Assembly: GCF_048403405.1 (NCBI RefSeq)
Contig: NZ_CP183129.1
DNA length: 64,000 bases
DNA from: Escherichia coli
GTDB taxonomy: Bacteria > Pseudomonadota > Gammaproteobacteria > Enterobacterales > Enterobacteriaceae
Reading direction: 5' to 3' (one strand)
In this document: piece by piece, positions 1 through 64,000 of the stretch
How the letters are laid out: the number at the start of each line of letters is the position of its first letter
Numbering within the stretch: the stretch's first letter is position 1
The notes under the pieces: model-generated
What the model was told of the DNA's origin: nothing
The model's input: only the letters and a program-made list of their open reading frames with translations
Databases searched by the model: none
Program-made: the position numbers and the translations under genes

Positions 1-18
1 GAAGTGTGGTTTGCGGGT

Positions 19-1704
19 ATGTACGATTTTAATCTGGTGTTGCTGCTGCTTCAGCAGATGTGCGTTTTTTTAGTCATTGCGTGGTTAATGAGTAAAACGC
101 CATTATTCATACCGTTAATGCAGGTCACGGTTCGTCTGCCGCATAAATTTCTCTGCTACATCGTCTTTTCCATCTTCTGCATCATGGGCACCTGGTTTGG
201 GCTGCATATTGACGATTCTATTGCCAATACCCGTGCGATAGGCGCGGTAATGGGCGGCTTACTCGGCGGCCCGGTCGTCGGTGGGCTGGTTGGTCTGACC
301 GGCGGGTTACATCGATATTCGATGGGGGGCATGACCGCGCTAAGTTGCATGATCTCGACCATCGTTGAAGGATTGCTCGGCGGCCTGGTACACAGCATCC
401 TGATCCGTCGCGGGCGCACTGATAAAGTCTTTAACCCCATTACCGCCGGTGCCGTCACGTTCGTCGCTGAAATGGTGCAAATGCTGATCATCCTGGCGAT
501 CGCCCGACCTTATGAAGATGCGGTGCGTCTGGTGAGTAATATTGCTGCGCCAATGATGGTCACCAATACCGTCGGCGCGGCGCTGTTTATGCGTATATTG
601 CTCGATAAACGCGCGATGTTTGAAAAATACACTTCGGCTTTTTCTGCCACTGCGCTAAAAGTGGCTGCCTCGACGGAAGGCATTTTGCGCCAGGGGTTTA
701 ACGAAGTGAACAGCATGAAAGTGGCACAGGTGCTGTATCAGGAGCTGGATATTGGTGCAGTCGCGATTACCGATCGAGAGAAATTGCTGGCCTTTACCGG
801 AATTGGTGACGACCACCATTTACCCGGCAAACCGATTTCTTCGACTTATACCTTAAAAGCGATTGAAACCGGTGAAGTGGTCTACGCTGATGGCAACGAA
901 GTACCTTATCGTTGCTCTTTGCATCCGCAATGCAAACTGGGATCGACGCTGGTCATTCCGTTGCGTGGCGAAAATCAGCGGGTGATGGGCACCATCAAAT
1001 TGTATGAAGCCAAAAACCGTTTATTCAGTTCAATCAATCGCACGCTGGGTGAGGGGATTGCGCAACTACTTTCGGCGCAGATCCTTGCCGGGCAATATGA
1101 GCGGCAAAAAGCGATGCTCACCCAGTCAGAGATCAAACTGCTTCACGCTCAGGTGAACCCCCATTTTTTGTTTAATGCGCTTAACACCATTAAAGCGGTG
1201 ATCCGTCGCGACAGCGAACAGGCCAGCCAGCTGGTGCAGTATCTTTCCACTTTTTTCCGCAAAAACTTAAAGCGGCCTTCGGAGTTTGTTACTCTCGCCG
1301 ACGAAATTGAACATGTGAACGCTTATCTGCAAATTGAAAAGGCGCGCTTCCAGTCGCGGTTGCAGGTCAATATTGCTATTCCGCAAGAATTATCCCAGCA
1401 GCAATTGCCCGCGTTTACCCTGCAACCGATAGTGGAAAACGCCATTAAACATGGGACATCACAACTGCTGGATACAGGGCGAGTGGCAATCAGCGCCCGA
1501 CGTGAGGGGCAACATTTGATGCTGGAGATCGAAGACAATGCCGGTTTGTATCAACCGGTAACCAATGCCAGTGGGCTGGGGATGAATCTGGTGGATAAGC
1601 GTTTACGTGAACGGTTTGGCGATGACTATGGGATAAGCGTCGCCTGTGAGCCTGATAGTTACACCCGAATAACGTTACGACTACCATGGAGGGACGAGGC
1701 ATGA
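19..1704 (+). CDS. btsS: LytS-family sensor histidine kinase BtsS (YehU)
   Basis: ORF track 4..1704; ATG at 19 gives 561 aa. Hydrophobic multi-TM N-terminus, H-box [11 protein letters not shown]-box GLGMNLV. Stop overlaps the downstream response-regulator start (ATGA). Confidence 0.9.
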
Positions 1705-2420
1705 TTAAAGTCTTAATTGTCGATGATGAACCGCTTGCACGGGAGAACCTGCGCGTATTTTTGCAGGAGCAGAGCGATATTGAAATCGTTGGAGAGTGTT
1801 CAAACGCCGTAGAAGGGATCGGCGCGGTGCATAAACTGCGCCCGGATGTGCTGTTTCTCGATATCCAGATGCCGCGCATCAGTGGTCTGGAAATGGTGGG
1901 GATGCTCGACCCCGAACATCGACCGTATATCGTTTTTCTCACCGCGTTTGACGAATACGCTATTAAAGCCTTTGAAGAACATGCCTTTGACTATCTGCTG
2001 AAGCCAATTGATGAAGCGCGACTGGAGAAAACGCTGGCGCGTTTGCGTCAGGAACGCAGTAAGCAGGATGTTTCGCTGTTACCGGAAAATCAACAGGCGC
2101 TGAAATTTATCCCTTGTACGGGGCATAGTCGGATCTATTTGCTGCAAATGAAAGATGTGGCATTTGTCAGCAGTCGGATGAGCGGTGTCTACGTTACGAG
2201 TCACGAAGGGAAAGAGGGCTTTACCGAATTGACATTACGTACCCTGGAAAGTCGTACACCACTACTGCGCTGCCATCGTCAGTATCTGGTTAACCTCGCG
2301 CATTTACAGGAGATTCGTCTGGAAGATAACGGCCAGGCCGAGTTGATTTTGCGTAATGGCTTAACCGTGCCGGTCAGCCGCCGTTATCTGAAAAGCTTAA
2401 AAGAGGCGATTGGCCTGTAA
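1701..2420 (+). CDS. btsR: LytTR-family response regulator BtsR (YehT)
   Basis: ORF 1686..2420 trimmed to the ATG at 1701 ([16 protein letters not shown] receiver start); C-terminal LytTR-type region; translationally coupled to btsS. Confidence 0.9.
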
Positions 2421-2466
2421 AAGGCTGCTAAAATGGCTTTTTGCCTCATCAACACCTGAAGGCCTC

Positions 2467-2937
2467 ATGCTAAGTAACGATATTCTGCGCAGCGTGCGCT
2501 ACATTTTGAAAGCCAATAATAATGACCTGGTGCGTATTCTGGCGCTGGGTAATGTCGAAGCCACCGCGGAACAGATCGCCGTCTGGCTACGTAAAGAAGA
2601 CGAAGAGGGTTTTCAGCGTTGTCCGGACATTGTTTTGTCGTCATTCCTCAATGGCCTGATTTATGAAAAACGCGGCAAGGATGAGTCTGCTCCGGCACTG
2701 GAGCCGGAACGTCGCATTAATAACAACATCGTGCTGAAAAAATTACGCATCGCGTTTTCGCTGAAAACCGATGATATTCTGGCGATCCTCACCGAACAGC
2801 AGTTCCGCGTTTCGATGCCGGAAATTACGGCGATGATGCGTGCACCGGATCATAAAAACTTCCGCGAATGCGGCGATCAATTTTTACGTTATTTTCTGCG
2901 TGGACTGGCAGCGCGCCAGCATGTGAAGAAAAGCTAA
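2467..2937 (+). CDS. yehS: DUF1456-family protein YehS
   Basis: ORF 2410..2937 trimmed to the internal ATG at 2467 (MLSNDILRSVRYIL...), matching the recalled 156-aa YehS; synteny after btsR. Confidence 0.8.
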   Translation: MLSNDILRSVRYILKANNNDLVRILALGNVEATAEQIAVWLRKEDEEGFQRCPDIVLSSFLNGLIYEKRGKDESAPALEPERRINNNIVLKKLRIAFSLKTDDILAILTEQQFRVSMPEITAMMRAPDHKNFRECGDQFLRYFLRGLAARQHVKKS

Positions 2938-2946
2938 GACGGGTAT

Positions 2947-2972
2947 GGCGGCCATGCAAAAACATGGCCGCC
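2947..2972. terminator. bidirectional hairpin between convergent yehS and yehR
   Basis: Perfect 10-bp inverted repeat ggcggccatg / catggccgcc (2947-2956 and 2963-2972) with a caaaaa loop, lying between the two converging stop codons. Confidence 0.6.
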
Positions 2973-2978
2973 GACAGA

Positions 2979-3440
2979 TTATTTCACTTCTTTAAAACCA
3001 GCGGCTTTCATCACCAGTTCCATTTGCGCCATAGTGATACCTTTTTTGGCATCTTCAGCAGAAACGTTGATTCCTGAAATACCCTGCAGGGCTTTGAAAT
3101 CCACTTTTTCCATATCGATAGTCACGTTTTCCTGCGCGTAGGTATCGGTATAGGTTAATTTTTCTTCAACACCCGCGATGTTTTTGTATTTGGCGCTTAA
3201 CGGCTCAAGTGTCTTGGCAGCATCTTCTTTGGTGGTTGCACCAATGGAGGCAAATTGAATTTTGGTTTCAGAAGATTGCTTAAGCACCTTGTCACCTTTG
3301 TAGACATAGGTAATGGCAATTTCAGTACCGTTCAGATTGGCGCTGAATTTTTTCGATTCTTCTTTGTCACCGCAGCCAGCAAGAGAGAAAACCAGAACAG
3401 ATGCAACAACGAGGGAAAACAGCTTATTGAAAGCCTTCAT
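2979..3440 (-). CDS. yehR: lipoprotein YehR (DUF1307)
   Basis: ORF 2979..3452 trimmed to the ATG at 3440 (MKAFNKLFSLVVASVLVFSLAGC); signal peptide with lipobox LAGC. Confidence 0.8.
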   Translation of the reverse strand: MKAFNKLFSLVVASVLVFSLAGCGDKEESKKFSANLNGTEIAITYVYKGDKVLKQSSETKIQFASIGATTKEDAAKTLEPLSAKYKNIAGVEEKLTYTDTYAQENVTIDMEKVDFKALQGISGINVSAEDAKKGITMAQMELVMKAAGFKEVK

Positions 3441-3564
3441 GTAAAACTCCATTTTATTTAATCAAGAAACTGGTGACTCTCACCAGGGGCTATATAGGAT
3501 ATGCCTAATACCGTGGCGTGAGCAGTCCGGAACTGGAGTGGAACTCTTAGTAAAAAGCACTATT

Positions 3565-5565
3565 TCATCCTTGTTGCTGAAGCATGGGGAATAATTGTTC
3601 GCAAAGCAAAACACCGTTATTCATTGCTTCTACCCGTGCCTCGCTTTCTGTATTACGAAATTGTGCCAACACATGTGCCAGCCGATAAAAACCGACCGCG
3701 GTGAGGTCATTCGCCAGCAACTCTGCCTGACCAATAGCACTCTGTTCCTGATAGCGCCAGCCGTTATGGAGCAGTTGAATAAGTAACGCCTGGCAGCGCA
3801 TCAGCAACTGATGAGCGGTAGACGGCACAGGCAAAACGCTGGCAGAAGGTAGCGGTGCCACAGGCGCAGTTTCTGCGTCCAGCGCCCAGGCGCGGGTTTT
3901 TGTCATCATCACCCGTGGTTCCAGTGTCAATTGCCCCTCTACAAAGCTGACAAAGCCAGAAACCAGACTCACGGGGTCGTCTGTTTGTTGCAAAAGCGCC
4001 GCCATGCGTTCAACGGCATAAGGCGCGCTGGCTGAGGCTGGCAGTGATAACGTCAGCAGATTATCTTCACCTTCGCCGCTGATTACCTGCGCATCCAGCG
4101 TCTGGCGGCTGCTATCCCAACCGAGCGAAATACACTCAGCGACCGGCAGAATAAATAAGTTATCGACCTGATTAAGAGGCCGTATGCAGGCGGGAGGACG
4201 CTGGCGTAAATATTCCCGCAAAGCCACAATGCCCGGCTGGCGCAATGGCGCGCTCAACATTTGCCAGGCATCAGGCGACAGCGGCACAACGCTGCTTAAG
4301 CGGTTGCGGGTAGCTAACAGCAGCTCGCCATCGGCACTGCGTTTTGCTGCTTGTGAAACAATTTGCCCGCCCGCCAGTGCGCCAGCCTGAAAACTAAACA
4401 GCCGACGCGTAGCTGCCGGTGAGTTTTCCTGTTCACTTCGCGGCCAACTGCGCGAAAGGTGCAAAATACTGCCGGTGTCGGGATCGGTAAACCAGATGCG
4501 TAAACCATAATGCTCAATATCCTGCCAGCAACGCATACCTAAAGACACCAGCCGCAGATGATCAAGCTTTGCTTCTCCGGCAATGCCAGCGCCAACGACC
4601 GTGCGCCACGGCACAGGAGGAACTTCACCAACACTGTCGCGCCGGGTCATCTCTTGTGCGCAATTTAATCGACTGTTTAATGCCGCAAGCTGACGTAAGC
4701 ATTCTCCGGCATAATAGTGGCTGGCGCGGGCGTGGAAGGCATCAACGCTGGCGCGCAGTTGCCGTAGCGATTCACTCACCCATCGCCAGTTGCAGCGTTC
4801 CGCCGCCTGCTGCGCGCGGCTGAAAGCGGCCTCGTAGTGAATAAGCGGCTGGCTGATGCCGCTCAGCCATAATGCCTGGCTTAGTTGTTGAACATATTGA
4901 CGACACGTTTTGCCTTCTTCGCTGGCAAACGGATCGTCAGATGATGTGACGTGTTCGCTGCGCATCTGCCAGATTAAATGAGTCAATTCCGCTTGCTGCG
5001 CTTTTGCCTGGACAAAGGCCTGTACTGCCAGTACGACATGTTCGCAAAGTGTGCCTTCAATACAATCACAGCGTGCGAAGCGAATGCTGCTGCGGGAATA
5101 AAAACGTACATCGCTCATCGGTAAGCGGGCAGAGGGAATTTCGCCCGGCGTACAGAACAACTCAATGGTGATGCCTTTAGCGACCAGTGCCTGTGCGCGT
5201 TTGCGGGTGGCATCGGGCAGGGTAGCCAGTTCTTCCAGCCAGATTGCCGGATCCCACTCTTCTTCTTTTTCCGTAGGCTGGGTGGTGGCGCAAAGTCGCT
5301 GATAACTTAAAACCAGCATCACGCGATGGCGGCACATGCCGCTGGCCCCGCAGCTGCACTGAGCCTCTTTCAGTGCCTGACCGTTCGCCAGCTGGGTGCG
5401 GACACCGTCACTGAAGGTGGCGATTAAAGCGCCGTTCTCATGGCTGATCTCCGGGACGTTGCCATTTTCCAGTTCCTTAAGACTGCGCTTAACAAAACCG
5501 GCATTGCTTAACGCTGTCAGGGGCTGCGGTGTCAGTTCTAATAATTCCGGACGTAGTGAATTCAT
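3565..5565 (-). CDS. yehQ: SWIM zinc-finger protein YehQ
   Basis: ORF 3565..5589; start chosen at the ATG at 5565, which has a GGAGA SD and overlaps the yehP stop (ATGA). Two CxCx5CxH SWIM-like motifs (CSCGASGMCRH, CDCIEGTLCEH). Confidence 0.75.
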   Translation of the reverse strand: MNSLRPELLELTPQPLTALSNAGFVKRSLKELENGNVPEISHENGALIATFSDGVRTQLANGQALKEAQCSCGASGMCRHRVMLVLSYQRLCATTQPTEKEEEWDPAIWLEELATLPDATRKRAQALVAKGITIELFCTPGEIPSARLPMSDVRFYSRSSIRFARCDCIEGTLCEHVVLAVQAFVQAKAQQAELTHLIWQMRSEHVTSSDDPFASEEGKTCRQYVQQLSQALWLSGISQPLIHYEAAFSRAQQAAERCNWRWVSESLRQLRASVDAFHARASHYYAGECLRQLAALNSRLNCAQEMTRRDSVGEVPPVPWRTVVGAGIAGEAKLDHLRLVSLGMRCWQDIEHYGLRIWFTDPDTGSILHLSRSWPRSEQENSPAATRRLFSFQAGALAGGQIVSQAAKRSADGELLLATRNRLSSVVPLSPDAWQMLSAPLRQPGIVALREYLRQRPPACIRPLNQVDNLFILPVAECISLGWDSSRQTLDAQVISGEGEDNLLTLSLPASASAPYAVERMAALLQQTDDPVSLVSGFVSFVEGQLTLEPRVMMTKTRAWALDAETAPVAPLPSASVLPVPSTAHQLLMRCQALLIQLLHNGWRYQEQSAIGQAELLANDLTAVGFYRLAHVLAQFRNTESEARVEAMNNGVLLCEQLFPMLQQQG

Positions 5566-6698
5566 GACTGAAGATTCTCCGCAAGCCATGATGCCAGCTC
5601 GCCCGGTGTCATGGCGGCTATTTGTGCGCCGACATTAACCAGCGCCTGGGCCGTATCGTGGTCATAGCAAGGTGTTGCGGTGCTATCGAGCGCCGCCAGT
5701 CCCAGTACTTTGATGCCGCTCTGGACACACTTTTTCACCTGATGCGTCAGTAATGATGATGAACCCCCTTCATAAAAATCGCTCACGAGGATAATGACGC
5801 TTTTTGCTGTTTGTTCAATAAGTTGCCGACCATACTCTACGGCACTGGCGATATTGGTTCCGCCGCCTAATTGCACTTTCATTAATAACTCTACCGGATC
5901 GGCAACGTCGGCGGTGAGATCGACGACGCTGGTGTCAAACGCCACCAGATGGGTACGAATGCCGGGTAACTGCCATAAACAGGCCGCCATCACCGCAGAG
6001 TGGATCACCGAGTCAACCATCGATCCGCTTTGATCAACCAGTAAGACCAGTTGCCATTGATCGCTATGGCGCTTAATGCGGCTGTTAAAGCGGGGGGATT
6101 CGATATACAACTTGCCGTGTTGCGGATGCCAGTGTTGCAGGTTGGCACGCAGGGTACTTTTGAAATCGAAATTACGCGCCAGTGGAATAAATGAGCGGCG
6201 ACGGCGATCGCGGACACCAGAAAAAGCCTGGCGAACTTCCTTTGCCAGTCGCGCCATAATCTCTTCAACAACCTGGCGCACTATCCGGCGGGCGGCAGCC
6301 AGCACTTCGGGATTCATCAGATGTTTGGTGTGCAAAACGGCGCGTAGCAGGCTTTCAGAAGGCTGCATACGTTCCAGCACGTCGAGATTCGTCACCACAT
6401 CTTCAATGCCGTAGCGCAGTACGGCATCGCTTTCCAGCCGCTCAATCACCCGTTGCGGAAACAGTGTGTGAATACTGTTGATCCACTCAGGGGTGGTGAA
6501 ATTTGAGTCACCTAATCCACCGGAGCGTTCACCACGCTGGAGCCGTTCAGGATCGCGCCCATACAGCCACTCCAGCGCGTGGTCTATCTGCCGGGCGTTG
6601 TCATCCAGCCCACAAAGCGTCGTTTCTGCCGCTTCGCCAAGAATTAATCGCCAGCGTTGTAGCTCACGGGTGGTCAGAAGATCGTTCAGTTCAGACAT
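5562..6698 (-). CDS. yehP: von Willebrand factor A (VWA) domain protein YehP
   Basis: ORF 5562..6926 trimmed to the ATG at 6698 (MSELNDLLTT..., 378 aa). MIDAS-like motif DQSGSM; start overlaps the yehM stop by 8 nt. Confidence 0.85.
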   Translation of the reverse strand: MSELNDLLTTRELQRWRLILGEAAETTLCGLDDNARQIDHALEWLYGRDPERLQRGERSGGLGDSNFTTPEWINSIHTLFPQRVIERLESDAVLRYGIEDVVTNLDVLERMQPSESLLRAVLHTKHLMNPEVLAAARRIVRQVVEEIMARLAKEVRQAFSGVRDRRRRSFIPLARNFDFKSTLRANLQHWHPQHGKLYIESPRFNSRIKRHSDQWQLVLLVDQSGSMVDSVIHSAVMAACLWQLPGIRTHLVAFDTSVVDLTADVADPVELLMKVQLGGGTNIASAVEYGRQLIEQTAKSVIILVSDFYEGGSSSLLTHQVKKCVQSGIKVLGLAALDSTATPCYDHDTAQALVNVGAQIAAMTPGELASWLAENLQS

Positions 6699-8970
6699 GG
6701 AAAACTCCCCAGTGTTGCAGCGATGCCAGTGCCTGCTGTTCGAGTTGTTGATGATGTGCAATGGCTTGCGGTGGACAATGCAACGGCATTTGCAGCGCTG
6801 AAACGGGAAGCTGTGCGAGCTGGTAATGCTCAAGCACCTGATGCGCCAGCGTCCCGCGTTCTCGTGGTGGTAGCCAGGCCATCGCCGCGCGTAAATCGGG
6901 CAGGGCGTTAATAAAATCGTCGTCACTCAGTTGATTTAAATGACTACTGAAACCGGCGATAAATGCCGGCTGACAGGCCAGTTGATGGCGGGCCAGCGCC
7001 AGCAAACCGTGCAGCGCTTCGCCGGATTGTGCCGGGGATAATTGCGCCAGCATTGTCAGCGCCGCTTCGGCACTGGCGTTGGGATGTTCCAGACGCATCA
7101 GTGCGCCAAGAGCCGCGCCGCGATCCAGCGCCGGGGCATGAATCGCCTGACTGCGGCGCTCCAGTAAGGCTACCGCCGCAGAAAGCGAAACGCCGGGTAA
7201 ATTAACGCCGCTATGTAGATCGCGCAGGATATGGCAAAGCGTCTGCCAGCTATGCAGGTGAGCGTGAAACTCCTTTTCATCTGGTCTGCCGTTAGATTCA
7301 CACAGCCACAGCGTGCGATCGATAGCCGCGCATAACGTCGTTTGTAATATCTGCGCGCCTTGCATACCGCTAATTTCATCCAGCCGCCATAAGGCATATA
7401 GCACTTCCAGCGCCTGGCCCATTTCGGCAAATTGATTTTCCTGGGCGATTAATAATGTGAGTTGCTCCAATAATTGTTGACTGAAGGACGCCAGACCCGC
7501 TAACGCCGCCTGGCTAAGACATGTGGTGATGCAGCCGATTCCACCCGCGTCCAGCATATCGGCTTCTAATTTATGGCGTGCGGCTTCCTGGAGTGTTGCA
7601 CCAAAGCAGGCGGCCTCAATCAATGCCGCATGTTGGCTAAGCGGGCGGGTTAATTTCCAGCGTTCTTCACCGTTGCCTGCAAGTGTCAGTGTACTTCCCT
7701 GCTGGCGCACAACCCCTGGGATCTCCAGTATTACCAGCCGATGTAACACCTGACTTTGCGCCAGTCCATTGGAGTTAAAGCGATTTAAGGTAAGCTCCGC
7801 CGGAAGAGAGATTGCGGTACGTTCCAGTTCGCAGGTGACATCTTTTGGCAGAGGCGGTTGTGGCGTAGAAGGGGCAAGTTTACCGAATCCGTCACCCGCT
7901 AATGTGTCTATCAACGTTAGCAGAATCGGATCGGTATCGGGATGAATAACGCCGCGATAGCTCCACGGCAACGGCGCATTCAGGGCTTCTTTAATCAGCG
8001 ATCCTGCTATGGCATCCAGCCAGTCAGTGCGTAACGGTAGTGTATGACCGCGCAACTGTGCCAGTGCCATCGCATGCAGATGAGCGGCAGCCATATCCGC
8101 GGTCGAAGCAGGCAACTTGTGCTGGCGCAAACGGGTGAGAACCGTTTTTAGCAGTTGTTCTCCCGCCTGCTGTAAGCCCCACTGCCAGCACCAGTTTTGC
8201 CAGACCGGGGCAGGCATTCCTGAAAGGTATCCTGCCAGCACATCAAGGCGCTTTTCACTGTAGGGGGTGAGATAACAACCTGTAACGGCATCATCCAGTA
8301 AGAGCAATTCTGGCGTGTTAATTACCTGCAGACATTCGCGCCACATTTTTGCCAGTGCCGGAGCGTGCCAGCCACCGCAGACAACTAACACGTCGCCATT
8401 ATTTTGCTGCATCGCCCATCCAATCCAGCGGGCCATAAAGGCTTCGCGCTGACGATTGAGAGCATCTCCGGGGGAGTCGCCCCGCAGTTGGGCAAAATAG
8501 TGCGCAAGTGCAGAGGGTAATGCAGTTTGCTGGCTTTCATCTTCGAACAAGTGATCCCACAGGGTGTCGCTGTTATCCATGCGGGTGGCACGCAGCAGCA
8601 AGGTCTGGCTTTCCTCTTGCGTATCAGGCGAATCGTCCTCTTCTTCACTCTGCGCCCAGCAAGGCAAATCGATGAAGTAAGTTTGTGCCTGAATACGACG
8701 AGCGGCTTGTAGCGCCTGCCACTCCGGCGAAAATTCAGCAAATGGCGTCCAGGCACCACGCCCGGGGGCCGCACCGTCCTGATACTGGCAATAACTGTAA
8801 ATAGCTACCGGAAGCTGGTGAGCTAACAACAGTTCGTCTACCCGGTCATTAAAATCAGCCGGGCCTTCAATCAACACGTATCGTGGCCGCTGGCTTTCGA
8901 TTAACGATTTCACCAGCCGGGCGCAGGCCGGACTATGATGCCGGATGCCGACAATTAACGGCTCGCTCAT
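6691..8970 (-). CDS. yehM: uncharacterised protein YehM
   Basis: ORF 6691..9111 trimmed to the ATG at 8970 (MSEPLIVGIRHHS..., 759 aa); operon position between yehL and yehP. Confidence 0.8.
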   Translation of the reverse strand: MSEPLIVGIRHHSPACARLVKSLIESQRPRYVLIEGPADFNDRVDELLLAHQLPVAIYSYCQYQDGAAPGRGAWTPFAEFSPEWQALQAARRIQAQTYFIDLPCWAQSEEEDDSPDTQEESQTLLLRATRMDNSDTLWDHLFEDESQQTALPSALAHYFAQLRGDSPGDALNRQREAFMARWIGWAMQQNNGDVLVVCGGWHAPALAKMWRECLQVINTPELLLLDDAVTGCYLTPYSEKRLDVLAGYLSGMPAPVWQNWCWQWGLQQAGEQLLKTVLTRLRQHKLPASTADMAAAHLHAMALAQLRGHTLPLRTDWLDAIAGSLIKEALNAPLPWSYRGVIHPDTDPILLTLIDTLAGDGFGKLAPSTPQPPLPKDVTCELERTAISLPAELTLNRFNSNGLAQSQVLHRLVILEIPGVVRQQGSTLTLAGNGEERWKLTRPLSQHAALIEAACFGATLQEAARHKLEADMLDAGGIGCITTCLSQAALAGLASFSQQLLEQLTLLIAQENQFAEMGQALEVLYALWRLDEISGMQGAQILQTTLCAAIDRTLWLCESNGRPDEKEFHAHLHSWQTLCHILRDLHSGVNLPGVSLSAAVALLERRSQAIHAPALDRGAALGALMRLEHPNASAEAALTMLAQLSPAQSGEALHGLLALARHQLACQPAFIAGFSSHLNQLSDDDFINALPDLRAAMAWLPPRERGTLAHQVLEHYQLAQLPVSALQMPLHCPPQAIAHHQQLEQQALASLQHWGVFHV

Positions 8971-8980
8971 GCATCTTTCC

Positions 8981-10069
8981 TCACGGCAGGCGGTGGCGAG
9001 CTTGATAATAAGCCTGCCAGTGAGCTTCTTTATGTGTGGCGACGCGCTGTTCGAAGTAACGGCGCAGACGCGCGCGATCTTCTTCGTTATCTTTGACGAT
9101 GGTTCCGGCAATACAGTCCACCAGGTCGGCAGGCTCCCCCGCGCGATTCGCTAAAAACCAGGCGCGGACACCCACAGCATGGGCCACGTTAACGGCTTCA
9201 GCGGTGGACATAATCGCTGTCAGTGTATCCATTGACGTTTTCTTTTCGCCGTTGGCACGCAGATCGCGGAACGTGCGCACCAGTAATTCCAGTACCGCGT
9301 CAGGCACTTTATGCGGAATACCGCTATGGGCCAGCAAACGCGCCGAAGCACTGGCAACCAGTTCCAGCTCCTGGGCGAAATCCATAATCGGAAAGACAGT
9401 TTCAAAATCGAAGCGACGCTTTAGCGCAGCACTCATTTCATTGACGCCGCGATCGCGGGTATTGGCAGTGGCAATAATATTAAAGCCTTCCCGCGCATAG
9501 AGCTGACTGGCTTCACCAGTGAGTTCCGGCACCGTCATTACCCTGTCAGAAAGCATACCTAACAGACAGTCTTGTACTTCCAGCGGTGTACGCGTTATCT
9601 CTTCAAAACGGACGATTTTGCCGTCGCGCATTCCCTGGTAAAGCGGGGCAGGGACCAGCGCTTCCGTTGATGGACCATGATTGATAAGCAGAGCGTAGTT
9701 CCAGCCGTACTTGATTTGATCTTCGGTGGTAGATGCGCCGCCCTGGATGGTTAACCCGGCATCGCCGCTAATAGCGGTTGCCAGTAATTCAGACAGGAGA
9801 GATTTTGCGGTGCCAGGTTCCCCCACCAACATCAAACCGCGCCCGGTGGCAAGAGTGACTAACATACGTTCGACAGCGGAGGGACTAATCACCACTTTAC
9901 GGCTAATATTTTGCGCGCTATCGCCAAGGATAAAAGCACGGGCCGCAGGCAAACTTAACTGCCAACCGGGCGGGCAAGGTGCGTTATCATTTTGTTTTAA
10001 TTTTGCCAGTTCATCGGCGTATAACACAGCAGCAGGCGGACGCTGCAGATGATTATTCTGCGGTGACAT
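8981..10069 (-). CDS. yehL: MoxR-like AAA+ ATPase YehL
   Basis: ORF 8981..10135 trimmed to the ATG at 10069 (MSPQNNHLQ..., 362 aa). Walker A GEPGTAKS; Walker B-like IVRFEE. Confidence 0.85.
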   Translation of the reverse strand: MSPQNNHLQRPPAAVLYADELAKLKQNDNAPCPPGWQLSLPAARAFILGDSAQNISRKVVISPSAVERMLVTLATGRGLMLVGEPGTAKSLLSELLATAISGDAGLTIQGGASTTEDQIKYGWNYALLINHGPSTEALVPAPLYQGMRDGKIVRFEEITRTPLEVQDCLLGMLSDRVMTVPELTGEASQLYAREGFNIIATANTRDRGVNEMSAALKRRFDFETVFPIMDFAQELELVASASARLLAHSGIPHKVPDAVLELLVRTFRDLRANGEKKTSMDTLTAIMSTAEAVNVAHAVGVRAWFLANRAGEPADLVDCIAGTIVKDNEEDRARLRRYFEQRVATHKEAHWQAYYQARHRLP

Positions 10070-10180
10070 ATATTCATCCCTGAAATGTATTAATGAAATA
10101 AACGATATTTTACGCGCAATAAATGTTTGGCGCATTAGTTGTTTGAGCGAAAAATATCTGGAAAGCAGATCACAGTAAAT

Positions 10181-10204
10181 AAAAAAACCTGCTGGTGAGG
10201 CAGG
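10181..10204 (-). terminator. rho-independent terminator of the OrzO-like sRNA
   Basis: Hairpin cctgc-tggtgag-gcagg (10188-10204) flanked on the plus strand by aaaaaaa (10181-10187), i.e. a 7-U tract after the hairpin on the minus strand. Confidence 0.65.
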
Positions 10205-10263
10205 TTCTTTTATTTACTATTTTCAGGCCCAACACCGCAGCCTGTGCAACATCGTGTTCCAAC
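10181..10263 (-). ncRNA. orzO: OrzO-like antisense sRNA (type I antitoxin), divergent from the zorO-like toxin gene
   Basis: Minus-strand promoter TTGCAA (10293-10298), 17-nt spacer, TATAAT (10270-10275); roughly 85-nt transcript ending at the terminator. Its 5' region is the reverse complement (19/20) of a leader segment of the downstream toxin mRNA. Confidence 0.6.
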
Positions 10264-10269
10264 GAACGA

Positions 10270-10320
10270 ATTATAACCATCGGTGGACCCCGTTGCAATT
10301 AAGATAATGAGATTTATAAT
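10270..10320. promoter_or_regulatory. divergent promoters sharing one palindromic -35 hexamer
   Basis: TTGCAA at 10293-10298 is its own reverse complement. A TATAAT lies 16 nt downstream on plus (10315-10320) and another 17 nt downstream on minus (10270-10275). Confidence 0.55.
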
Positions 10321-10409
10321 CCAGACGGTTGGGACGTTGCGCCGGATCGGACCAATTTTAAGTCCTGGCTACCGGACGGGTGGTGCTGCAGGTGGTGCCC
10401 TGATCCGGA

Positions 10410-10429
10410 GTGCAACATCGTGGTCCAAC
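10410..10429 (+). promoter_or_regulatory. predicted sRNA target site in the zorO-like leader
   Basis: gtgcaacatcgtggtccaac is a direct repeat (19/20) of 10244-10263, the region transcribed on the opposite strand as the sRNA 5' end. Confidence 0.55.
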
Positions 10430-10501
10430 ATACGTAAACCAGTATCGACAGGCAGTGTAAGGGTAAGGTGCTGGTGTTGCGCTCCTTAATAAGGAGAGCG
10501 G

Positions 10502-10591
10502 ATGGACACGCTGACACAAAAGTTAACCGTGCTCATTGCCGTACTGGAGCTATTAGTGGCTCTGTTACGGTTGATTGATTTGTTGAAGTAA
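10502..10591 (+). CDS. zorO: 29-aa hydrophobic type I toxin, ZorO-like
   Basis: Not in the ORF track (below its size cut-off). ATG at 10502 with AGGAG SD at 10492-10496; peptide MDTLTQKLTVLIAVLELLVALLRLIDLLK; roughly 175-nt leader; matches my recollection of ZorO from EHEC. Confidence 0.7.
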   Translation: MDTLTQKLTVLIAVLELLVALLRLIDLLK

Positions 10592-10612
10592 TGGGCAAAT
10601 TGAAACGCATCT

Positions 10613-10636
10613 AAGGGGGAATACCGTTTCCCCCTT
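10613..10636. terminator. hairpin between convergent zorO-like gene and yehK
   Basis: aggggga (10614-10620) pairs with tccccct (10629-10635), between the two stop codons; U-tract is weak. Confidence 0.45.
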
Positions 10637-10644
10637 TAATAAAG

Positions 10645-10965
10645 CTATTTTTCTATTTCTTGGTTGAATATATTCTGTAGTTCGCGATTAAAAATGGCTA
10701 TTACCGTTTCTGGTGATTCGCCCCGTAATTTTCGCTCATCAATAAACTCATCTCTTATATAAATCAACGCATCATTTATTAGCGGGTCGACATCCTCTCG
10801 ATCACGTTGATGAAATGTTGGATGTAGCCGGAATCGCTCCAGTCGGTAGACGGAACCTGTAAATAATTCAGAGCATTTATGGATCTCAAGTCTGAAGGAA
10901 AACGGATCTTCAGGTACAGGGACCTCATAATCGTAAATAGCAACCAGCTCTTTTTGCACGATCAT
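10645..10965 (-). CDS. yehK: small conserved hypothetical protein (YehK-like)
   Basis: 106-aa ORF 60 nt downstream of yehI on the same strand; size and position match recalled yehK. Confidence 0.55.
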   Translation of the reverse strand: MIVQKELVAIYDYEVPVPEDPFSFRLEIHKCSELFTGSVYRLERFRLHPTFHQRDREDVDPLINDALIYIRDEFIDERKLRGESPETVIAIFNRELQNIFNQEIEK

Positions 10966-11025
10966 CGCTTTTCCCGGTGGCAGGTCGTGTTAATAACGGG
11001 CAGTCGCATCACTGCCCGCTGTGTT

Positions 11026-14000
11026 TTAATGGAAAATGACGTCGGGTGCGCTTAACGCTTCACTCAAATCAAACACATCAAGTTCGGCAAAAGTGACAGA
11101 TTTATTGTCACGGTATACATGAAGAGAACGGAAGCTCATTAGCGCTTTGCTATCAACATTGTAGTGGTTAAAACCGGATGAAAACTTAAGGACCAGCCGG
11201 TACTCGCCCAGGTCATAGACAAATGCATTCTCATAGCCTGACTCCCAGCCTTTGTATCGCATTCCCATAAGTTGCCCAACGGTAGCAGATTTACCTTCCC
11301 AGCGATTCAAACTATTACTGGCTGACTCGTCAGGCGTGAGCAGTACTGTGCGCCGTGCCAATTGGCGAAAAGGCGGCATAATTTCGTAATCGGCAAAAAG
11401 CTGTGCAAACTCACTGCGCATTTCTGCTGCCATTTCTAACGGGTGGGCAATGCCAATCAGAGCATCGGCAGGCAGGTCAATTGGCTCATCTTGCTCATTG
11501 CAGAACTCCCCCTCAGCGGCCACACGAAAGGCGTTGAGTAAACGACGCGGTTCATTTGCCGGATAAACACCCCATATTAATCGCTGAGTAACCAGACGGG
11601 TAAAGGGATGATTAACAAACAGAGAATGAAAATCTGCCAGCGACCAGCGTCGGGTGGTGCGCAGGGCAGTTTCAAGACGCGGGAGCAGGTTTTTGCTCAC
11701 CTGAGTGGCATCTTTTTTTAGCCCTTTTAGTCGGGCCAGTGCCTCGGGTGCTTTCAGTTGATCGTCATCGGCGCGCAACCGGGGAACGCTTTTCTGGCGA
11801 ACGTTTTGCTGATCAAAGATAACCGGGTTAAGGTTTTCATCGAAGCGAACGGTAAATTGCCGTGGACCAAAATCAAAAATCAACGCCTGCGGATCATCAA
11901 GACCCAGTGTTGGGACTAATCTGTCCGCTAACTGTTCCTGGCTTAGCCCTCGATTTTCTGCGACCACCTGAAGAAATTCCGCCGCGTTATCACGTAAGGG
12001 GCGGGATTTCGCCCGTTGCGATATATGATGCAGCTGTATCAGTGCCATATCATTATTCATCTGAGTAAGTATGTTCAGGCCGCTGACGGCACGGGCAGAT
12101 TTGCCTTCCTGTGGCCAGGCAAGGATCTGTGTCGTCAGATCCCGTGCCGTGCTTTCGTCGCCAAAGAGACTTAACGCCAGAAATGCCCAGTTGTCTTTTG
12201 CGGGAGCACCAGCTTGTTGCCACGCGGTGAAAAGATCCCAGGCAAAAGCTGCCAGCGTTTGCGGCTGGCAGAAAGTTTTCAGTTGTTCCAGTCCGCTATA
12301 AAAACGTCCGCCCTGGGTAAAGCGCAGCATTTCGCCGATAATTTCCAGTGCGTCATCGGTAACAGGCTGATTATTCGTGATAAGGCGCGGCCTGGACCAC
12401 ATTGCCGGCTGCCAGAAATCAGGGGCTTTTGGAATGCGTGTCGGGTAAATCTCTATTGGACTCTGTTTAAGTAAATGCTCCAGGGCAGGCCATACATCTG
12501 TACGCTGCCAGCGGTTTGCCGCGGTTTGCAGCAATTCACCATGTCCCTGTTCGTAAAGTAAACGTAGGGCAAGTAATGCAGCTTCGCTATTATCGCTGGA
12601 TTTGGTGAAGACAAGAGGGATAAGTGCAGTAGCCGTATGTTCCGGCCATTGTAAAATCCACTGGCGAGCCAGATCACGCTGCGCCGCGAAACGTCGCCAG
12701 ACGCGGGCAACGGGCAGGGCCAGTTCTGTTGCGCCAAAATTTAAAATTAACGGAAATGTTTCTTTTGGACGATATGAAAAAGCCAACAGCAGACCTGGTA
12801 GAGCATCCAATCCGAAGATACTGAGAAAATAGTCCTCACCCGCGAACAGATGCTTTTTCTCATTGATACGTAGCCAGAAAGTCAAAGCCATCTCACGCGG
12901 CAACTGTGCCAATAAATACAGGTTCCAGATACTCTTTTCCCGACGATAGCGTGAGTAGCTGTCATTTTCCCATATGTTAATTAACACTTCTACGTGACCG
13001 CTGCGAAGCGCCTGTTCTGCTAATTGTGCTTCCGGGGAGTTCCAGCCATTCAGGATCTCTTCAACCCGCCCCTGGTAGTAATGCCACTGAACAATGAGTG
13101 AATTGCGTGCAGCATCCAGTTTTCCGGGGAGTATATAATTCAGAAACAGCCATACATCATCTCCAAAACCCAGCTCCTGTAGTACAACTCGTCCACTTTT
13201 ATGTTCCATGCGTTCCGCAAGAGATTCCGTGCTGAAATAACGGGCAGACTCAGTGGCGGCAAGCCTCTCTCGTTCGCCTGGTTGCCAGTAAACTTGCGGC
13301 GTTAATTCGAACGGTGCCAAATCAAGACGTGGAACTGTCATTTTTTTCTTACTACGCCACGGTGGTGAAACGAGGATTTCAGGCATTTGGCTGTTATCGG
13401 TGCTATCAATAACCGTTTTAGGCGGTGCCGATAAATAACTATTCAGCACTGACCGGGCTTGAGTACTTAACCACGGCATCACCTCTTCTGCCAGTTGTGG
13501 CTGCGATGCCATCAGCGTTTGTAACAGCGTACGCCAGTATTCATCACGTGCTTTTTGCTGTGCAGGCAGCTTTTTGTCTTCGATGATTGGATAACCAGGG
13601 CGCGTAGGTGGTTCTTTTAGCGCCAGCAGTTCTGCCAGTGCGGCAAGCGTCGCATGGGGGAAATTTTTACTGTATTTAGCTACACGTTGCAGGCTGGGTT
13701 TGTTTTTATCAGCAACTAACAGCAGGGTGCGGATGACCTGCGGATGGTTAATTTGTACCAGCAGACTGCCGCAATCTTCTTTATGGGCATACATTGCCAG
13801 GCGTGGAACGGCTGCCAGTCCTTGTTCGCGCAAAAGGGCAGCGCAGGCCGCGTAGCCGAAGTGGTTTTCATGCGACATGTAGCTGGCTTCCCGATCGCTA
13901 AATATATCCTGGCTCCAGTAGCGTTCGAGTTTTCTCACCGCTCTGGGGTCAATAGCAACAACTTTTAACCACTCCTTAGAATGAAAATGAGTCCACGGGC

Positions 14001-14658
14001 ATTCAAGGCTTACCAACTCATTGGCGATTTCTGGTTTTTCCGGGAGGATCAGAGCAATAAAAGGGCGGCGAACTTTGGTTATTCCTGGCAGTGCGGCAAT
14101 GAGTTTGTCGGCGCAACGCTGCCAGCTGCTTTCCTCTGCCAGAGAGAGATGCTTACGCAGTCGGAGATCGAATTCGTTATAGGTTTCTGATCGATAACCA
14201 TAGCCATAATCCTCGTTCTGATACTGCAATGTCACTAGCAGAGGATCACTTTCATAACATCGTGTAATAAACTGGCGTGCAATCACCACCTCAGTCGCAT
14301 ATTCCAGTCCCTCTTGTTGGACGATTTCGTCGAGCAACTGTTGGCTATCATTTTGCGCGATACAGGCTAGCGCCGCCATTGTCCGGGCCGGAACTGAGGG
14401 TTTGTGTTCGCCAATCAAGTTGATGGCCTGCGTAATGGCCGACTGCCACTCCAGTGAAAAATTTTCATAACGCCAGACAATGTTTTTTTTCTTCTCAGCT
14501 TTTTGTAGCAATTCATCACCCAGTGTCTGGATGAGGCTTTCAGTGATAACAGGCACCGGTTCGCCCGGCCAACTGCGATGGCTGAGCGGCGTTTTGCCTT
14601 TTTTATATTTCAGTTCCACTTGGGCGTTATCCGCCAGCCACGGTAATTCCTTGTCCAT
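11026..14658 (-). CDS. yehI: DUF4132-family giant protein YehI (1210 aa)
   Basis: Full ORF from the track. C-terminal region shares motifs with the two upstream paralogs (DFGPRQFTV, HPLEM..FAQLFADYEIMPPFRQL); no N-terminal WGR domain. Confidence 0.85.
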   Translation of the reverse strand: MDKELPWLADNAQVELKYKKGKTPLSHRSWPGEPVPVITESLIQTLGDELLQKAEKKKNIVWRYENFSLEWQSAITQAINLIGEHKPSVPARTMAALACIAQNDSQQLLDEIVQQEGLEYATEVVIARQFITRCYESDPLLVTLQYQNEDYGYGYRSETYNEFDLRLRKHLSLAEESSWQRCADKLIAALPGITKVRRPFIALILPEKPEIANELVSLECPWTHFHSKEWLKVVAIDPRAVRKLERYWSQDIFSDREASYMSHENHFGYAACAALLREQGLAAVPRLAMYAHKEDCGSLLVQINHPQVIRTLLLVADKNKPSLQRVAKYSKNFPHATLAALAELLALKEPPTRPGYPIIEDKKLPAQQKARDEYWRTLLQTLMASQPQLAEEVMPWLSTQARSVLNSYLSAPPKTVIDSTDNSQMPEILVSPPWRSKKKMTVPRLDLAPFELTPQVYWQPGERERLAATESARYFSTESLAERMEHKSGRVVLQELGFGDDVWLFLNYILPGKLDAARNSLIVQWHYYQGRVEEILNGWNSPEAQLAEQALRSGHVEVLINIWENDSYSRYRREKSIWNLYLLAQLPREMALTFWLRINEKKHLFAGEDYFLSIFGLDALPGLLLAFSYRPKETFPLILNFGATELALPVARVWRRFAAQRDLARQWILQWPEHTATALIPLVFTKSSDNSEAALLALRLLYEQGHGELLQTAANRWQRTDVWPALEHLLKQSPIEIYPTRIPKAPDFWQPAMWSRPRLITNNQPVTDDALEIIGEMLRFTQGGRFYSGLEQLKTFCQPQTLAAFAWDLFTAWQQAGAPAKDNWAFLALSLFGDESTARDLTTQILAWPQEGKSARAVSGLNILTQMNNDMALIQLHHISQRAKSRPLRDNAAEFLQVVAENRGLSQEQLADRLVPTLGLDDPQALIFDFGPRQFTVRFDENLNPVIFDQQNVRQKSVPRLRADDDQLKAPEALARLKGLKKDATQVSKNLLPRLETALRTTRRWSLADFHSLFVNHPFTRLVTQRLIWGVYPANEPRRLLNAFRVAAEGEFCNEQDEPIDLPADALIGIAHPLEMAAEMRSEFAQLFADYEIMPPFRQLARRTVLLTPDESASNSLNRWEGKSATVGQLMGMRYKGWESGYENAFVYDLGEYRLVLKFSSGFNHYNVDSKALMSFRSLHVYRDNKSVTFAELDVFDLSEALSAPDVIFH

Positions 14659-14667
14659 GCTCTTTCC

Positions 14668-17600
14668 TTATTCAAACAGGGCTTCAATATCGTTAATGAG
14701 TTCGCTGGCGGTGATGTCGTCGAGCACGGAGAACTGCGCTTCCTGAGTTGAATTACTCCCCCAGCCATAGCTTTCCGCTTTGCCTTCCCATAGCCACAGC
14801 TTGCTTAAGACCTGCTCAGCGCTAAGATCGGCTGGTGACATACCCACCGCAAAACCTTCGTCGATTTCCATGATTAACGACCAGCGACCGAGAGGTTTGA
14901 TCATCCATCCGATCCAGCCTCCATCCTGTGGTTCGCCCTTTATCCAGCCTTTATTTGCCAGCCCCATGACCCGGCCGCTCGGGCATTTTCTGCCTGCCCA
15001 GCGGGTCAGTTCGCTGGCGTTGCGCTCGGCTTCTGTCAGGGCGTAACTGTTACGTTCAAGCTGACGGAACGGTGGTAGCAGTTCGTAGTCGGCAAAAAGC
15101 TGACCAAAGGCGACAGCATCCGTCGGTGATATTTCCAGAACGTGAGGAATGCCAACAGAGATATCGCCTTCCTGCAAGGTGAAAAGATCATCGTCAGCGG
15201 TGCTGTAGCTGTTATCTTCCGCCACCCTAAAGCACGCCTGTAGCTGGTTTTCGGCGCTATAAACGCCCCAAATCAGACGGCGGGTTAAGTGACGAACCAG
15301 CGGATGCTCAACCAGGAAGAGCTGAAAGTTTTCCGGCGACCAGCGGCGGCGCAGGCACATGGCGGATTCCAGCCTTGCTACCTGCTGGGCGGCGACGGTA
15401 CGCGCATCTTTTTTCAGCAATTTGTAGCGGTTAACAGCATCGTTTGCCTGTGATTCATCATCGCTTTTATTGGGTTTAGGTAAGTCTTTCAGGCGGCTGC
15501 CGGAAACATCGCGCACAAACGGTTTTAAGGTTTCATCAAAGCTGACGGTGAACTGCCGTGGGCCAAAATCCAGCAGCAGCGAACCGTTATCATCCAGACC
15601 GAGAGCCGGTGCTAACCGATCTTCAAGCTCCGCTACCGTCAGTTCGCGACTTTCGGCAATGTCGGCAATTTTCTCTTTCGCCCGCTCCTGTAATGCTTTG
15701 AATTTCAGTTTCTGGGCAATGCCGTTAAGCTGCATCAGGGCGATATCACTACTGATAGCGGCGAGGATATCCAGCCCGACGGTGGCGCGTTTATGCTGGG
15801 ATTCACCAGGCCAGGCGCGTATTAATGGCGTCAGTTTGCGGGCGGTGTCATCGTTACCGAGAACGCCTAACGCAGTGAACGCCCAACTCTCTTTCGACGG
15901 CGCGCCAGCGGTCTGCCAGGCGGTAAACAGATCCCAGGCAAATTCAGCCAGTGAGTCGGCGGTACAGGCATCTTTCACCTGCAATAATCCCGGATACAGC
16001 GCCTCCTCCTGATGGAAGCGGAGCATTTCACCGAGGTGCTGGAGTGCGCTATCGGGCAGTGATTGGGCATTTGCTTTTAATACCGGGCGGGTCCAGATCG
16101 ATGGCTGATAAAAGGCCGGAAGAGTGGGGATTTTTGTCGGGTGATTATCTAAGGGATCGAGCGCAAGCATAGCGTTCACCGCATCTGTTACTTCCGGCTG
16201 GTTATAACGCCGGGCGATTTCTTGCAGTAATGGTTGATGACCGTTTTCGGTAAGCATACGCAATGCAGCGCGGGCGTTATCCTGTGCTTCACCGGCTTTG
16301 CCGAGCGCCGCAGACAGCAGGCCGGTAATGGCGTGTTCCGGGTATTTCAGCAGCCAGGTGCGGGCGTCTTGTCGTAGGGTTTTGAGTTTGTTGAAGGCGC
16401 GGGCGACGGCAGGTGCCAGCTCACTCGCTGCGAAGTAATTCGTTATGGGCAAGGCTTCCTGTGGATAGCGTGCAAGTGAGTTTACTAACCCAGGTAATCC
16501 TTTGAGTCCAAAATGTAACATGGCGTATTCGGTATCGGTATGCGGAGATAGAGTAAGGGCATTCCATGCTCTTACTGCTTTCTCCAGCGGCAATGTTGTC
16601 AAAATCCCCAAATGCCAATAATGCCCGGTAGGTGAATGAAACACCTTAAATTCACTTATTAAAGTTGAATAATCTTCATTTAGCCATGCCTCAACTACCG
16701 CTTCGGGAGCTTTAATATATGTACCAGCGATCCGTCGTTGAAAACCCATCCTTGCCAACAGATTGGCAGTACTTTCTTCATGACTAACCGTGATGTGTTT
16801 TGAATACCAGATATATTTCGCCAAAAGTTGATTACTGATTTCTTCTGTCAGATAACTGATTGGCTCAATACCTAATGGTGCTAAATCAAGCACTGGAATC
16901 GGCGATTTTTTCTTTTTCGAAAGCCATGGTGGGGAGACTACTATGGCCGGCAGTAGATCGGCGCTGGCATGGTTTGAGGGCTGTGTCAGTTGTTGCTGGC
17001 ATGATTTCAGCACTGCAACTGCGGGTGTCGAAAGCCAGGGAATGACCTGTTCTGCTAGTGTCGGTTGCGAGATAAGCATCGTCATTAGCATAATGCGCCA
17101 ACTATTCTCTTCTTTTTGCACTAGAAGTTCCGCCAGTGCTGCCAGTGCTGCGTGTGGGAACGCAGCGCAGGCTTTCGTCATTCGATCGTGACAGCGTTTA
17201 GTATGCCCTGCTACACGTATAAGCAGTGTTAATGCGAACGGATGATTGATATGACGCAACACATCGGCGCAGTAGTCACTTGCGACATAGGGAGCAAATC
17301 GGGGCAGGGCCGCAACACCTTGCTCCTGTAATACGGTGGCTGACCATATCGCACCACAATAGTAATCATCAAAAATGGCATATGGCTCGTGATATTTTTC
17401 TAATGAGGCAAGAATGTGCTCATCAGTCGCCACTATTTTTAGCCACTCCAGCGAGGGTAATTTCTTTTGCCCCAGTAGACGCTGGGCAATTTCATGTGCA
17501 ATTTCTGGTTTTTCGGGCAATAACAAAGCAATTAATGGTTGCCGCCATTCTGGAATATGTGGAACTGCGGCAATAAGTTTTTGTGCACATTTTTGCCAGA

Positions 17601-18462
17601 GAGACTCTTCCGCCAGTGATAAATGTTTACGTAGGCGTAATTCAAAGCTGGAATATTGCTGCAAATAATCAGGTGAAATGCCAGACGACAGGAAAACAAT
17701 ATTATTGTTGACATAATCCCATTCAATAGATATTTGTTGAAGATGTATTATTACATCAGTAGCATATTCCAGACCGCCTTCCTGAATAATCTGATCCATA
17801 ACATCCGCACGCTCTTTATATCTCGTGCAGTGCAGTTCAAGTGCCGCGAGTACAGCCATTACCGGTGATGGTAATTTTGTCGTTTTCGGGCTGTTAATCA
17901 GATCGATCGCCTGAGCGATGAAGTTTTGCCACTCTAAAGTACAGGCGCTGAAGTCAAATGTAGCTGTTTTGTTATCCCGTTGCGACACGCCACAGGCTAA
18001 GCGACGTAACTGGGTTAATTTATCTACAGGTGTAACAGGATCTCCGGGAAAGCGGCGATGGCTTAAGGTGGTGGGTACGACTTCAAGCGGAAAAACGACA
18101 GCAATATCTTTTGCCAGCCACGGTAAAATAACGTCTGTATTTTTGTCAGCCACGTAGAATTCTGGTGTAACTGAGGGCTGTTCCTGAATGATGGTAGAAA
18201 AGTCAGATAATTCGAGAGATTTCGTTACCGTTCGAGTATGTTTCGATGTAGCATTCTCCGCATGTTCCACATACCCCTTTTTCGTTTTCTCCGCAATCAG
18301 CTTGAGTTCCGCTTTTTCCGCCGCCGCAGCATCTGCAAAGCTTTTTACCTGACTTTGCCCGTTGGTGCCGACTTTGCCCCAACTGATATTCAGTTCGTTT
18401 CCCTGCTGCTCCACCGCCCAGAATTTATGTGATTTTTCGTCCTGATAAATATAGGTTTTCAT
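14668..18462 (-). CDS. MolR-like giant protein, N-terminal WGR domain plus DUF4132 (1264 aa)
   Basis: N-terminus MKTYIYQDEKSHKFWAVEQQGNELNISWGKVGTNGQ (WGR signature); C-terminal DUF4132-like region; 9-nt gap to yehI. Confidence 0.85.
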   Translation of the reverse strand: MKTYIYQDEKSHKFWAVEQQGNELNISWGKVGTNGQSQVKSFADAAAAEKAELKLIAEKTKKGYVEHAENATSKHTRTVTKSLELSDFSTIIQEQPSVTPEFYVADKNTDVILPWLAKDIAVVFPLEVVPTTLSHRRFPGDPVTPVDKLTQLRRLACGVSQRDNKTATFDFSACTLEWQNFIAQAIDLINSPKTTKLPSPVMAVLAALELHCTRYKERADVMDQIIQEGGLEYATDVIIHLQQISIEWDYVNNNIVFLSSGISPDYLQQYSSFELRLRKHLSLAEESLWQKCAQKLIAAVPHIPEWRQPLIALLLPEKPEIAHEIAQRLLGQKKLPSLEWLKIVATDEHILASLEKYHEPYAIFDDYYCGAIWSATVLQEQGVAALPRFAPYVASDYCADVLRHINHPFALTLLIRVAGHTKRCHDRMTKACAAFPHAALAALAELLVQKEENSWRIMLMTMLISQPTLAEQVIPWLSTPAVAVLKSCQQQLTQPSNHASADLLPAIVVSPPWLSKKKKSPIPVLDLAPLGIEPISYLTEEISNQLLAKYIWYSKHITVSHEESTANLLARMGFQRRIAGTYIKAPEAVVEAWLNEDYSTLISEFKVFHSPTGHYWHLGILTTLPLEKAVRAWNALTLSPHTDTEYAMLHFGLKGLPGLVNSLARYPQEALPITNYFAASELAPAVARAFNKLKTLRQDARTWLLKYPEHAITGLLSAALGKAGEAQDNARAALRMLTENGHQPLLQEIARRYNQPEVTDAVNAMLALDPLDNHPTKIPTLPAFYQPSIWTRPVLKANAQSLPDSALQHLGEMLRFHQEEALYPGLLQVKDACTADSLAEFAWDLFTAWQTAGAPSKESWAFTALGVLGNDDTARKLTPLIRAWPGESQHKRATVGLDILAAISSDIALMQLNGIAQKLKFKALQERAKEKIADIAESRELTVAELEDRLAPALGLDDNGSLLLDFGPRQFTVSFDETLKPFVRDVSGSRLKDLPKPNKSDDESQANDAVNRYKLLKKDARTVAAQQVARLESAMCLRRRWSPENFQLFLVEHPLVRHLTRRLIWGVYSAENQLQACFRVAEDNSYSTADDDLFTLQEGDISVGIPHVLEISPTDAVAFGQLFADYELLPPFRQLERNSYALTEAERNASELTRWAGRKCPSGRVMGLANKGWIKGEPQDGGWIGWMIKPLGRWSLIMEIDEGFAVGMSPADLSAEQVLSKLWLWEGKAESYGWGSNSTQEAQFSVLDDITASELINDIEALFE

Positions 18463-18474
18463 TGCAAAGTCCTT

Positions 18475-21400
18475 TTAATCAAAAAGTGATTCGATGTCGT
18501 TAATGAGTTCGCTGGCGGTGATGGCATCAAGCGCGGAGAACGTGAGCGAGGGCTGTGTACTGTAGCGTTCCCCTGGTGAAGTGATTTTTACGCTTTCAAC
18601 AGGTAGCAGGTCGCTATACCCCGTTTCGCCATAAATTAATGAAAAATGTTCTGTTTCAAGTTCGAGAGCGCCATAAGGGGTAGATTTGCGCATCGCATAG
18701 ACGCTGCCGCTTTCTTCCAGACGTTGCCAGCCTCGACGTTCCAGCCCGACAATGCGCCCGGCCTGGCAAAGACGTCCTTGCCAGCGTATCAATTCATGGG
18801 TATCACGTTCATTATCAGTAAGGTGGTAATAACCACGATCGAGTTGGCGAAAGGGAGGAAGCTTTTCGTAATCAGCATAAATTTGCCCAAATGCAGTGGC
18901 GGATTCAGGAGATATTTCCAGCACATGCGGTATACCGATGTTTCCTGCTGGCAGCGTGAATAACTCATCCTGCGCATCGCTGTAAGTGCTGTCTTCTGCG
19001 ACCCGGAAGCAGGCGATCAGCGTGTTTTCCTCAGTATATACCCCCCATAACACCCGTCGGGTTAAGTGACGTACCAGCGGATGCTCCACCAGAAACAGGC
19101 GGAACTGCTCTGCCGTCCAGCGTCTGCGCTGGCACATATCCTGCTCCAGACGATCAATCTGCTGGCTGGCAATGGCGTGCACATCTTTCTTCAATTGTTT
19201 GAAGAGGTTAACGGAGTCAGTTGCCAGTGTTTGATCATCGCTCTGATTTGGTTTGGGTAAATCTTTCAGGACTTTGCCGTTTGCATCGTGCACTACAGGT
19301 TTTAAGGTTTCGTCAAAACCAACGGTGAATTGACGTGGGCCGAAATCCAGTATCAGCGAGCCACTGTTATCAAGCCCTAAATCTGGAGCCAGGCGGTCTT
19401 CCAGTTCAGCCATAGTCAGCCCACGGTTTTCAGCAACTATGTTGATTTTCTCGCGGGCATGTTCCTGTAATGCTTTGAATTTAATTTTTCGCGCGATGCC
19501 ATTAAGCAGCATTAGCGCAACATCGCTGCCAATATCAGCTAATACATCCAGCCCGTAAACCGCGCGTTTATGCTGGGATTCACCCGGCCAGGCACGGATA
19601 AGCGGGGTTAATTTACGTGCGGTGTCGTCATTGCCTAAAATCCCAAGCGAAGTAAATGCCCAGTTTTCTTTTGCGGGTGCGCCAGCTTCTGTCCATGCCG
19701 TGTAGAGATCCCAGCCAAAGTCAGCCAGTGATTCGTGGGTGAAGGTCTCTTTGATGGTCGCCAGCCCAGCGTAGGAGGTAATGTCGCGTGGAAAGCTCAA
19801 CATTGTGCCCAGGTGGCGCATAGCGTCATCTGGCAGAGGCAGGTTGTTACTTTTAAGCCGTGGTCTGCGCCATAAGGTGAACTGATAAAAGCCGGGCAGT
19901 GGGGCGATTTTAGCGGGATATTCTTCCAGCGGATCGCTATCGAACAATGTTGCCAGCGCAGCTAAAACATCAGGTTGGTTGTATCTCCGGCCGATTTCTT
20001 CAATCGTTTCTCGCTGGTTTAATTTCACTAGCAGGCGGAATGCCTGGCGGGCATATTCCCGATTTTGGCACGGTTTGCCCAGCGCCAAAGGCAGTAGCCC
20101 GGCGGCGGCATGGCGCGGGTTATTTGCCAGCCAATTAATGGCATCCTTGTAAGCCATTTTTTTCTGTAATCGCTGCGCCATTGGTAAGGCTAGTTCACTG
20201 GCCCCAATAAAGAGGGTGAATATCCACAGTCGTTGATGATCTCGTTGCAAGCAGGTCATAAACGCAGGAATGGCCGTACTACCAAAAACTGCCAGAATCT
20301 CTTTCTCACCTGAATATCGCTCCTCAATGATTATTTGGTTGAGAAATGAAATCGCCTGTTGTCCCGGTAAGTAACAAAGCGCAGATAGATTCCAGCTTTT
20401 GTTGGCATTGTTGTGATATTTCGCAAACTCAGCTTTTAGTGCTGGAAAATCAAAGCGCAACAAGGCATCAACAGCGCTTTGCGGTATATATTTTTTTTCA
20501 TGTAAGTCATCTTCGCAATGCAGCCATTCATTAAAACCTAATTGCCAAAGGATTTGTTGTTCTGGTGTAAAAGGAATGAAAGATGTCTCCCAGCTTTCTT
20601 TTTCAATTAGTGGCAGGTCGGTAAATAAGGTTTGCTGTGATGACTGATATTGCGCGATTTCACTGAATCTGGATATGTCAGTATGACTGATTAACTCTGT
20701 AATTCCTGGCGTGATGTCAGTGACTGCAGGGATGGGAAGCACCGGTAAATCAAATACGGGTATTACATTCGTTTTCTTATTTATTACCCACGGTGGAGCG
20801 ACAAACAGCTCCGGCAACATATCCGCAGTGGCGTATTCACATTCTTCAGCGACTAACTGAGTACGACATTCAGATAAGATGCCTGCCGCTTTAGCATTAA
20901 CCCAGGGAATGACGTCAGTGACTAAATCTGGCGTGGCGGTAATCAGTTTGACAAGCGCTTTACGCCACTGTGCATCTTCATGTATTGCCAGTAAAGTTGC
21001 ATAAGCGGCAAGAGCCGCAGCGGGATGTTTTTGACAGGCTTTGCTTAAGTATTCCAGGTGCTTTTTCTTGCCAATTACACCGAGGATCAGAATTTGAATC
21101 GCATCCGGGTGATTCGTTTTCCATAGCCATTTGACAAGATCTTCAGTCTCGCTGATGCGCTCGAAGAGATAAGTGGGATTGTCAGAATGCTCTTCCGTAA
21201 ACTCAAGAAGTATCCGGCTTACACCGCGCACCCCATTATTTGCCAGCAACATTGCCAGATAAGCGCGAAAATCATGATACAACGGTGGGAAGTCGTATTT
21301 TTCTGCTGTAGTCAGAGCGGCGTCATCGGTTACCACCAGTCTTAACCAGGTCATCGCCGGAACGTTTTGATCTGCATAACGTAGCGCCATAGCATTGGCA

Positions 21401-22272
21401 ATATCCGGGCGTTCAGGGAGCAGTAACGCCGCAAAAGGTTGCCGTGCTGGGGATAGCGAGGGAATAGCAGCGAGAACTTTATCTACACAGCGTTGCCACT
21501 CATCTTCTGAAGCGAGTGAAAGATGATGACATAGACGTTGATGCCAGTTCGGTAGTGATTCTGCTTTGAGATCAGGGGGAATAATGGTGGTGACGTCGGC
21601 TTTTACTGGTTTATATTTGAGTTGAAGAGCGAGAAGGGCGATTTCAACGGTAGTTTCCAGACCACAGCGAATGACTAAGTCATCGACCAGTTCATCTGTA
21701 GAGTAAGAGTTCCATAAATTCCAGAGCAATGCCGCATCAGATTGTATACTTCCTGTTTGTTGATTATTCAGAATTCGCCTTTGTAACTCGGCAAACGCCA
21801 GCTGCCAGTTTTCAGGATAAGAGCGGTAATTATTGTCGGGGTCATATGCCCTGGTGTTATTCGCGATGCGCTTCCATATTTGGCCATCTTTGTACAGATA
21901 ATTGATCTCTCTGGGGCGAGAGCGATGAGGAAAAGCAAATCGATTAATATCGCCAGTTACCGGAATGACTGCATCATCAGCCACCCATGGGCGTTTGTTT
22001 TTACTCTCAGGGGAGGTTTCAACTTCAGGAGTGGCTTTGGTGATGGGGGGGATATGCACGTTTGCTAAAGCATTTTCCACATAGCCTTTTTTCGTTTTCT
22101 CTGCGATCAGCTTAAGCTCCGCTTTTGCCGCTGCCGCAGCATCCGCAAAACTTTTTACCTGGTTTTGCCCTTTGGTGCCAACTTTTCCCCAACAGATATG
22201 CAACTCGTTTCCCTGTTGCTCCACCGCCCAGAATTTATGTGATTTTTCGTCCTGAAAGATAAAGTGCCTCAT
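18475..22272 (-). CDS. MolR-like giant protein, N-terminal WGR domain plus DUF4132 (1265 aa), second paralog
   Basis: N-terminus MRHFIFQDEKSHKFWAVEQQGNELHICWGKVGTKGQ, near-identical to the adjacent paralog over about 60 aa; conserved C-terminal block; 12-nt gap to the next gene. Confidence 0.85.
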   Translation of the reverse strand: MRHFIFQDEKSHKFWAVEQQGNELHICWGKVGTKGQNQVKSFADAAAAAKAELKLIAEKTKKGYVENALANVHIPPITKATPEVETSPESKNKRPWVADDAVIPVTGDINRFAFPHRSRPREINYLYKDGQIWKRIANNTRAYDPDNNYRSYPENWQLAFAELQRRILNNQQTGSIQSDAALLWNLWNSYSTDELVDDLVIRCGLETTVEIALLALQLKYKPVKADVTTIIPPDLKAESLPNWHQRLCHHLSLASEDEWQRCVDKVLAAIPSLSPARQPFAALLLPERPDIANAMALRYADQNVPAMTWLRLVVTDDAALTTAEKYDFPPLYHDFRAYLAMLLANNGVRGVSRILLEFTEEHSDNPTYLFERISETEDLVKWLWKTNHPDAIQILILGVIGKKKHLEYLSKACQKHPAAALAAYATLLAIHEDAQWRKALVKLITATPDLVTDVIPWVNAKAAGILSECRTQLVAEECEYATADMLPELFVAPPWVINKKTNVIPVFDLPVLPIPAVTDITPGITELISHTDISRFSEIAQYQSSQQTLFTDLPLIEKESWETSFIPFTPEQQILWQLGFNEWLHCEDDLHEKKYIPQSAVDALLRFDFPALKAEFAKYHNNANKSWNLSALCYLPGQQAISFLNQIIIEERYSGEKEILAVFGSTAIPAFMTCLQRDHQRLWIFTLFIGASELALPMAQRLQKKMAYKDAINWLANNPRHAAAGLLPLALGKPCQNREYARQAFRLLVKLNQRETIEEIGRRYNQPDVLAALATLFDSDPLEEYPAKIAPLPGFYQFTLWRRPRLKSNNLPLPDDAMRHLGTMLSFPRDITSYAGLATIKETFTHESLADFGWDLYTAWTEAGAPAKENWAFTSLGILGNDDTARKLTPLIRAWPGESQHKRAVYGLDVLADIGSDVALMLLNGIARKIKFKALQEHAREKINIVAENRGLTMAELEDRLAPDLGLDNSGSLILDFGPRQFTVGFDETLKPVVHDANGKVLKDLPKPNQSDDQTLATDSVNLFKQLKKDVHAIASQQIDRLEQDMCQRRRWTAEQFRLFLVEHPLVRHLTRRVLWGVYTEENTLIACFRVAEDSTYSDAQDELFTLPAGNIGIPHVLEISPESATAFGQIYADYEKLPPFRQLDRGYYHLTDNERDTHELIRWQGRLCQAGRIVGLERRGWQRLEESGSVYAMRKSTPYGALELETEHFSLIYGETGYSDLLPVESVKITSPGERYSTQPSLTFSALDAITASELINDIESLFD

Positions 22273-22379
22273 TCTGCATCCCTGTAATTTTATCCAGTTG
22301 AATGCTGATGCTACCAGTATTTATGCGGGTTAGAGAGAGACAAAATCGCAAGAAAACAACTTTAGGAATTTATAAAGAA

Positions 22380-22403
22380 AAGGCGCTGTCGATACAGCGC
22401 CTT
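22380..22403 (-). terminator. metG rho-independent terminator
   Basis: 10-bp stem aaggcgctgt / acagcgcctt with a cgat loop; a U-rich tract follows on the minus strand (plus 22373-22379 taaagaaa). Confidence 0.65.
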
Positions 22404-22412
22404 GAAAGGAGA

Positions 22413-24446
22413 TTATTTCACCTGATGACCCGGTTTAGCACCGGCATCCGGGCTTAGCAGGAAAATATCTTTCCCGCCAGGACCGGCAGCCATCACCATG
22501 CCTTCGGAGATACCGAAGCGCATTTTACGTGGTGCCAGGTTAGCCACCATAATGGTATGACGACCAATCAGTGCCTGCGGATCCGGGTAAGCAGAACGAA
22601 TGCCGGAGAAGACATTGCGCTTTTCACCGCCGAGATCCAGCGTCAGGCGCAGCAGTTTGTCAGAACCTTCAACAAACTCTGCGTTTTCGATCAACGCCAC
22701 GCGCAGGTCAACTTTGGCGAAGTCGTCAAAGGTGATGGTTTCCTGAATCGGATCATCTGCCAGTGGGCCAGTTACTGGCGTGGCAGCTGCTTTCACTTCT
22801 TCTTTAGACGCTTCCACCAGTGCTTCAACCTGCTTCATGTCAATACGGTTATACAGCGCCTTGAACGGATTCACTTTGTGGCCCAGCAGCGGTTGCTGGA
22901 TACCATGCCAGGTCAGTTCTGTATTGAGGAATGCTTCTGCACGCTCGGTCAGTTTCGGCAGTACCGGCTTCAGGTAAGTCATCAGCACGCGGAACAGGTT
23001 TATGCCCATCGAGCAAATTGCCTGCAGGTCGGCATCGCGTCCTTCCTGTTTCGCCACCACCCACGGAGCCTGTTCATCGACATAACGGTTAGCCAGATCT
23101 GCCAGCGCCATGATTTCGCGGATCGCTTTACCAAATTCGCGGCTTTCCCACGCTTCACCAATCACTTCAGCGGCATCCGTGAAGGTTTTGTACAGTTGCG
23201 GGTCAGCCAGTTCGCTTGCCAGCACACCGTCAAAACGCTTGTTGATAAAGCCCGCGTTACGGGAGGCCAGGTTAACCACTTTATTCACGATATCGGCATT
23301 CACACGCTGAACGAAATCTTCCAGGTTGAGATCGATATCATCAATGCGCGAAGAAAGTTTCGCAGTGTAGTAGTAACGCAGGCTGTCGGCGTCAAAATGA
23401 TTCAGCCAGGTGCTGGCTTTAATAAAGGTGCCGCGAGACTTGGACATCTTCGCGCCGTTCACCGTCACATAGCCATGAACAAACAGGTTAGTCGGCTTGC
23501 GGAAGTTGCTGCCTTCCAGCATGGCAGGCCAGAACAGGCTGTGGAAGTAAACGATATCTTTACCGATGAAGTGGTACAGCTCGGCGGTGGAATCTTTCTT
23601 CCAGTATTCATCGAAGCTGGTGGTGTCGCCGCGTTTGTCGCACAGATTCTTGAAGGAACCCATGTAGCCAATCGGCGCGTCCAGCCAGACGTAGAAATAT
23701 TTGCCCGGTGCGTTCGGAATTTCAAAACCGAAGTACGGCGCATCGCGGGAGATATCCCACTGTTGCAGGCCGGATTCAAACCACTCCTGCATTTTGTTTG
23801 CCACCTGCTCCTGCAACGCACCGCTGCGGGTCCATGCCTGCAACATTTCGCTGAAAGAGGGCAGATCAAAGAAGAAGTGTTCGGAATCACGCATTACCGG
23901 CGTAGCGCCAGAAACCACCGATTTCGGCTCGATCAGTTCAGTCGGGCTGTAGGTCGCGCCGCAGACTTCGCAGTTATCGCCGTATTGATCCGGGGATTTA
24001 CATTTCGGGCAGGTGCCTTTTACAAAACGGTCCGGCAGGAACATGCCTTTTTCCGGATCGTAAAGCTGAGAGATGGTGCGGTTTTTAATAAAACCGTTCT
24101 CTTTCAGGCGAGAATAAATAAGTTCTGACAACTGGCGGTTCTCTTCGCTGTGCGTCGAGTGATAGTTGTCGTAGCTGATGTTAAAGCCTGCGAAATCAGT
24201 CTGATGCTCCTGACTCATTTCGCCAATCATCTGCTCCGGAGTGATACCAAGCTGCTGAGCTTTCAGCATGATCGGTGTGCCGTGGGCATCGTCGGCGCAG
24301 ATGAAGTTGACCTCGTGGCCGCGCATTCGCTGGTAACGGACCCAGACATCAGCCTGGATGTGCTCCAGCATATGGCCGAGGTGGATTGAGCCGTTAGCGT
24401 ACGGCAGTGCGCACGTCACCAGAATTTTCTTCGCGACTTGAGTCAT
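22413..24446 (-). CDS. metG: methionyl-tRNA synthetase
   Basis: ORF trimmed to the ATG at 24446 ([27 protein letters not shown], 677 aa). Class I synthetase HIGH-type motif, KMSKS, zinc knuckle CPKC..CEVC, C-terminal tRNA-binding region. Confidence 0.95.
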
Positions 24447-24577
24447 AGTAGGCATTACTTCTTAATAGTGAAAAGGGGTTAGATAGTACCAAATGGGAAA
24501 ATGTTAAGTAAGTACTTCTCTATATTCTTCAGGTAAACTATCAGCTGATGGTTTATCTATACAAAAAAGGAGTCGGG

Positions 24578-25687
24578 ATGAACGAACAATCCCAGGCCAA
24601 ATCACCAGAAGCCTTGCGCGCAATGGTCGCCGGGACACTGGCCAATTTTCAGCACCCAACCCTGAAGCATAACCTCACCACGCTGAAAGCGTTGCACCAT
24701 GTCGCCTGGATGGACGACACGTTGCATGTGGAACTGGTTATGCCATTCGTCTGGCATAGCGCGTTCGAAGAGTTAAAAGAGCAATGTAGCGCCGAACTGC
24801 TGCGCATCACCGGGGCGAAAGCTATCGACTGGAAACTGTCGCACAATATCGCCACCTTAAAACGCGTGAAGAATCAGCCGGGAATTAACGGCGTGAAGAA
24901 CATCATTGCGGTCAGCTCCGGTAAAGGCGGCGTGGGTAAATCCTCCACGGCGGTAAACCTGGCGCTGGCACTGGCGGCGGAAGGGGCGAAAGTCGGCATT
25001 CTGGACGCCGATATCTACGGCCCATCAATACCCACCATGCTGGGTGCAGAAAATCAGCGTCCAACTTCGCCGGACGGTACCCATATGGCACCGATTATGT
25101 CTCATGGACTGGCAACCAATTCAATTGGTTATCTGGTCACTGACGACAATGCGATGGTGTGGCGTGGTCCGATGGCGAGCAAGGCGTTAATGCAGATGTT
25201 GCAGGAAACCTTGTGGCCGGATCTCGACTATCTGGTGCTTGATATGCCGCCAGGCACCGGTGACATTCAATTGACACTGGCACAAAACATACCAGTAACT
25301 GGCGCGGTAGTGGTCACCACTCCGCAGGACATTGCGTTGATCGATGCGAAAAAAGGCATTGTGATGTTCGAGAAAGTCGAGGTTCCGGTGCTCGGTATTG
25401 TCGAGAACATGAGTGTGCATATTTGCAGTAACTGTGGTCACCATGAACCGATTTTCGGTACCGGTGGTGCAGAGAAACTGGCCGAGAAATATCACACGCA
25501 GTTGCTGGGGCAGATGCCGTTACACATCTCCTTACGTGAAGATCTCGATAAAGGCACGCCAACGGTTATCAGCCGTCCGGAGAGCGAATTTACCGCTATC
25601 TACCGCCAGCTGGCTGACCGCGTTGCAGCCCAGCTTTATTGGCAGGGAGAAGTCATTCCTGGCGAGATTTCCTTCCGCGCGGTCTAA
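24578..25687 (+). CDS. apbC: Fe-S cluster carrier ATPase ApbC/Mrp
   Basis: ORF 24548..25687 trimmed to the ATG at 24578 with AAGGAG SD (369 aa). P-loop SGKGGVGKSS and CxxC (CSNCGHH). Confidence 0.95.
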   Translation: MNEQSQAKSPEALRAMVAGTLANFQHPTLKHNLTTLKALHHVAWMDDTLHVELVMPFVWHSAFEELKEQCSAELLRITGAKAIDWKLSHNIATLKRVKNQPGINGVKNIIAVSSGKGGVGKSSTAVNLALALAAEGAKVGILDADIYGPSIPTMLGAENQRPTSPDGTHMAPIMSHGLATNSIGYLVTDDNAMVWRGPMASKALMQMLQETLWPDLDYLVLDMPPGTGDIQLTLAQNIPVTGAVVVTTPQDIALIDAKKGIVMFEKVEVPVLGIVENMSVHICSNCGHHEPIFGTGGAEKLAEKYHTQLLGQMPLHISLREDLDKGTPTVISRPESEFTAIYRQLADRVAAQLYWQGEVIPGEISFRAV

Positions 25688-25716
25688 CGCGTATTAACCT
25701 TTTTGGTTGTTTTTCA

Positions 25717-25757
25717 TACACCGCAGAGATGTTACATTGATGCGGTGTATTTGTTTT
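25717..25757 (+). terminator. apbC terminator
   Basis: tacaccgc (25717-25724) pairs with gcggtgta (25742-25749); followed by tttgttttt. Confidence 0.5.
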
Positions 25758-25949
25758 TGCCGCATTAATGAACACTTATTTAATGCTGCAAATATTCTGC
25801 GGACCTTCGTCCGAAACTCTATAAAGTCGATTGATCGTACAGGCAATGCTTCATTGTCATCCTTCGTGGCTGTGTAGTGGATGTACAGCTATAGTTTGTT
25901 ATGCACTCATTCTATCCAGGCATAACCTTTACTACAGGGATAACGTTCA

Positions 25950-26231
25950 ATGAATAAGTACTGGCTGTCAGGAATTATTTTTCTTGCCTATGGAATGGCT
26001 TCTCCCGCGTTCTCTTCACAGACTGCCACATTAACGATTAATGGCAGGATCAGTCCCCCAACATGCAGTATGGCTATGGTTAATGGTCAACCTCAACAGT
26101 ATTGTGGTCAGTTAACGTATGATGTTGATACCCGTCATCAGGTTTCTTCGCCAGTCAAAGGTGTAACGACAGAAGTGGTTGTTGCAGGTAGCGATAGCAA
26201 ACGTCGAATCGTGTTAAATCGCTACGATTAA
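25950..26231 (+). CDS. yehE: small secreted protein YehE
   Basis: 93-aa ORF with an N-terminal signal peptide; lies between apbC and the fimbrial operon. Confidence 0.7.
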   Translation: MNKYWLSGIIFLAYGMASPAFSSQTATLTINGRISPPTCSMAMVNGQPQQYCGQLTYDVDTRHQVSSPVKGVTTEVVVAGSDSKRRIVLNRYD

Positions 26232-26262
26232 TTTGCCACCCTGGTTTTTTAATCGGATTTAG

Positions 26263-26305
26263 AAAGCTGAAATCATTCGTGTGAATGATTTCAGCTTTTT
26301 TATTT
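26263..26305 (+). terminator. yehE rho-independent terminator
   Basis: 16-bp stem aaagctgaaatcattc / gaatgatttcagcttt with a gtgtg loop, then ttttatttat. Confidence 0.8.
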
Positions 26306-26526
26306 ATATCAATAATACCACTTACAAAAATCTGCATTAATTAATAGATGTGATAAATATTTAATATGCTTAAGTATTTGTTGTGTTTATATTGCAATAG
26401 TTAATTTGTTTTAAATCAATAAAACAATATGTTTACATTGCGGCAACTTTTTTGATGTGAGAAATTTGTTTCCAAGAGATACAGACTCTTAACAACCAAA
26501 AAATAAATTTTATTAAGGAACATATT

Positions 26527-27069
26527 ATGAAACGTTCAATTATTGCTGCCGCTGTCTTTTCTTCTTTTTTTATGAGCGCTGGGGTATTTGCCGCAGACGT
26601 TGATACCGGAACATTAACCATTAAAGGGAATATTGCAGAATCTCCGTGTAAATTCGAAGCGGGTGGCGATTCAGTAAGTATTAATATGCCAACTGTACCA
26701 ACCACTGTCTTTGAAGGTAAAGCTAAATACTCGACCTATGATGATGCAGTCGGTGTAACCAGCAGCATGTTAAAAATTAGCTGTCCGAAAGAAGTTGCTG
26801 GTGTAAAACTCTCGTTGATTACCAACGATAAAATAACCGGAAACGATAAGGCGATAGCCAGTAGCAACGATACCGTGGGGTACTATCTCTATTTAGGTGA
26901 TAACAGCGATGTCCTGGATGTTTCTGCACCTTTTAACATTGAGAGTTATAAAACAGCGGAAGGTCAATATGCTATTCCGTTTAAAGCAAAATACCTGAAG
27001 CTGACAGATAATTCAGTGCAATCAGGTGATGTGTTATCTTCTCTGGTTATGCGTGTGGCGCAGGATTAA
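26527..27069 (+). CDS. yehD: fimbrial major subunit YehD
   Basis: 180 aa; signal peptide; fimbrial-subunit fold features (a Cys pair, C-terminal beta-strand motif); first gene of the chaperone-usher operon. Confidence 0.85.
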   Translation: MKRSIIAAAVFSSFFMSAGVFAADVDTGTLTIKGNIAESPCKFEAGGDSVSINMPTVPTTVFEGKAKYSTYDDAVGVTSSMLKISCPKEVAGVKLSLITNDKITGNDKAIASSNDTVGYYLYLGDNSDVLDVSAPFNIESYKTAEGQYAIPFKAKYLKLTDNSVQSGDVLSSLVMRVAQD

Positions 27070-27149
27070 TAAATAAAACTTCAAGTTTCTCCAGGTAATA
27101 AACATGGCCGCTATCCCCATGGCGGCCTTTTAATTTAAGAGGCATTAAG

Positions 27150-27824
27150 ATGAAAGGATTATTAGCTTTACTCATTTCTTCTATGGTCCTTCCTGCACAT
27201 GCCGGTATTGTTATCTACGGGACGCGTATTATTTACCCGGCAGAAAATAAAGAAGTGATGGTGCAGTTGATGAATCAGGGAAACCGTTCTTCGCTGCTGC
27301 AGGCGTGGATTGATGATGGCGATACGTCGTTACCACCAGAAAAAATTCAGGTTCCTTTCATGTTAACGCCACCAGTGGCAAAAATAGGGGCAAATTCCGG
27401 GCAGCAAGTAAAAATCAAAATTATGCCGAATAAACTGCCCACTAATAAAGAGAGCATTTTTTATCTGAATGTTCTGGATATTCCACCAAATAGTCCAGAG
27501 CAAGAGGGCAAGAATGCACTGAAATTTGCAATGCAAAACAGAATTAAATTGTTTTACCGGCCTGCGGGTATTGCGCCAGTAAATAAAGCGACATTTAAAA
27601 AGTTACTGGTAAATCGCAGTGGCAATGGATTGGTGATAAAAAATGACTCAGCAAATTGGGTAACGATTTCGGATGTCAAAGCTAATAATGTCAAAGTCAA
27701 TTATGAAACTATTATGATTGCCCCCTTAGAAAGTCAGAGTATTAATGTCAAAAGTAATAATGCGAATAACTGGTATCTGACCATTATCGATGACCATGGC
27801 AACTATATTAGTGACAAAATTTAA
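27150..27824 (+). CDS. yehC: periplasmic fimbrial chaperone YehC
   Basis: 224 aa; signal peptide MKGLLALLISSMVLPAHA; PapD-like chaperone; an in-frame stop at 27099 precludes a longer N-terminus. Confidence 0.85.
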   Translation: MKGLLALLISSMVLPAHAGIVIYGTRIIYPAENKEVMVQLMNQGNRSSLLQAWIDDGDTSLPPEKIQVPFMLTPPVAKIGANSGQQVKIKIMPNKLPTNKESIFYLNVLDIPPNSPEQEGKNALKFAMQNRIKLFYRPAGIAPVNKATFKKLLVNRSGNGLVIKNDSANWVTISDVKANNVKVNYETIMIAPLESQSINVKSNNANNWYLTIIDDHGNYISDKI

Positions 27825-27839
27825 TTGCAGGAGCTGCCT

Positions 27840-30320
27840 ATGTTGAGAATGACCCCACTTGCATCAGCAATCGTAGCGTTATTGCTCGGCATTGAAGCTT
27901 ATGCAGCTGAAGAAACCTTTGATACCCATTTTATGATAGGTGGAATGAAAGACCAGCAGGTTGCAAATATTCGTCTTGATGATAATCAACCCTTGCCGGG
28001 GCAGTATGACATCGATATTTATGTCAATAAGCAATGGCGCGGGAAATATGAGATCATTGTTAAAGACAACCCGCAAGAAACATGTATATCAAGGGAAATT
28101 ATCAAGCGGTTAGGCATTAATACCGATAACTTTGCCAGCGGTAAGCAATGTTTAACATTTGAGCAACTTGTTCAGGGTGGGAGCTATACCTGGGATATCG
28201 GAGTTTTTCGTCTCGATTTCAGTGTCCCGCAGGCGTGGGTGGAAGAACTGGAAAGTGGCTATGTTCCACCGGAAAACTGGGAGCGGGGTATTAATGCGTT
28301 TTATACCTCTTATTATGTGAGTCAGTATTACAGCGACTATAAAGCGTCGGGTAATAGCAAGAGTACATATGTACGTTTTAACAGCGGGTTAAACTTACTG
28401 GGGTGGCAACTGCATTCTGATGCCAGTTTCAGTAAAACAAATAGCAATCCAGGGGGGTGGAAAAGCAATACCCTGTATCTGGAACGTGGATTTGCCCAAC
28501 TTCTCGGCACGCTTCGCGTGGGTGATATGTACACATCAAGCGATATTTTTGATTCTGTTCGCTTCAGCGGTGTGCGGTTGTTTCGTGATATGCAGATGTT
28601 GCCTAACTCGAAACAGAATTTTACTCCACGGGTGCAGGGGATTGCTCAGAGTAACGCGCTGGTAACTATTGAACAGAACGGTTTTGTGGTTTATCAGAAA
28701 GAGGTTCCTCCTGGCCCGTTTGCGATTACAGATTTGCAGTTGGCCGGTGGTGGAGCAGATCTTGATGTCAGCGTGAAAGAGGCGGACGGTTCGGTAACCA
28801 CCTATCTGGTGCCTTATGCAGCGGTGCCGAATATGCTGCAACCTGGCGTGTCGAAATATGATTTTGCGGCGGGTCGTAGCCATATTGAAGGGGCGAGCAA
28901 ACAAAGTGATTTTGTCCAGGCGGGTTATCAGTATGGTTTTAATAACTTATTGACGCTGTATGGCGGATCGATGGTCGCGAATAATTATTACGCGTTCACT
29001 TTGGGGACTGGCTGGAATACACGCATTGGTGCCATTTCCGTCGATGCCACGAAGTCGCATAGTAAACAAGACAACGGCGATGTGTTTGACGGGCAAAGTT
29101 ATCAAATTGCCTACAACAAATTTGTGAGCCAAACGTCGACGCGTTTTGGTCTGGCGGCCTGGCGTTATTCGTCGCGTGATTACCGGACATTTAACGATCA
29201 TGTTTGGGCAAACAATAAAGATAATTATCGCCGTGATGAAAACGATATCTATGACATTGCCGATTATTACCAGAACGATTTTGGCCGTAAAAATAGCTTT
29301 TCTGCCAATATGAGCCAGTCATTGCCAGAAGGCTGGGGTTCTGTGTCCTTAAGTACGTTATGGCGAGATTACTGGGGGCGTAGCGGCAGCAGTAAGGATT
29401 ATCAGTTGAGTTATTCCAACAACCTGCGACGGATAAGCTATACCCTCGCGGCAAGCCAGGCTTATGACGAGAATCATCATGAAGAGAAACGTTTTAATAT
29501 TTTTATATCGATTCCCTTTGATTGGGGTGATGACGTTACGACGCCTCGTCGGCAAATATATATGTCTAACTCAACGACGTTTGATGATCAGGGTTTTGCC
29601 TCAAATAATACGGGATTATCGGGAACCGTTGGAAGCCGGGATCAATTTAACTATGGGGTCAACCTGAGTCATCAGCATCAGGGAAATGAAACGACAGCTG
29701 GAGCGAATTTAACCTGGAACGCGCCGGTTGCGACAGTGAATGGCAGTTATAGTCAGTCGAGTACTTATCGACAGGCTGGAGCCAGTGTTTCAGGGGGCAT
29801 TGTCGCCTGGTCGGAGGGCGTTAATCTGGCGAACCGTCTTTCCGAAACGTTTGCAGTGATGAATGCGCCAGGAATTAAAGATGCTTATGTCAATGGGCAA
29901 AAATATCGCACAACAAACCGTAATGGAGTGGTGGTATACGACGGAATGACACCTTATCGGGAAAATCACCTGATGCTGGATGTGTCGCAAAGCGATAGCG
30001 AAGCAGAATTGCGCGGTAACCGGAAAATTGCCGCACCTTATCGCGGCGCGGTTGTACTGGTTAATTTTGATACCGATCAGCGCAAGCCCTGGTTTATAAA
30101 AGCGTTAAGAACGGATGGGCAACCATTAACGTTTGGTTATGAAGTCAATGATATCCATGGTCATAATATTGGCGTTGTCGGCCAGGGAAGCCAGTTATTT
30201 ATTCGCACCAATGAAGTACCGCCGTCGGTTAATGTGGCAATTAATAAGCAACAAGGACTTTCATGCACAATCACCTTCGGTAAAGAGATTGATGAAAGTA
30301 GAAATTATATTTGCCAGTAA
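27840..30320 (+). CDS. yehB: fimbrial outer-membrane usher YehB
   Basis: ORF 27825..30320 trimmed to the ATG at 27840 (MLRMTPLASAIVALLLGIEAYA, 826 aa); AGGAG SD upstream; usher size and position. Confidence 0.85.
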   Translation: MLRMTPLASAIVALLLGIEAYAAEETFDTHFMIGGMKDQQVANIRLDDNQPLPGQYDIDIYVNKQWRGKYEIIVKDNPQETCISREIIKRLGINTDNFASGKQCLTFEQLVQGGSYTWDIGVFRLDFSVPQAWVEELESGYVPPENWERGINAFYTSYYVSQYYSDYKASGNSKSTYVRFNSGLNLLGWQLHSDASFSKTNSNPGGWKSNTLYLERGFAQLLGTLRVGDMYTSSDIFDSVRFSGVRLFRDMQMLPNSKQNFTPRVQGIAQSNALVTIEQNGFVVYQKEVPPGPFAITDLQLAGGGADLDVSVKEADGSVTTYLVPYAAVPNMLQPGVSKYDFAAGRSHIEGASKQSDFVQAGYQYGFNNLLTLYGGSMVANNYYAFTLGTGWNTRIGAISVDATKSHSKQDNGDVFDGQSYQIAYNKFVSQTSTRFGLAAWRYSSRDYRTFNDHVWANNKDNYRRDENDIYDIADYYQNDFGRKNSFSANMSQSLPEGWGSVSLSTLWRDYWGRSGSSKDYQLSYSNNLRRISYTLAASQAYDENHHEEKRFNIFISIPFDWGDDVTTPRRQIYMSNSTTFDDQGFASNNTGLSGTVGSRDQFNYGVNLSHQHQGNETTAGANLTWNAPVATVNGSYSQSSTYRQAGASVSGGIVAWSEGVNLANRLSETFAVMNAPGIKDAYVNGQKYRTTNRNGVVVYDGMTPYRENHLMLDVSQSDSEAELRGNRKIAAPYRGAVVLVNFDTDQRKPWFIKALRTDGQPLTFGYEVNDIHGHNIGVVGQGSQLFIRTNEVPPSVNVAINKQQGLSCTITFGKEIDESRNYICQ

Positions 30321-30335
30321 TAGTCAGGTGGTTCT

Positions 30336-31370
30336 ATGAAAATTCGCATAATGCTATTTATATTAATGATGATGGTTATGCCAGTGAGCTATGCAGCATG
30401 TTATAGTGAGTTATCTGTTCAGCACAATTTGGTTGTTCAGGGGGATTTTGCACTTACTCAAACACAAATGGCGACCTATGAGCATAATTTTAATGATTCG
30501 TCATGCGTGAGTACAAATACTATCACCCCTATGAGCCCGTCGGATATTATTGTTGGACTTTATAACGATACCATTAAATTAAATTTACATTTTGAATGGA
30601 CCAATAAAAATAACATCACGTTGTCAAATAATCAGACCAGTTTCACCAATGGTTATTCGGTAACGGTGACACCTGCAGCCAGTAATGCAAAAGTGAATGT
30701 TTCTGCGGGGGGCGGCGGTTCAGTGATGATTAATGGAGTTGCGACATTATCCAGTGCTTCATCATCGACACGCGGGAGTGCCGCAGTACAATTTCTACTG
30801 TGTTTATTAGGTGGCAAGTCATGGGATGCATGTGTAAATAGCTACAGAAATGCATTGGCACAAAATGCAGGTGTCTATTCCTTTAATCTGGCATTGTCAT
30901 ATAACCCGATAACAACGACCTGCAAACCGGACGATTTATTAATTACTTTAGAGAGTACTCCCGTTTCACAATTACCAGCCACAGGTAACAAAGCAACAAT
31001 AAATAGTAAAAAAGGAGATATTATTCTGCGTTGTAAAAATTTATTAGGTCAACAAAATCAAACATCACGAAAAATGCAGGTGTATTTATCAAGTTCTGAT
31101 TTGTGGGGCAGTAGTAACACGATCCTGAAAGGTGCGGAAGATAATGGCGTAGGGTTTATTCTTGAAAGTAATGGTTCGCCAGTCACACTTTTAAATATCA
31201 CTAACAGCAGTAAAGGATATACAAATTTAAAGGAAGTTGCTGCGAAGTCAAAACTTACAGATACAACGGTTTCAATTCCGATAACTGCCAGTTACTACGT
31301 CTACGATACAAACAAAGTTAAATCTGGCGCACTGGAGGCAACCGCATTAATCAACGTGAAATACGACTAA
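30336..31370 (+). CDS. yehA: fimbrial adhesin-like tip subunit YehA
   Basis: 344 aa; signal peptide; last gene of the yehDCBA operon. Confidence 0.8.
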   Translation: MKIRIMLFILMMMVMPVSYAACYSELSVQHNLVVQGDFALTQTQMATYEHNFNDSSCVSTNTITPMSPSDIIVGLYNDTIKLNLHFEWTNKNNITLSNNQTSFTNGYSVTVTPAASNAKVNVSAGGGGSVMINGVATLSSASSSTRGSAAVQFLLCLLGGKSWDACVNSYRNALAQNAGVYSFNLALSYNPITTTCKPDDLLITLESTPVSQLPATGNKATINSKKGDIILRCKNLLGQQNQTSRKMQVYLSSSDLWGSSNTILKGAEDNGVGFILESNGSPVTLLNITNSSKGYTNLKEVAAKSKLTDTTVSIPITASYYVYDTNKVKSGALEATALINVKYD

Positions 31371-31426
31371 TAACAAGCAAGACGAGCAAGTGGCTAATAA
31401 TAAAAAATAACAAGGTGTCTGCATTT

Positions 31427-31453
31427 CCCCCTCATGATGAGGGGGCTTTTTTT
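31427..31453 (+). terminator. yehA rho-independent terminator
   Basis: Palindrome ccccctcat-g-atgaggggg (31427-31445) followed by cttttttt; the T-run overlaps the rcnB stop. Confidence 0.8.
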
Positions 31454-31790
31454 AGCGATGATAAAAAATCTCACCGTCGTAGGCTTTAATGATTTTACCG
31501 TCGGTGTCGCTGATCAACACGTACGCGCCACCCATATAGGTCCAGTGCGTCCCGGCATCAGGCGCGGGCAGGTTACGTAACTGCCACTGCTTAATGTTGT
31601 ACTCATCGGTGCGGTACATCTCTGGGACGGTATCGCCTGGTTTGAAATGCTTAAAGTCAGCAATGAAACTGCTTAACTCATACTTAGAAATTCCCGAGGT
31701 ATTGGTCGAACCCGCGGTGGCTGGTGCGGCCCAGGCGGCACTGGTAACCAGCAAAAGCGCACCCAGCAACATCTTATTTTTAATGGTCAT
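31452..31790 (-). CDS. rcnB: periplasmic Ni/Co homeostasis protein RcnB (YohN)
   Basis: ORF 31452..31970 trimmed to the ATG at 31790 (MTIKNKMLLGALLLVTSAAWA, 112 aa); signal peptide. Confidence 0.85.
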   Translation of the reverse strand: MTIKNKMLLGALLLVTSAAWAAPATAGSTNTSGISKYELSSFIADFKHFKPGDTVPEMYRTDEYNIKQWQLRNLPAPDAGTHWTYMGGAYVLISDTDGKIIKAYDGEIFYHR

Positions 31791-31906
31791 AAACTCTCCA
31801 CTTTGGGGATCTGTAATATCAGTCGCATATCTTTCCTGCCATACAATATAACTGGCAAGCGATATTTTGTTAGTGATCCCATGATTTCGTAAAAAGTGTA
31901 AATGAA

Positions 31907-31927
31907 AGGATGCCCTAAAAGCATCCT
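31907..31927 (-). terminator. possible rcnA terminator or attenuator hairpin
   Basis: aggatgc / gcatcct 7-bp stem with a cctaaaa loop; U-rich tract downstream on the minus strand. Confidence 0.35.
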
Positions 31928-32008
31928 TAGCGAGCAGAGAGTCAGCGGAAATAGCTGATTTAAGAATCATCCTGGGCTGAAGATAACATGCAAGCCTAAA
32001 GGATTGAG

Positions 32009-32833
32009 TTATCGCATTATGCCCATGAAGCCATGTACGCCCATATACACACCAACTAAGCCAATCAACAGACTGGAAAAATAGGGGGCGCGTTTAGCGA
32101 GAGTGTTAAATCCGCTCCAGCGTTTTGCGACCTGCTGAACGCTGATTGCTGCGCCAACGCCTACGGTGACAAGCGTTAACGCCAGGCCAATGCTGAAACT
32201 GACGACCAGTGTTGCGCCCAGTGTCAGGGCTTTCAACTGAATGCATATCAACAGCACGGTAATTGCTGCCGGGCAGGGGATAAGGCCACCGGTTAAGCCA
32301 AATAGCAAAATTTGCCAGTTGGTGACCTCTCTACCATCAAAGCGTCGTTTAATGTCATTGGCATGGGCTCGTGCATGGGCATCCTGATACTCGCCATGTT
32401 CGTGATGGTGATGATGTCCATGGTCGTGGTGATCTTCGTGATCGTGGTGATGATGCTCATGATCATGCTCGTGCATATTCTCCAGCCAGTTTCGTTCGCC
32501 GCGCCAGGTACGCCAGAACATCCAGAACGCGGTGCCAATAATGATCACTGCGGAAATCAACTGGAGCCACGGTTCTGCTGATTGAGCAGTAAAGCGCTTG
32601 CTGATCACCATCCCGCCAAAGGCAATCAACCAGACCACTGCGGTATGCGAAATGGTTGCTGCCAGTCCGAGCATCACCGCCTGTTTAATGGTGCCTTTGA
32701 TGGCGATGATAAACGCCGCCATCATCGTTTTTGAGTGCCCTGGTTCCAGGCCATGAAGCGCACCAAGTAAGATGGCGCTGGGGATGAAGAACCAGGCGTT
32801 TCCTTGCTGAAGAAGAGTTGTAAATTCGGTCAT
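32009..32833 (-). CDS. rcnA: Ni/Co efflux protein RcnA
   Basis: 274 aa; multi-TM protein with a His-rich loop HEHDHEHHHHDHEDHHDHGHHHHHEHGE. Confidence 0.9.
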   Translation of the reverse strand: MTEFTTLLQQGNAWFFIPSAILLGALHGLEPGHSKTMMAAFIIAIKGTIKQAVMLGLAATISHTAVVWLIAFGGMVISKRFTAQSAEPWLQLISAVIIIGTAFWMFWRTWRGERNWLENMHEHDHEHHHHDHEDHHDHGHHHHHEHGEYQDAHARAHANDIKRRFDGREVTNWQILLFGLTGGLIPCPAAITVLLICIQLKALTLGATLVVSFSIGLALTLVTVGVGAAISVQQVAKRWSGFNTLAKRAPYFSSLLIGLVGVYMGVHGFMGIMR

Positions 32834-32870
32834 GATAATAATTCTTAGTATTAATTCGGCAATCTGATTC

Positions 32871-32885
32871 TACTCCCCCCCAGTA
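32871..32885. promoter_or_regulatory. RcnR operator site 1 (TACT-C-tract-AGTA)
   Basis: tactcccccccagta in the rcnA-rcnR divergent intergenic region; matches the known RcnR TACT-G6-N-AGTA type site on the opposite strand. Confidence 0.75.
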
Positions 32886-32890
32886 CCTGA

Positions 32891-32905
32891 TACTACCCCC
32901 CAGTA
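32891..32905. promoter_or_regulatory. RcnR operator site 2
   Basis: tactaccccccagta, a second copy 20 bp from site 1. Confidence 0.75.
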
Positions 32906-32953
32906 GATTAATAGTGCTATGATTTTTCATATTCTTATTAACCAGGTGTTGCC

Positions 32954-33226
32954 ATGTCTCATACCATCCGTGATAAACAGAAACTGAAAGCGCGTGCCAG
33001 TAAGATTCAGGGCCAGGTCGTGGCGCTCAAGAAAATGCTCGACGAGCCGCACGAATGCGCTGCAGTTTTACAACAGATTGCTGCTATCCGTGGCGCGGTA
33101 AACGGTCTGATGCGGGAAGTGATTAAAGGTCATCTGACGGAACACATCGTTCACCAGGGGGATGAGCTAAAACGTGAAGAAGATCTGGATGTCGTTCTGA
33201 AGGTGCTGGATTCTTATATCAAATAA
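32954..33226 (+). CDS. rcnR: Ni/Co-responsive repressor RcnR (CsoR/RcnR family)
   Basis: 90 aa; divergent from rcnA; family and size match. Confidence 0.9.
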
Positions 33227-33325
33227 TTTATTAACGCGATTGTAAAACTGCGGTTTTTACTCGTTTACAACGCGTGCGCTGGACATTACCATCCTCCTCT
33301 GCGATTTATCATCGCAATCAAACGA

Positions 33326-33445
33326 CTCGGGGTGCCCTTCTGCGTGAAGGCTGAGAAATACCCGTATCACCTGATCTGGATAATGCCAGCGTAGGGAAGT
33401 CACGGACCACCAGGTCATTGCTTCTTCACGTTATGGCAGGAGCAA
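33326..33445 (+). promoter_or_regulatory. TPP riboswitch (THI element) in the thiM leader
   Basis: Conserved aptamer motifs ggggtgcccttctgcgtgaaggctgagaaatacccgtatcacctgatctggataatgccagcgtagggaa immediately upstream of the thiM SD and ATG. Confidence 0.85.
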
Positions 33446-33448
33446 ACT

Positions 33449-34237
33449 ATGCAAGTCGACCTGCTGAGTTCCGCGCAATCTGCGCACGCGTTACATCTTT
33501 TTCACCAACATTCCCCTCTTGTGCACTGCATGACCAACGATGTGGTGCAAACCTTTACTGCCAATACCTTGCTGGCGCTCGGTGCATCCCCAGCGATGGT
33601 TATCGAAACCGAAGAGGCCAGTCAGTTTGCGGCTATCGCCAGTGCGTTGCTGATTAACGTTGGCACGCTGACGCAGCCACGCGCACAGGCGATGCGTGCC
33701 GCCATTGAACAGGCAAAACGCTCTCAAACACCCTGGACGCTTGATCCAGTAGCGGTGGGTGCACTCGATTATCGCCGCCGTTTTTGTCTGGAACTTCTGT
33801 CTCATAAGCCAACCGCCATACGTGGTAATGCTTCGGAAATCATGGCATTAGCTGGCGTTGCTAATGGTGGACGGGGAGTGGATACCACTGACGCCGCAGC
33901 TAATGCGATACCCGCTGCACAAACACTGGCACGGGAAACTGGCGCAATCGTCGTGGTCACTGGCGAGATGGATTATGTTACCGATGGACATCGTATCATT
34001 GGTATTCACGGTGGCGATCCGTTAATGACCAAAGTGGTAGGAACTGGCTGTGCATTATCGGCGGTTGTCGCTGCCTGTTGTGCGCTACCAGGCGATACGC
34101 TGGAAAATATCGCATCTGCCTGTCACTGGATGAAACAAGCCGGAGAACGCGCAGTCGCCAGTAGCGAGGGGCCAGGCAGTTTTGTTCCACATTTCCTTGA
34201 TGCGCTCTGGCAATTGACGCCGGAGGTGCAGGCATGA
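33449..34237 (+). CDS. thiM: hydroxyethylthiazole kinase
   Basis: 262 aa; recalled ThiM sequence and length; stop overlaps the thiD start (ATGA). Confidence 0.95.
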
Positions 34238-35034
34238 AACGAATTAACGCTCTGACGATTGCCGGTACTGATCCGAGTGGTGGTGCGGGGATTCAGGCCG
34301 ATCTTAAAACCTTCTCGGCACTTGGCGCTTATGGTTGCTCAGTGATTACTGCACTGGTGGCGCAAAATACCCGTGGCGTACAGTCGGTGTATCGCATTGA
34401 GCCTGATTTTGTCGCCGCCCAGCTCGATTCGGTGTTCAGCGATGTGCGAATCGACACCACTAAAATCGGTATGTTGGCGGAAACCGATATTGTTGAAGCG
34501 GTGGCAGAAAGGTTGCAACGTTATCAGATCAAAAACGTGGTACTTGATACCGTTATGCTGGCAAAAAGCGGCGACCCGCTGCTTTCACCTTCGGCGGTTG
34601 CTACGCTGCGCAGTCGATTATTGCCACAGGTTTCATTAATAACGCCAAACTTGCCCGAAGCTGCCGCCTTGCTCGACGCGCCACACGCGCGCACCGAACA
34701 GGAAATGCTGGAACAAGGGCGATCGCTGTTGGCGATGGGCTGTGGCGCAGTGCTAATGAAAGGTGGTCATCTGGATGATGAGCAAAGCCCGGACTGGCTG
34801 TTTACCCGCGAGGGTGAACAACGGTTTACCGCACCGCGCATTATGACCAAAAACACCCACGGCACTGGTTGTACACTCTCTGCGGCGTTGGCTGCACTAC
34901 GCCCGCGCCATACAAACTGGGCAGACACCGTCCAGGAGGCAAAAAGCTGGCTTTCATCGGCGTTAGCCCAGGCCGACACGCTGGAAGTTGGTCACGGTAT
35001 TGGTCCGGTTCACCACTTCCACGCGTGGTGGTGA
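34234..35034 (+). CDS. thiD: hydroxymethylpyrimidine / phosphomethylpyrimidine kinase
   Basis: 266 aa; PfkB-like kinase; translationally coupled to thiM. Confidence 0.95.
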
Positions 35035-35098
35035 GCACCTTACTATAGCTGCTTTGGTTATTGTCAGTATTTGGCGCTGACATTCAGGGATGAAACCA

Positions 35099-35917
35099 AT
35101 GCAGCTGAGAATCATCAGTCGAAAAAAATTCACCGCTTTATTATGCGCTCTTGGGCTAATTTCCATCGTTGCAATTTATCCGCGTCAGACGGTGAATTTT
35201 TTCTACTCGACAGCAATTCAGATTAAAGACTACATCCACTTCTACGGTTATCGCCCGGTTAAATCTTTCGCTATTCGCATTCCTGCCAGTTACACCATTC
35301 ATGGTATTGATGTTTCACGCTGGCAGGAGCGAATCGACTGGCAGCGGGTGGCAAAAATGCGCGACAACGGTATTCTCTTGCAGTTTGCCTTTATCAAGGC
35401 GACGGAAGGCGAAAAGCTGGTGGACCCCTATTTTTCGCGTAACTGGCAACTAAGCCGCGAAAATGGCCTGCTGCGCGGGGCGTATCATTATTTCTCCCCG
35501 TCGGTATCCGCTTCAGTTCAGGCGCGATTATTTCTGCAAACGGTGGATTTTGCCCACGGCGATCTCCCTGCCGTGCTGGACGTAGAAGAACGGGGAAAAT
35601 TATCGGCAAAAGAATTACGCAAGCGGGTAAGTCAGTGGCTAAAAATGGTCGAAAAACGCACGGGAAAAAAGCCAATTATTTACTCAGGAGCCGTTTTTTA
35701 TCACACGAATCTGGCGGGCTATTTTAATGAATATCCGTGGTGGGTGGCTCACTATTATCAACGTCGCCCGGACAATGACGGCATGGCCTGGCGCTTCTGG
35801 CAGCATTCCGACCGTGGACAGGTAGATGGCATTAATGGTCCGGTGGATTTTAATGTGTTTAATGGCACGGTGGAGGAGTTGCAGGCATTCGTTGATGGGA
35901 TTAAAGAAACGCCTTAA
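35099..35917 (+). CDS. yegX: glycoside hydrolase family 25 (lysozyme-like) protein YegX
   Basis: ORF 35090..35917; the ATG at 35099 is preferred on SD spacing (AGGGA 8 nt upstream), 272 aa; N-terminal TM or signal segment. Confidence 0.8.
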   Translation: MQLRIISRKKFTALLCALGLISIVAIYPRQTVNFFYSTAIQIKDYIHFYGYRPVKSFAIRIPASYTIHGIDVSRWQERIDWQRVAKMRDNGILLQFAFIKATEGEKLVDPYFSRNWQLSRENGLLRGAYHYFSPSVSASVQARLFLQTVDFAHGDLPAVLDVEERGKLSAKELRKRVSQWLKMVEKRTGKKPIIYSGAVFYHTNLAGYFNEYPWWVAHYYQRRPDNDGMAWRFWQHSDRGQVDGINGPVDFNVFNGTVEELQAFVDGIKETP

Positions 35918-35968
35918 ATAAGAAGCAGTGATATACTCCCACCAGATTCCCCGGCAGGAAAAAGACAA

Positions 35969-36715
35969 ATGGAACAAGCGCATACCCAGCTGATTGCCCA
36001 ACTGAACGAACGTATTTTAGCGGCGGATAACACGCCGCTTTATATTAAGTTTGCCGAAACGGTAAAAAATGCCGTGCGCAGCGGGGTGCTGGAGCATGGC
36101 AATATTTTACCCGGTGAGCGTGATTTAAGTCAGTTAACCGGCGTTTCGCGCATTACGGTGCGCAAGGCGATGCAGGCGCTGGAAGAAGAGGGCGTGGTGA
36201 CGCGTTCGCGTGGTTACGGTACGCAGATCAACAACATCTTCGAATACTCGTTGAAAGAAGCGCGAGGTTTTTCTCAGCAGGTGGTATTGCGCGGGAAAAA
36301 GCCCGATACGCTATGGGTTAACAAGCGTGTCGTGAAATGTCCCGAAGAAGTCGCGCAGCAGCTGGCGGTCGAAGCAGGAAGTGATGTCTTTTTGCTTAAG
36401 CGTATTCGCTATGTCGATGAAGAAGCGGTATCGATTGAGGAATCGTGGGTTCCGGCGCATTTAATTCATGATGTTGATGCCATCGGAATTTCTCTTTATG
36501 ACTACTTCCGCAGCCAGCACATTTACCCACAACGTACGCGTTCCCGCGTTAGCGCCCGGATGCCGGATGCCGAGTTTCAGTCACATATTCAGTTAGATAG
36601 CAAAATACCGGTGCTGGTGATCAAGCAAGTGGCGCTTGACCAACAGCAACGGCCTATTGAGTACAGCATCAGCCACTGTCGCAGCGATCTATACGTTTTT
36701 GTGTGCGAGGAGTAG
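35969..36715 (+). CDS. yegW: GntR-family transcriptional regulator YegW
   Basis: 248 aa; N-terminal winged HTH, C-terminal UTRA-like region; converges on yegV with a 27-nt 3' overlap. Confidence 0.85.
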   Translation: MEQAHTQLIAQLNERILAADNTPLYIKFAETVKNAVRSGVLEHGNILPGERDLSQLTGVSRITVRKAMQALEEEGVVTRSRGYGTQINNIFEYSLKEARGFSQQVVLRGKKPDTLWVNKRVVKCPEEVAQQLAVEAGSDVFLLKRIRYVDEEAVSIEESWVPAHLIHDVDAIGISLYDYFRSQHIYPQRTRSRVSARMPDAEFQSHIQLDSKIPVLVIKQVALDQQQRPIEYSISHCRSDLYVFVCEE

Positions 36716-37654
36716 TTCCTCGCGCGTTGGCGCACAATCACCGCCCCGATGCCCGACAACCCACGACGCCACTGCATTGCCCAGTAATACGGCATCCGCC
36801 AGTGGCAGACCAGAGGCCAGCCCGGCAAGTACGCCACCTGCATGACTGTCGCCCGCCCCAATGGTGTCTACAACTTGCGTTGGAAATGCCGGAATGCAGC
36901 CAGAAGCGTCGTTGCTGAAATACCATGCGCCCTCTTTATCGAGACGAATGATCAACGGCGCGGCAAATTTCTCCTGCCATTGCTTGCCAAGTGTTGTTAT
37001 CTCTGCGGATAAAGCAAAACGTTCGGCGGCAATCTCAGCCTCCTGACGATTGAGTGACACTAAAGGTCGACAGGCCATGATCCGCGCCAGTAATGCGTCC
37101 GGGATATCGCCAATACGTGGGCCAAAATCGATAAACGGCGTCACGTCTTGCAGCTTTTCCAGCCATTCCACTAACAATTCGCCGCAGGGCGAGGCCAGTT
37201 GATAACCGGAAAAATAGAGCAGGCTGCCAGGTGCAACGGTTAATCGCGCCAACCATTGGCGATTCCACTGATTTTCCACACCGCTGAACGACATAAACGT
37301 GCGTTCACCATCCGGCTCAACCAGCGCCAGACACCAGCCGTTATCGCCTTCGGCGTTATCGATCAGGCTGATTAAGCCCTCTTTTGCCATCCGGTTGCGA
37401 ATAATCTCCGCCCACACGCCCTGACCGAGCGGCAAGGCATTACCCGCTTCGATGCCGAGGCGCTTTAACGCCACGACAATATTCAGTGCGCAGCCGCCAA
37501 CGTTAACGCTCTGCTGTTTCAGTTCGATATCGCACCCACGCCAGGGGAGGGCATAAGCGTCGGCGATCACATCAATGACCGCCGCGCCGACGACCATCAC
37601 CGACTGACGCGTGGTTAATTCAGGCAGCAGCGTGTGTAATCGAGCGCCGCTCAT
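36689..37654 (-). CDS. yegV: PfkB-family sugar/nucleoside kinase YegV
   Basis: 321 aa; ribokinase-like motifs (GAGD, DTIGAGDSH); start overlaps the yegU stop. Confidence 0.85.
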   Translation of the reverse strand: MSGARLHTLLPELTTRQSVMVVGAAVIDVIADAYALPWRGCDIELKQQSVNVGGCALNIVVALKRLGIEAGNALPLGQGVWAEIIRNRMAKEGLISLIDNAEGDNGWCLALVEPDGERTFMSFSGVENQWNRQWLARLTVAPGSLLYFSGYQLASPCGELLVEWLEKLQDVTPFIDFGPRIGDIPDALLARIMACRPLVSLNRQEAEIAAERFALSAEITTLGKQWQEKFAAPLIIRLDKEGAWYFSNDASGCIPAFPTQVVDTIGAGDSHAGGVLAGLASGLPLADAVLLGNAVASWVVGHRGGDCAPTREELLLAHKNV

Positions 37655-38655
37655 ACCGCCTCCCGTTGTTGACGATATTTCGCCAGCGCTGTGGCATAGC
37701 GGTTGAAATCAAGCTGATTTACCGCATCCAGTTCCGCCTTTAACGCAGGATCGATAGCGTTAACGCCATGCAACGCGCCACAAATTGCTGTCGCCATAGC
37801 ACCGATGGTGTCTGTGTCGCCGCCAAGGTTAGCGCACAGGACGGCGCAACGGTTCGGGGCGGTTTGTGCCAGTTCAACCAGCGCAATGGCGCACGGAACG
37901 GACTCAATAGTGCTGGTACCTGCGCCAACGACCTGGTAAAGCTGTTCGCTGGCGGATTCGGTGCCGTCGGCATTGCGCACAATTTTCAGCGCAATCTCCA
38001 GACGTGCTGCCAGTGAGGCGCTGAAGGTAGTGATGCGTTTTTGTTGAGCATGTCGCGCAATTGAAGGCAGTGAATCAACAATTGCTGACCAGCTTTCTCC
38101 GTCAATGGCACGAGAAATCGCCCATGCGATGACTACCGCCCCCGCAACCGCCAGATCGGATTTATGTGTCGGGCTGGAGGCCAGCGCCACATCATCAATA
38201 AAGGAATCAACATCACGCGCCGGAAGCAAACAACCTAATGGCGAGACGCGCATCGCTGCGCCGTTGGTCACGCCGTTATTTTCCAGTTCAGCAACGGGTT
38301 TACCGTCGCGAATGGCGTTAAGCGCAATCTTCGAGGTCGGACCTAGTACGTTTTTGTTAAAGGCGTCGAAACGCAGCGCCCAGTCGAGAATATTACGCCC
38401 AATCAGATCCGGATCGATCTTGCCTTCACGTTCCAGTAACGCATCTGCCAGACACAGCGCCATCGAGGTATCGTCGGTGAATTCGGCGCGGTTAAAATAA
38501 CAGGCTGCGTTATTCTCCTTTGGTCCAGGCAGAAAACGATCAATCCAGCCAAAGTGTGCTTTAACGCGGCTGCGTGGCCAAAGCTCGGAGGGCATCCCCA
38601 TCGCATCCCCTAACGCCTGCCCATAAAGAGCACCGAGAATACGTTCTGTTTTCAT
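37651..38655 (-). CDS. yegU: ADP-ribosylglycohydrolase-family protein YegU
   Basis: 334 aa; operon position between yegT and yegV with 4-nt overlaps on both sides. Confidence 0.85.
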   Translation of the reverse strand: MKTERILGALYGQALGDAMGMPSELWPRSRVKAHFGWIDRFLPGPKENNAACYFNRAEFTDDTSMALCLADALLEREGKIDPDLIGRNILDWALRFDAFNKNVLGPTSKIALNAIRDGKPVAELENNGVTNGAAMRVSPLGCLLPARDVDSFIDDVALASSPTHKSDLAVAGAVVIAWAISRAIDGESWSAIVDSLPSIARHAQQKRITTFSASLAARLEIALKIVRNADGTESASEQLYQVVGAGTSTIESVPCAIALVELAQTAPNRCAVLCANLGGDTDTIGAMATAICGALHGVNAIDPALKAELDAVNQLDFNRYATALAKYRQQREAV

Positions 38656-39929
38656 TTAACTTCCCCTTGTGTCAACGCAATATCGCGATCATCGACCTTG
38701 ATAGCCGTAATTTCGTTGTCGGATTCGCGGAAAAAAATCATGAACAGCACGGCGATAATGGCAATCATCACCGCGCCAAAAGTCCACATCCCGGACCAGT
38801 TGAAAGTCAGTCCGTTTACCGGTTCCTGATAAGCGAACATCTTTTCCATCATCACACCGCCAAGACGATAGCCGAGCAAACTGCCGAAGCCCTGGCAGCA
38901 GAGCGTGATCAGCCCCTGCGCAGCGGTACGCATATGCACGGGGGCTTTTTTATCGACATAGATGTAAGCGGTAACGTAGTAAAAATCGTAACTTACTCCA
39001 TGCAGCAAAATGCCGAGGAACAGTAACGCGTAGGTGAAATATTCATCCGCACTACCGTAAATAAAGAAGCCATAGCGGATCGCAGCGGTGACCAGACCAA
39101 GTAATAATACCTTTTTGATACCAAAGCGTTTGGTAAAAAACGGCAATGCCAGCATAAAGAAGATTTCAGAAAACTGGCCGAGCGTCATCCAGCCAGTGGC
39201 GTTTTTCATACCGACTTCGGTCAGATAACCGTTGGCAAAGATGTAATAGAACGCCAGTGGCATCGCAAACAGGAATGAACAGAAGAAAAAGACGAGGAAG
39301 TTTTTATCGCGCAGCAGGATCAGCGCATCCAGGCCGAGCATGACTTTAATGTCCATTTTGCCGGTGCTTTTTGGCGGCGTGTCGGGCAGGAAAAACGCAA
39401 ACACACCGAGCAGAGCAGAACTTCCGGCGGTAATCAGCAGCGGGATGTTAGTCGGAGAGATATCGGCATAACCCAGCATTTGCGGCAAAAATCCACATGC
39501 CAGACCGGAGGCAATCCAGCCGATAGTGCCCATCACACGAATGCGTGGGAAATCACGCTCCACATCCGGCACGTTGGCAAAAGCGATACTGTTAGTCAGC
39601 GCAATGGTCGGCATATAGGTTAGCGAGTAGGCCAGCAGTAACGGGAAGAACCCGGCAAAAGTGGTCTGTTGCGCAGCGAAATACATCAGCGCCGCACCAG
39701 CGAACATCAATACCGCCAGCACTTTCTGCGCCGAGAAAAAGCGGTCAGTGATGGAGCCAACCAGAATTGGCGACAGGATCGCCGCAATGGCGGTACAGGC
39801 ATACGACCAGCCAATTTCTCCGGCACTAAAACCGCTTTTACTTAACCACAACCACAATGGCACAAACCACGCGCCCCAGATAAACCATTCAACAAACATC
39901 ATGAACGACAGCTTTGCTGTTGTTTTCAT
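38652..39929 (-). CDS. yegT: MFS nucleoside transporter YegT
   Basis: 425 aa; 12-TM hydropathy pattern; first gene of yegTUV. Confidence 0.85.
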   Translation of the reverse strand: MKTTAKLSFMMFVEWFIWGAWFVPLWLWLSKSGFSAGEIGWSYACTAIAAILSPILVGSITDRFFSAQKVLAVLMFAGAALMYFAAQQTTFAGFFPLLLAYSLTYMPTIALTNSIAFANVPDVERDFPRIRVMGTIGWIASGLACGFLPQMLGYADISPTNIPLLITAGSSALLGVFAFFLPDTPPKSTGKMDIKVMLGLDALILLRDKNFLVFFFCSFLFAMPLAFYYIFANGYLTEVGMKNATGWMTLGQFSEIFFMLALPFFTKRFGIKKVLLLGLVTAAIRYGFFIYGSADEYFTYALLFLGILLHGVSYDFYYVTAYIYVDKKAPVHMRTAAQGLITLCCQGFGSLLGYRLGGVMMEKMFAYQEPVNGLTFNWSGMWTFGAVMIAIIAVLFMIFFRESDNEITAIKVDDRDIALTQGEVK

Positions 39930-40185
39930 CTTTTAATTCCTTCATGACAGGTAATGTAAGGTACGCGATGACAATACCATTTAATGATACCTTTTAAATA
40001 CCTTTGCGGTGAAAACTTGACCGCGGTAACATTTTTTCTGATGAATCGAGCCAACAGAAAACGCTGAAAAAACATCCAAAAGATGGAAAAACTCGCCTGT
40101 AAAGACCAGGATTATGATTGCCCGCAAAAGGTGGGCCAGGACAATCCATAGCCGATATCCAATCGGAATTTACGGGAGCATAGTA

Positions 40186-41238
40186 ATGACAGATATTGCG
40201 CAGTTGCTTGGCAAAGACGCCGACAACCTTTTACAGCACCGTTGTATGACTATTCCTTCTGACCAGCTTTATCTCCCCGGACATGACTACGTAGACCGCG
40301 TGATGATTGACAATAATCGCCCGCCAGCGGTGTTACGTAATATGCAGACGTTATACAACACCGGGCGTCTGGCTGGCACAGGATATCTTTCTATTCTGCC
40401 GGTTGACCAGGGCGTTGAGCACTCTGCCGGAGCTTCATTTGCCGCTAACCCGCTCTACTTTGACCCGAAAAACATTGTTGAACTGGCGATCGAAGCGGGC
40501 TGTAACTGTGTGGCGTCAACTTACGGCGTGCTGGCGTCGGTATCGCGGCGTTACGCGCATCGCATTCCATTCCTCGTCAAACTTAATCACAACGAGACGC
40601 TAAGTTACCCGAATACCTACGATCAAACGCTGTATGCCAGCGTGGAGCAGGCCTTCAACATGGGCGCGGTGGCGGTTGGTGCGACTATCTATTTTGGTTC
40701 GGAAGAGTCACGTCGCCAGATTGAAGAAATTTCTGCGGCTTTTGAACGTGCGCACGAGCTGGGCATGGTGACTGTGCTGTGGGCCTATTTGCGTAACTCC
40801 GCCTTTAAGAAAGATGGCGTTGATTACCATGTTTCCGCCGACCTGACTGGTCAGGCGAACCATCTTGCGGCAACCATAGGTGCAGATATCGTCAAACAAA
40901 AAATGGCGGAAAATAACGGCGGCTATAAAGCAATTAATTACGGTTATACCGACGATCGCGTGTACAGCAAGTTAACCAGCGAAAACCCGATTGATCTGGT
41001 GCGTTATCAGTTAGCTAACTGCTATATGGGCCGGGCTGGGTTGATAAACTCCGGCGGTGCTGCAGGCGGTGAAACTGACCTCAGCGATGCAGTGCGTACT
41101 GCGGTTATCAACAAACGCGCTGGCGGAATGGGGCTGATTCTTGGACGTAAGGCGTTCAAGAAATCGATGGCTGACGGCGTGAAACTGATTAACGCCGTGC
41201 AGGACGTTTATCTCGATAGCAAAATTACTATCGCCTGA
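40186..41238 (+). CDS. fbaB: fructose-bisphosphate aldolase class I
   Basis: ORF 40114..41238 trimmed to the ATG at 40186 ([14 protein letters not shown], 350 aa) with GGGAG SD. Confidence 0.9.
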
Positions 41239-41262
41239 TACGCCTTATACGAACAGCACTAC

Positions 41263-41300
41263 CCCGTATGACGGAAAAGGCGTTTACGTCGCATCCGGCA
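41263..41300. repeat. REP-like palindromic element
   Basis: ccccgtatgacggaaaaggcgtttacgtcgcatccggca, which resembles the reverse complement of the REP consensus (GCCGGATGCG...). Confidence 0.45.
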
Positions 41301-41323
41301 TAAAAACACGCGCACTTTGCTAC

Positions 41324-41351
41324 GGCTTCCCTATCGGGAGGCCGTTTTTTT
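41324..41351 (+). terminator. fbaB rho-independent terminator
   Basis: cggcttccc-tatc-gggaggccg hairpin followed by tttttt. Confidence 0.75.
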
Positions 41352-41411
41352 GCCTGTCATTCTGATTAATTTTCGAATTGTCGTTTTTGTGATCATTATC
41401 TCGACATTTGA

Positions 41412-43611
<2,200 letters not shown>

Positions 43612-43620
43612 GGACGGTAT

Positions 43621-44073
43621 ATGACTAACCTGTTTGTTCGTAGCGGAATTTCTTTTGTCGATCGTAGCGAAGTTTTAACCCATATCGGTAATGAGATGCT
43701 CGCGAAAGGTGTGGTTCATGATACCTGGCCACAGGCATTAATTGCCAGAGAAGCAGAATTCCCTACCGGGATAATGCTTGAGCAGCACGCCATTGCAATA
43801 CCGCATTGTGAGGCGATTCATGCTAAGTCGTCAGCCATTTATCTGTTAAGGCCAACAAATAAAGTTCATTTTCAGCAAGCGGATGATGATAACGACGTGG
43901 CGGTATCGTTGGTTATTGCGTTAATTGTGGAAAATCCGCAGCAGCAATTGAAACTTTTACGCTGTTTATTTGGCAAGTTACAACAGCCCGATATCGTCGA
44001 GACACTAATCACTCTTCCTGAAACCCAGTTAAAGGAATACTTCACAAAGTATGTTTTAGATTCAGACGAATAA
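43621..44073 (+). CDS. gatA: PTS galactitol-specific EIIA
   Basis: 150 aa; operon position. Confidence 0.9.
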   Translation: MTNLFVRSGISFVDRSEVLTHIGNEMLAKGVVHDTWPQALIAREAEFPTGIMLEQHAIAIPHCEAIHAKSSAIYLLRPTNKVHFQQADDDNDVAVSLVIALIVENPQQQLKLLRCLFGKLQQPDIVETLITLPETQLKEYFTKYVLDSDE

Positions 44074-44103
44074 ATCCCTCTGTAACAATAAAAAGGACTA
44101 TTT

Positions 44104-44388
44104 ATGAAACGCAAGATTATTGTCGCTTGCGGAGGCGCGGTTGCGACCTCTACGATGGCGGCGGAAGAAATTAAAGAGTTGTGTCAGAGTCATAATATTC
44201 CTGTTGAATTAATCCAGTGTCGGGTTAATGAAATAGAAACCTATATGGATGGTGTGCATTTGATATGTACTACCGCCAAAGTTGACCGTAGTTTTGACGA
44301 TATTCCGTTAGTTCACGGCATGCCTTTTGTTTCTGGTGTCGGTATCGAAGCATTACAAAATAAAATTCTGACTATCTTACAGGGGTGA
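44104..44388 (+). CDS. gatB: PTS galactitol-specific EIIB
   Basis: 94 aa; N-terminal Cys (IVACGGAV) typical of EIIB. Confidence 0.9.
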
Positions 44389-44391
44389 CCT

Positions 44392-45747
44392 ATGTTTTCA
44401 GAAGTCATGCGTTATATTCTCGACCTCGGCCCTACAGTGATGCTGCCGGTTGTCATCATTATTTTTTCTAAAATATTAGGCATGAAGGCAGGCGATTGCT
44501 TTAAAGCGGGTCTGCATATCGGGATTGGCTTTGTTGGCATTGGCCTTGTGATTGGCTTAATGCTGGATTCCATTGGTCCGGCGGCGAAAGCGATGGCGGA
44601 AAATTTCGACCTGAATCTGCATGTGGTCGATGTCGGCTGGCCGGGCTCTTCACCAATGACCTGGGCGTCGCAAATTGCGCTGGTGGCGATTCCGATTGCG
44701 ATTCTGGTTAACGTGGCGATGTTACTGACCCGTATGACGCGGGTGGTAAATGTTGATATCTGGAATATCTGGCATATGACCTTCACCGGCGCGTTGCTGC
44801 ATCTGGCAACCGGTTCATGGATGATAGGGATGGCGGGTGTGGTAATTCACGCGGCGTTTGTTTATAAGCTCGGCGACTGGTTTGCCCGCGATACCCGAAA
44901 TTTCTTTGAGCTGGAAGGCATTGCTATTCCGCACGGTACGTCGGCGTATCTGGGGCCGATTGCGGTGCTGGTCGATGCTATCATTGAGAAAATCCCAGGC
45001 GTTAACCGAATTAAATTTAGTGCCGATGATATTCAGCGCAAGTTTGGCCCATTTGGCGAACCTGTCACCGTGGGTTTTGTGATGGGGCTGATTATCGGCA
45101 TCCTCGCGGGTTACGATGTCAAAGGTGTATTGCAGCTGGCGGTAAAAACGGCAGCAGTTATGCTGTTGATGCCACGGGTGATTAAACCCATCATGGATGG
45201 TTTAACGCCTATCGCTAAGCAGGCCCGTAGTCGTTTACAGGCGAAGTTCGGCGGTCAGGAGTTCCTGATTGGCCTTGATCCGGCGTTGCTGCTGGGGCAT
45301 ACGGCGGTGGTATCGGCAAGCCTGATTTTTATCCCGCTCACCATTTTAATTGCTGTTTGTGTTCCGGGTAATCAGGTACTGCCGTTTGGCGACCTTGCCA
45401 CCATCGGTTTCTTTGTGGCGATGGCGGTCGCCGTGCATCGTGGAAATCTGTTCCGCACCTTAATCTCGGGTGTCATCATTATGAGCATCACCCTGTGGAT
45501 CGCGACGCAAACTATTGGTTTGCACACCCAACTGGCGGCTAACGCTGGGGCGTTAAAAGCCGGAGGCATGGTGGCATCAATGGATCAGGGCGGTTCTCCC
45601 ATTACCTGGTTACTGATTCAGGTTTTCTCCCCGCAAAATATTCCCGGTTTCATTATTATCGGTGCCATTTATCTTACCGGTATTTTCATGACCTGGCGTA
45701 GAGCGCGTGGTTTTATTAAACAAGAGAAAGCCGTTCTCGCAGAATAA
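44392..45747 (+). CDS. gatC: PTS galactitol-specific EIIC
   Basis: 451 aa; polytopic membrane protein. Confidence 0.9.
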   Translation: MFSEVMRYILDLGPTVMLPVVIIIFSKILGMKAGDCFKAGLHIGIGFVGIGLVIGLMLDSIGPAAKAMAENFDLNLHVVDVGWPGSSPMTWASQIALVAIPIAILVNVAMLLTRMTRVVNVDIWNIWHMTFTGALLHLATGSWMIGMAGVVIHAAFVYKLGDWFARDTRNFFELEGIAIPHGTSAYLGPIAVLVDAIIEKIPGVNRIKFSADDIQRKFGPFGEPVTVGFVMGLIIGILAGYDVKGVLQLAVKTAAVMLLMPRVIKPIMDGLTPIAKQARSRLQAKFGGQEFLIGLDPALLLGHTAVVSASLIFIPLTILIAVCVPGNQVLPFGDLATIGFFVAMAVAVHRGNLFRTLISGVIIMSITLWIATQTIGLHTQLAANAGALKAGGMVASMDQGGSPITWLLIQVFSPQNIPGFIIIGAIYLTGIFMTWRRARGFIKQEKAVLAE

Positions 45748-45794
45748 TTTTTACCTGAGGGGGAGTTTATCCCCCTTAACAATCAGGAGTTTTT

Positions 45795-46835
45795 ATGAAA
45801 TCAGTGGTGAATGATACTGATGGTATCGTGCGCGTTGCAGAAAGCGTCATTCCTGAAATTAAACATCAGGATGAGGTACGGGTAAAAATTGCCAGCTCGG
45901 GCTTATGTGGTTCCGATTTACCCAGGATATTTAAAAATGGTGCACATTATTATCCAATAACGTTAGGCCATGAATTTAGCGGCTATATTGATGCGGTGGG
46001 ATCCGGTGTTGATGATTTACACCCTGGCGATGCGGTTGCCTGTGTGCCGTTATTACCCTGTTTTACTTGTCCAGAGTGTTTGAAAGGGTTTTATTCCCAG
46101 TGCGCAAAATATGATTTTATTGGCTCACGGCGTGATGGTGGGTTTGCCGAATATATTGTCGTTAAGCGGAAAAATGTCTTTGCTCTACCTGCGGATATGC
46201 CTATTGAGGATGGGGCTTTTATTGAGCCGATTACCGTTGGCCTGCATGCTTTTCATTTAGCGCAAGGTTGTGAGAATAAAAACGTTATTATTATTGGTGC
46301 CGGAACCATTGGCCTGCTGGCTATTCAGTGCGCTGTCGCGCTGGGAGCAAAGAGTGTGACGGCTATCGACATTAGCTCAGAAAAACTGGCACTGGCAAAA
46401 TCTTTCGGTGCGATGCAAACATTTAACAGCCTTGAAATGAGCGCGCCGCAAATGCAGGGCGTTTTACGCGAGCTGCGCTTTAATCAGCTTATCCTCGAGA
46501 CGGCTGGCGTCCCGCAAACCGTCGAACTGGCGGTAGAGATTGCCGGGCCTCATGCCCAGCTGGCGCTGGTGGGCACGTTGCATCAGGATTTGCATTTAAC
46601 ATCGGCAACGTTTGGCAAAATATTACGTAAAGAGCTGACGGTTATCGGCAGTTGGATGAACTACTCCAGCCCTTGGCCGGGGCAGGAGTGGGAAACGGCG
46701 AGCCGGTTGCTGACAGAACGTAAGTTAAGCCTGGAGCCATTAATCGCTCACCGTGGAAGCTTTGAAAGCTTCGCCCAGGCGGTGCGTGACATCGCTCGTA
46801 ATGCTATGCCGGGCAAAGTGTTGCTCATTCCCTGA
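45795..46835 (+). CDS. gatD: galactitol-1-phosphate 5-dehydrogenase (Zn-dependent MDR family)
   Basis: 346 aa; GHEFSG zinc-ADH motif; Rossmann GAGTIG. Confidence 0.9.
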   Translation: MKSVVNDTDGIVRVAESVIPEIKHQDEVRVKIASSGLCGSDLPRIFKNGAHYYPITLGHEFSGYIDAVGSGVDDLHPGDAVACVPLLPCFTCPECLKGFYSQCAKYDFIGSRRDGGFAEYIVVKRKNVFALPADMPIEDGAFIEPITVGLHAFHLAQGCENKNVIIIGAGTIGLLAIQCAVALGAKSVTAIDISSEKLALAKSFGAMQTFNSLEMSAPQMQGVLRELRFNQLILETAGVPQTVELAVEIAGPHAQLALVGTLHQDLHLTSATFGKILRKELTVIGSWMNYSSPWPGQEWETASRLLTERKLSLEPLIAHRGSFESFAQAVRDIARNAMPGKVLLIP

Positions 46836-46934
46836 AACCGCGGGCCAGCGTGATGCTGGCCCGGTATTGTGCAAAACAGATCATTCACCAATGGTCCCCC
46901 TTCGTTTACACTAGCCACAATTGAATATGGGTAA

Positions 46935-47714
46935 ATGACGATGAATTCATTCGAGCGAAGGAATAAGATCATCCAATTAGTGAATGAACAGGGAACCGTG
47001 CTTGTTCAGGATCTGGCGGGAGTATTTGCTGCCTCGGAAGCGACAATCCGTGCCGATTTGCGCTTTCTCGAACAAAAAGGCGTAGTTACGCGCTTTCATG
47101 GCGGTGCGGCGAAAATAATGTCCGGTAATAGTGAAACCGAGACTCAGGAAGTTGGGTTTAAAGAGCGATTTCAGCTCGCCAGTGCGCCAAAAAACAGAAT
47201 AGCGCAGGCGGCAGTCAAAATGATCCACGAAGGGATGACCGTTATTCTCGACAGCGGAAGTACCACAATGCTTATCGCCGAAGGTTTAATGACCGCCAAA
47301 AATATCACGGTGATTACCAACAGTCTCCCGGCGGCGTTTGCCCTTTCCGAAAATAAAGACATTACTCTGGTCGTCTGTGGTGGGACCGTCCGCCATAAAA
47401 CACGCTCGATGCATGGTTCCATTGCCGAGCGTTCATTGCAGGATATTAATGCCGATTTAATGTTTGTCGGTGCTGATGGTATTGATGCGGTTAATGGTAT
47501 TACGACCTTTAATGAAGGTTATTCGATTAGCGGGGCAATGGTCACAGCCGCAAATAAAGTGATTGCCGTTCTCGATTCATCGAAATTTAATCGTCGCGGT
47601 TTTAATCAGGTACTGCCAATCGAAAAAATCGACATTATTATTACCGACGATGCTGTGTCAGAGGTGGATAAACTGGCATTGCAGAAGACACGGGTGAAAT
47701 TAATTACGGTGTAG
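46935..47714 (+). CDS. gatR: DeoR-family repressor GatR (intact)
   Basis: 259 aa uninterrupted ORF (alternative ATG at 46941); N-terminal HTH, C-terminal DeoR sugar-binding region. Confidence 0.85.
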   Translation: MTMNSFERRNKIIQLVNEQGTVLVQDLAGVFAASEATIRADLRFLEQKGVVTRFHGGAAKIMSGNSETETQEVGFKERFQLASAPKNRIAQAAVKMIHEGMTVILDSGSTTMLIAEGLMTAKNITVITNSLPAAFALSENKDITLVVCGGTVRHKTRSMHGSIAERSLQDINADLMFVGADGIDAVNGITTFNEGYSISGAMVTAANKVIAVLDSSKFNRRGFNQVLPIEKIDIIITDDAVSEVDKLALQKTRVKLITV

Positions 47715-47725
47715 TATTGTTCTGT

Positions 47726-47759
47726 ATGCCGGATAAGGTTTTTACACCGCATCCGGCAT
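47726..47759. repeat. REP palindromic element
   Basis: atgccggataaggtttttacaccgcatccggcat, with inverted gccggat / atccggc arms, between convergent gatR and yegS. Confidence 0.6.
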
Positions 47760-47795
47760 TACGGATTCTCCCTGGTTCAAGAGAGAATAGTTTGA

Positions 47796-48695
47796 TTAAC
47801 GCAATAATGGACAATCTGGTGGTAATCGACAACGCAACGCCGCCGGAAGTATTTCAATATGGAAGTTTTGCCCACTCAACGGTTCGCCATCAAGATTAAA
47901 AGTGATTTCGTGTGGGGCTTGTATATCAAACCACGACGAAGCGCCTTCGATAATATTCGGGTTATCTTCGTCAGATTTTAAGGTTGATACGAGAGCTGGA
48001 AGAATTTCATCGCCGGTAAAAATGCGCAGTTGCAGCAGGCCATCGTTAATTAACGCGTTCGGGCACAATTGCTGACCGCCACCGGCCTGACGCCCGTTAC
48101 CAATACCAATGACCAGGGCGTCACCTTGCCAGTGAAAGTTTTCACCGCGGATCTCACAACGGTCCGGTTGCAGAGTATCCATGCGCATTAAGCCATGAAT
48201 GATGTAAGAGACGCCACCCAGCGCGGCTTTTAATTTTTCCGGCGTTTCTGTGGTAATACGCGTCCCAAATCCGCCTGTCGCCATATTAATAAAACAGGTT
48301 TGTTTGTTGACCTGCGCCATATCTATCGCAATGGCGTCACCGGCAATTGCCAGTTTCAGCGCCTTATCCAGTGCCTCAGGAATCCTTACACTGGTGGCAA
48401 AATCATTGGCGGTTCCTAATGGCAAAATTCCTAGCGCGGGTATGTCATCCCCCTCACACTGAATCAACGCCGTAGAAACTTCATTAATGGTGCCATCGCC
48501 ACCACCGGCAATCACCGTTGCGACGCTCAACTTCCGGGCCTCCTCTACATATCGTGCGGCATCGCCTTTCTCCCAAGTGACCCGCACATGGATCGTCATT
48601 CCTTCCTCACGCAACAGCATAATTGCTTCGCGCAATGGTAAATTGTCAGTACTTTTGCCATTAAGAATCAGTAAGCTGGCGGGAAATTCTGCCAT
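47796..48695 (-). CDS. yegS: lipid kinase YegS (DAGK catalytic domain family)
   Basis: 299 aa; GGDGT motif of the diacylglycerol-kinase-like family. Confidence 0.9.
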
Positions 48696-49109
48696 GATCG
48701 TATGTGCCTTTATGATTGGTCTGTAGATAGTGTAGAGCAGAAAAGAAAAGGTGGAGTCAGAACAGGATGAAAGTCGGAGGATAAAAAATCAGTTCAAGTA
48801 TGGAGGATTCGGTGGTTACCACCAGGAGCTTGCAATGGGGACAGTGAATGTTAACGGTAGCCATAGGTAAATTTCAAAAAAGAGCATATACCTAATATTC
48901 AACTAAACAGTGGCATCTTCAATATACTATTAAAAATATATTAACCCCCCCATGGGGTTACCCGGAAGGGCCTCCGTGTATGTAATTCCTACTTATGTAG
49001 GAAATGTTGTACAGAACATTTATTATAATCCTATTCAATTATAATAATCATGCCATTATTATATTTAAACACCAGAGCGTGTCGTTGGTATTTAATGGGG
49101 GAAGGTGAG

Positions 49110-49427
49110 ATGAAAAAGATAGCTGCTATATCATTAATTAGTATTTTTCTTATGTCTGGTTGTGCTGTGCATAATGATGAAACAAGTATCGGTAAATTTG
49201 GTCTTGCATATAAAAGTAATATTCAGCGTAAACTCGATAACCAATACTACACCGAAGCCGAAGCTTCTTTAGCCAGGGGCAGAATTTCTGGTGCAGAAAA
49301 TATAGTAAAAAATGATGCAGCTCATTTCTGTGTTACTCAGGGCAAAAAAATGCAGATAGTTGACCTGAAGACAGAAGGTGCAGGATTACATGGCGTCGCT
49401 CGTCTGACATTCAAATGTGGAGAGTGA
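49110..49427 (+). CDS. yegR: small lipoprotein-like protein YegR
   Basis: ORF 49050..49427 trimmed to the ATG at 49110 with SD (MKKIAAISLISIFLMSGCAVHN, 105 aa); lipobox MSGC. Confidence 0.7.
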   Translation: MKKIAAISLISIFLMSGCAVHNDETSIGKFGLAYKSNIQRKLDNQYYTEAEASLARGRISGAENIVKNDAAHFCVTQGKKMQIVDLKTEGAGLHGVARLTFKCGE

Positions 49428-49584
49428 GAATATTTTTTGGTAAGCGTCAAACATGCGCGTTCTGATTGTGCGTAGCCGGAACCTGTACGAGCACGATGCC
49501 GTTAAGTGAAAGGCATCGTGCTATGAAGGGGGATTCTATCGATGTGGTCAATGGAAGACGGTGACCAGGATACGGCTTATGCAT

Positions 49585-49671
49585 AAAAAATAAGCCCGTG
49601 TAAGGGAGATTACACAGGCTAAGGAGGTGGTTCCTGGTACAGCTAGCATTTTATGGGTTATGTTTTTCAGC
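49585..49671 (-). ncRNA. cyaR: CyaR (RyeE) sRNA
   Basis: Minus-strand sequence matches recalled CyaR (GCUGAAAAACAUAACCCAUAAAAUGCUAGCUGUACCAGGAACCACCUCCUUAGCCUGUGUAAUCUCCCUUACACGGGCUUAUUUUUU): terminator hairpin plus U6, anti-SD-like CCUCCUUA; adjacent to yegQ. Confidence 0.8.
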
Positions 49672-49705
49672 GAAACGGATGATAACCTTAATAAATGCAG
49701 CTGTA

Positions 49706-49721
49706 TGTGATCGGTTTCTAA
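49706..49721. promoter_or_regulatory. putative class II CRP site for the cyaR promoter
   Basis: TGTGA-N6-TCTAA centred about 42 bp upstream of the predicted CyaR 5' end; candidate -10 TATCAT at 49679-49684 on the minus strand. Confidence 0.4.
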
Positions 49722-49755
49722 GAATTTTCCATCCGGGAAAAATAATCGAAATTAA

Positions 49756-51117
49756 TCACTTACCGTGGGGGTTACGCGTGGTTTCCCCGGAGAAATTACG
49801 CATCAGGAGCGCGTAATTTAGCTCAAGATCCTGCGGCACCGGGATCCACACAGTATAACCATCGCCTGGTGCGACCGGCATAGCTTCACCTTTGGCGTTT
49901 TCCATATGCTCAAGGGTAAAGTTAATGTTGCCTTGCGGCGTCATCAGCTCAAGGCTGTCGCCAACGGAGAATTTATTTTTCACCGCTACCGCCGCGAGGT
50001 CGCCCTTGCGCTCACCGGTAAACTCACCAACAAACTGCTGGCGGTTAGAAACTGAATAACCGTATTCGTAGTTCTGATAATCGTCGTGAGTATGACGACG
50101 CAGGAAACCTTCGGTATAGCCACGATGCGCCAGACCTTCCAGAGTTTCCAGCAGGCTGGTATCGAATGGTTTGCCCGCAGCGGCATCATCGATAGCTTTA
50201 CGATAAACCTGTGCGGTGCGTGCGCAATAGTAGAAAGATTTGGTACGGCCTTCGATTTTCAGCGAATGCACGCCCATTTTGGTCAGGCGTTCTACATGGG
50301 CGATGGCGCGCAGATCTTTCGAGTTCATGATGTAAGTGCCGTGCTCATCTTCAAACGCGGTCATATACTCGCCCGGACGCTGGGCTTCTTCGATCATAAA
50401 CACTTTGTCAGTTGGTGCGCCGATACCCAGCGTCGGCTCAACATTTTGCACCGGAATCGGCTCGTACTTGTGTACGATGTTGCCAACGTCATCTTCTTTC
50501 CCTTCCTGGACGTTGTACTCCCAGCGGCAGGCGTTGGTGCAGGTGCCCTGGTTCGGGTCGCGCTTGTTGATATAGCCAGAGAGCAGGCAGCGACCGGAGT
50601 AGGCCATGCACAGCGCGCCGTGAACGAAGATCTCGATCTCCATATCCGGCACCTGATTACGAATCTCTTCAATCTCTTCCAGCGACAGCTCGCGAGAGAG
50701 GATCACGCGGGTCAGTCCCATTTGCTGCCAGAATTTCACCGTCGCCCAGTTCACGGCGTTAGCCTGTACCGAGAGATGGATCGGCATTTCAGGGAAGTGC
50801 TCGCGCACCAGCATAATCAGCCCTGGATCGGACATAATCAGCGCATCCGGCCCCATTTCCACCACCGGTTTCAGGTCACGGATAAAGGTTTTCAGCTTGG
50901 CGTTGTGCGGTGCAATGTTGACCACGACATAAAACTTTTTCCCCAGCGCATGGGCTTCATTAATGCCGAGCTGAAGATTTTCGTGGTTGAATTCGTTGTT
51001 GCGCACACGCAGGGAGTAACGTGGCTGGCCCGCATAAACAGCATCTGCGCCATAAGCGAAAGCGTAACGCATATTTTTCAGCGTTCCCGCCGGGGAAAGG
51101 AGTTCCGGTTTAAACAT
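49756..51117 (-). CDS. yegQ: peptidase U32-family protein YegQ (TrhP, tRNA U34 hydroxylation)
   Basis: 453 aa; U32 family features including a Cys-rich segment (CMAYSGRCLLSGY). Confidence 0.9.
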   Translation of the reverse strand: MFKPELLSPAGTLKNMRYAFAYGADAVYAGQPRYSLRVRNNEFNHENLQLGINEAHALGKKFYVVVNIAPHNAKLKTFIRDLKPVVEMGPDALIMSDPGLIMLVREHFPEMPIHLSVQANAVNWATVKFWQQMGLTRVILSRELSLEEIEEIRNQVPDMEIEIFVHGALCMAYSGRCLLSGYINKRDPNQGTCTNACRWEYNVQEGKEDDVGNIVHKYEPIPVQNVEPTLGIGAPTDKVFMIEEAQRPGEYMTAFEDEHGTYIMNSKDLRAIAHVERLTKMGVHSLKIEGRTKSFYYCARTAQVYRKAIDDAAAGKPFDTSLLETLEGLAHRGYTEGFLRRHTHDDYQNYEYGYSVSNRQQFVGEFTGERKGDLAAVAVKNKFSVGDSLELMTPQGNINFTLEHMENAKGEAMPVAPGDGYTVWIPVPQDLELNYALLMRNFSGETTRNPHGK

Positions 51118-51264
51118 AATTCTCTCGTTCTGATGACAGGTCAGATCCGCTTCACCTGATGAAGCGGCCAGGGGAGTGCCCCCACTTTAAGGGCGGGCAT
51201 TGTAGCGCTGTAGGGGGGAGCTGGTAAAGCGCCAGACGCCAACAACACGCGCCCGGCATCGTAA

Positions 51265-51597
51265 TTACGTATTGTCTTTCACCGTCTGGCTTGTGCCATT
51301 GGCTTTAACGGAGGCAATTCCGGTTTCACGAGATTGCGCGGTGGCGTACATCTGGCTGGAGCCGATAATTTGATGATTGGCGGCTTTCAGATTGAAATAG
51401 AATTTGCCGTTGCTTGCCGTTTTTTTCTCATAGCGTTCTTCTTGCGGGCTGTTGCTACGCACCGACGCGATACCCTTTTCCGCAGAGGCTTTTGAGGTAT
51501 ACAGCTCGCTGGTGAGGATAGTCTCACCATTGCCCGCTTTTAGCACAAACCGGAACTGATTATCACTGCTCTTACTGAGTTCAAACCAACCAGCCAT
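51265..51597 (-). CDS. yegP: UPF0339/DUF1508 protein YegP
   Basis: ORF 51265..51636 trimmed to the ATG at 51597 with AAGGAG SD (MAGWFELSKSSDNQFRF, 110 aa); two tandem DUF1508-like repeats. Confidence 0.85.
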   Translation of the reverse strand: MAGWFELSKSSDNQFRFVLKAGNGETILTSELYTSKASAEKGIASVRSNSPQEERYEKKTASNGKFYFNLKAANHQIIGSSQMYATAQSRETGIASVKANGTSQTVKDNT

Positions 51598-51776
51598 AAT
51601 GACTCCTTGATTGAAATTGCGTATCGAAAACAGCATCTAAAGGTACTGTTTGCCAATTAAAGTATGAGCGATTTTCTGGTGCCTGCCAGGGCGGAGAGAT
51701 CATGTCAGTTTGCTGACCATGCGTGGGATAATGTTGCCGGATCTGGTCTGAAGGCCATCTCCGGCAGGTAAAAATG

Positions 51777-52499
51777 TTAAACGATGCGGCAGGCGTCGGC
51801 TTCCCAGCGGTAACCGACGCCGTAAACGGCACGGATAAAGGACTGTTCGGCGTCGAGAGATTCCAGCTTGCGACGCAGGTTTTTAATGTGGCTGTCGATG
51901 GTGCGGTCGGTTACTACGCGGTAGTCGTCATAAAGATGATTGAGCAATTGCTCGCGGGAGAACACTTTTCCTGGTTCATGAGAGAGCGTTTTCAGCAGAC
52001 GAAATTCCGCAGGCGTCAGGTCAAGCATTTTTCCGCGCCATGAAGCCTGAAAACGACCTTCGTCGATAATCAACGGGCTTTCAGCATCCTGTTGCTGCAA
52101 CTCACGCTGCGGTTTGCAACGGCGCAAAATGGTTTTGACGCGCGCTACCACTTCCCGTGGGCTGTACGGCTTGCAGATATAATCATCTGCGCCAATTTCC
52201 AGCCCCAGCAGGCGGTCGATCTCTTCGATTTTTGCTGTCACCATCACGATCGGAATGTCAGAAAAACGACGAATTTCCCGACACAGCGTCAGGCCATCGG
52301 TGCCAGGGAGCATCAGATCCAGCAGGATCAGATCCGGTGGTGTCTGGCGCACATACGGCAGTACCTGATCGCCGTGGCTAATCAACGTTGGCGCATAGCT
52401 CGCAGCACGCAGATAATCAATGAGTAACTGCCCCAGCTTCGGTTCATCTTCCACGATCAAAATACGCGGTGTGTTTTCGTCGATTGGTAACTCGGTCAT
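51777..52499 (-). CDS. baeR: OmpR-family response regulator BaeR
   Basis: 240 aa; receiver domain plus winged-helix output; start overlaps the baeS stop. Confidence 0.95.
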
Positions 52500-53899
52500 A
52501 CTTCTCTCTGTAAATCCCGTTCCAGCGGTAACTCTACTGTAATGCTTACCCCGCCAAAAGGCGAATGGGCAGCAATAATGCGGCCATTATGTGCTTCAAC
52601 AATGTTCAGGCAAATCGCCAGCCCCAGCCCGGAACCGCCGCTGGCACGGTTGCGGGAGCCTTCGGTGCGATAAAAACGTTCAAACAATTTTTGTAGTTGA
52701 TCGTCACTGACACCCGGCGCACTGTCGGCAAAGGTCAGGCGCACCGTTTTGTCGTGCTGCCCGGCAGAGATTTTCAGGCTGCCGCCGCTGTCAGTGTAGC
52801 GCAGGCTGTTTTCAAGTAAGTTATTGAATAACTGCATTAAACGGTCGCGATCGCCAAATACAGTAATACTGTCTGGCAGGGAAAATTGCAGTTTCAGGCC
52901 ACGGCTGGCGAATCGTTCGCGAAATGCGCCGCCCGCCACTTCCAGCAGTGGGATCAAATCTACCGGTGCTTTTTGATAGGCGAGAGCGCCTTCATCAGAC
53001 ATCGACAACTGATGAAGATCGTCAACCAGTTTGGTCAGTGTACCGACCTCCGCCTGTAAAGACGCCACCGTCTCCGGCGTGAATTTACGCACGCCATCCT
53101 GAATGGCTTCCAGTTCACCGCGCAGCACCGCTAATGGCGTACGCAGTTCGTGAGAAATATCGGCCATAAAATCGCGCCGCATTTGCTGGTTTTTCTCCAG
53201 CGTGCTGGCAAGCTGGTTGAAGTCTTGCGCCAGTTTGCCCAGTTCATCTTCACTGGTGGGCGTTACGCGGGTAGTGAAATCGCCCGCCGCCAGTTTGTGC
53301 GTGCCGTCCACCAGCCGTTTTACCGGTGCCAGCAAACCACGCGCCAGCAGAAAGGTAGCGAGTGCCGCGAGTAACGTTGCCAGAGCGACAATCAGCCAGC
53401 TGGTTTGCCGCTGTTGTTTATCGAAATTGATATCAGTATTGCGGGTCAGTCGCTCAACAGGGGAGGCAATCACCGCGCCCACTTCCGCACCGTTGACCAG
53501 AATGGGTCGCCGTGTACCGTCAGGTGGAATCGGCGCTCGCGGACCAACCAGCACTTTGTTGTTTTGATCAACCACCCAGAACTGGGTACGCCAGCCGTGC
53601 GGTGGCATACCCGGGCCGGGTTTATCTTCCGAATTATCGTGTTCAAATGAACGCAGGATCTGAAAGACAAAGCGATCATTGTTGCGCAGGAAGCGCCAGT
53701 TGCCATGCTGCGCATACTGCTCGCCAAGCGCATCACTTAACAGTTGTAATCGCTGTTCATTACCATGCTTGATGTAATCAATAAAGCCACGCTCAAAACT
53801 GATACGCACCGCCCAGTGCATACTGATCAGCAAGACAATGCAGGTGGCGAAAATCGCCAGAAACAGTTTGCCGGTAATACCGGGTCGCCAGAACTTCAT
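52496..53899 (-). CDS. baeS: envelope-stress sensor histidine kinase BaeS
   Basis: 467 aa; two TM segments, HAMP, H-box [10 protein letters not shown], ATPase G-box. Confidence 0.95.
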
Positions 53900-55311
53900 T
53901 GCGCGCTCCTTTTTCGCCGCGAAATAGCTACATTTTGATGCGTATCGTTCGGCACTCTGGCAAAGATGAACGCCGGAAGGGCAATGATAAACGCCATGCT
54001 AAGCCAGGTGTACATAAAGACGGTTTGTGTGGTGCCGCTGTCGACGCTGACATGCTGCGAACCAAAAAGTCCCAGCAACAGCCCGGCGATGGTGACGCCG
54101 ATACTCATCGACAATTGCATAATCATCGACAGCAGGCTGTTTCCGCTGCTCGCCAGATTGTCCGGGAGATCTTTCAGCGTCAGGGTGTTCATGGAGGAGA
54201 AACGCGTCGAGTTGACCATCCCTTGTAAAAACAGGACGAACGGCAAAACGTAGTACCAGCCCAGCAGGGCGGTAGTCATAAACAACAGGGTGACCAGCGA
54301 CAGACCCAGCGTGGTCGCCACCAGTACCCGACGATAACCAAAGCGATTCACCACCTGTACCACAATTCGCTTCATCCCCATGCTGCCGAGCACCATCGGG
54401 ATCATCATCAGTCCGGCATGAAACGGTGAGAAGCCAAGGCCAATTTGCAGGAAAACCGGCGTCATAAAGGGCAACATGCCGCTACCGATACGTCCGGCAA
54501 AACTCCCCGCCAGGCCCAGCGAAAAGGTACGAGTACGGAACAGTTTCAGACTGAAAAGAGCGCGGTTGTTATTTCTGGCGTGCAGCAGATAAAGCACCAG
54601 TGCTACCACGCCAACTGCGACCAGGCCAGCAATCGCCAGCGGCGATAAACCTGTACCTTTACTGCCGTCCAGCGCCAGGGTTAATACCGCCATGCCAACC
54701 GCCAGCAATAAAAAGCCGAAGAGATCAAAGCGCCGCGTCTGCATGGTGTAGTTCGGCATTAACATCAGTGTGGCGATCGCACCGATAATCCCCACCGGAA
54801 TGTTGATCAAAAAGATCCAGTGCCAGGAGGCGTACTCCACCAGCAGGCCGCCGAGCGCCGGACCGAGCAGCGGCCCGACCTGACCGGGTAACGTGACAAA
54901 GGTCATCGCCGCCATATATTGCTCGCGCGGTACGATTTTCATCACCGTCAACCTGCCGACCGGCACCATCATCGCACCGCCAACGCCCTGTAACGCGCGT
55001 GCCAGCAACAGTTCGTTCAGCGTGCCGGAAAGCGCGCAAAACAGTGAACCGAGAGTAAACAGCACGATGGCGGTAAAGAAAATATTGCGCACGCCGACTT
55101 TGTCCGCCAGCCAGCCGCTGGCAGGCAACATCACCGCCACGGTCAGCACATAAGAGACAATGACCATGTGCATATGCAACGGACTTTCCCCGAGGCTTTG
55201 CGCCATTGAGGGAAGGGCGGTGTTAACGATGGTGGTGTCCAGCGACTGCATAAAGAAGCCGAAAGCCACAATCCACAATTGCCAGCGGGTGCTGTCGGGA
55301 AGATCTGTCAT
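53896..55311 (-). CDS. mdtD: MFS transporter MdtD
   Basis: 471 aa; 14-TM-like MFS; overlaps the baeS start. Confidence 0.9.
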
Positions 55312-58300
55312 TTACTCGGTTACCGTTTGTTTAGGTTTACGCGAAAAACGCAGCCGCAGACGGTCGAAAAAGAGATACACCACCGGCGTGGTATACAGCG
55401 TCAGGAGCTGACTCATTACCAGACCGCCGACAATGGTGATCCCCAGGGGTTGCCGCAGCTCCGAGCCGTCACCGCCCGACAATACCAGCGGCAGCGCGCC
55501 AAACAGTGCTGCCAGGGTGGTCATCATAATCGGGCGAAAACGCAGCAGACAGGCCTGGAAAATAGCTTCCTGCGGCGTCAGGTTACCGTGCCGTTGGGCT
55601 TCAAGCGCAAAATCGACCATCATAATGGCGTTTTTCTTCACGATGCCGATTAATAGCATGATCCCTATCAGGGCGATTAGGCTGAACGGGGCATTGAACA
55701 GCTCCAGCGCCAGCAGCGCTCCAACGCCCGCCGAGGGCAGGGTGGAGAGAATCGTCAGCGGATGTACGTAACTCTCGTAAAGGATACCCAGCACGATATA
55801 CACCGTGGCGATGGCGGCGATAATCAGGATCACCTGCGAGTTCATCGTCTCCTGGAATACCTGCGCCGTGCCGGCAAAACTGCCGCGCACCGTCGAAGGC
55901 ACGCCAAGTTGCGTCATTGCGCGATCGATCGCCGCACTGGCGTCCGAGAGCGATTTCCCGGTCGGCAGGTTGAACGAGATGGTCGAGGCTGCCGATAATC
56001 CCTGATGATTCACCGATAGTGGGGCATTCGCCGGTTGCCATTTAGCGAAATACGACAGCGGGATCGCTTTTCCTTCGTTATTGATAACGAACATTTTTTC
56101 CAGCGCGCTGATGTCCTGGGTATAGCGCGGATCCACTTCCATCACCACTTTATACTGGTTCATCGGCTGGTAAATGGTCGAGATTTGCCGCTGACCGAAG
56201 GCGTTATTTAAAAGGCTGTTGGCGGCCTGTACATCGATTCCCAGCCGTGCCATGGTGTCGCGGTCGTAAACCAGATTCATCTCCGCGCCGTTATCCTGCT
56301 GATCGGAGTTCACGTCCGCCAGTTCCGGCAACGTCGCCAGTTTTTTGCGGATTTTCGGCTCCCATTCGCGCAGTGCCGCCAGGTCGTCGGATAACAACGT
56401 GTACTGGTAGCTGGCGTTCGACTGACGCCCACCAACGCGAATATCCTGTACCGCCATCAGGAACAGATTCGCCCCCGGTTCTTTCGCCAGTTTTACGCGC
56501 AGACGGTCGATAATTTGCTGCGCCGTTTCGCTGCGTTCGTCGCGTGGCTTGAGGGTGATAAACATCATCCCACTGTTCACCCGCGAACCGCCGGTAAAGC
56601 CGGTGACATTATCCACCGCCGGATCGTCACGGATAATTTTCATAAAATCCTGCAACTTACCGCGCATCGCCTGAAACGAAATACTCTGATCCGCCTGTAT
56701 CCCGCCCATCAACACGCCGGTGTCCTGCTCCGGGAAGAAGGTTTTCGGGATCGAGATATACAGCCAGATATTCAGCGCAATGGTGCCAAGCAGCACCACG
56801 CCCACCAGACGGGTATGATTGAGCACCCATTTCAGCGACTTGCCATAGCCTTGTTGCAGGGCTACCAACATGCGACCAAAACCACGCAGTCGCTTTTGCT
56901 CGCGCGGCTTGCTGGCTTTCAGCATCCAGCCACACATCATCGGCGTTAGCGTCAGGGAAACCAGCAACGAAATACCAATGGCGACAGAAAGCGTCACGGC
57001 AAACTCGCGTAACAGTCGGCCCGGCAATCCGCCCATCAACAGCAGCGGTAGGAACACCGCCACCAGTGACAGACTCATCGACAGCACCGTAAAACCGACT
57101 TCGCGAGTACCTTGTAGCGCGGCCTGTAGCGGTTTCATCCCCGCTTCCAGATGACGGGCAATGTTTTCCAGCACCACGATGGCGTCATCCACCACAAAGC
57201 CAGTGGCGATGGTGAGCGCCATTAACGAAAGGTTATTGAGACTGAATCCGCACAGGTACATCGCCGCAAACGTACCAATCAGCGAAACCGGCACCGCAAC
57301 GGCGGGAATAATAGTGGCGCGACCCGAGCGCAGGAATAAAAAGACCACCAGAATCACCAGCGCCACCGAGATAATCAGCGTTTGCTCGACTTCTTCCAGC
57401 GAGGCGCGAATGGTGGGGGAGCGATCCTGGGCAATTTGCAGATCAATTGCCGCCGGAATGGTTTCCTGCAACTCCGGTAATTTTGCCCGGATGCTGTCAA
57501 CCGTCTGGATAATATTGGCTTCCGGCAGCTTGCGGATCATCAGCAAAATAGCCGGTTTGGCGTTGGTCATCCCGGCGTTGCGCACATCCTGCACCGAGTC
57601 GGTCACCGTCGCCACATCGCCCAGACGAACCGCGCCGCCGTTGTTGTAATGAATAATCAGCGGCTGATATTCAGCGGCGGTTTTTAGCTCATCGTTGGTC
57701 TGGATCTGCCAGCGGTGAGTGCTATCTTCCAGCGCCCCCTGCGGTTTACGCACGTTGGCATTGCTGATGGCGCTGCGCACATCGTCCAGCGACACGCCCT
57801 GATTAAACAGCGCCTGCGGATTCAGCCCGACGCGTACGGCGGGCAGCGAGCTGCCGCCAACATCGACATCACCGACACCGTCGATTTGCGAAATCGTCGG
57901 AGCCAGCTGCGTCGAGGCGAAATCGTACAGTTCACCCTGCGAATAAGTATCGGACGTTAGCGTGAGGATCATAATTGGCGCATCCGACGGGTTCGCTTTG
58001 CGATAGGTCGGGCGGCTGGGCATCCCGCTGGGCAGCAAACTTTGTGCAGCGTTGATCGCCGCCTGCACATCGCGCGCTGCGCCGTTGATATCCCGGTCAA
58101 AATCAAACTGCAAAATAATGCGCGTGCTGCCGAGCGAACTACTGGAGGTCATTTCACTAACCCCGGCAATGCGCCCAAGTGAGCGCTCCAGCGGCGTGGC
58201 AACGGAAGACGCCATTGTTTCTGGTGACGCACCGGGCAGCGAGGCGCTGACCATAATCACCGGAAAATCGACCTGCGGCAGCGGGGCGACCGGCAGCATA

Positions 58301-58389
58301 CGGAAGCCCAGTATGCCGCACAGGGTAATGGCGACCGACAGTAAAATCGTCGCCACCGGGCGGTAAATGAAGAGGGCAAAAAACTTCAC
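55312..58389 (-). CDS. mdtC: RND multidrug efflux pump subunit MdtC
   Basis: 1025 aa; RND permease; adjacent to mdtB with no gap. Confidence 0.95.
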
Positions 58390-61300
58390 TTACGCCTCCT
58401 CTTCATGACGGGCAAAGCGGCTTTTGGTCCACAATGCCAGGCGGTCGAATAGCAGATAAATCACTGGCGTGGTAAACAGAGTCAGCACCTGGCTGACAAT
58501 CAGACCGCCGACCATGCCGATACCTAACGGACGACGCAGTTCCGCGCCGACCCCGGTACTCAACATCAGCGGCAGCGCGCCAAGCAGTGCCGCCAGAGTG
58601 GTCATCAGGATCGGACGAAAACGCAACAGACAAGCCTGGTAAATAGCTTCGCGCGGCGACATGCCTTGCTCGCGCTCAGCAGCCAGCGCGAAGTCGATCA
58701 TCATGATGGCGTTCTTCTTCACGATACCGATTAGCAAAATAATGCCGATAATTGCAATCACATCCAGTTCGCTACCGGCAATCATTAACGCCAGCAGTGC
58801 GCCGACCCCTGCGGTGGGTAGCGTCGAGAGAATGGTGATCGGGTGAATAAAGCTCTCGTACAGAATGCCGAGCACGATATACATCGCCACCACCGCCGCG
58901 ACAATCAGCCAGACAGTGCTGCCCAGCGCCGACTGGAAGGCGAGGGTGCTGCCCTGGAACTGCGTGGTGATATCCACTGGCAGATTCAGCGTCTTTTCGG
59001 TGTCCATAATCGCCTGCACCGCATCGCCCAGCGAATAGTTATCCGGTACGTTAAAGGAGATGGTCGTTACCGGGAACTGATCCAGATGGTTGATGGAAAG
59101 CGGCGCAAAACGCTGCTCAATTTTGGCAATTGAGCTTAACGGCACCACGCCACCGTCGCTGCTGGTCAGGCGAATGGTATCCAGCGCCGCAAGCCCTGGG
59201 GTATTTTCGGTATTGTGCTCCAGCACCACGCGATACTGGTTGGCCTGAGTATAAATGGTGGAAATCAGCCGCTGACCAAACGCGTTGTACAGGGCGTTAT
59301 CGACATCCGCCATACTGATCCCCAGACGGCTGGCGCTGTCCCTGTCGACATTGACATACGCCACCAGCCCTTTGTCCTGCCAGTCGCTGGAGACATCAGA
59401 AAGCTGTGGCAGCTGCTGGAGTTTTTCCATCAACTGTGGCACCCAGGTACTGAGCGCATCCAGTGACGTGGCCTGCAAGGTAAACTGGTACTGGGTGCGG
59501 CTGACCTGAGTATCGATGGTCAGGTCCTGCGTTGGTTGCAGGAAGAGATCGACGCCCGGCACTTTATCCACCGCCGTTTGCAGACGGGCGATGACTTTTT
59601 GCACCCGGTCATCTCGTTCATCCAGTGGTTTGAGGTTGATCTGCAAACGCGCACTGTTCAGCGACGGGTTAGTGCCATCAACGCCAACAAATGAGGTCAG
59701 GCTTTGCACTGCCGGATCCTGCAAAATCACATCCGCGACCTGGCGTTGCCGCTGGGCCATATTGGCAAAGGAGCTGGATTGCGGTGCCTGCAAAGTGCCC
59801 TGAATAATGCCGTTGTCCTGTACCGGGAAGAAACCTTTCGGAATGAATACCCACAAGAGAACACTAAGCAGCAGCGTGCTGAGTGCCACGCTTAAGGTCA
59901 GCCACGGATGATTCAGCACTTTCGCCAGTCCACGACCATAGGCGGCGATTATCCTGTCGAACATTTTCTCCGAGGCTCGGGAGAAGCGATTCTGTTTACG
60001 CAGCGACTCCTGGCTGAGCATCCGCGCGCACATCATCGGCGTCAGAGTCAGCGACACCACGGCTGAGATCAAAATCGCGACTGCCAGAGTAATAGCAAAT
60101 TCGCGGAACAGTCGCCCGACGATATCGCCCATAAATAGCAGTGGGATCAACACTGCAATCAGTGAGAAGGTCAGCGAGATAATGGTAAAGCCGATTTCAC
60201 CCGCGCCTTTGAGCGCCGCCGCCAACGGTTTTTCGCCTTTTTCGATATAGCGGGAAATGTTTTCGATCACCACGATGGCGTCATCGACCACAAATCCGGT
60301 GGCGATAGTTAACGCCATCAGCGTCAGGTTATTGATTGAAAAATCGAGAAACACCATGACCGCGAAGGTGCCGATTAACGACAGCGGCACTGCGACGCCG
60401 GGAATGATAGTCGCCGGAATATTACGCAAAAACAGGTAGATAATCATGACTACCAGCGCGATAGCCATCATCAATTCAAACTGAGTATCATCGACGGATG
60501 CGCGAATATTGGTGGTACGGTCAGAAAGTACCGTCACTTTTACCGATTTCGGCAAACTCTCGGTGAGTTGTGGCAGCATCTGCCGGATGCTGTCGGCGGT
60601 GGAGATAATGTTAGCACCGGGCTGGCGCTGAACATTCATCACGATGGCCTGTTCTTTGTTCGCCCACGCGCCGAGCCAGCTGTTTTCTGCGCCTTGTTCT
60701 ACGGTTGCGACATCGCCAAGACGAATCGGCGCGCCGTTCTGGTAGGCGATGATCAGCTGGCGATACTCTTCGGCGGATTGCATCTGGTCGTTCGCGGAAA
60801 GCGTGACCGCACGGGAAGGGCCGTCGAGGCTACCTTTTGCCGAGTTAACGTTAGCGCCGGTAATAGCGGTGCGCACGGTTTCGCTGGTCAGGCCGAGGGC
60901 GGCAATCGCCTGAGCGTTAAGTTTGACACGAACAGCCGGACGCTGGCCGCCGGAAAGCGTCACCAGGCCGACACCGGAAATCTGCGAGATTTTCTGCGCG
61001 ACGCGGGTTTCCACCATATCTTCCACTTGCGTCATTGGCATGGCGGTTGAGGTGACGGCGAGCGTCATGATTGGTGGATCTGCCGGGTTCACTTTGCTGT
61101 AAACCGGCGGGTTAGGCAGATCGCTCGGCAACAAGTTGGTCGCAGCGTTAATCGCGGCCTGCACTTCCTGCTCGGCGACATCCAGCGGTAATGTTAGCTG
61201 GAACTGTAAGGTGATAACTGACGCACCGCCGGAACTTTGCGACGACATCTGTTTCAGGCCAGACATCTGCCCAAACTGGCGTTCAAGCGGCGCGGTAACG

Positions 61301-61512
61301 GCAGAGGTCATGACATCCGGGCTCGCACCTGGGTAGAGCGTGACTACCTGAATGGTCGGATAGTCCACTTCCGGCAGCGCCGAAACGGGCAGGGCTCTAT
61401 AACCGATAATCCCAGCGAGTAAGATCGCCACCATCAGCAGCGTGGTGGCGACAGGACGCATAATAAACAGGCGCGACGGGCCGCCTGTGCTGCTCGGGGG
61501 TAACACCTGCAT
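58390..61512 (-). CDS. mdtB: RND multidrug efflux pump subunit MdtB
   Basis: 1040 aa; RND permease paralogous to MdtC. Confidence 0.95.
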
Positions 61513-62759
61513 CAGGAGCGTGCTCCTTTTTTCGCGTATTCGCGGCTGGTGGCTTTCTCTTCCGGAGTGGTGGCGCTCTGGGCTTCCACTACTTCCACTT
61601 TCGCCCCTTCGGTCAGGCGATCAATGCCGTCTGTCACTACGCGGTCGCCCGCAGAAATACCTGCGCGGATCACCACTTTCTGACTGTCCTGAATGCCCGG
61701 CGTCACCAGATGTTTGCTGACCTTGTTTTCGCTATTCAGCACCCAGACAAAATGGCCTTCGTTGCCCATTTGCAGAGCGGCGGTGGGGATCACCACGGCG
61801 TTTTGTTCGGTGTCGACTAACATACGCGCGTTAACAAACTGATTGGGAAACAGCGCATCATCCTGATTATTAAAGCGTGCTTTCACTTTAATCGTACCGG
61901 TAGTGGCATCGATTTGGTTATCGAGGCTTAACAGCGTGCCTTCACTTAATTTCTTCGAGTTGGTGCGATCCCAGGCTTCTACCACCAGCGGTTTTCCGGT
62001 TTTTTGCGCCTGTACTACGGTAGCGATATCGCTTTCCGGCAGGGTAAAGAGCAAATCGATAGGATGCGTCTGGGTGATCACCACAATCCCGGTGGTATCA
62101 CCACTGGAGATTTGGTTACCAACATCAACCTGCTTGAGACCAACGCGACCATCGATTGGTGCGGTGATGCGGCTCCAGTCGAGCTGCAGCTGCGCGCTGG
62201 CGACGCTTGCTTCATCAGCCTTAATGGTGCCTTCGGTTTCACTGACCAGCGCCTGTTGGGCATCCAGCTCCTGGCGGGAGACAAGATTGGTTTTTGCCAG
62301 TTGTTGATAACGCGCCAGGTCACGGCGGGCGTTGGCAAGCGTGGCTTTATCTTTTGCCAGTTGGCCCTGGGCTTGTGCTAATGCAACTTTGAACTGGCTT
62401 GGGTCAATTTCTGCCAGTAAATCGCCTGCTTTGACCTGCTGGCCTTCCTGGAAATGTAACGCCATCAGTTGACCGTCCACGCGGCTGCGCACCGTAACGG
62501 TATTAGCGGCGGTAATGGTGCCAAGCCCGGTGAGATAACGTGGCACAGCTTGTTCTACGGCAGTCGCCGCCTGAACCGGGGCTAATGGGCCGGCACGCAT
62601 ACCACGGCGACCACCCGCTGGCGATTGCTGCGCTTGTTTCGTCGCCCCTGGGGCTGCACTCTGGGAGTCATTGCGGCCTTGCCAGAACCAGAATGCGGCG
62701 ATGGCGGCGATAACCAACACGATTACGATTACCCAACGGGATTTATAACTGCCTTTCAT
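61512..62759 (-). CDS. mdtA: RND efflux membrane fusion protein MdtA
   Basis: ORF 61512..62906 trimmed to the ATG at 62759 ([14 protein letters not shown]..., 415 aa); TM anchor then periplasmic adaptor domains. Confidence 0.9.
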
Positions 62760-62812
62760 CGTTAAGAGTTTCTCTTCCTGAAACGTTTCACGGAATGATA
62801 CTAGTGTAGCCA

Positions 62813-62830
62813 GCCAATAAGGGAGAAAAA
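62813..62830 (-). promoter_or_regulatory. BaeR box upstream of mdtA
   Basis: Minus strand reads TTTTTCTCCCTTATTGGC, matching the recalled BaeR consensus TTTTTCTCCATDATTGGC; about 55 nt upstream of the mdtA start. Confidence 0.65.
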
Positions 62831-62984
62831 TGGAGGAATTATGAAACACTGTCGGGAATCGTCTGAATGACGGGCACATTTGCGAGCACGCATCCAGTAA
62901 TAACACATGAAACTATTTTATCTGCAAGTTAGCGATAGACTGCTTGCATGGCGAAAGGAGGTAAGCCGCCGTTTTCAGCGGGAC

Positions 62985-63130
62985 GCTGAAACGGGAAAGC
63001 CCCTCCCGAGGAAGGGGCCTTAAATAAGGAAAGGGTCATGATGAAGCTACTCATCATCGTGGTGCTCTTAGTGATTAGCTACCCAGCATACTAAGACTAC
63101 CAGGGCGGGGGAAACCCCGCTCTACCCTCA
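62985..63130 (-). ncRNA. sibB: Sib-family antisense sRNA, copy 1 (approximate bounds)
   Basis: Candidate minus-strand promoter TTGACA (63160-63165), 17-nt spacer, TACTTT (63137-63142); transcript would cover the whole ibs ORF and SD in antisense. Ends are estimated. Confidence 0.45.
63038..63094 (+). CDS. ibsB: Ibs-family 18-aa hydrophobic toxin (IbsB-like)
   Basis: Not in the ORF track (below its size cut-off). atgatgaagctactc... encodes MMKLLIIVVLLVISYPAY; SD aaggaaaggg upstream. Confidence 0.75.
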   Translation: MMKLLIIVVLLVISYPAY

Positions 63131-63312
63131 CTCCTGAAAGTATGCCTTCACGATAAGATTGTCAATCTGCAGGCTTTGCAGTCTGCGATCCTGCCAGCAA
63201 ATATTCTTTGCGAGACGTTACGCAATAATCACACTGGAAACTATTTTATCCGCAAGTCAGCGATAGACTGCATACAGGGCGAAAGGAGGTAAGCCGACGA
63301 TTTCAGCGGGAC

Positions 63313-63458
63313 GCTGAAACGGGAAAGCCCCTCCCGAGGAAGGGGCCTTAAATAAGGAAAGGGTCATGATGAAGATACTCATCATCGTGGTGCTCTTAGT
63401 GATTAGCTACCCAGCATACTAAGACTACCAGGGCGGGGGAAACCCCGCTCTACCCTCA
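63313..63458 (-). ncRNA. Sib-family antisense sRNA, copy 2 (approximate bounds)
   Basis: Same promoter elements shifted by 328 bp (TTGACA at 63488-63493 on the minus strand). Confidence 0.45.
63366..63422 (+). CDS. Ibs-family 18-aa toxin, second IbsB-like copy
   Basis: MMKILIIVVLLVISYPAY; differs from copy 1 by L4I. Confidence 0.75.
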   Translation: MMKILIIVVLLVISYPAY

Positions 63459-63644
63459 CTCCTGAAAGTATGCCTTCACGATAAGATTGTCAATCCGCAG
63501 GCTTTGCAGTCTGCGATCCTGCCAGCAAATATTCTTTGCGAGTCGTTACGCAATAATCACAGAGGAAACTATTTTGGTCACGCGTTAGCGATAGACTGCA
63601 TTCAGGGCGAAAGGAGGTAAGCCGACGATTTCAGCGGGACGCTG

Positions 63645-63793
63645 AAACGGGAAACCCTCTCCCGGAGAAGAGGGCTTTTAATAAGGAAAGGGTTATGATG
63701 AAGCACGTCATCATACTGGAGATACTCTTAGTGATTAGCTTCCAGGCTTACTAAGAACACCAGGGGGAGGGAGAAACCTCTCCCTAACCCTCA
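63645..63793 (-). ncRNA. sibA: Sib-family antisense sRNA, copy 3 (approximate bounds)
   Basis: TTGACA at 63823-63828 on the minus strand; the -10 region has diverged (TAATTT-like); antisense to the third ibs ORF. Confidence 0.4.
63695..63754 (+). CDS. ibsA: Ibs-family 19-aa toxin (IbsA-like variant)
   Basis: MMKHVIILEILLVISFQAY; same leader context; carries a Glu in the hydrophobic core. Confidence 0.65.
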   Translation: MMKHVIILEILLVISFQAY

Positions 63794-63974
63794 CTCCTGA
63801 AATTATGTCACTCCGCCCTTAGTGTCAATCGACGGCTCTCCGTTCTTGCGAGGCGAATAGCAAAATTTTCTGCGCCGCCGGGCCTAATTCTGAAAGTTTC
63901 TTCGTTTGCTCTTATTTCATTATTGCAATCGGTATGATACCGGGCCTCAATAATTCTCTAAGAAAGGATTTCTT

Positions 63975-64000
63975 ATGAGCGAACAAATCACGTTTGCCAC
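63975..64000 (+). CDS. 5' end of an unidentified ORF truncated by the window edge
   Basis: ATG at 63975 preceded by AAGGA SD at 7-nt spacing; reads MSEQITFA...; only 26 nt are visible. Confidence 0.35.

Follow-up and report, generated by a model that had tools for sequence, protein, structure and literature searches.

Introduction

The genes yehQ and yehR of Escherichia coli follow one another on the same strand, and the short spacer between them holds a small hairpin with a U-rich stretch behind it, which raises the question of whether this element closes the transcript of the upstream operon or belongs to the gene that follows. Working from the window (the whole 64,000-nucleotide stretch of contig NZ_CP183129.1 analysed here), the initial annotation had described the hairpin as either the yehQ terminator, with read-through into yehR, or a leader attenuator for yehR, and had placed any yehR promoter upstream of it. 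Our literature searches on yehR and yehQ returned nothing beyond incidental mentions.

Here we examine the spacer by comparison across the Enterobacteriaceae. The hairpin is a real, conserved and ordinary small element. We read it, tentatively and with a probability of roughly 45%, as belonging to yehR: it would form at the 5' end of an mRNA made from yehR's own promoter, would stabilise that mRNA, and would perhaps also serve as a leaky stop for read-through from yehLMPQ. On this reading the comparison would place the promoter and 5' end of yehR, which is of little importance beyond annotation, and it would show yehR to be an independent ancestral unit, with the yehH-yehQ island as an insertion beside it in Escherichia. 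It also carries a caution, namely that when a hairpin and a short run of U follow a stop codon, they need not be the terminator of the upstream gene. The conserved promoter motif is the sole part that could yield new biology, since its regulator would control a conserved lipoprotein whose function is unknown.

Locus and comparison set

The gene yehQ (3565..5589, minus strand), the last of yehLMPQ, encodes a SWIM zinc-finger protein of 674 aa in the window and ends with the stop codon TGA at 3567..3565. The gene yehR (2979..3440, minus strand) encodes a DUF1307/YehR-family lipoprotein of 153 aa and starts with the ATG at 3440..3438, leaving a yehQ-yehR spacer of 124 nt. Both gene identities were confirmed by the RefSeq annotation of matching E. 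coli genomes. Over 1.2 kb the window matches an O169:H41 strain at 100% identity and nearly every other complete E. coli genome at 95-99%. Its orientation is opposite to that of K-12, for which coordinates refer to NC_000913.3. The comparison set comprised 21 yehR loci from Escherichia, Salmonella, Citrobacter, Superficieibacter, Phytobacter and others, and variation within Escherichia was counted in an alignment of eight sequences (E. coli, cryptic clades, E. whittamii and E. albertii).

The K-12 copy of yehQ (positions 5101-6945 of the K-12 locus, L002) is shortened by an internal stop, and the gene is intact in the window (674 aa). The truncated copy is annotated as a 614-aa CDS in NC_000913.3 (RefSeq) and as a pseudogene in another MG1655 record (PGAP). 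In K-12, 156 nt of formerly coding yehQ lie untranslated past the premature stop, and the distance from there to the yehR ATG is 280 nt.

Sequence and conservation of the hairpin

The hairpin reads ctggtga (3470-3476)-ctc-tcaccag (3480-3486) on the plus strand and CTGGTGA-GAG-TCACCAG (3486..3470) on the minus strand, where it is followed by TTTCTTGATT (3469..3460). As RNA, CUGGUGA-GAG-UCACCAG (3470..3486, minus strand) forms a perfect 7-bp stem with a 3-nt loop and an energy of -8.3 kcal/mol. The stem is followed by a U- and pyrimidine-rich tail, UUUCUUGAUUAA (3458..3469, minus strand), with a polymorphism at position 3467 (T in the window, C in K-12), and 29 nt separate the end of the stem from the yehR ATG. 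The initial annotation had reported a hairpin and U-rich tail about 30 nt before the yehR start, a description that proved exact to the base.

A consensus scan called the hairpin terminator-like (7 pairs, 4 G-C, loop of 3); it found 4 such sites over 1.2 kb, and shuffled sequence gave 1.5 +/- 1.3. Across all 64 kb of the window we counted 23 perfect 7-bp hairpins followed by a T-rich tail, against 3.9 +/- 2.1 in Markov simulations, the count of 23 including nested versions of real terminators. By itself the hairpin pattern is within chance expectation; what raises it above chance is the conservation of its stem against a variable neighbouring spacer. Among the eight aligned Escherichia sequences none of the 14 stem columns varies and the loop varies once, as compared with 37 of the 72 spacer columns that lie outside any recognisable motif (about 51%); the tail varies in 6 of its 12 columns. 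Within E. coli, a rare 3485 T>C variant, which breaks the second stem pair, was found in one strain (record labelled DH5alpha, NZ_CP026085.1). A 72-mer of the window is found exactly in 606 of 5364 E. coli records, and a 50-mer of the K-12 allele in 2824 of the same 5364.

A promoter-like block upstream of the hairpin

Beginning 25 nt after the yehQ stop is a conserved 18-nt motif, ACTCCAGTTCCGGACTGC (3522..3539, minus strand; K-12 2211126-2211143), with the consensus ACTCCATTTyCGGACTGC and with 2 of its 18 columns varying within Escherichia. A predicted -10 hexamer, TATCCT (3496..3501, minus strand; K-12 2211164-2211169), follows CGGACTGC after exactly 20 nt in 20 of the 21 loci. The hexamer is TATTCT in some E. 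coli (window position 3498) and in most other genera, and as TATyCT it keeps A2 and T6 in most loci. The 20 nt between motif and hexamer are exact in length, unconserved and often A+T-rich. A G+C-rich segment (3487..3495, minus strand) then leads from the hexamer to the hairpin, the distance from hexamer to CTGG being 8-9 nt in nearly all loci. A motif whose distance to a -10-like hexamer stays constant across an unconserved spacer has the geometry of a promoter, and the conserved block looks like that of yehR. When the start is placed 5-7 nt after the hexamer, transcription is predicted to begin at about 3491..3489 (K-12 2211174-2211176), within the G+C-rich segment. On comparative grounds, the occurrence of the CGGACTGC-N20-TATyCT block ahead of the hairpin in 20 of 21 loci supports the earlier claim that a yehR promoter lies upstream of the hairpin.

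The block is a poor match to the sigma-70 consensus (3 of 6 for the best -35-like candidate, TGCTCA, and 4 of 6 for TATCCT), and a sigma-70 consensus scan called no promoter in the spacer, which together suggest activator dependence or an unrecognised specificity. The 18-nt motif is presumed to be an activator site or promoter-recognition element. Resemblances to the consensuses of sigma-E, sigma-32, sigma-54, CRP, SlmA, PdhR/FadR, BaeR, RcsB and BtsR were looked for by eye; in each case the spacing or the core bases failed, and the promoter-like block was matched to none of these regulators or sigma factors.

Other positions for a yehR promoter were also considered. The 29 nt downstream of the hairpin hold the SD/ATG block only, and the -10-like strings found there (TAAAAT and TTAAAT) were rejected, as transcripts from them would start inside or after the SD. 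The sequence upstream of the motif likewise yielded no conserved promoter. Conservation begins at the 18-nt motif, directly after non-homologous sequence (the end of yehQ in Escherichia, the metG terminator elsewhere). The T run of the metG terminator ends about 19-75 nt before the motif, and in five loci the gap is 19-30 nt, which leaves little room for another conserved promoter. Neither a mapped yehR start site nor a mapped yehR 3' end was found in the parts covered of the supplements of PMC7815308, PMC6061677, PMC4782308, PMC6131387, PMC4681348, PMC10301672, PMC11092163 and PMC10469882.

At the other end of the leader, the SD/start block ATAAAATGGAGTTTTACATG (3438..3457, minus strand) consists of the SD GGAG at 3450..3447, a 6-nt spacer and the yehR ATG, and none of its 20 columns varies. 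Such invariance over 20 nt is beyond the needs of an SD alone, and the arrangement AAAA-UGGAG-UUUU within the block could display GGA in a small loop. An in-frame ATG (3452; ATGGAGTTTTACATG) lies 12 nt upstream of the yehR start and in Salmonella and MGYG-HGUT-00110 opens a three-codon mini-ORF. Since that mini-ORF ends with TAG or TAA directly before the second ATG, the second ATG is confirmed as the yehR start.

Comparison across the Enterobacteriaceae

A common architecture was found in 20 of the 21 loci: the 18-nt motif, 20 nt, TATyCT, 8-9 nt of G+C-rich sequence, the hairpin, a variable stretch and ATAAAATGGAGTTTTACATG, giving predicted leaders of 53-88 nt. The upstream gene is yehQ in Escherichia only, two Escherichia loci (L007 and L013) having just a C-terminal yehQ remnant. 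In Salmonella, Citrobacter, Superficieibacter, Phytobacter and others it is metG, with a strong GC-hairpin/T-run terminator of its own, and the gene order outside Escherichia is mrp-metG-yehR-yehS-btsR-btsS. Because yehQ precedes yehR only in Escherichia and metG does so elsewhere, the yehH-yehQ island is, as judged from gene order, an Escherichia-specific insertion between metG and yehR.

The hairpin is found at the same position, with its CTGG...CCAG ends, in E. fergusonii, three Citrobacter loci and MGYG-HGUT-00110. The hairpins outside E. coli differ from it in their interior and in how long they are, their loops or inserts measuring 2 to about 30 nt, and the change from CUGGUG/CACCAG in E. 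coli to CUGGCA/UGCCAG amounts to two compensated pairs; in E. fergusonii a longer G+C-rich stem is followed by UGAUAUUUUGAUAUUU. No clear equivalent hairpin was found in Salmonella, Phytobacter or Klebsiella sp. RIT-PI-d, and the folding z-scores of the predicted leaders, taken per species, were unremarkable (-2.7 to +1.2). In Citrobacter spp. and an Enterobacteriaceae isolate the hairpin is present although these loci have no yehQ, the upstream gene being metG followed by a terminator of its own. By this comparison, the position of the hairpin is older than the arrival of yehQ. The U-rich tail is confined to Escherichia, the genus with yehQ upstream, and the corresponding sequence is not U-rich in Citrobacter or MGYG-HGUT-00110.

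A proposed stem-loop at the 5' end of yehR mRNA

From the conservation and promoter-like geometry observed above, the preferred reading can be set out as follows. The gene yehR would be transcribed from its own promoter inside the yehQ-yehR spacer, composed of the motif (3539..3522), the 20-nt spacer and TATCCT (3501..3496). A start at about 3491..3489 would place the hairpin, whose stem begins at 3486, on the predicted 5' end, within the first 20-25 nt or so of the yehR mRNA and with about 3-5 unpaired nt ahead of it. There the stem-loop would most probably hinder 5'-end-dependent decay (RppH / RNase E) of a transcript with a short leader of about 52 nt. Any stabilising effect hinges on the number of unpaired 5' nucleotides, which is uncertain by +/- 2 nt. 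On the rare occasions of yehLMPQ read-through, the hairpin and its U-rich tail may stop a fraction of the polymerases, the others continuing into yehR.

Stabilising stem-loops at mRNA 5' ends are well known in E. coli, the 5' UTR hairpin of ompA being the classic case. The yehR element resembles this type in being a short stem-loop a few nucleotides from the (predicted) 5' end, upstream of the SD and separate from it, and in being conserved while its interior differs between genera. It differs from ompA in its leader length (about 52 nt versus 133 nt), in that the 5' end of yehR is a predicted one, and in the invariance of its stem within Escherichia. In pyrC and pyrD, 5' hairpins form depending on the start site, and the pyrC hairpin sequesters the SD. 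As there, the 5' arm at yehR begins at the start region after a G+C-rich discriminator, so that stem formation could depend on which nucleotide is used as the start. Unlike in pyrC, the yehR SD lies about 20 nt downstream, outside the stem, and we found no evidence for alternative starts.

Quality of the hairpin as a terminator

Among the alternatives, the one that survives best, unlikely in our judgement, is a leaky intrinsic terminator at the end of yehLMPQ: part of the transcripts would be released at the U-rich tail and the remainder would enter yehR, which would also have its own promoter. Like intrinsic terminators, the element is a stem-loop with a U-rich stretch after a stop codon, here that of yehQ. 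It fits the formal terminator pattern of a simple consensus scan, and it is the sole hairpin between the yehQ stop and yehR. The distribution of the tail points the same way, since it is kept in all yehQ-bearing Escherichia species, including E. fergusonii with its longer G+C-rich stem and UGAUAUUUUGAUAUUU, and is missing at loci without yehQ. The Escherichia tails are all U-rich (UUUUGUGAUUUU in E. albertii), which makes some terminator activity plausible.

The element departs from intrinsic terminators in several respects. Its stem, with 7 bp of which 4 are G-C, lies at the bottom of the mapped range, for which median energies of -13.3 to -16.8 kcal/mol and an accepted minimum of -8 have been reported (PMC12207403), and at equilibrium its pairing probability is about 0.2 within 100 nt of read-through context. 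The U tract is interrupted and polymorphic: UUUCUUGA in the window has 5 U in 8 positions with an interruption at position 4, and UUCCUUGA in K-12-type alleles, carried by at least 53% of E. coli records, has 4 in 8 with interruptions at positions 3 and 4. The hexamer after the stem is correspondingly TTTCTT here; K-12 and roughly half of E. coli genomes carry TTCCTT. An uninterrupted U tract of about 7-9 nt directly 3' of the stem is not seen. The hairpin also lies downstream of the predicted promoter of the next gene. Its association with the 3' end of the upstream unit is not conserved, for it occupies the same position at loci where yehQ is absent and no upstream operon needs it for termination.

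In the portion covered of the Term-seq tables of PMC7815308 (Adams et al.), no plus-strand 3' end is listed at K-12 22111xx-22112xx, neighbouring entries being present, and the nearby 3' ends are 2211688(-) and 2211443(-), near yehR/yehS. This is weak evidence against termination, because the upstream operon is H-NS-silenced; yehL and yehM are repressed by H-NS/StpA (PMC3686432), so read-through into yehR should also be rare. As judged from its sequence and distribution, the hairpin would be a poor terminator, at best a weak one for yehQ. Leaky termination of yehLMPQ read-through may occur, and we rank it second to the stabilising stem-loop.

Of the two roles first proposed for the hairpin, that of yehQ terminator thus finds weak support, given the marginal stem, the interrupted, polymorphic and unconserved U tract, and the hairpins that occur without yehQ. 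That of leader attenuator fares no better, the predicted start leaving about 3-5 nt before the stem, too few for a sensor or an antiterminator, with no leader peptide and no Rfam match. On these grounds we consider a sensing attenuator unlikely. Given that start, no antiterminator fold, leader peptide or ligand-binding domain was found upstream of the stem. An Rfam scan of 2900-4100 at E<=10 returned only chance-level matches (eukaryotic snoRNA and miRNA models, SymR), and the fold of the entire spacer (z = -0.25) gave no global structure.

Less probable readings: an operator, a long leader or a chance palindrome

The palindrome might instead act as double-stranded DNA, as an operator for a dimeric regulator that binds on the yehR start site and represses yehR. 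It is a perfect 7-3-7 inverted repeat over the predicted +1..+20, and its stem is strictly invariant across Escherichia, without wobble or compensatory changes, as base-specific contacts would predict; a stem that is invariant and does not covary would be explained just as well by recognition of the sequence itself, for instance by a DNA-binding protein. The spacing of CTGG and CCAG, however, ranges from 6 to about 30 nt in other genera, which is incompatible with one dimeric DNA-binding protein. Among known consensuses, CRP recognises GTGA-N6-TCAC, SlmA GTGA-N4-TCAC and PdhR/FadR TGGT-N3-ACCA. The spacing of the palindrome misfits all three, a comparison that serves as a lead and not as a test. 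We regard the operator as improbable.

We give similarly little credence to a long yehR leader, beginning upstream of the motif or arising by read-through, in which ACUCCAUUUU would mask the SD region AAAAUGGAGU and the hairpin would be an internal riboswitch- or thermometer-like element or a true attenuator. The case for it begins with the first half of the motif, ACTCCATTTT (3530-3539), which on the minus strand is the exact reverse complement of AAAATGGAGT (3445-3454) in the SD block. The complementarity extends over 9-11 nt in E. whittamii, E. albertii, two Citrobacter loci and MGYG-HGUT-00110, with a chance, per 20-mer, of about 0.001 for at least 9 nt and about 0.0003 for at least 10 nt. 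If the RNA includes the motif, GGAG and CUCC are paired in the minimum-energy fold of 16 of 20 loci, and RNAalifold on the long leader returned the anti-SD/SD helix as its only consensus helix. Against this, the helix has a covariation term of -0.03, with double changes in 0 of 6 pairs; no change is compensatory, the SD change AAAACGGAG in S. bongori being uncompensated in the motif, and E. coli retains only 6 nt of complementarity. The exact N20 to the -10-like hexamer, over a spacer that is often A+T-rich, is promoter rather than RNA geometry. The 19-30 nt between metG terminator and motif in five loci, with nothing conserved further upstream, likewise speak against such a leader, as do the Rfam result and the whole-spacer z-score.

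The complementarity is possibly a lead, to an anti-SD acting on read-through transcripts, or a coincidence. At its most ambitious, and as a long shot, the region upstream of yehR could be an undescribed regulatory unit of the Enterobacteriaceae, in which the motif is both the DNA site for a regulator and an anti-SD that silences read-through transcripts. Were this true, only RNAs initiated at the yehR promoter, with the hairpin at their 5' end, would be translated.

Lastly, a functionless chance palindrome, conserved only through overlap with the initially transcribed region of the promoter, is hard to credit: chance alone predicts about four 7-bp hairpins with a T-rich tail in 64 kb and the leader folding z-scores are not significant, but 0 of 14 variable stem positions beside about 51% nearby has a probability of about 5e-5 (0.49^14), and both arms are kept around diverged interiors in other genera.

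Observations downstream of yehR

In Salmonella enterica (L015, 3131-3661) a second DUF1307 gene, of 176 aa, lies directly downstream of yehR; it is absent in S. bongori and E. coli. The hairpin of the convergent yehR/yehS terminator (2938-2978) is GGCGGCCATG-TTTTTG-CATGGCCGCC in the window versus GGCGGTCATG...CATGACCGCC in K-12. This strain's version lacks a T run on the side facing yehR, and the pattern scan did not report it. Within the portion covered of the Adams et al. table, a 3' end antisense to yehR is listed at K-12 2211443 (-), corresponding to about position 3222 of the window on the plus strand, which implies that transcription enters yehR from the yehS side.

Follow-up and report, generated by a model that had tools for sequence, protein, structure and literature searches.

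Four closely coupled genes of Escherichia coli, yehL, yehM, yehP and yehQ, raise the question of what machine they encode, and of whether these four genes are the whole of it. We analysed a window of 64,000 nucleotides of E. coli chromosome (100% identity to E. coli GN02461), in which all four lie on the minus strand: yehL (8981..10069, 362 aa), yehM (6691..8970, 759 aa), yehP (5562..6698, 378 aa) and yehQ (3565..5565, 666 aa).

Conservation of the yehLMPQ operon

A first-pass annotation had described the genes as co-directional, coupled and part of a single operon, and both statements hold. Coordinates and junctions were confirmed: yehL and yehM are separated by a 10-nt gap, the last 8 nt of yehM (ATGTCTGA) are also the first 8 of yehP, and yehP and yehQ share a 4-nt ATGA overlap. 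Some 80 loci, spread over three phyla, repeat the gene order and its tight junctions, and the arrangement is therefore more than chance. Most loci have overlapping genes at M-P (71 of 79) and at P-Q (63 of 77), and the median at both junctions is -4 nt.

Of 5426 complete E. coli genomes, 5202 carry yehLMPQ at a coverage of at least 80%, which makes it near-core; its position in the species is fixed. Compared with E. whittamii, Klebsiella and Intestinirhabdus, the four genes show dN/dS values of 0.035 to 0.15 (about 0.04 for yehL), which indicates strong purifying selection. Among genera, the distribution is patchy.

The DUF4132 giants

The first-pass annotation had proposed a machine of four components. 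The four coupled genes are real, but the set is incomplete: by tblastn, 68 of 76 loci have a (WGR-)DUF4132 gene immediately upstream in the same orientation (median gap 39 nt), and 72 have one no further than 10 kb away if divergent or downstream copies are counted. The 76 are those with enough flanking sequence, and they belong to Proteobacteria, Myxococcota and Actinomycetota. The partner measures 1100 to 1400 aa, and five-gene cassettes with Pfam labels were found in Chitinivorax, Variovorax and two metagenomic contigs. The conserved unit is composed of five parts, in the order DUF4132, AAA+, DUF5682, VWA and SWIM, across three phyla. Aside from two larger ORF clusters (44 and 16 loci), every other neighbour family is limited to at most 7 of 84 loci, so that the cassette appears self-contained. 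The two clusters lie on the minus strand, beneath the DUF4132 and YehP genes, and we interpret them as antisense shadows in high-GC DNA. In two Myxococcota loci, L-M-P occurs without YehQ or DUF4132, which are replaced by ORFs with weak TPR/PA2778-peptidase-like and BamB-like (beta-propeller) matches.

In the window, three tandem paralogs, all on the minus strand, span positions 11026-22272: yehI (11026..14658, 1210 aa, annotated 'DUF4132 domain-containing protein YehI'), which has no WGR domain, and two MolR-like WGR-DUF4132 genes, paralog B (14668..18462, 1264 aa, from its ORF and translation) and paralog A (18475..22272, 1265 aa). For paralog A, Pfam places WGR at residues 5-67 (1.1e-17) and DUF4132 at 999-1182 (8.9e-48); its WGR domain matches the solved 2ra8 at 1e-16, and the PARP3 WGR faintly. 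yehI is 38% identical to the adjoining paralog over about 1190 aa. Paralogs B and A share 43% identity, with a conserved WGR and C-terminal third and a divergent middle.

Two to four tandem DUF4132 copies are present in 32 of 74 loci, and copy number is polymorphic within E. coli: only 1103 of the 5426 complete genomes (about a fifth) carry the three-copy array at a coverage of at least 80%. Such tandem copies of polymorphic number, with shared ends but a divergent middle, suggest an adaptor-like role for the giants. Within E. coli they are mostly 90 to 95% identical, versus 95 to 99% for yehLMPQ. A WGR-like N-terminus was detected by tblastn in only 29 of 74 loci, so that reading of DNA ends cannot be universal.

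Between yehLMPQ and the giants of the present strain lie yehK, a zor-orz locus and a terminator. yehK (10645..10965, minus strand), a 106-aa ORF between yehI and yehL, is Escherichia-specific: among 82 loci searched by tblastn it was found only in E. whittamii, and PADLOC gave no match for it. Its membership in the cassette is doubtful.

As to regulation, a LexA (SOS) box-like palindrome, CTGGATAAAATTACAG in minus-strand reading, lies at 22282..22297, 10 nt ahead of the start codon of the first molR-like gene, with one mismatch to CTGT-N8-ACAG. This box is imperfect and would control the giants, not yehLMPQ; no LexA-type boxes were found upstream of the cassette in other taxa. A published list of LexA-regulated E. 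coli genes with known SOS boxes includes molR (PMC6590174), and Deinococcus WGR and DUF4132 proteins are members of the DdrO regulon (PMC8533742). Together with the SOS-like site, these data point to a link with DNA damage. In hns/stpA mutants yehL and yehM are up-regulated (PMC3686432), which argues for silencing of yehLMPQ by H-NS. All yehLMPQ and MolR-like ORFs are intact in the present strain. In K-12, according to the MC4100 annotation, yehQ (internal stop) and molR, which is paralog B (frameshift and internal stop), are pseudogenes, and this may explain the lack of phenotypes.

Domain content of the four coupled proteins

The MoxR-type AAA+, VWA/MIDAS and SWIM domains that had been called from sequence motifs were recovered by Pfam search, and the motifs GEPGTAKS, DQSGS, CSCGASGMCRH and CDCIEGTLCEH were verified in the translations. 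YehL, the name-giving member of a subfamily of MoxR ATPases (PMC3893208), matches AAA_5 (2.6e-34) and, weakly, the Mg_chelatase family, bpMoxR (E 0.002) and the GvpN model. Its closest solved relatives are Midasin AAA domains (3e-10), then MoxR 2r44 and McrB. All of 82 sequences retain Walker A (GEPGTAKS, 9823..9800), Walker B (FEE), the sensor-1 N and the Arg finger without change. YehP is a VWA protein of the CoxE type (VWA_CoxE, 6e-71), with a weak match to a cobaltochelatase model; about 79 of 80 homologs keep its MIDAS residues (DQSGS at 6035..6021, then T281 and D307).

An AAA_5/MoxR ATPase adjoining a VWA protein with an intact MIDAS is also found in RavA-ViaA, CbbQ-CbbO, NorQ-NorD and CoxD-CoxE. 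These pairs, however, adjoin the gene of a client enzyme (Rubisco, NOR, CODH, LdcI/Nuo), whereas yehLMPQ has no conserved client gene and has instead three extra conserved partners, namely the TIKI-fold/HEAT protein, the SWIM-OB protein and the WGR-DUF4132 giants. MoxR-vWA-beta-propeller ternary systems (Pfam bpMoxR) likewise join sensor-like partners to a MoxR and vWA core, but the standard yehLMPQ cassette contains no beta-propeller partner. Midasin/Rea1, of eukaryotic ribosome assembly, also combines an AAA ring with a MIDAS domain and extended helical solenoids; its parts lie in one chain of 5000 aa that has six AAA modules, in contrast to the separate genes and the hydrolase-fold and DNA-binding-type modules of yehLMPQ, and the relation that we propose is one of functional analogy only.

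YehM had been left as a 759-aa protein of unknown nature. The length stands, and the protein (Pfam DUF5682, 1.5e-96) now resolves into an N-terminal domain of about 250 aa (8970..8221) with a TIKI/TraB/ChaN/erythromycin-esterase fold, followed by a HEAT/ARM-like helical solenoid. Fold matches of the N-domain include TraB, ChaN, Ere-like proteins, HopBA1 and RRSP. With the TIKI/TraB/PrgY/ChaN/erythromycin-esterase/RRSP group it shares two GxxH-type motifs and an acidic residue after the second strand, and the motifs GIRHH, LIEGP and CGGWH (pattern GxxH…E…GGxH) are invariant. At the sequence level, the Pfam support for a TIKI fold is sub-threshold and a profile search against PDB sequences gave no match; YehM thus differs from the superfamily in having no significant sequence-profile match, as well as in the fusion of the TIKI-type domain to a solenoid of about 500 aa inside a MoxR-VWA operon. 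We found no literature description of the superfamily in such an operon context. The TIKI-fold family also has non-catalytic members, for example ChaN.

YehQ had been called a double-SWIM protein. Both fingers are present in this sequence (CSCGASGMCRH, 5358..5326, Pfam 9.7e-4; CDCIEGTLCEH, 5070..5038, Pfam 0.21), but only the first is invariant among homologs; the second is lineage-specific, being lost in 20 of 49 and keeping its zinc ligands in 29 of 49. The fingers are followed by a helical bundle; residues ~331-561 (4575..3883) then form two OB-fold barrels, and a four-helix bundle makes up the C-terminus. The tandem OB module is RPA70/HIN-like, at a borderline similarity (one Foldseek match at E <= 0.001, target-normalised TM-scores of 0.37-0.43). 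Besides DNA, OB folds are known to bind protein and sugar.

Competing readings and a proposed mechanism

An anti-phage or anti-mobile-element immune system is possible but unlikely. Foreign nucleic acid would be detected by the giants and by the OB module of YehQ, the MoxR-VWA pair would relay the signal, and YehM would be the effector, a TIKI-like protease. Such a system would resemble the NTPase-vWA conflict systems that have reportedly been proposed by comparative genomics. The paralog arrays of polymorphic copy number would suit it, as would the HIN-like and PARP-like DNA-sensor folds, the patchy distribution, the H-NS silencing and a GC content above that of the flanks. The giants and YehQ, moreover, evolve much faster than the ATPase (21-46% versus 58-76% identity across phyla), and toxin-antitoxin insertions occur in or beside the cassette (zor-orz in the present strain, BrnT/HigB-like pairs at locus L026). 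However, PADLOC returned no match for any of the eight proteins tested, phages and mobile plasmids carry almost no copies, and the neighbours, in loci where they could be labelled by Pfam, are housekeeping genes rather than defence islands. Both the near-core, fixed position in E. coli and the strong purifying selection on the four genes speak against immunity, and no toxic effector is recognisable besides the putative hydrolase.

Rather less probable is a housekeeping role in maturation, as a chaperone or in chelatase-like insertion of a metal or cofactor, with the DUF4132 giant holding the substrate and the AAA+/VWA pair driving insertion. CobN-CobS-CobT, BchH-BchI-BchD, NorQ-NorD and CoxD-CoxE follow the same plan, and an AAA_5 ATPase with a VWA/MIDAS protein and a 1200-1400-aa subunit is that of the class I chelatases. 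The CoxE-type family of YehP, its weak cobaltochelatase match, those of YehL to GvpN and Mg_chelatase and the near-core, stable chromosomal site are consistent with such a role. Yet the giant subunit is unrelated: WGR and DUF4132 are the sole domains of the giants, which share no homology with CobN/BchH. No target-enzyme, cofactor-biosynthesis or other pathway gene is conserved nearby, and this reading leaves no place for the tandem divergent paralogs or for YehM and YehQ, with their TIKI-fold hydrolase, SWIM and OB modules, nor for WGR. The old label of molR as 'molybdate metabolism regulator' would fit, but according to Pfam it could not be confirmed; and we know of no molybdoenzyme defects in K-12, which has lost molR and yehQ.

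It is very improbable that yehLMPQ is a relic of horizontal acquisition, now in decay and without current function in E. coli. The K-12 pseudogenes, the numerous truncated versions of YehQ and YehM found in E. coli and Shigella and the H-NS silencing would agree with decay, but the selection data disfavour it, all ORFs are intact in the present strain, catalytic motifs are invariant, and for both YehQ and YehM the dominant clusters consist of full-length proteins and number thousands of members.

The reading that we tentatively prefer, with somewhat less than even confidence, is that yehLMPQ and one or more giant (WGR-)DUF4132 proteins form a self-contained, five-component, cytoplasmic and DNA-associated complex for ATP-driven remodelling and processing. 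In RavA-ViaA, CbbQ-CbbO and Midasin, a MIDAS protein or domain docks on the ATPase ring and its metal grips an acidic residue of the client. By analogy, YehL would form a MoxR-type ring, on which YehP would dock and grip its client. YehM is coupled to YehP in translation, and natural fusions of the two proteins occur, though rarely; it may serve as a scaffold, and also as a metal-dependent hydrolase, most likely a peptidase, acting on the client after its remodelling. YehQ may tether or gate the complex on DNA via its tandem OB module. The giants would be adaptors that can replace one another, or else clients, with the conserved C-terminal third docking on the engine, the divergent middle setting specificity and the WGR domain, where present, perhaps reading DNA ends or nicks. 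The output of such a complex would be the ATP-driven extraction and/or cleavage of one or more proteins at damaged or unusual DNA.

The yehLMPQ operon and its distribution

The genes yehL (10069..8981), yehM (8970..6691), yehP (6698..5562) and yehQ (5565..3565) follow one another on the minus strand, and their junctions are as described in the first-pass annotation: yehL and yehM are 10 nt apart, yehM and yehP share 8 nt (ATGTCTGA), and yehP and yehQ overlap by the 4 nt ATGA. Translation places the protein motifs reported there at the expected coordinates, and Pfam backs every domain call. The proposal that these genes encode a four-component ATP-dependent machine holds in so far as L-M-P-Q form one conserved unit, but it is incomplete, as a fifth component, a DUF4132 protein, is encoded upstream.

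The region from 3400 to 10300 matches strain GN02461 at 100% identity and K-12-type strains at about 96%. It is covered to at least 80% in 5202 of the 5426 complete genomes of E. coli, in which yehLMPQ is thus near-core. Scanning one genome per species for the YehM signature [VI]RHHSP[AS][CA]A, with confirmation by tblastn, yielded at least 554 stretches; 80 loci among the matches listed, together with two others, make up a set of 82. These span Gamma- and Betaproteobacteria, Myxococcota and Actinomycetota, to which plasmid matches add Alphaproteobacteria. The L-M-P-Q order is essentially invariant among them, and the junctions are tight, with medians of +2 nt for L-M, -4 nt for M-P (overlapping in 71 of 79 loci) and -4 nt for P-Q (overlapping in 63 of 77). 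Constraint is graded along the operon: across phyla, identity to the E. coli protein is 58 to 76% for YehL, 51 to 70% for YehP, 36 to 48% for YehM and 21 to 38% for YehQ. Comparisons with E. whittamii, Klebsiella oxytoca and Intestinirhabdus, leaving aside YehQ against Klebsiella, gave dN/dS values of 0.035 to 0.15.

Some loci depart from this plan. The yehM-yehP junction is split in an Azoarcus MAG (L026, 4137-5666) by two toxin-antitoxin-like pairs, BrnT/BrnA-like and HigB/HigA-like, and in Chitinibacter (L024, 12442-13698) by an unrelated 346-aa ORF; being idiosyncratic to each locus, these insertions were rejected as extra components. Two Myxococcota MAGs (L036 and L044) carry variant cassettes in which L-M-P are present and no YehQ or DUF4132 gene is detectable. 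Downstream of their yehP homolog lie ORFs of about 312 to 352 aa, with weak TPR/PA2778-peptidase-like matches, and of about 830 to 890 aa, with weak BamB-like (beta-propeller) matches, which may be swapped sensor modules.

Predicted activities of the four proteins

YehL (Pfam AAA_5, 2.6e-34) is a MoxR ATPase with one AAA+ module, of AAA_5/AAA_3 type, in which the Walker A motif GEPGTAKS, the Walker B motif VRFEE (FEE), the sensor 1 TAN and the arginine finger KRRF are invariant in 82 sequences. It is the named type of a MoxR subfamily (PMC3893208). Its closest solved relatives by sequence are the AAA modules of Midasin (3e-10), followed by a MoxR structure and McrB. The gene is paired with a VWA gene, a YehP homolog lying downstream of the YehL homolog in 79 of the 82 loci. 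YehP itself matches VWA_CoxE at 6e-71, and its MIDAS residues (DxSxS...T...D: D222, S224, S226, T281 and D307) are kept in about 79 of 80 homologs. NCBIfam returned weak, generic AAA and VWA matches only for the cassette proteins. Within yehP, at a minus-strand site at 5825-5840, a change weakens a Shine-Dalgarno-like GGAG stimulator; in a putative frameshift product, the VWA protein would be 75 residues shorter at its C-terminus and so without D307.

YehM is assigned to DUF5682 (1.5e-96), and its AlphaFold2 model, built on a 73-sequence alignment, has a pLDDT of 92.7. In this predicted structure the N-domain has the alpha/beta fold shared by the TIKI/TraB/ChaN/erythromycin-esterase superfamily, a fold that had been anticipated from the residues that are invariant or nearly so in the 73 sequences: G8-x-R10-H11-H12 after strand 1, E35 in strand 2, and G199-G200-x-H202 after the strand at 194-199. 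The TIKI/TraB superfamily is defined by paired GxxH motifs and a conserved Glu/Arg, and the GxRHH, E35 and GGxH of YehM mirror the GTAHVS / VAVE / GAGHL pattern of TraB. No significant profile match of YehM to a TIKI-superfamily model was found, two of the 73 members giving sub-threshold matches (best 5.5e-3) to Cofac_haem_bdg, the Tiki-superfamily ChaN model; ChaN-like members of the superfamily are non-catalytic. The YehM profile found nothing relevant among PDB sequences, its matches to ATP synthase b being rejected as spurious coiled-coil, and sequence searches with YehM, YehP and YehQ matched no PDB chain. As modelled, YehM has a fold of protease type in which residues of catalytic type are invariant, and is a putative hydrolase. 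In three metagenomic proteins of about 1120 to 1180 aa (P0175, P0229 and P0266), the N-terminal 600 to 730 residues align to YehM and the C-terminal 365 or so to YehP, as in natural YehM-YehP fusions; because each cluster has one or two members, these could be frameshift artefacts at the 4-nt overlap.

For YehQ, the claim of two SWIM fingers proves correct in E. coli but does not extend to the whole family. The zinc ligands (CxCxnCxH) of the first finger (Pfam E 9.7e-4) are invariant in 49 of 49 homologs, whereas those of the second (E 0.21) are kept in 29 and lost in 20. In the predicted model (pLDDT 92.1) the two fingers are followed by a helical bundle, two barrels and a C-terminal four-helix bundle. 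The barrels, at residues 331-428 and 470-561, are consecutive and five-stranded, with the classic OB strand order and a helix between strands 3 and 4, which is the arrangement of RPA70 DBD-AB and of the HIN type; their OB fold scores are borderline, with one match at E <= 0.001. Among E. coli and Shigella, many YehQ variants of 620 to 637 aa (P0298, P0315, P0318 and others) show about 90% identity over 100% of the query, which suggests, at the level of sequence, an in-frame indel polymorphism within the species.

DUF4132 giants, regulation and the K-12 alleles

Upstream of the operon, on the same strand, the window holds three genes for giant DUF4132 proteins: a MolR-like protein of 1265 aa (22272..18475; WGR 1.1e-17, DUF4132 8.9e-48), a second of 1264 aa, also with a WGR domain (18462..14668), and YehI, of 1210 aa and without WGR (14658..11026). 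Such a neighbour recurs among the related loci. Of the 76 with enough flank, 68 have a tblastn-detected DUF4132 homolog as the next gene upstream in the same orientation, at a median gap of 39 nt; counting E. whittamii, in which yehK lies in between, one copy downstream and two in divergent orientation brings the total to 72. In Chitinivorax, Variovorax and two metagenomic contigs, a DUF4132 protein of 1060 to 1390 aa is encoded directly upstream of the AAA_5 gene, with an N-terminal WGR in three of the four. Two to four tandem copies occur in 32 of 74 loci, three being frequent among actinomycetes. DUF4132 matches of our ad hoc HMM on YehL ORFs were discarded as an artefact of read-through ORFs in a crude training set, not homology.

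E. coli strains differ in both the copy number and the sequence of the array: the three-copy form (11026-22272) reaches at least 80% coverage in only 1103 of 5426 complete genomes, and identity is mostly 90 to 95%, against 95 to 99% for yehLMPQ. The two MolR-like paralogs are 43% identical overall; the WGR domain and the C-terminal third are common to both, which differ far more over the middle 650 or so residues. Among solved structures, the WGR domain has a match to the bacterial WGR protein 2ra8 (1e-16) and a faint one to that of PARP3, and a MolR-like protein matched nothing else in the PDB.

Clustering all flanking ORFs of 84 loci, in search of a conserved sixth gene or client, revealed no further family in more than seven loci besides two larger clusters (44 and 16 loci). 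The ORFs of these two run on the minus strand across the DUF4132 and YehP genes and are read as antisense shadows in high-GC DNA. The cassette is thus self-contained, with no conserved neighbouring client enzyme.

Just after metG, and 10 nt ahead of the start codon of the first MolR-like gene, is an SOS-box-like palindrome (CTGGATAAAATTACAG, coding strand). The box is imperfect (CTGG-N8-ACAG); a review counts molR among the E. coli genes whose SOS box is known (PMC6590174). No LexA box was found upstream of yehL, and in 82 other loci LexA-type boxes (gamma/beta and actinobacterial) were absent from promoter positions and of unremarkable overall frequency, so that SOS control is not a conserved feature. 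Two Deinococcus proteins, one with WGR and one with DUF4132, are members of the DdrO/IrrE DNA-damage regulon (PMC8533742). The Deinococcus proteins DRA0166 and DR2173 suggest that the giants may also exist where the engine is absent. The molR promoter is activated by BglJ-RcsB (PMC3950696); yehL and yehM are expressed more strongly in hns/stpA mutants, and H-NS binds the intergenic region (PMC3686432). G+C content is 53 to 56% in yehLMPQ (3500-10000), about 44% in the upstream spacer and about 49 to 52% in the DUF4132 genes, a contrast that would fit H-NS binding to the AT-rich spacer as well as a separate or foreign origin of yehLMPQ.

Between yehK and yehL, within a spacer of 575 nt, is a type I toxin-antitoxin locus, zor-orz (10181-10592), whose position agrees with that reported by Fozo et al. 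(PMC2887945). It comprises the OrzO-P antitoxin RNA (OrzO; 10181-10256, minus strand, 101 bits) with a terminator hairpin at about 10206-10186 in the same direction as yehL, divergent promoter-like sites at about 10270-10320, and a plus-strand ORF for a 29-aa hydrophobic peptide (MDTLTQKLTVLIAVLELLVALLRLIDLLK) at about 10503-10592. Only about 110 nt are thereby left for a yehL promoter, and given the locus and its terminator, the engine genes yehLMPQ are probably transcribed separately from the giants in this strain.

K-12 has two DUF4132 genes against three in the window. In its MC4100 locus (L085), RefSeq annotates two pseudogenes: yehQ (13166-15166), with an internal stop, and a MolR-like DUF4132 gene (23997-27792), with a frameshift and an internal stop. 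The system on which most functional genomics has been carried out is thus a crippled one, and the inactivation of two parts may explain the absence of phenotypes. In an ST131 sublineage, a blaCTX-M-15 transposon has inserted in the 'metG/DUF4132/yeh' region (PMC9334617).

Candidate functions of the cassette

Taken together, the findings support a single predicted machine of five parts, with an active MoxR ring and a MIDAS adaptor at its core. RavA-ViaA, CbbQ-CbbO and Midasin provide the basis for MIDAS coupling of an AAA+ ring to its client, and by analogy with them the MIDAS of YehP would couple the YehL ring to a client. YehM, translationally coupled to YehP and rarely fused to it, would serve as scaffold and putative hydrolase, and YehQ is predicted to bind DNA. 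As interchangeable adaptors or clients, the DUF4132 giants would dock on the engine by their conserved C-terminus and owe their specificity to the variable middle. The WGR domain of PARPs reads DNA ends, and that of the giants, where present, might do the same. We tentatively favour this model of DNA-linked remodelling and processing, while granting that it may well be wrong.

A bolder reading, which we think unlikely, is that the cassette is a chromosomal DNA-surveillance machine, or alternatively a new innate immune system that applies the same logic to invading DNA. The WGR-DUF4132 arrays and the SWIM/tandem-OB protein would recognise DNA ends, single-stranded DNA or protein-DNA lesions; the Midasin-like MoxR ring with its MIDAS adaptor would then be recruited to pull proteins off DNA and pass them to the TIKI-fold protease. 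So read, the cassette would be a bacterial functional counterpart of p97/Cdc48-SPRTN/Wss1, the eukaryotic DNA-protein-crosslink route. An immune system, as a rival reading in its own right, draws on the sensor-like arrays of giants, the fast evolution of giants and YehQ, silencing by H-NS and the toxin-antitoxin insertions nearby. However, a search of all eight proteins against PADLOC-DB 2.0 gave no match at E <= 0.1 besides a spurious one (0.063) for YehL, and an island-like or mobile location was not borne out: the cassette is near-core and at a fixed place in E. coli, and housekeeping genes adjoin it where neighbours are labelled. It is also nearly absent from phages and mobile plasmids. 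Several of the 38 plasmid records matched are, judging by size, apparently mis-labelled chromosomes or megaplasmids, and the sole match in a phage collection is weak (MT835988.1 11208-12770, 27.6% identity to YehM residues 1-515); that record, a 14-kb contig from human faeces labelled 'Bacteriophage sp.', is unannotated. An immune role therefore seems doubtful.

The plan of an AAA_5 protein, a CoxE-type VWA protein and a giant subunit would also suit a chelatase-like or cofactor-maturation machine. The class I chelatases (CobNST/BchHID) differ, however, in that their giant subunit, CobN/BchH, has no homolog in the cassette, the Pfam content of the MolR-like proteins being WGR and DUF4132 only; no pathway genes lie nearby, and the DNA-type modules of the cassette do not fit, so that we consider this role quite improbable. 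That the cassette is a decaying remnant is contradicted by the selection data (dN/dS 0.035 to 0.15) and scarcely deserves credence.

The yehLMPQ operon, its domain labels and the MoxR subfamily of YehL are already in databases and the literature, and the cassette belongs with the MoxR-VWA systems, so that its kind is in itself no surprise. In the literature searched, DUF5682 was not mentioned and no paper treated yehLMPQ as one unit; nor did we find a description of the five-gene unit with WGR-DUF4132 arrays, of the TIKI/TraB fold of DUF5682, of the tandem OB module of YehQ, or of K-12 as a double pseudogene carrier (yehQ and molR). YehL has stood for a MoxR subfamily without an assigned function since the classification of the family, and yehLMPQ is a near-core piece of the E. 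coli "y-ome". Seen as one part of a five-part cassette that occurs in at least three phyla and in which two parts have DNA-sensor-type folds, this long-standing 'ATPase of unknown substrate' becomes a directly testable system. If the DNA-linked reading is true, it would represent a new bacterial type of ATP-driven protein-on-DNA processing or sensing.

Follow-up and report, generated by a model that had tools for sequence, protein, structure and literature searches.

The block of minus-strand genes between positions 3565 and 22272 of the window, a 64,000-nucleotide stretch of Escherichia coli chromosome (NZ_CP183129.1) with 100% identity to strain TUM1226, encodes five protein families, YehL, YehM, YehP, YehQ and the DUF4132 giants, that travel together as a self-contained module. 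These families very probably constitute one functional system, and we favor, with a probability of about 0.55, the reading that the block derives from a single ancestral system of several proteins, which later acquired, in Escherichia alone, an insertion of yehK and zorO/orzO. A ∼19 kb region that is near-core in E. coli and has counterparts in hundreds of species would then be a five-family machine, and eight separate 'y-genes' become one defined and testable system, with a core, an exchangeable giant subunit and two architectural variants.

By open reading frames and annotation there are eight protein genes in the block rather than the nine counted in the initial annotation, although it correctly placed all of them on the minus strand. 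Two WGR-DUF4132 giants, paralogue 1 (18475–22272; 1265 aa, both an ORF and annotated) and paralogue 2 (14668–18462; 1264 aa), are followed by yehI (11026–14658), which encodes a third giant paralogue of 1210 aa that has DUF4132 without WGR, and by yehK (10645–10965), a 106 aa orphan. Beyond these lie yehL (8981–10069), coding for a MoxR-type AAA+ ATPase (AAA_5), yehM (6691–8970), for a 759 aa DUF5682 protein, yehP (5562–6698), for a VWA protein of the CoxE type with its MIDAS intact, and yehQ (3565–5565), for a 666 aa SWIM zinc-finger protein. The last four genes abut or overlap, the yehP start overlapping the yehM stop by 8 nt and the yehQ start overlapping the yehP stop by 4 nt. The domain assignments proposed earlier (AAA_5, VWA_CoxE, SWIM and WGR plus DUF4132) hold in Pfam, with the SWIM match borderline; the signature gene of the system is yehM (DUF5682), which had not been identified as such.

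A scan for YehM (DUF5682) matched 328 species, and the best 80 loci, those closest to E. coli YehM, were recovered from the Gamma-, Beta- and Deltaproteobacteria/Myxococcota and the Actinobacteria; 58 of them extend 4.5 kb or more to either side. Co-occurrence of the giants with the MoxR-VWA-SWIM genes outside Escherichia was the test named in the initial annotation, and DUF4132 giants adjoin AAA_5-DUF5682-VWA-SWIM genes in 56 of these 58 loci, a frequency (97%) that applies to the E. coli-like variant only, the loci being the best YehM matches. Such consistent co-occurrence clearly runs against independence of the two modules, and thus supports their functional linkage. All five families are present in 55 of the well-flanked loci, with one giant in 36, two in 17 and three in 2. 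Different lineages have unrelated genes on either side of the system, the genomic context differs in Serratia and Variovorax, and a generic ABC ATPase is the only other family that appears repeatedly around the 80 loci. The distance from the giant stop to the yehL start has a median of 92 nt (65 loci); Escherichia is an outlier at 1.1–1.6 kb, and its wide gap is a derived state. The same five genes are found on a Bacillus mycoides plasmid, and in a plasmid collection DUF5682 adjoins the DUF4132 match in ∼23 of 28 records.

These observations bear on the simplest alternative, that the giants and yehLMPQ are unrelated and came to be neighbors in E. coli by chance. In E. coli the two halves are indeed parted by yehK, a toxin-antitoxin locus and a terminator, and their reported regulators are not the same. 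However, the adjacency recurs in four phylum-level groups with unrelated flanks and on the Bacillus plasmid, and outside Escherichia the spacing is tight; nor is the pattern readily attributed to a single recently transferred element, as YehM identity between groups is 36–48%. We consider coincidence very improbable. The partnership of giant and core is nonetheless not obligate in either direction, since more distant DUF5682 operons occur without DUF4132, and stand-alone DUF4132 giants exist. In a second arrangement, variant B, a DUF5691/HEAT protein takes the place of the giant while the AAA, DUF5682, VWA and SWIM components are retained, and the variant-B SWIM proteins also carry a CxCxnCxH motif. 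Both variants are present in tandem in one genome.

YehL has the AAA_5 domain by Pfam, and among 83 homologues conservation of its Walker A motif (GEPGTAKS, residues 83–90), of Walker B residues E156/E157 and of R218/R219 is 97% or higher. The best solved sequence relative is midasin/Rea1, whose AAA modules match at 3e-10, with MoxR 2r44 (6.5e-4) also among the closest and McrB a further solved relative. In midasin, which acts on pre-60S ribosomes, AAA_5 modules and a MIDAS domain work together to remove factors from a large assembly; midasin is a single eukaryotic polypeptide of 4700–4900 residues, whereas the parts are split in the yeh system. The VWA partner of YehL is encoded two genes downstream, and 84 of 87 loci have a YehP homologue. 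YehP matches both VWA_CoxE and VWA_2 in Pfam, and weakly a cobaltochelatase-subunit model (1.3e-3), and conservation of its MIDAS residues (D222-x-S224-x-S226 plus D307) is 97% or higher across 85 homologues. The ATPase and MIDAS motifs of YehL and YehP are intact.

YehQ contains a SWIM motif (∼5302–5400; Pfam i-E 9.7e-4, borderline) and a second weak copy, and the signature C70-x-C72-x5-C78-x-H80 is invariant in 47 homologues. Searches recovered no solved sequence relative for either YehQ or YehM. In a structure model, the YehM N-terminal domain (∼8251–8970) has a TraB/ChaN/TIKI/EreA-type fold, with the haem-binding protein ChaN among the top matches and HopBA1-type proteins also represented, and is followed by a ∼500 aa helical-repeat tail. 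This tail, the location in a MoxR-VWA operon and the lack of a Pfam match to TraB or to the other TraB/PrgY/TIKI/ChaN/erythromycin-esterase families set YehM apart from these proteins. Alignment of homologues shows R10, H11, E35, E83, D101, E143, R175 and H202 to be invariant. Fusions of DUF5682 with VWA (YehM-YehP) fall into five to six independent clusters, and for one of these the operon context was observed.

An intact-Walker AAA_5 protein and a MIDAS VWA protein in the same operon are what the yeh system shares with the MoxR/VWA pairs RavA-ViaA, CbbQ-CbbO, NorQ-NorD and CoxD-CoxE. YehL is itself the type member of an uncharacterized MoxR 'YehL subfamily', which was named by Snider and Houry in 2006, as related in PMC3893208. 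The yeh system differs from these pairs in having three further, obligate-looking partners (DUF5682, the SWIM protein, and the giants or DUF5691/HEAT) and no linked client enzyme gene. Class I chelatases (CobN-CobS-CobT and BchH-BchI-BchD) provide a further parallel in their AAA+ motor, VWA/MIDAS subunit and large subunit, although the yeh system has additional SWIM and TraB-fold partners and several interchangeable giants. In these enzymes a small AAA+ motor and a VWA/MIDAS subunit act with a substrate-holding subunit of ∼1200–1300 aa. Membership of this class was considered and rejected, the giants being alpha-solenoids without similarity to CobN or BchH.

These likenesses raise the question of whether the system is a housekeeping chaperone for enzyme maturation or cofactor insertion, like CoxD-CoxE, NorQ-NorD, CbbQ-CbbO or the CobNST/BchHID enzymes, in which the giants would hold the substrate and the TraB/ChaN-fold domain would bind a metal, haem or another ligand. 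The CoxE-type VWA domain of YehP and its cobaltochelatase match, the ChaN similarity of YehM, and the combination of a 1200–1300 aa subunit with AAA+ and VWA proteins, which mirrors the chelatases, all point in this direction. Those MoxR-VWA pairs cited in PMC3893208 that have been studied by experiment serve in maturation in a chaperone-like way, and papers citing Lee et al. (1990) trace the name molR, borne by one of the giants, to a molybdate-utilization phenotype. On the other hand, no client enzyme gene is conserved beside the module, a maturation factor would not usually vary in number, diverge fast and be lost often, as the giants do, and molR is reported to be disrupted in K-12 (PMC3950696). 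On balance we regard a maturation role as improbable; if it were correct, the seventh MoxR subfamily would at last have an assigned role.

The giants share an architecture which in the models consists of a WGR domain, an alpha-solenoid and a conserved alpha/beta C-terminal domain. In giant 2, Pfam places WGR at 18217–18462 and DUF4132 at 14944–15501, within the alpha/beta C-terminal domain, and the AF2 model of residues 85–1264 has a pLDDT of 88.9 and a pTM of 0.80. Its WGR domain matches PDB 2ra8_A at 1.6e-18 and that of PARP3 weakly, while residues 2–75 of giant 1 (∼22048–22272) match a WGR-containing NCBIfam model at 2.3e-16. Measured against solved proteins and Pfam PF05406, giants 1 and 2 have WGR and YehI does not; it is likewise absent from 19 of 83 homologues. 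The two WGR giants thus resemble PARP-type and bacterial WGR proteins such as 2ra8 in their N-terminal ∼80 aa, but differ from PARPs in lacking a PARP catalytic domain, and structure searches returned only generic HEAT/ARM-type solenoids and no enzyme fold. Giants 1 and 2 are 43% identical overall, with 77% identity in WGR, 20–40% in the middle and 60–75% in the C-terminal ∼400 aa; YehI is 38% identical to giant 2 and 31% to giant 1, in alignments that begin past WGR. The ends of the giants (WGR and the C-terminus) are constant, and the middle and the number of copies are variable.

The same contrast between giants and core is evident within the species. Counting a gene as present when at least 80% of it is covered, we found giant 1 in 1629 of 5426 E. 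coli genomes (30%) and giant 2 in 4010 (74%), the latter with a bimodal distribution of identity. By comparison yehI is present in 5222 (96%), mostly at 90–95% identity, and yehLMPQ are likewise near-core, in 96%. Where present, the giants mostly show 90–95% identity, against 95–99% for yehLMPQ and metG, and the WGR giants are the variable and more divergent part of the system in E. coli.

A set of expanded, number-variable and fast-diverging giants around a constant ATPase core is also what could be expected of an anti-phage or anti-plasmid conflict system, with the giants as sensors, the MoxR-VWA pair as an ATP-dependent threshold and YehM, or some unrecognized activity, as effector. The patchy distribution and apparent horizontal spread over four phyla, plasmids included, are consistent with such a role, as are the reported H-NS silencing and SOS/LexA control, the K-12 disruption of molR, a transposon within the DUF4132 region in ST131, and stand-alone giants that adjoin Wadjet and toxin genes and occur on Rhodococcus plasmids. 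A thresholding function in conflict systems has moreover been proposed for MoxR-vWA couples (PMC7159879), and the MoxR-vWA-VMAP ternary systems described there resemble the yeh system in joining such a couple to conserved partners and a diversifying component. However, none of the five yeh proteins has a recognizable effector domain, toxic or otherwise, and judged by Pfam, where the block contains only AAA_5, DUF5682, VWA, SWIM, WGR and DUF4132, and by the silence of PMC7159879, which does not mention SWIM, WGR, DUF4132 or Yeh, there is no VMAP third component. Furthermore, none of the eight proteins matched a family in PADLOC-DB 2.0 at E ≤ 0.01, the 80 loci have no recurrent defense genes in their flanks, phages essentially lack the system, and the near-core status of yehLMPQ and yehI at a fixed syntenic site in E. 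coli is unlike typical accessory defense islands. A conflict role is in our estimation rather unlikely.

Returning to the ancestral five-family system, we tentatively propose a mechanism in which a MoxR-VWA motor acts on a YehM/YehQ complex and the giants confer specificity. The YehL ring would use ATP, with the MIDAS domain of YehP as adaptor, as in other MoxR-VWA pairs, and the pair would act on a YehM- and YehQ-based complex, either remodeling or gating it. The giants may be interchangeable specificity subunits, either sensor or client, that dock through the conserved DUF4132 C-terminal domain and display a variable solenoid surface, usually with WGR. The YehM pocket is likely to be the output (as a hydrolase) or a ligand-binding step, because its conserved His/Glu/Asp/Arg residues form the only candidate catalytic site. 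If the system is a sensor-effector device of this kind, it would represent a new class of MoxR-VWA-gated system. Our literature search found no paper on the signature families DUF5682 and DUF5691, and among the papers inspected none reports a function for DUF4132, the yeh genes or the 'YehL subfamily'.

What such a machine might respond to is suggested mainly by its regulation. A LexA-box-like site, CTGGATAAAATTACAG, lies on the minus strand at 22282–22297 (CTGT-N8-ACAG, one mismatch), upstream of giant 1, and stops 9 nt short of its ATG. The same site occurs at -30/-31 in loci of Escherichia and Klebsiella grimontii but in none of 68 other upstream regions, and SOS control thus appears to be lineage-specific. 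The molR gene is listed in the LexA regulon among genes with a known SOS box (PMC6590174), its promoter is reported to be under BglJ-RcsB/LexA control (PMC3950696), and the yehL upstream region to be bound by H-NS (PMC3686432). Because the giants are reported to be controlled by LexA and BglJ-RcsB and yehLMPQ to be silenced by H-NS, DNA damage or foreign DNA is the trigger that we would guess first. The WGR domains of the giants may bind nucleic acid, by analogy with PARPs and with the description of 'MolR-like TFs' (PMC7824862). For nucleic-acid sensing or remodeling, as the initial annotation had speculated, there are hints in the reputation of WGR and SWIM domains, the LexA box, the molR listing and the control of DUF4132 and WGR genes by DdrO in Deinococcus (PMC8533742), but nucleic acid as the input is doubtful. 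Also unlikely is the fuller version, an undescribed ATP-driven surveillance machine in which the giants sense damaged or foreign nucleic acid, YehL and YehP switch on a YehM hydrolase, and YehQ serves as a SWIM adaptor; were it correct, nearly all E. coli and at least four phyla would possess a previously unrecognized system of immunity or of response to DNA damage.

In E. coli the giants and yehLMPQ look like separate transcription units, since the OrzO terminator lies between the two halves and the regulators reported for them differ. The terminators had been described as confined to the block edges and the toxin-antitoxin locus, and this is roughly correct in that strong hairpins followed by T-runs occur at three such places on the minus strand: after metG at the upstream edge (22380–22403; a 10 bp stem with 6 GC pairs), at the intrinsic terminator of OrzO (10186–10206), and after yehQ at the downstream edge (3470–3486). 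Terminator-like sites in all number 31, which is at chance level (24.4 ± 4.8). The type I toxin-antitoxin locus is real, although it is not the only interruption, as yehK lies inside the block too. Family searches gave no match for yehK, and its homologues are present in 7 of 87 loci, all Escherichia; it belongs to the Escherichia-specific interruption and lies outside the conserved system. The zorO/orzO locus between yehI and yehL has been described previously (PMC2887945), and here the OrzO antitoxin sRNA (10181–10256, minus strand; Rfam RF02083, 101.3 bits against a gathering score of 60) and the zorO toxin ORF, MDTLTQKLTVLIAVLELLVALLRLIDLLK (10502–10591), lie between yehI/yehK and yehL. 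The toxin ORF encodes a hydrophobic peptide of 29 aa and is on the plus strand, opposite to the rest of the block. Related loci contain zero, one or two copies of OrzO.

The block at 3565-22272 is chromosomal, as judged by sequence comparison: 20 kb of the window is 100% identical to E. coli strain TUM1226, and by annotation the window extends from btsSR and yehS/yehR to metG and apbC. Eight protein genes are annotated in the block, all on the minus strand: yehQ, yehP, yehM, yehL, yehK, yehI and two genes encoding proteins of ~1265 residues, referred to here as giant 2 (14668..18462) and giant 1 (18475..22272). The initial annotation described a co-directional block of nine genes interrupted by a type I toxin-antitoxin locus; the shared orientation and the interruption are borne out, while the gene count is reduced by one. 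The yehLMPQ genes are closely packed, separated by 10 nt at one junction and overlapping by 8 and 4 nt at the other two, and only 9–12 nt separate the three giants, the third being YehI (11026..14658, minus strand). Strong hairpins followed by T-tracts are present at 22403-22380 after metG, at 10206-10186 at OrzO and at 3486-3470 after yehQ, although terminator-like matches in total (31) are at the level expected by chance (24.4±4.8). GC content is uneven over 3000-22300, being ~55% in yehLMPQ, 45–55% in the giants, with the lowest values in their variable middles, and 44% in yehK and the toxin-antitoxin locus.

A profile scan with YehM of ~100,000 species genomes found relatives in at least 328 species, a minimum count since the scan is pattern-dependent. 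The best 80 loci were fetched and annotated with HMMs derived from the E. coli proteins plus their first matches; they derive from Enterobacterales, Lysobacterales, Burkholderiales and other Betaproteobacteria, Myxococcota/Deltaproteobacteria, and Actinomycetota (Lentzea, Catenulispora and a Propionibacteriaceae MAG). Among the 58 loci in which the yehLMPQ core is flanked by 4.5 kb or more on both sides, a DUF4132 giant adjoins the core in 56, and all five families (AAA_5, DUF5682, VWA, SWIM and DUF4132) are present in 55. The two modules are thus found together outside Escherichia, and this conserved adjacency supports the functional linkage that the initial annotation had raised as speculation; the coincidental neighbourhood that it offered as an equal alternative is effectively excluded by the same pattern across lineages. 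As a rule the giant lies upstream of the core in the same orientation, although in Burkholderia it follows yehQ; 36 loci have one giant, 17 have two and two have three, and a WGR domain is present in 64 of 83 full-length giants. Flanking genes differ among lineages and are mutually unrelated, and no sixth conserved family recurs in the flanks of the fetched loci apart from a promiscuous generic ABC ATPase, so the module is self-contained.

The interruption in the window is the zorO/orzO locus, recognized by an Rfam match to the OrzO antitoxin RNA (10181-10256, minus strand; 101 bits against a gathering score of 60) and a 29-codon zorO open reading frame (10502-10591, plus strand). It lies between yehK and yehL, and corresponds to the locus described between yehI and yehL, which is reported to be missing in MG1655 (PMC2887945). 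The adjacent yehK (10645-10965, minus strand; annotated, 106 aa) has no match in family searches including PADLOC and NCBIfam, and its homologues among the annotated relative loci are confined to Escherichia; it appears to be an orphan particular to the genus that came in with or beside the toxin-antitoxin insertion. OrzO copy number between yehK and yehL is one in the window and in the relative loci L003 and L009, two in L002, L004 and L008 (E. whittamii), and zero in Klebsiella. The distance from the giant stop codon to the yehL start has a median of 92 nt over 65 loci, and the 1.1–1.6 kb in Escherichia is among the widest outliers. Taken together, these observations identify yehK and the toxin-antitoxin locus as an Escherichia-specific insertion into what was ancestrally an uninterrupted operon.

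Among records of the plasmid collection, YehM matches 38 and the DUF4132 C-terminal region 28, and in ~23 of the latter the two matches are a few kb apart. These paired records come from E. coli, Iodobacter, six Streptomyces, Sinorhizobium, Nonomuraea, Agrobacterium/Allorhizobium, Proteus and Bacillus mycoides, the last with the gene row DUF4132–AAA–DUF5682–VWA–SWIM. Several E. coli and Proteus records of 4–5 Mb filed as plasmids (e.g. NZ_CP134663.1, 4.9 Mb) appear to be mislabelled chromosomes, which would explain the ~220 'plasmid' places recorded in the E. coli genome collection for metG and other chromosomal genes. Stand-alone DUF4132 giants occur in Embleya, Chondrinema and two Rhodococcus plasmids. 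We note that neither Rhodococcus giant has an ATPase core nearby; that of pUSK13_1 (locus L089) is beside Wadjet JetABCD, a GIY-YIG nuclease and a zeta toxin, and that of the R. pyridinivorans plasmid (locus L096) is beside a RES-domain toxin.

A second architecture, variant B, is seen in Rhizobium and Deinococcus as SWIM(460 aa)–DUF5691–AAA–DUF5682–VWA, with DUF5682 at ~26% identity and no DUF4132. In GCA_022841245.1 (locus L094, 3227-23468) it stands in tandem with the DUF4132-containing variant A; the variant A copy has DUF5682 and VWA fused in one 1180-aa protein, and the protein at the DUF5691 position of the variant B copy matches HEAT_2. A gene with a DNA_ligase_A_C domain lies three genes upstream. 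DUF5682–VWA fusions recur in five or six independent 50%-identity clusters. The SWIM signature is common to both variants. The general plan is therefore a solenoid partner with AAA_5, DUF5682, VWA and SWIM proteins, in which the solenoid partner is exchangeable. Comparison of DUF5691 with the YehQ and giant profiles by hhalign gave no relation, in what is a weak test with a single-sequence template.

YehL is an AAA_5 (MoxR-type) ATPase by Pfam, with the Walker A motif GEPGTAKS, the Walker B EE and the arginines kept across 83 homologues; among solved structures it is closest to midasin AAA modules, a MoxR protein and McrB. It gives its name to one of seven MoxR subfamilies, for which the literature searched reports no function. 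YehP belongs to the CoxE-type VWA proteins and its MIDAS motif is intact; its gene (5562-6698) is named 36 times in the FSscan paper, which deals with predicted sites of +1 ribosomal frameshifting in E. coli (PMC2790909). Close to the N-terminus of YehQ lies a SWIM finger whose CxCx5CxH signature is invariant. YehM, a DUF5682 member with an N-domain followed by a helical-repeat tail, has eight residues that do not vary among 112 homologues, whose identity falls as low as 28% (R10, H11, E35, E83, D101, E143, R175 and H202), and judged by this conservation they are the sole candidate catalytic or ligand pocket of the system. PDB sequence searches with YehM (profile), YehP, and YehQ (single sequence and profile) gave no relative, and an NCBIfam scan of the block proteins returned only generic partial AAA, VWA and WGR matches.

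The three giants are paralogues. Giants 1 and 2 begin with a WGR domain, absent from YehI, that matches PDB 2ra8 (1.6e-18) and, weakly, PARP3. Identity between giants 1 and 2 is 77% in the WGR, 20–40% in the middle and 60–75% in the last ~400 residues, and nearly all invariant columns of 69 giant homologues are in the C-terminal half; a homologue search with the giant was filled with E. coli alleles and yielded no distant members. Structure prediction for giant 2 (residues 85–1264, pLDDT 88.9) gives a model in which a long alpha-solenoid leads into an alpha/beta domain containing Pfam DUF4132. Given the paralogue comparison, the C-terminal conservation and this predicted fold, the giants look like scaffolds or sensors rather than enzymes. 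Fold searches with the model gave generic helical repeats only, and no enzyme or CobN/BchH-like fold. This bears on a maturation or chelatase-like role, the third-ranked of three possibilities for the system: the layout of giant, AAA+ and VWA proteins resembles CobNST/BchHID, but the giants have no homology to these systems and the module has no linked client gene.

If the characterised MoxR-VWA pairs are a guide, a YehL ring acting with YehP as its MIDAS adaptor would remodel or gate a YehM–YehQ–giant assembly. The giants would dock through the conserved DUF4132 domain, specificity may come from their variable solenoid and WGR, and the YehM pocket could be an output or ligand site. The five families are co-inherited, the ATPase and MIDAS motifs are intact, and there are YehM–YehP fusions and overlapping genes; the giants have constant ends, a variable middle and variable number. 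The AAA+/VWA core is of the MoxR family (YehL subfamily), and relative to the libraries searched this is a MoxR-VWA system with unprecedented partners. Systems described in PADLOC and in the MoxR-vWA conflict paper, which contains none of the relevant terms, do not match its DUF5682/SWIM/DUF4132 or DUF5691/HEAT partners; the combination of a TraB/TIKI-fold DUF5682 with SWIM and DUF4132 giants, or a DUF5691/HEAT partner, has no described counterpart there. Literature searches found nothing on DUF5682 or on DUF5691 with SWIM, VWA and AAA, and no functional report on DUF4132 among the papers found.

Across 5426 E. coli genomes (presence defined as at least 80% coverage), yehLMPQ is present in 5202, usually at 95–99% identity, much as the neighbouring control metG (5424; 95–99%). 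YehI is present in 5222, mostly at 90–95%, giant 2 in 4010 with a bimodal distribution (313 records at ≥99%, 4964 at 90–95%), and giant 1 in just 1629 (3443 records at 90–95%, 1583 at 80–90%). The motor half is therefore conserved while the giants diverge faster, and the WGR giants are often missing or truncated. In K-12 one giant, molR, is reported to be disrupted (PMC3950696), and in an ST131 sublineage a blaCTX-M-15 transposon lies within the DUF4132 region (PMC9334617). A variable sensor on a constant motor, patchy spread and silencing would suit a conflict system, the second-ranked possibility; the module is, however, near-core in E. coli, lacks an effector domain, has no PADLOC match for any of the eight proteins and is nearly absent from the phage collection (for YehM a single metagenomic contig, itself doubtful, and for the giant no match).

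Ranked first is the possibility that the trigger is DNA damage or foreign nucleic acid, on the basis of WGR, SWIM, LexA and DdrO. A LexA-box-like site, CTGGATAAAATTACAG (22282-22297), ends 9 nt upstream of the giant 1 ATG; Escherichia and Klebsiella grimontii loci share both the site and its offset, and molR appears in a published list of genes with known SOS boxes (PMC6590174). In Deinococcus, one DUF4132 gene and one WGR gene are under strong DdrO control (PMC8533742). The LexA box is absent from 68 of 76 giant upstream regions (background 0.005 per 260 nt) and is not conserved outside enterics, so SOS control is not a general property of the system. From this distribution and the published reports, DNA-damage control is probable for enterics and echoed in Deinococcus, albeit not universal.

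Deletion of molR_1 together with lepA gives synthetic slow growth (PMC4245954); because molR_1 abuts metG (intergenic region 22273-22412), one might speculate that this is a polar effect on methionyl-tRNA synthetase instead of a role of the giant. The molR promoter is activated by BglJ-RcsB and is not repressed by H-NS (PMC3950696). In hns/stpA mutants yehL and yehM are up, and H-NS occupies the intergenic region upstream (PMC3686432); the AT-rich yehK–yehL spacer fits this published binding.

What the first reader, a model, noticed from the sequence alone, without database searches (positions are those of the whole stretch)
8981..10069. YehL Walker B region reads IVRFEE rather than the usual hhhhDE
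Aligned by eye to the MoxR Walker B (for example VFLDEI in RavA), YehL has Glu-Glu where Asp-Glu is expected. If the alignment is right, Mg2+ coordination may be altered, which would suggest a slow or regulatory ATPase. The alignment was done without software and could be wrong.
Basis: inference. Interest (0 to 1): 0.25.

Follow-up and report, generated by a model that had tools for sequence, protein, structure and literature searches.

The report
YehL ATPase has Glu-Glu Walker B
The E. coli MoxR-type ATPase YehL does carry Glu-Glu where nearly all related ATPases have Asp-Glu in the magnesium-binding Walker B motif, and this is a conserved signature of its whole protein family, not a defect, so it is a modest biochemical curiosity whose effect on catalysis is untested.

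Summary
The region 8981-10069 (minus strand) is E. coli yehL, 362 aa. Its only Walker B candidate is I152-V-R-F-E-E157. BLASTP and hhalign against E. coli RavA place FEEI on LDEI, and phmmer against midasin AAA modules does the same. AlphaFold2 puts residues 152-156 in the strand that follows the P-loop helix region. The only Asp-Glu in the protein (D19-E20) lies upstream of Walker A.

Glu-Glu is not an E. coli oddity. 239 of 247 homologues down to about 33% identity have it. One has DE, one is a degenerate copy, and six look like frameshift errors. R154, K89, S/T90, N203 and R218/R219 are also nearly invariant.

A second, actinobacterial MoxR lineage is also fixed for EE. Five of the six other MoxR proteins sampled, and RavA, have DE.

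Active ATPases with Glu at this position are already known, for example AAV Rep68 with E378/E379.

The most likely reading is a selected, functional Walker B variant in an active, partner-dependent MoxR ATPase. YehL sits in a conserved cassette with DUF5682, a CoxE-like VWA protein and a SWIM protein. "Slow or regulatory ATPase" remains an untested guess. Interest is low to moderate.

The parts
8981..10069 (-). yehL CDS, 362 aa MoxR-class AAA+ ATPase (AAA_5)
   Evidence: ORF; 100% identical to annotated yehL in several E. coli genomes and present in 5218 of 5426 genomes; Pfam AAA_5 E = 1.6e-34; Foldseek top hits are NorQ and CbbQ
9800..9823 (-). Walker A / P-loop GEPGTAKS (aa 83-90; K89, S90)
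   Evidence: K89 in 220 of 224 aligned homologues and S/T90 in 222 of 227
9599..9616 (-). Walker B IVRFEE (aa 152-157): E156 replaces the canonical Asp; E157 is the catalytic Glu; R154 is an unusual buried-strand Arg
   Evidence: Aligned to RavA IVFLDE and midasin LDE; strand 152-156 in the AF2 model; EE in 239 of 247 and R154 in 243 of 247 homologues
9602..9604 (-). codon GAA = E156, the Glu at the Walker B Asp position
   Evidence: one transversion away from Asp, yet E in 241 of 247 homologues
9743..9745 (-). Q109 at the end of strand beta2, near-invariant; candidate 'glutamate switch' partner (inference only)
   Evidence: Invariant in alignment A1; 229 of 232 aligned; strand 107-109
9461..9463 (-). 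sensor-1 Asn N203 (IATAN)
   Evidence: End of strand 197-203; N in 223 of 229 aligned; aligns with N of other MoxR proteins
9413..9418 (-). R218-R219 (ALKRRF), Arg-finger region
   Evidence: R in 216 of 221 and 215 of 220 aligned; aligns with ALKRRC / ALKNRF of other MoxR proteins
6691..8970 (-). yehM, DUF5682 protein, next gene in the operon
   Evidence: Pfam DUF5682 E = 1.2e-96; follows the YehL homologue in Paenibacillus, Aquisphaera, Polyangium and Methylosinus
5562..6698 (-). yehP, CoxE-like VWA protein with a DQSGS MIDAS motif; expected partner of the MoxR ATPase
   Evidence: Pfam VWA_CoxE E = 4.1e-71; DxSxS at aa 222; conserved downstream of DUF5682 in other phyla
3565..5565 (-). yehQ, SWIM zinc-finger protein, last gene of the cassette
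   Evidence: Pfam SWIM E = 6.8e-08; a SWIM protein sits at the head of the cassette in Paenibacillus and Methylosinus

Best explanation
YehL is a genuine MoxR-class AAA+ ATPase whose Walker B motif is a selected family-wide variant, h-h-R-h-E-E, instead of h-h-h-h-D-E. In this reading E157 is the usual catalytic glutamate. E156 takes over the job of the Walker B aspartate, holding the Mg2+ water shell and hydrogen-bonding the Walker A Ser90 through a side chain one methylene longer. The site is therefore remodelled, not disabled. YehL would still bind and hydrolyse Mg-ATP as a hexamer, using sensor-1 N203 and an Arg finger (R218/R219) from the neighbouring subunit. Basal turnover would probably be low, as is typical of MoxR enzymes, and it would act with its VWA partner YehP plus YehM (DUF5682) and YehQ (SWIM).

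Shown: the motif, its alignment, its conservation, the fold and the conserved gene cassette.
Inferred: the roles of E156 and R154, hexamer formation, ATPase activity and partner dependence.
For: - Alignment of FEE to LDE by BLASTP, hhalign and phmmer.
- High-confidence AF2 model with strand 152-156, and Foldseek top hits NorQ and CbbQ at target TM-score about 0.8.
- EE in 239 of 247 homologues down to about 33% identity, with K89, S/T90, N203, R218/R219 and R160 co-conserved.
- All 119 additional 90%-identity clusters are EE.
- E and D codons differ by one base, and E/D is normally a freely tolerated exchange, so retaining Glu implies selection.
- The one homologue that lost the catalytic Glu (P0081, 'FEALGR') also lost sensor-1 and the Arg finger. 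That is what real decay looks like, unlike YehL.
- An independent actinobacterial MoxR lineage next to a VWA gene is fixed for FLY[VI]EEFNR in 119 of 120 close relatives.
- Precedent for active enzymes: AAV2 Rep68 Walker B E378/E379 near Mg2+ (PMC11780844) and the SF3 helicase Glu(WB)-Asp pair (PMC9599734).
- The MoxR-DUF5682-VWA_CoxE cassette with a SWIM protein is conserved in Firmicutes, Planctomycetes, Myxobacteria and Alphaproteobacteria, so the ATPase is part of a maintained machine.
Against: - No biochemical data on YehL or any EE-type MoxR protein were found.
- The Walker B Asp is 'almost strictly conserved' across P-loop NTPases (PMC9599734), so the change could carry a real kinetic cost.
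- Conservation shows function, not turnover rate. A conserved nucleotide-binding switch would look the same.
- yehL-yehM are H-NS/StpA-silenced in K-12 (PMC3686432), so in vivo activity conditions are unknown.
Confidence: 0.65

Rival explanations
1. One reading: the longer Glu distorts Mg2+ coordination, so YehL is a very slow, switch-like ATPase whose nucleotide state, more than its turnover, regulates the YehM/YehP/YehQ complex.
For: The Walker B Asp is almost strictly conserved in P-loop NTPases (PMC9599734). A near-invariant Arg (R154) sits two residues upstream in the normally hydrophobic strand and could hold E156 in an off state. MoxR ATPases are slow even when canonical: NorQ turns over 13 per min per hexamer (PMC13036017).
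Against: All hydrolysis-specific residues (E157, N203, R218/R219) are as conserved as the binding residues, which is not expected if hydrolysis were dispensable. Active EE enzymes exist, such as AAV Rep68. One natural family member carries DE with everything else unchanged (P0048), so the two forms seem interchangeable in this scaffold.
Confidence: 0.2
2. The Glu-for-Asp change retunes cofactor specificity, for example a different divalent metal or a nucleotide other than ATP, as in the AAA_5 relative McrB, which is a GTPase.
For: YehL belongs to the AAA_5 group, which includes the GTPase McrB (weak hits). A longer carboxylate changes the size of the metal site (inference).
Against: There is no sequence evidence for altered base recognition. 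McrB itself keeps Asp-Glu (established knowledge). Nothing in the cassette points to a particular metal.
Confidence: 0.1
3. The alignment is wrong or the residue is a strain-specific mutation: a canonical Asp-Glu Walker B lies elsewhere, or this E. coli allele is decaying.
For: The original alignment was made by eye. The locus is H-NS-silenced.
Against: Three independent alignment methods and the AF2 strand assignment agree. The only DE dipeptide is at residues 19-20, before Walker A. EE is found in 239 of 247 homologues across phyla. yehL is present in 5218 of 5426 E. coli genomes.
Confidence: 0.02

Closest known systems
MoxR AAA+ ATPases of the CbbQ/GvpN/NorQ group (PdNorQ 9qh4/9qh9, AfCbbQ2 6l1q, cso-CbbQ 5c3c)
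   Same: Best structural matches (Foldseek E about 1e-12, target TM-score about 0.8). Shared AAA_5 core, helix-2 insert, pre-sensor-1 hairpin, sensor-1 Asn and Arg finger, and an adjacent VWA partner gene. E157 corresponds to NorQ E109.
   Different: NorQ has Asp-Glu (D108-E109); YehL has Glu-Glu with an Arg at position -2. YehL adds a conserved N-terminal region of about 60 residues and a longer C-terminal helical region. Its partners are DUF5682 and SWIM proteins, and no known client enzyme has been identified.
   Same: The other MoxR ATPase of E. coli K-12 (PMC3893208). It aligns from Walker A through sensor 1 and also pairs with a VWA protein, ViaA.
   Different: RavA reads IVFLDEIWK and YehL reads IVRFEEITR. 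Identity is only about 24% over the core. RavA has a LARA domain and known partners (LdcI, Nuo), whereas YehL has none known.
Actinobacterial MoxR lineage represented by Rhodococcus ruber pmega_1 WP_342661679 (Pfam bpMoxR/AAA_5/AAA_3)
   Same: Closest non-YehL hit in plasmids (E = 7e-11). It also has a Glu-Glu Walker B, FLYVEEFNR, fixed in 119 of 120 close relatives, and sits next to a VWA gene.
   Different: It is 316 aa, has Tyr instead of Arg at position -2, keeps the Asn of DEINR (YehL has Thr), and has no DUF5682 or SWIM neighbours.
SF3 helicases, for example AAV2 Rep68/Rep40
   Same: ASCE P-loop ATPases with Glu at the Walker B Asp position. Rep68 Walker B residues E378 and E379 sit at Mg2+-coordinating distance in a catalytically competent state (PMC11780844; PMC9599734).
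   Different: A different AAA+-related clade with a different C-terminal domain topology. These are DNA helicases of viruses and are not MoxR homologues in any close sense. The resemblance is in the chemistry of the motif only.

Membership tests
AAA+ ATPase, MoxR class (Pfam AAA_5, helix-2-insert clade) | Significant match to the AAA_5 / MoxR-type profile across the whole ATPase core | tested here: met
   PF07728 AAA_5 E = 1.6e-34, 119 bits against a cutoff of 22, residues 79-220 on profile positions 2-139 of 139
AAA+ ATPase, MoxR class (Pfam AAA_5, helix-2-insert clade) | Walker A GxxxxGK[ST] | tested here: met
   GEPGTAKS at residues 83-90; Lys and Ser/Thr near-invariant in the family
AAA+ ATPase, MoxR class (Pfam AAA_5, helix-2-insert clade) | Walker B catalytic Glu at the C-terminal end of strand beta3 | tested here: met
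   E157 aligns with the Glu of RavA LDE, midasin LDE and NorQ E109; strand 152-156; E in 240 of 247 homologues
AAA+ ATPase, MoxR class (Pfam AAA_5, helix-2-insert clade) | Walker B Asp preceding the catalytic Glu (strict hhhhDE) | tested here: not met
   E156 (GAA) occupies the Asp position, and R154 breaks the hydrophobic run. This is the reason for filing YehL as a variant, not a canonical MoxR site. An acidic residue is retained.
AAA+ ATPase, MoxR class (Pfam AAA_5, helix-2-insert clade) | Sensor-1 polar residue and Arg finger | tested here: met
   N203 at the end of strand 197-203; R218/R219 in ALKRRF align with other MoxR proteins
AAA+ ATPase, MoxR class (Pfam AAA_5, helix-2-insert clade) | Helix-2 insert and pre-sensor-1 beta-hairpin | tested here: met
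   The AF2 secondary structure shows extra strands 121-123 and 138-140 between beta2 and beta3, and 177-179 and 189-191 between alpha3 and beta4. This rests on secondary structure only, because coordinates were not inspected.
AAA+ ATPase, MoxR class (Pfam AAA_5, helix-2-insert clade) | Fold similarity to solved MoxR structures | tested here: met
   Foldseek PDB ranks 1-19 are NorQ and CbbQ, E down to 5.8e-13, target TM-score 0.70-0.83
AAA+ ATPase, MoxR class (Pfam AAA_5, helix-2-insert clade) | Genomic pairing with a VWA-domain protein | tested here: met
   yehP is VWA_CoxE (E = 4.1e-71) with a DQSGS MIDAS motif, two genes downstream; the pairing is conserved in other phyla
AAA+ ATPase, MoxR class (Pfam AAA_5, helix-2-insert clade) | Hexameric assembly and Mg-ATP hydrolysis | not testable with these tools
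   No biochemical data found
YehL subfamily of MoxR (Snider & Houry classification, as cited in PMC3893208) | Orthology to E. coli K-12 YehL, the subfamily's namesake | tested here: met
   The window gene is annotated yehL in RefSeq genomes at 95-100% DNA identity; PMC3893208 names YehL as the E. coli member of the YehL subfamily
PADLOC anti-phage defence systems | Match to any known or candidate defence protein model | tested here: not met
   No PADLOC hit for YehL, YehM, YehP or YehI at E <= 0.01

The most novel reading that the evidence does not exclude
The R-h-E-E motif is a mechanistically distinct nucleotide site. The buried, invariant R154 would pair with the elongated E156 to hold the Mg2+ ligand away from the P-loop until a partner (the YehP VWA domain or YehM) engages. 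Hydrolysis in the widespread but uncharacterised SWIM-DUF5691/HEAT-MoxR-DUF5682-VWA cassette would then be gated from inside the Walker B strand itself, a control mode not described for AAA+ proteins.
Probability: 0.1. Interest if true: 0.5.

Novelty: new variant of a known kind. Interest (0 to 1): 0.25.

Why it matters
YehL is one of only two MoxR ATPases in E. coli K-12 and gives its name to one of the seven MoxR subfamilies, yet it has no known function. Three consequences follow from knowing that its Walker B is a conserved Arg-x-Glu-Glu variant, shared by thousands of homologues and by a second MoxR lineage.

- It provides a simple sequence signature for the subfamily.
- It warns against annotating these proteins as inactive. 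The standard trapping mutation should target E157, not a non-existent Asp-Glu pair.
- It offers a natural test of how strictly the Walker B aspartate is required in AAA+ enzymes.

The effect on catalysis is unknown, and the change is chemically conservative, so the significance is modest.

Tried and rejected
- **A canonical Asp-Glu elsewhere.** The only DE is D19-E20, upstream of Walker A. Rejected.
- **A strain-specific mutation or pseudogene.** Rejected by family-wide conservation and by core-gene status in E. coli.
- **A defence-system assignment.** No PADLOC hits for YehL, YehM, YehP or YehI.
- **Literature.**
  - Snider & Houry 2006 and Wong & Houry 2012 are not held, so I could not check whether their alignments already show or discuss EE.
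  - Kaur et al. 2020 (PMC7159879) does not mention YehL, DUF4132, SWIM or bpMoxR in its main text.
  - Searches for yehL/M/P/Q, DUF5682 and 'YehL subfamily' returned only passing mentions.
  - The MSMEG_0748 paper concerns a canonical CoxD-like MoxR protein and adds nothing on EE.
- **Pfam bpMoxR (PF20030).** It is only sub-threshold for E. coli YehL (18.6 bits against a cutoff of 27, residues 51-102), so I do not file YehL there.
- **Geometry of E156, R154 and S90.** It could not be measured, because model coordinates are not exposed by the tools.
- **Residue-level alignment to NorQ.** It could not be printed, because the five midasin sequences occupy the alignment slots. I used match offsets instead.
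- **Position of the D/E switch in MoxR phylogeny.** Only the best 120-150 hits of each large search are listed, so this was sampled only through plasmid-borne outgroups.

Full report
**What is at the coordinates**

- The window is E. coli chromosome.
- Positions 8981-10069 on the minus strand are exactly the yehL coding sequence, stop codon included. It is 100% identical to annotated yehL in several RefSeq genomes.
- The gene is present in 5218 of 5426 complete E. coli genomes.
- The 362-aa product matches Pfam AAA_5 end to end (E = 1.6e-34, residues 79-220).
- PMC3893208 names YehL as the E. coli member of the YehL subfamily of MoxR AAA+ ATPases.

**Checking the observation**

The motifs and their coordinates:

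| Feature | Residues | Window coordinates |
|---|---|---|
| Walker A GEPGTAKS | 83-90 | 9800-9823 |
| Walker B IVRFEE | 152-157 | 9599-9616 |
| E156 (GAA) | 156 | 9602-9604 |
| E157 (GAG) | 157 | 9599-9601 |

- BLASTP of YehL against E. coli RavA (fetched from MG1655) aligns KIVRFEEITR with EIVFLDEIWK.
- hhalign of a 25-sequence family profile against RavA gives the same register.
- phmmer against PDB chains puts FEEI on LDEI in several midasin AAA modules.
- The coordinates of the NorQ match (query 139 = chain 91) place E157 on PdNorQ E109. That is the residue changed in the published E109Q Walker B mutant (PMC13036017).

An AlphaFold2 model built on the family alignment is confident (pLDDT 91.8, pTM 0.89). 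It makes 152-156 a beta strand, in the position expected for beta3. Its best PDB matches are the MoxR proteins NorQ and CbbQ, with target TM-score about 0.8.

**Family trait or E. coli quirk?**

- An exhaustive HMMER search of 1.84 billion cluster representatives found 194 clusters at E <= 1e-30.
- A profile search of the 90%-identity database hit its ceiling of 8000 scored candidates, all significant. Named members include Planctomycetes, Myxobacteria, Paenibacillus and Acidobacteria.
- I aligned all 269 retrieved sequences to the family HMM. 247 of them cover the motif.
- 239 of those 247 have Glu-Glu.
- The eight exceptions are one with Asp-Glu (P0048), one degenerate copy (P0081) and six with arginine-rich junk between otherwise intact motifs, which look like local frameshift errors.
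- P0081 reads FEALGR and has also lost sensor-1 and the Arg finger.
- The Arg at position -2 (R154) is present in 243 of 247.
- K89, S/T90, Q109, R160, N203 and R218/R219 are equally conserved.
- Glu and Asp codons differ by one base, and this exchange is usually tolerated. Retaining Glu down to about 33% identity therefore indicates selection for Glu itself.

**How unusual it is among relatives**

tblastn of YehL against plasmids shows a sharp break. Full-length hits of at least 38% identity form the YehL family, and the two distant members checked, from Fusobacterium and Methylosinus, are EE. Below that come partial hits of about 30% identity to other MoxR proteins.

I examined six such outgroup proteins plus RavA:

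| Protein | Walker B region | Type |
|---|---|---|
| Tsukamurella MoxR | LLIDEADK | DE |
| Halobaculum MoxR | LLIDEVDR | DE |
| Bacillus velezensis MoxR | LYIDEINM | DE |
| Rhodococcus pyridinivorans AAA | LLFDEVNR | DE |
| Rhodococcus sp. NJ-530 AAA | LLIDEINR | DE |
| E. coli RavA | VFLDEIWK | DE |
| Rhodococcus ruber pmega_1 MoxR | FLYVEEFNR | EE |

- The R. ruber protein is 316 aa, sits next to a small VWA gene, and is the closest outgroup hit.
- Its 120 nearest 90%-identity clusters come from Gordonia, Williamsia, Geodermatophilus, Modestobacter and Pseudonocardia. 119 of them have EE.
- Glu-Glu is therefore fixed in at least two MoxR lineages.
- The Arg at -2 is specific to the YehL family, because the actinobacterial lineage has Tyr there.

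**What is known about Glu at this position**

- A survey of more than 3000 P-loop NTPase structures states that the Walker B Asp is almost strictly conserved and that its role is performed by Glu 'only in several cases'.
- The cases it describes include SF3 helicases, with a Glu(WB)-Asp pair, and VirB/PilT-like ATPases (PMC9599734).
- In the cryo-EM structure of AAV2 Rep68, Walker B residues E378 and E379 lie at Mg2+-coordinating distance in catalytically competent subunits (PMC11780844).
- A Glu-Glu Walker B is therefore rare but compatible with a vigorous ATPase.

**Gene context**

- In the window the order is yehL, yehM, yehP, yehQ:

  | Gene | Pfam match | E-value |
  |---|---|---|
  | yehM | DUF5682 | 1.2e-96 |
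  | yehP | VWA_CoxE | 4.1e-71 |
  | yehQ | SWIM | 6.8e-08 |

- YehP has an intact DQSGS MIDAS motif.
- Three DUF4132 giants lie upstream, two of them with WGR domains.
- The core MoxR-DUF5682-VWA_CoxE is preceded by a protein of about 480 aa and a HEAT-like protein of about 600 aa in Paenibacillus, Aquisphaera and Polyangium. The 480-aa protein is SWIM-positive only in Paenibacillus.
- A Methylosinus plasmid carries SWIM, DUF5691, the YehL-like AAA ATPase and DUF5682 in the same order.
- No PADLOC defence model matches any component.
[quoted passage not shown] The upstream region in the window is correspondingly low in GC, about 0.39.

**Most likely mechanism (inference)**

YehL probably works like other MoxR ATPases. 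It would form a hexameric ring that binds Mg-ATP between subunits and hydrolyses it using E157, N203 and an Arg finger from the neighbouring subunit. It would act on or through its VWA partner.

E156 would substitute for the Walker B Asp in the Mg2+/Ser90 network, using a longer side chain. R154, and possibly Q109 at the end of beta2, are candidates for compensating or regulatory contacts.

- I put about 0.65 on 'active enzyme with a remodelled but functional site'.
- I put about 0.1 on altered metal or nucleotide preference.
- Misalignment or decay is essentially excluded.

None of the kinetic claims can be tested here.

**Comparison with known families, and novelty**

- It departs from the canonical definition only at the Walker B Asp and at the hydrophobic residue at -2.
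- The gene and its subfamily are already catalogued.
- I found no discussion of the EE signature in the searchable literature. The original subfamily paper could not be read, so prior notice cannot be excluded.
- I rate it a new variant of a known kind, of low to moderate interest. The substitution is conservative, has precedent in active enzymes, and has unknown functional consequence.

Noticed in passing
window 10181-10256 (-), 10502-10591 (+), repeats 10244-10268 and 10410-10434: The 575-bp yehK-yehL intergenic region holds a zorO-orzO type I toxin-antitoxin locus. Rfam OrzO-P matches at 101 bits against a gathering score of 60. A 29-aa ORF, MDTLTQKLTVLIAVLELLVALLRLIDLLK, matches the size reported for the ZorO toxin (PMC6669753, PMC3919570). 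A 25-nt direct repeat (88% identical) is placed so that the antisense sRNA could pair with the toxin 5' UTR. Only one orz copy scored above threshold, whereas the described EHEC locus is duplicated.
   Followed up: partly
L003 6770-14682; L004 6659-14700; L005 6592-14787; L013 5175-11334: A five-gene cassette is conserved across Firmicutes, Planctomycetes, Myxobacteria and Alphaproteobacteria: a protein of about 480 aa (SWIM-annotated in Paenibacillus and Methylosinus), a HEAT-like/DUF5691 protein, a YehL-type MoxR ATPase, DUF5682 and VWA_CoxE. It has no known function and no PADLOC match. In E. coli the SWIM protein YehQ lies at the 3' end instead.
   Followed up: partly
L007 347-1297 (Rhodococcus ruber plasmid pmega_1); P0270-P0389: A second MoxR lineage (about 316 aa, next to a small VWA gene, Pfam bpMoxR/AAA_5/AAA_3) also has a fixed Glu-Glu Walker B, FLY[VI]EEFNR, in 119 of 120 close relatives from Actinobacteria. 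The sampled relatives are all at least 69% identical, so the depth of this lineage is unknown.
   Followed up: partly
window 9608-9610 (-), R154 of YehL: A near-invariant Arg (243 of 247) sits at position -2 of the Walker B strand, where AAA+ proteins normally have a hydrophobic residue. It is kept even in the one homologue that has Asp-Glu (P0048). Its contacts could not be examined.
   Followed up: no
window 11026-14658, 14668-18462, 18475-22272 (all minus strand): Three tandem genes for proteins of about 1210-1265 aa with C-terminal DUF4132 lie upstream of yehK. Two have N-terminal WGR domains. The molR (yehH) reading frame is intact here, whereas it is described as disrupted in K-12 (PMC3950696).
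   Followed up: no
P0081 and P0048 (homologues): P0081 is a YehL-family copy that has lost the catalytic Glu (FEALGR), sensor-1 (ATCTTYK) and the Arg finger (ALQGHMN), so it is probably an inactive paralogue. P0048 is the only family member seen with canonical Asp-Glu (IVRIDELSRI).
   Followed up: no
window 10070-10135 (-): The yehL reading frame stays open upstream to an ATG at 10135, which would give 384 aa. RefSeq annotates the start at 10069 (362 aa). The family alignment begins near the shorter start.
   Followed up: no

What the first reader, a model, noticed from the sequence alone, without database searches (positions are those of the whole stretch)
10181..10636. ZorO/OrzO-like type I toxin-antitoxin module between yehK and yehL
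Seen in sequence: (1) a 29-codon ORF (10502-10591) encoding the hydrophobic peptide MDTLTQKLTVLIAVLELLVALLRLIDLLK, with AGGAG SD 5 nt upstream; (2) a plus-strand promoter TTGCAA-16-TATAAT (10293-10320) giving a leader of about 175 nt; (3) a divergent minus-strand promoter TTGCAA-17-TATAAT driving an RNA of about 85 nt that ends at a hairpin plus U7 terminator (10181-10204); (4) a 20-nt direct repeat (10244-10263 and 10410-10429, 19/20 identical) arranged so the minus-strand RNA 5' end is antisense to the toxin leader. Established knowledge: this is the architecture of ShoB-OhsC, TisB-IstR-1 and ZorO-OrzO, and the peptide matches my recollection of ZorO from enterohaemorrhagic E. coli. Inference: a strain-specific TA insertion lying between two operons of unknown function; as I recall, K-12 lacks it here.
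Basis: partly seen in the sequence, partly recalled or inferred. Interest (0 to 1): 0.75.

Follow-up and report, generated by a model that had tools for sequence, protein, structure and literature searches.

The report
Known zor/orz type I toxin-antitoxin locus
This is a single, intact copy of the already described E. coli zor/orz module, in which a 29-residue membrane toxin gene is held in check by a small RNA from a divergent promoter; about two thirds of E. coli genomes carry it, so it is ordinary.

Summary
The 29-codon ORF (10502-10591) encodes a peptide identical to published ZorO (UniProt ZORO_ECO57). The minus-strand RNA gene (10263 to 10181) matches Rfam RF02083 OrzO-P at 101 bits, against a threshold of 60. 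The two divergent sigma-70 promoters share one palindromic -35 hexamer. The first 20 nt of the sRNA pair with the toxin leader 73-92 nt upstream of the ATG at 19 of 20 positions; 0 of 300 shuffles gave such a repeat. The locus lies between yehL and yehK, where Fozo et al. 2010 found it in O157:H7.

Two corrections apply. First, the RNA recognition region is of the OrzP/zorP type (V1 = ACG), not the OrzO/zorO type, although the peptide is the dominant ZorO variant. CFT073 has the same combination. Second, it is not a strain-specific insertion. The toxin half is in 3397 of 5426 complete E. coli genomes and orz is in 5232. K-12 keeps orz, both promoters and about 34 nt of the zor leader, so K-12 carries a deletion.

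The mechanism is taken from the literature on near-identical sequence. The full-length leader is poorly translated, 5' processing exposes a standby region, and Orz pairs there, which blocks translation and triggers RNase III cleavage. Already known; low interest.

The parts
10181..10263 (-). orz small RNA gene (antitoxin), OrzP-type, about 83 nt
   Evidence: Rfam RF02083 OrzO-P, 101.3 bits (gathering threshold 60), E 3e-17, model 1-76 over 10256..10181. 81/83 identical to the yehL-proximal (P) copy of strain 150. The start at 10263 is inferred: it lies 7 nt after the -10 and matches the published 5' end, where pairing starts at nt 1.
10181..10211 (-). Orz intrinsic terminator: 12-bp stem, 7-nt loop, U7
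   Evidence: Rfam consensus structure and MFE fold. Inverted repeat I1.
10244..10263 (-). Orz 5' end (nt 1-20), the region that recognises the toxin mRNA; V1 (nt 9-11) = ACG
   Evidence: 19/20 complementary to 10410-10429 in pattern 6(1)13. Duplex -30.8 kcal/mol, against -17 to -21 for non-cognate pairs. Nt 5, 6, 9, 10 and 11 covary with the target across four locus types.
10270..10275 (-). orz promoter -10 (TATAAT)
   Evidence: Same hexamers as the published locus (PMC11264685, Table 3).
10293..10298 (.). palindromic TTGCAA that serves as the -35 of both the zor (+) and orz (-) promoters
   Evidence: one search places both first hexamers on these six base pairs.
10315..10320 (+). zor promoter -10 (TATAAT)
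10328..10501 (+). zor 5' UTR, 174 nt (start inferred)
   Evidence: There are no indels relative to the zorO/zorP leaders of strain 150. With +1 = 10328 the RBS falls at +164..+169, as published (PMC5397157). The fold has z = -3.2 and pairs nt 1-27 with the +75..+102 region.
10400..10429 (+). EAP (exposed-after-processing) region, +73..+102, containing the RBS-like GGAGUG (10406-10411) and the Orz target (10410-10429)
   Evidence: Coordinates transferred from PMC5397157. The GGAGTG motif is described in PMC11264685.
10491..10496 (+). zor ribosome binding site AAGGAG, facing the anti-SD CTCCTT at 10483-10488
   Evidence: Sequence, inverted repeat I5, and pairing in the full-length fold.
10502..10591 (+). 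zor toxin ORF, 29 aa, peptide identical to ZorO
   Evidence: Identical to the ZorO peptide synthesised in PMC6669753 and to the entry named 'Small toxic protein ZorO ... ZORO_ECO57'.
10613..10636 (+). zor 3' hairpin (9 bp, 6-nt loop) followed by an interrupted U tract; probable terminator, 8 nt from the yehK stop
   Evidence: Fold. Conserved in the O and P copies. Not called by the terminator scan, because the T run is interrupted.
8981..10069 (-). flanking gene yehL (AAA ATPase), intact
   Evidence: ORF; annotation of matching genomes.
10645..10965 (-). flanking gene yehK, 106 aa
   Evidence: ORF; annotation of matching genomes.

Best explanation
The segment is one intact copy of the E. coli zor/orz type I toxin-antitoxin locus. 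From a shared -35 hexamer, one promoter drives the toxin mRNA rightwards: a 174-nt leader, a 29-codon ORF and a 3' hairpin. The other promoter drives an ~83-nt sRNA (Orz, P-type) leftwards. By homology with the characterised EDL933 locus, the primary zor transcript is poorly translated. Its first ~28 nt pair with the +73..+102 region, and the Shine-Dalgarno sits in a stem. Removing the first 28 nt exposes that region (EAP, with an RBS-like GGAGUG), which acts as a ribosome standby site. The 5' end of Orz pairs with +83..+102 at 19 of 20 nt. This competes with ribosome loading and creates a duplex that RNase III cleaves; the process is independent of Hfq. If translated, the peptide inserts into the inner membrane, depolarises it and depletes ATP, causing growth stasis. 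Shown here: the sequence elements, their identity to the known family, the complementarity and its covariation, the genomic position and the distribution. Inferred from the literature on near-identical sequence: transcription starts, processing, standby translation, the RNase III step and toxicity.
For: The peptide is identical to ZorO. Rfam OrzO-P scores 101.3 bits over the full model. Promoter hexamers and spacings are those of the published locus (PMC11264685 Table 3). The RBS falls at +164..+169 and the EAP at +73..+102 when +1 = 10328, with no indels against the EDL933-type copies. The pairing pattern 6(1)13 exceeds the experimentally sufficient 17 nt with one internal mismatch (PMC3919570). 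The cognate duplex is -30.8 kcal/mol, against -17 to -21 for non-cognate pairs. Five positions of the duplex covary across four locus types. The full-length fold pairs the 5' end with the EAP and the SD with an anti-SD. The position between yehL and yehK matches Fozo 2010. Toxicity, rescue, RNase III dependence and Hfq independence are published. Membrane depolarisation and ATP loss are published.
Against: There are no expression data for this strain. The transcription starts and the delta-28 processing site are transferred by homology. The published rescue experiments used the O-type pair. In the papers I read, direct repression of a P-type zor leader by OrzP was not shown. It is inferred from the pairing rules and from the V1 swap and compensatory mutants. 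My MFE fold of the delta-28 form frees the SD by pairing the EAP with the anti-SD. Published probing says the RBS stem is unchanged, so that predicted fold should not be relied on. The physiological role of the locus at native levels is still unknown in the literature. The only reported benefit is aminoglycoside tolerance from multicopy clones, and this was seen even with a non-toxic R23L mutant.
Confidence: 0.93

Rival explanations
1. The locus is a strain-specific, horizontally acquired insertion.
For: K-12 lacks the toxin half, and its yehL-yehK spacer is only ~0.3 kb. The published papers also describe the locus as absent from MG1655.
Against: The toxin half is present in 3397 of 5426 complete E. 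coli genomes and orz in 5232, always at this chromosomal site in the loci examined. K-12 keeps orz, both promoters and ~34 nt of the zor leader, which is the footprint of a deletion. Plasmid hits are few, and most are multi-megabase or several-hundred-kb records labelled as plasmids. No mobile-element genes or repeats flank the locus.
Confidence: 0.03
2. The toxin gene here is a silent passenger, and the functional product of the locus is the Orz sRNA acting on other targets. This would explain why a third of E. coli keep orz alone.
For: About 34% of genomes are orz-only. OrzPmg is expressed in MG1655 with conserved promoter elements (PMC11264685). The window's Orz is 81/83 identical to that sRNA.
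Against: Every zor element is intact here and conserved across thousands of genomes: the promoter, the 174-nt leader without indels, the RBS, the ORF and the hairpin. The pairing region covaries with the zor target, which shows selection on the toxin-antitoxin interaction. No second site in this 64-kb window matches the Orz seed. No other target is known in the literature.
Confidence: 0.1
3. The ORF and the repeat are chance features of an intergenic region and no module exists.
For: A 29-codon ORF alone is weak evidence, and promoter-like sites are not enriched over shuffles.
Against: The peptide is identical to an experimentally characterised toxin. The Rfam hit has E 3e-17. A 19/20 repeat was never reached in 300 shuffles. 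The locus is conserved at 95-100% across thousands of genomes.
Confidence: 0.01

Closest known systems
zorP/orzP, the yehL-proximal unit of the tandem zor-orz locus of E. coli O157:H7 EDL933 (Fozo 2010; Wen 2014), and the orphan OrzPmg of K-12 (Shore et al. 2024)
   Same: Same position next to yehL. The Orz RNA is 81/83 identical, the leader 170/174 identical, and the 20-nt pairing regions are identical (V1 = ACG, pattern 6(1)13). Promoter hexamers are the same.
   Different: The peptide has T3, as in ZorO, rather than the S3 of EDL933 ZorP. The ORF is 87/90 identical to zorP and 89/90 to zorO. The window has one unit, not two. CFT073, MMC-J-0091 and M217 have the same P-type RNA plus ZorO-peptide combination, so this is a common allele.
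zorO/orzO of EDL933 (the experimentally dissected pair)
   Same: Identical 29-aa peptide, the same architecture, leader length, RBS and EAP position, and the same 3' hairpin loop.
   Different: The Orz RNA is only 64/83 identical, and the recognition region differs (GAA against ACG in V1). Published data show OrzP cannot repress zorO. The predicted cross duplex is -17 kcal/mol, against -31 for the cognate pair.
tisB/istR-1 and shoB/ohsC (divergent type I TA loci of E. coli)
   Same: A divergently transcribed sRNA whose 5' end pairs with a site far upstream of a sequestered RBS in a long toxin leader. The mRNA is activated by 5' processing, with a standby-site mechanism (literature).
   Different: The peptide and RNA sequences are unrelated. 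zor has no LexA (tisB) or CpxR (shoB) control as far as is known, and zor/orz shares one -35 hexamer between the two promoters.

Membership tests
zor/orz type I toxin-antitoxin family | 29-aa hydrophobic Zor peptide | tested here: met
   The ORF 10502-10591 is 100% identical to published ZorO and to the database entry named ZORO_ECO57.
zor/orz type I toxin-antitoxin family | Divergently encoded ~80-85-nt Orz sRNA (Rfam RF02083) | tested here: met
   101.3 bits against a gathering score of 60, full-length model, at 10256..10181 on the minus strand. It is the only such hit in the window.
zor/orz type I toxin-antitoxin family | [quoted passage not shown] | tested here: met
   Orz nt 1-20 against 10410-10429 (73-92 nt upstream of the ATG), 19 pairs in pattern 6(1)13. 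The rule comes from PMC3919570.
zor/orz type I toxin-antitoxin family | 174-nt leader with a sequestered AAGGAG RBS and an EAP region carrying GGAGTG | tested here: met
   The elements are at the published offsets, with no indels against the reference copies. The fold supports 5'-end/EAP and SD/anti-SD pairing. The transcription start itself is inferred.
zor/orz type I toxin-antitoxin family | Chromosomal position in the yehI/yehK-yehL interval of E. coli/Shigella | tested here: met
   The flanking ORFs match annotated yehL and yehK. The position is that given in PMC2887945.
zor/orz type I toxin-antitoxin family | Toxicity of the peptide and rescue by the cognate sRNA | not testable with these tools
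   Published for the identical peptide and for the O-type RNA pair. Not shown for this allele.
O-type subfamily (zorO/orzO in the strict sense) | V1 of Orz = GAA, with the matching zorO leader target | tested here: not met
   The window has V1 = ACG and the zorP-type target. It is therefore filed as P-type at the RNA level, although the peptide is the ZorO variant.

The most novel reading that the evidence does not exclude
Because the zor and orz promoters use the very same six base pairs as their -35 element (10293-10298), RNA polymerase could occupy only one at a time. The locus would then be a transcriptional either/or switch layered on top of the RNA-RNA control. Separately, the P-type Orz might also have a toxin-independent target, which would explain why a third of E. 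coli retain it alone. Neither idea is excluded by my data. I did not find either tested in the papers I read.
Probability: 0.15. Interest if true: 0.4.

Novelty: already known. Interest (0 to 1): 0.08.

Why it matters
The finding has little value as a discovery. The locus was described in 2010, dissected in 2014-2017, and surveyed across more than 2,000 genomes in 2024. It does have practical value for annotation. The module is not annotated in any RefSeq record I looked at, and it has no NCBIfam model, so raw-sequence scans will keep 'rediscovering' it. The refinement made here also matters for anyone planning rescue experiments, because the Orz variants do not cross-react: this copy has a P-type RNA pair with the ZorO peptide, is single-copy, and corresponds to a deletion in K-12.

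Tried and rejected
- NCBIfam search of the peptide found no family. This is uninformative except to explain why the locus goes unannotated.
- Sub-threshold Rfam hits were rejected. Thr_leader (26 bits) and Trp_leader (22 bits) are driven by the terminator hairpin. A plus-strand OrzO-P hit (25 bits) is driven by the palindromic terminator.
- RNAduplex with the full-length RNAs gave -65.7 kcal/mol, but shuffled controls averaged -50. That calculation ignores intramolecular structure and is not informative. I used the 20-nt segments instead.
- The MFE fold of the delta-28 mRNA predicts SD release through EAP/anti-SD pairing. This conflicts with published structure probing, so I did not use it.
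- I considered whether the single copy is a simple P/O chimera left by recombination between tandem units. The diagnostic sites in the ORF are mosaic rather than showing one breakpoint, and the same allele occurs in other single-copy strains. I do not claim a chimera.
- I did not scan the genome, metagenome or viral collections. The taxonomic range (E. coli, Shigella, E. fergusonii) is published, and the K-12 remnant already settles the direction of change.

Full report
**Observation**

- The ORF 10502-10591 encodes MDTLTQKLTVLIAVLELLVALLRLIDLLK.
- AAGGAG lies at 10491-10496, with five bases between AGGAG and the ATG.
- The promoter scan finds exactly two sigma-70-like sites in 10000-10750. 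One is TTGCAA-16-TATAAT on the plus strand (10293-10320). The other is TTGCAA-17-TATAAT on the minus strand (10298 to 10270).
- TTGCAA is its own reverse complement, so both promoters use the same six base pairs as their -35 element.
- The scan is not enriched over shuffles (2 found, 1.7 expected). The promoters are credible because of their placement and conservation, not because of the count.
- The direct repeat 10244-10263 / 10410-10429 is 19/20 identical. In 300 shuffles of the intergenic region the best 20-mer repeat reached only 17/20. No other site in the 64-kb window matches with 4 or fewer mismatches.
- The minus-strand RNA ends in a 12-bp hairpin followed by U7 at 10211-10181.

**Identity**

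- A covariance-model search gives a full-length hit to Rfam RF02083 (OrzO-P antitoxin RNA) at 10256..10181 on the minus strand. It scores 101.3 bits against a gathering score of 60, with E 3e-17. It is the only such hit in the window.
- The peptide is identical to the ZorO peptide synthesised by Otsuka et al. (PMC6669753).
- The peptide is also identical to a database sequence that its source names 'Small toxic protein ZorO ... ZORO_ECO57'.
- Genomes that match the region at 97-100% annotate the neighbours as yehL and yehK.
- Fozo et al. 2010 described the locus (z3289/z3290) in exactly this interval of O157:H7 EDL933. [quoted passage not shown]
- In the window the target lies 73-92 nt upstream of the ATG.

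**Which variant**

An O157-like genome (strain 150, L003) has the published tandem arrangement. One unit next to yehL encodes MDSL... (ZorP), and one unit next to yehK encodes MDTL... (ZorO). Aligning the window to both units gives:

| Region | Identical to P unit | Identical to O unit |
|---|---|---|
| Orz RNA | 81/83 | 64/83 |
| Promoter spacer | 59/64 | 47/64 |
| Leader | 170/174 | 162/174 |
| ORF | 87/90 | 89/90 |

- The 20-nt recognition sequences on both RNAs are identical to the P type, with V1 = ACG.
- The peptide is the ZorO variant, which Shore et al. 2024 report as the dominant form (72.5% of zor ORFs).
- CFT073, MMC-J-0091, M217 and the first copy of PRO_A-1401 carry the same combination, so it is a common allele.
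- This distinction matters. Wen et al. 2014 showed that OrzP does not repress zorO unless V1 is swapped.
- My duplex calculations agree: -30.8 kcal/mol for the cognate pair, against -17 to -21 for cross pairs.

**Support for the RNA-RNA interaction from comparison**

I saw four recognition types: P, O, E2348/69, and the second copy in PRO_A-1401.
- Orz positions 5, 6, 9, 10 and 11 change together with the leader, so standard pairs are kept.
- Position 7 is unpaired in three of the four types.
- The window's pattern, 6(1)13, exceeds the experimentally sufficient 17 pairs with one internal mismatch.

**Mechanism**

The following is shown by sequence.
- With +1 at 10328 the leader is 174 nt.
- The RBS then falls at +164..+169, and the EAP region (+73..+102) falls at 10400-10429, as published (PMC5397157).
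- There are no indels relative to the reference copies.
- The RBS-like GGAGTG described by Shore et al. lies at 10406-10411.
- The full-length transcript folds better than shuffles (z = -3.2). Its first ~27 nt pair with the EAP, and the SD pairs with an adjacent anti-SD.

The following is inferred from the literature on near-identical sequence.
- 5' processing (delta-28) opens the EAP, which acts as a standby site.
- Orz pairs at its 3' end. This inhibits translation and triggers RNase III-dependent decay, independently of Hfq.
- The peptide localises to the inner membrane, depolarises it and depletes ATP.
- The native role of the locus remains unknown. Multicopy clones improve growth in aminoglycosides, even with a non-toxic R23L toxin.

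**Distribution and evolutionary direction**

Counts are among 5426 complete E. coli genomes.

| State | Genomes |
|---|---|
| Match some part of the region | 5232 |
| Carry the toxin half (median two copies, up to six) | 3397 |
| orz only (difference of the two rows above) | about 34% |
| No match at all | about 3.6% |

- These figures closely reproduce the 2024 survey: 3% none, 25% one copy, 42% two copies, about 30% orz-only.
- A K-12 derivative retains the sequence up to about window position 10361. That includes a full-length OrzO-P hit (99.9 bits), both promoters and ~34 nt of the zor leader.
- Shore et al. showed that this orphan, OrzPmg, is expressed.
- K-12 is therefore a deletion derivative, and the window is not a strain-specific insertion.
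- Matches in the plasmid collection are rare, and most are in very large records.

**Comparison and verdict**

The module is a member of the zor/orz family on every feature I could test. It belongs to the P subtype at the RNA level, carries the ZorO peptide, and is present as a single copy. It works like tisB/istR-1 and shoB/ohsC: a divergent sRNA, a long leader, activation by processing, and standby control. It is already known, and interest is low.

The only loose ends are small.
- The shared -35 hexamer could make transcription of the two genes mutually exclusive.
- Orz nt 7 is recurrently unpaired.
- It is an open question, already raised in the literature, whether Orz has a function without its toxin.

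The locus is unannotated in every RefSeq record listed and has no NCBIfam model. This explains why it looked novel from raw sequence.

Noticed in passing
window 63023-63828: A second type I toxin-antitoxin cluster. Three tandem Sib RNAs match RF00113 at 141-146 bits on the minus strand. Each lies opposite an Ibs-like 18-19-aa ORF on the plus strand: 63038-63094 MMKLLIIVVLLVISYPAY, 63366-63422 MMKILIIVVLLVISYPAY and 63695-63754 MMKHVIILEILLVISFQAY. From memory, K-12 has two units at this site; I did not check this.
   Followed up: partly
window 10293-10298: The zor and orz promoters share one palindromic -35 hexamer, TTGCAA. The inferred start sites are 65 bp apart, so polymerase binding at the two promoters could be mutually exclusive. 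I did not find this discussed in the papers I read.
   Followed up: no
window 10257 / 10423 (Orz nt 7): The single mismatch in the Orz-zor duplex falls at Orz nt 7 in three of the four recognition types compared (P, E2348/69, PRO_A-1401 copy 2). The neighbouring positions covary. This may be a selected bulge or a coincidence.
   Followed up: partly
window 10637-10660; L003 3680-3745: Just 3' of the zor hairpin the window lacks ~52 nt that are present in O157-like strain 150. As a result yehK ends QEIEK (106 aa) rather than QEIE (105 aa in K-12). The yehK stop lies 8 nt from the hairpin. yehK is annotated as frameshifted in CFT073 and E2348/69.
   Followed up: partly
L001 (strain M217), matching window 8981-10069 and upstream: M217 is 100% identical to the window across the intergenic region. 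Its yehL is annotated as frameshifted and its yehM as having an internal stop. In the window both ORFs are open. The window is therefore from a close relative, not from M217 itself.
   Followed up: no
window 49588-49673 (-) and 33318-33414 (+): A CyaR sRNA (100.7 bits) and a TPP riboswitch (71.8 bits). These are ordinary E. coli features.
   Followed up: no
window 10104-10158: A 16-nt inverted repeat, 88% complementary with a 23-nt spacer, lies between the orz terminator and the yehL start (I2). Orz is co-directional with yehL and ends 111 nt upstream of it. Terminator read-through into yehL is therefore conceivable.
   Followed up: no
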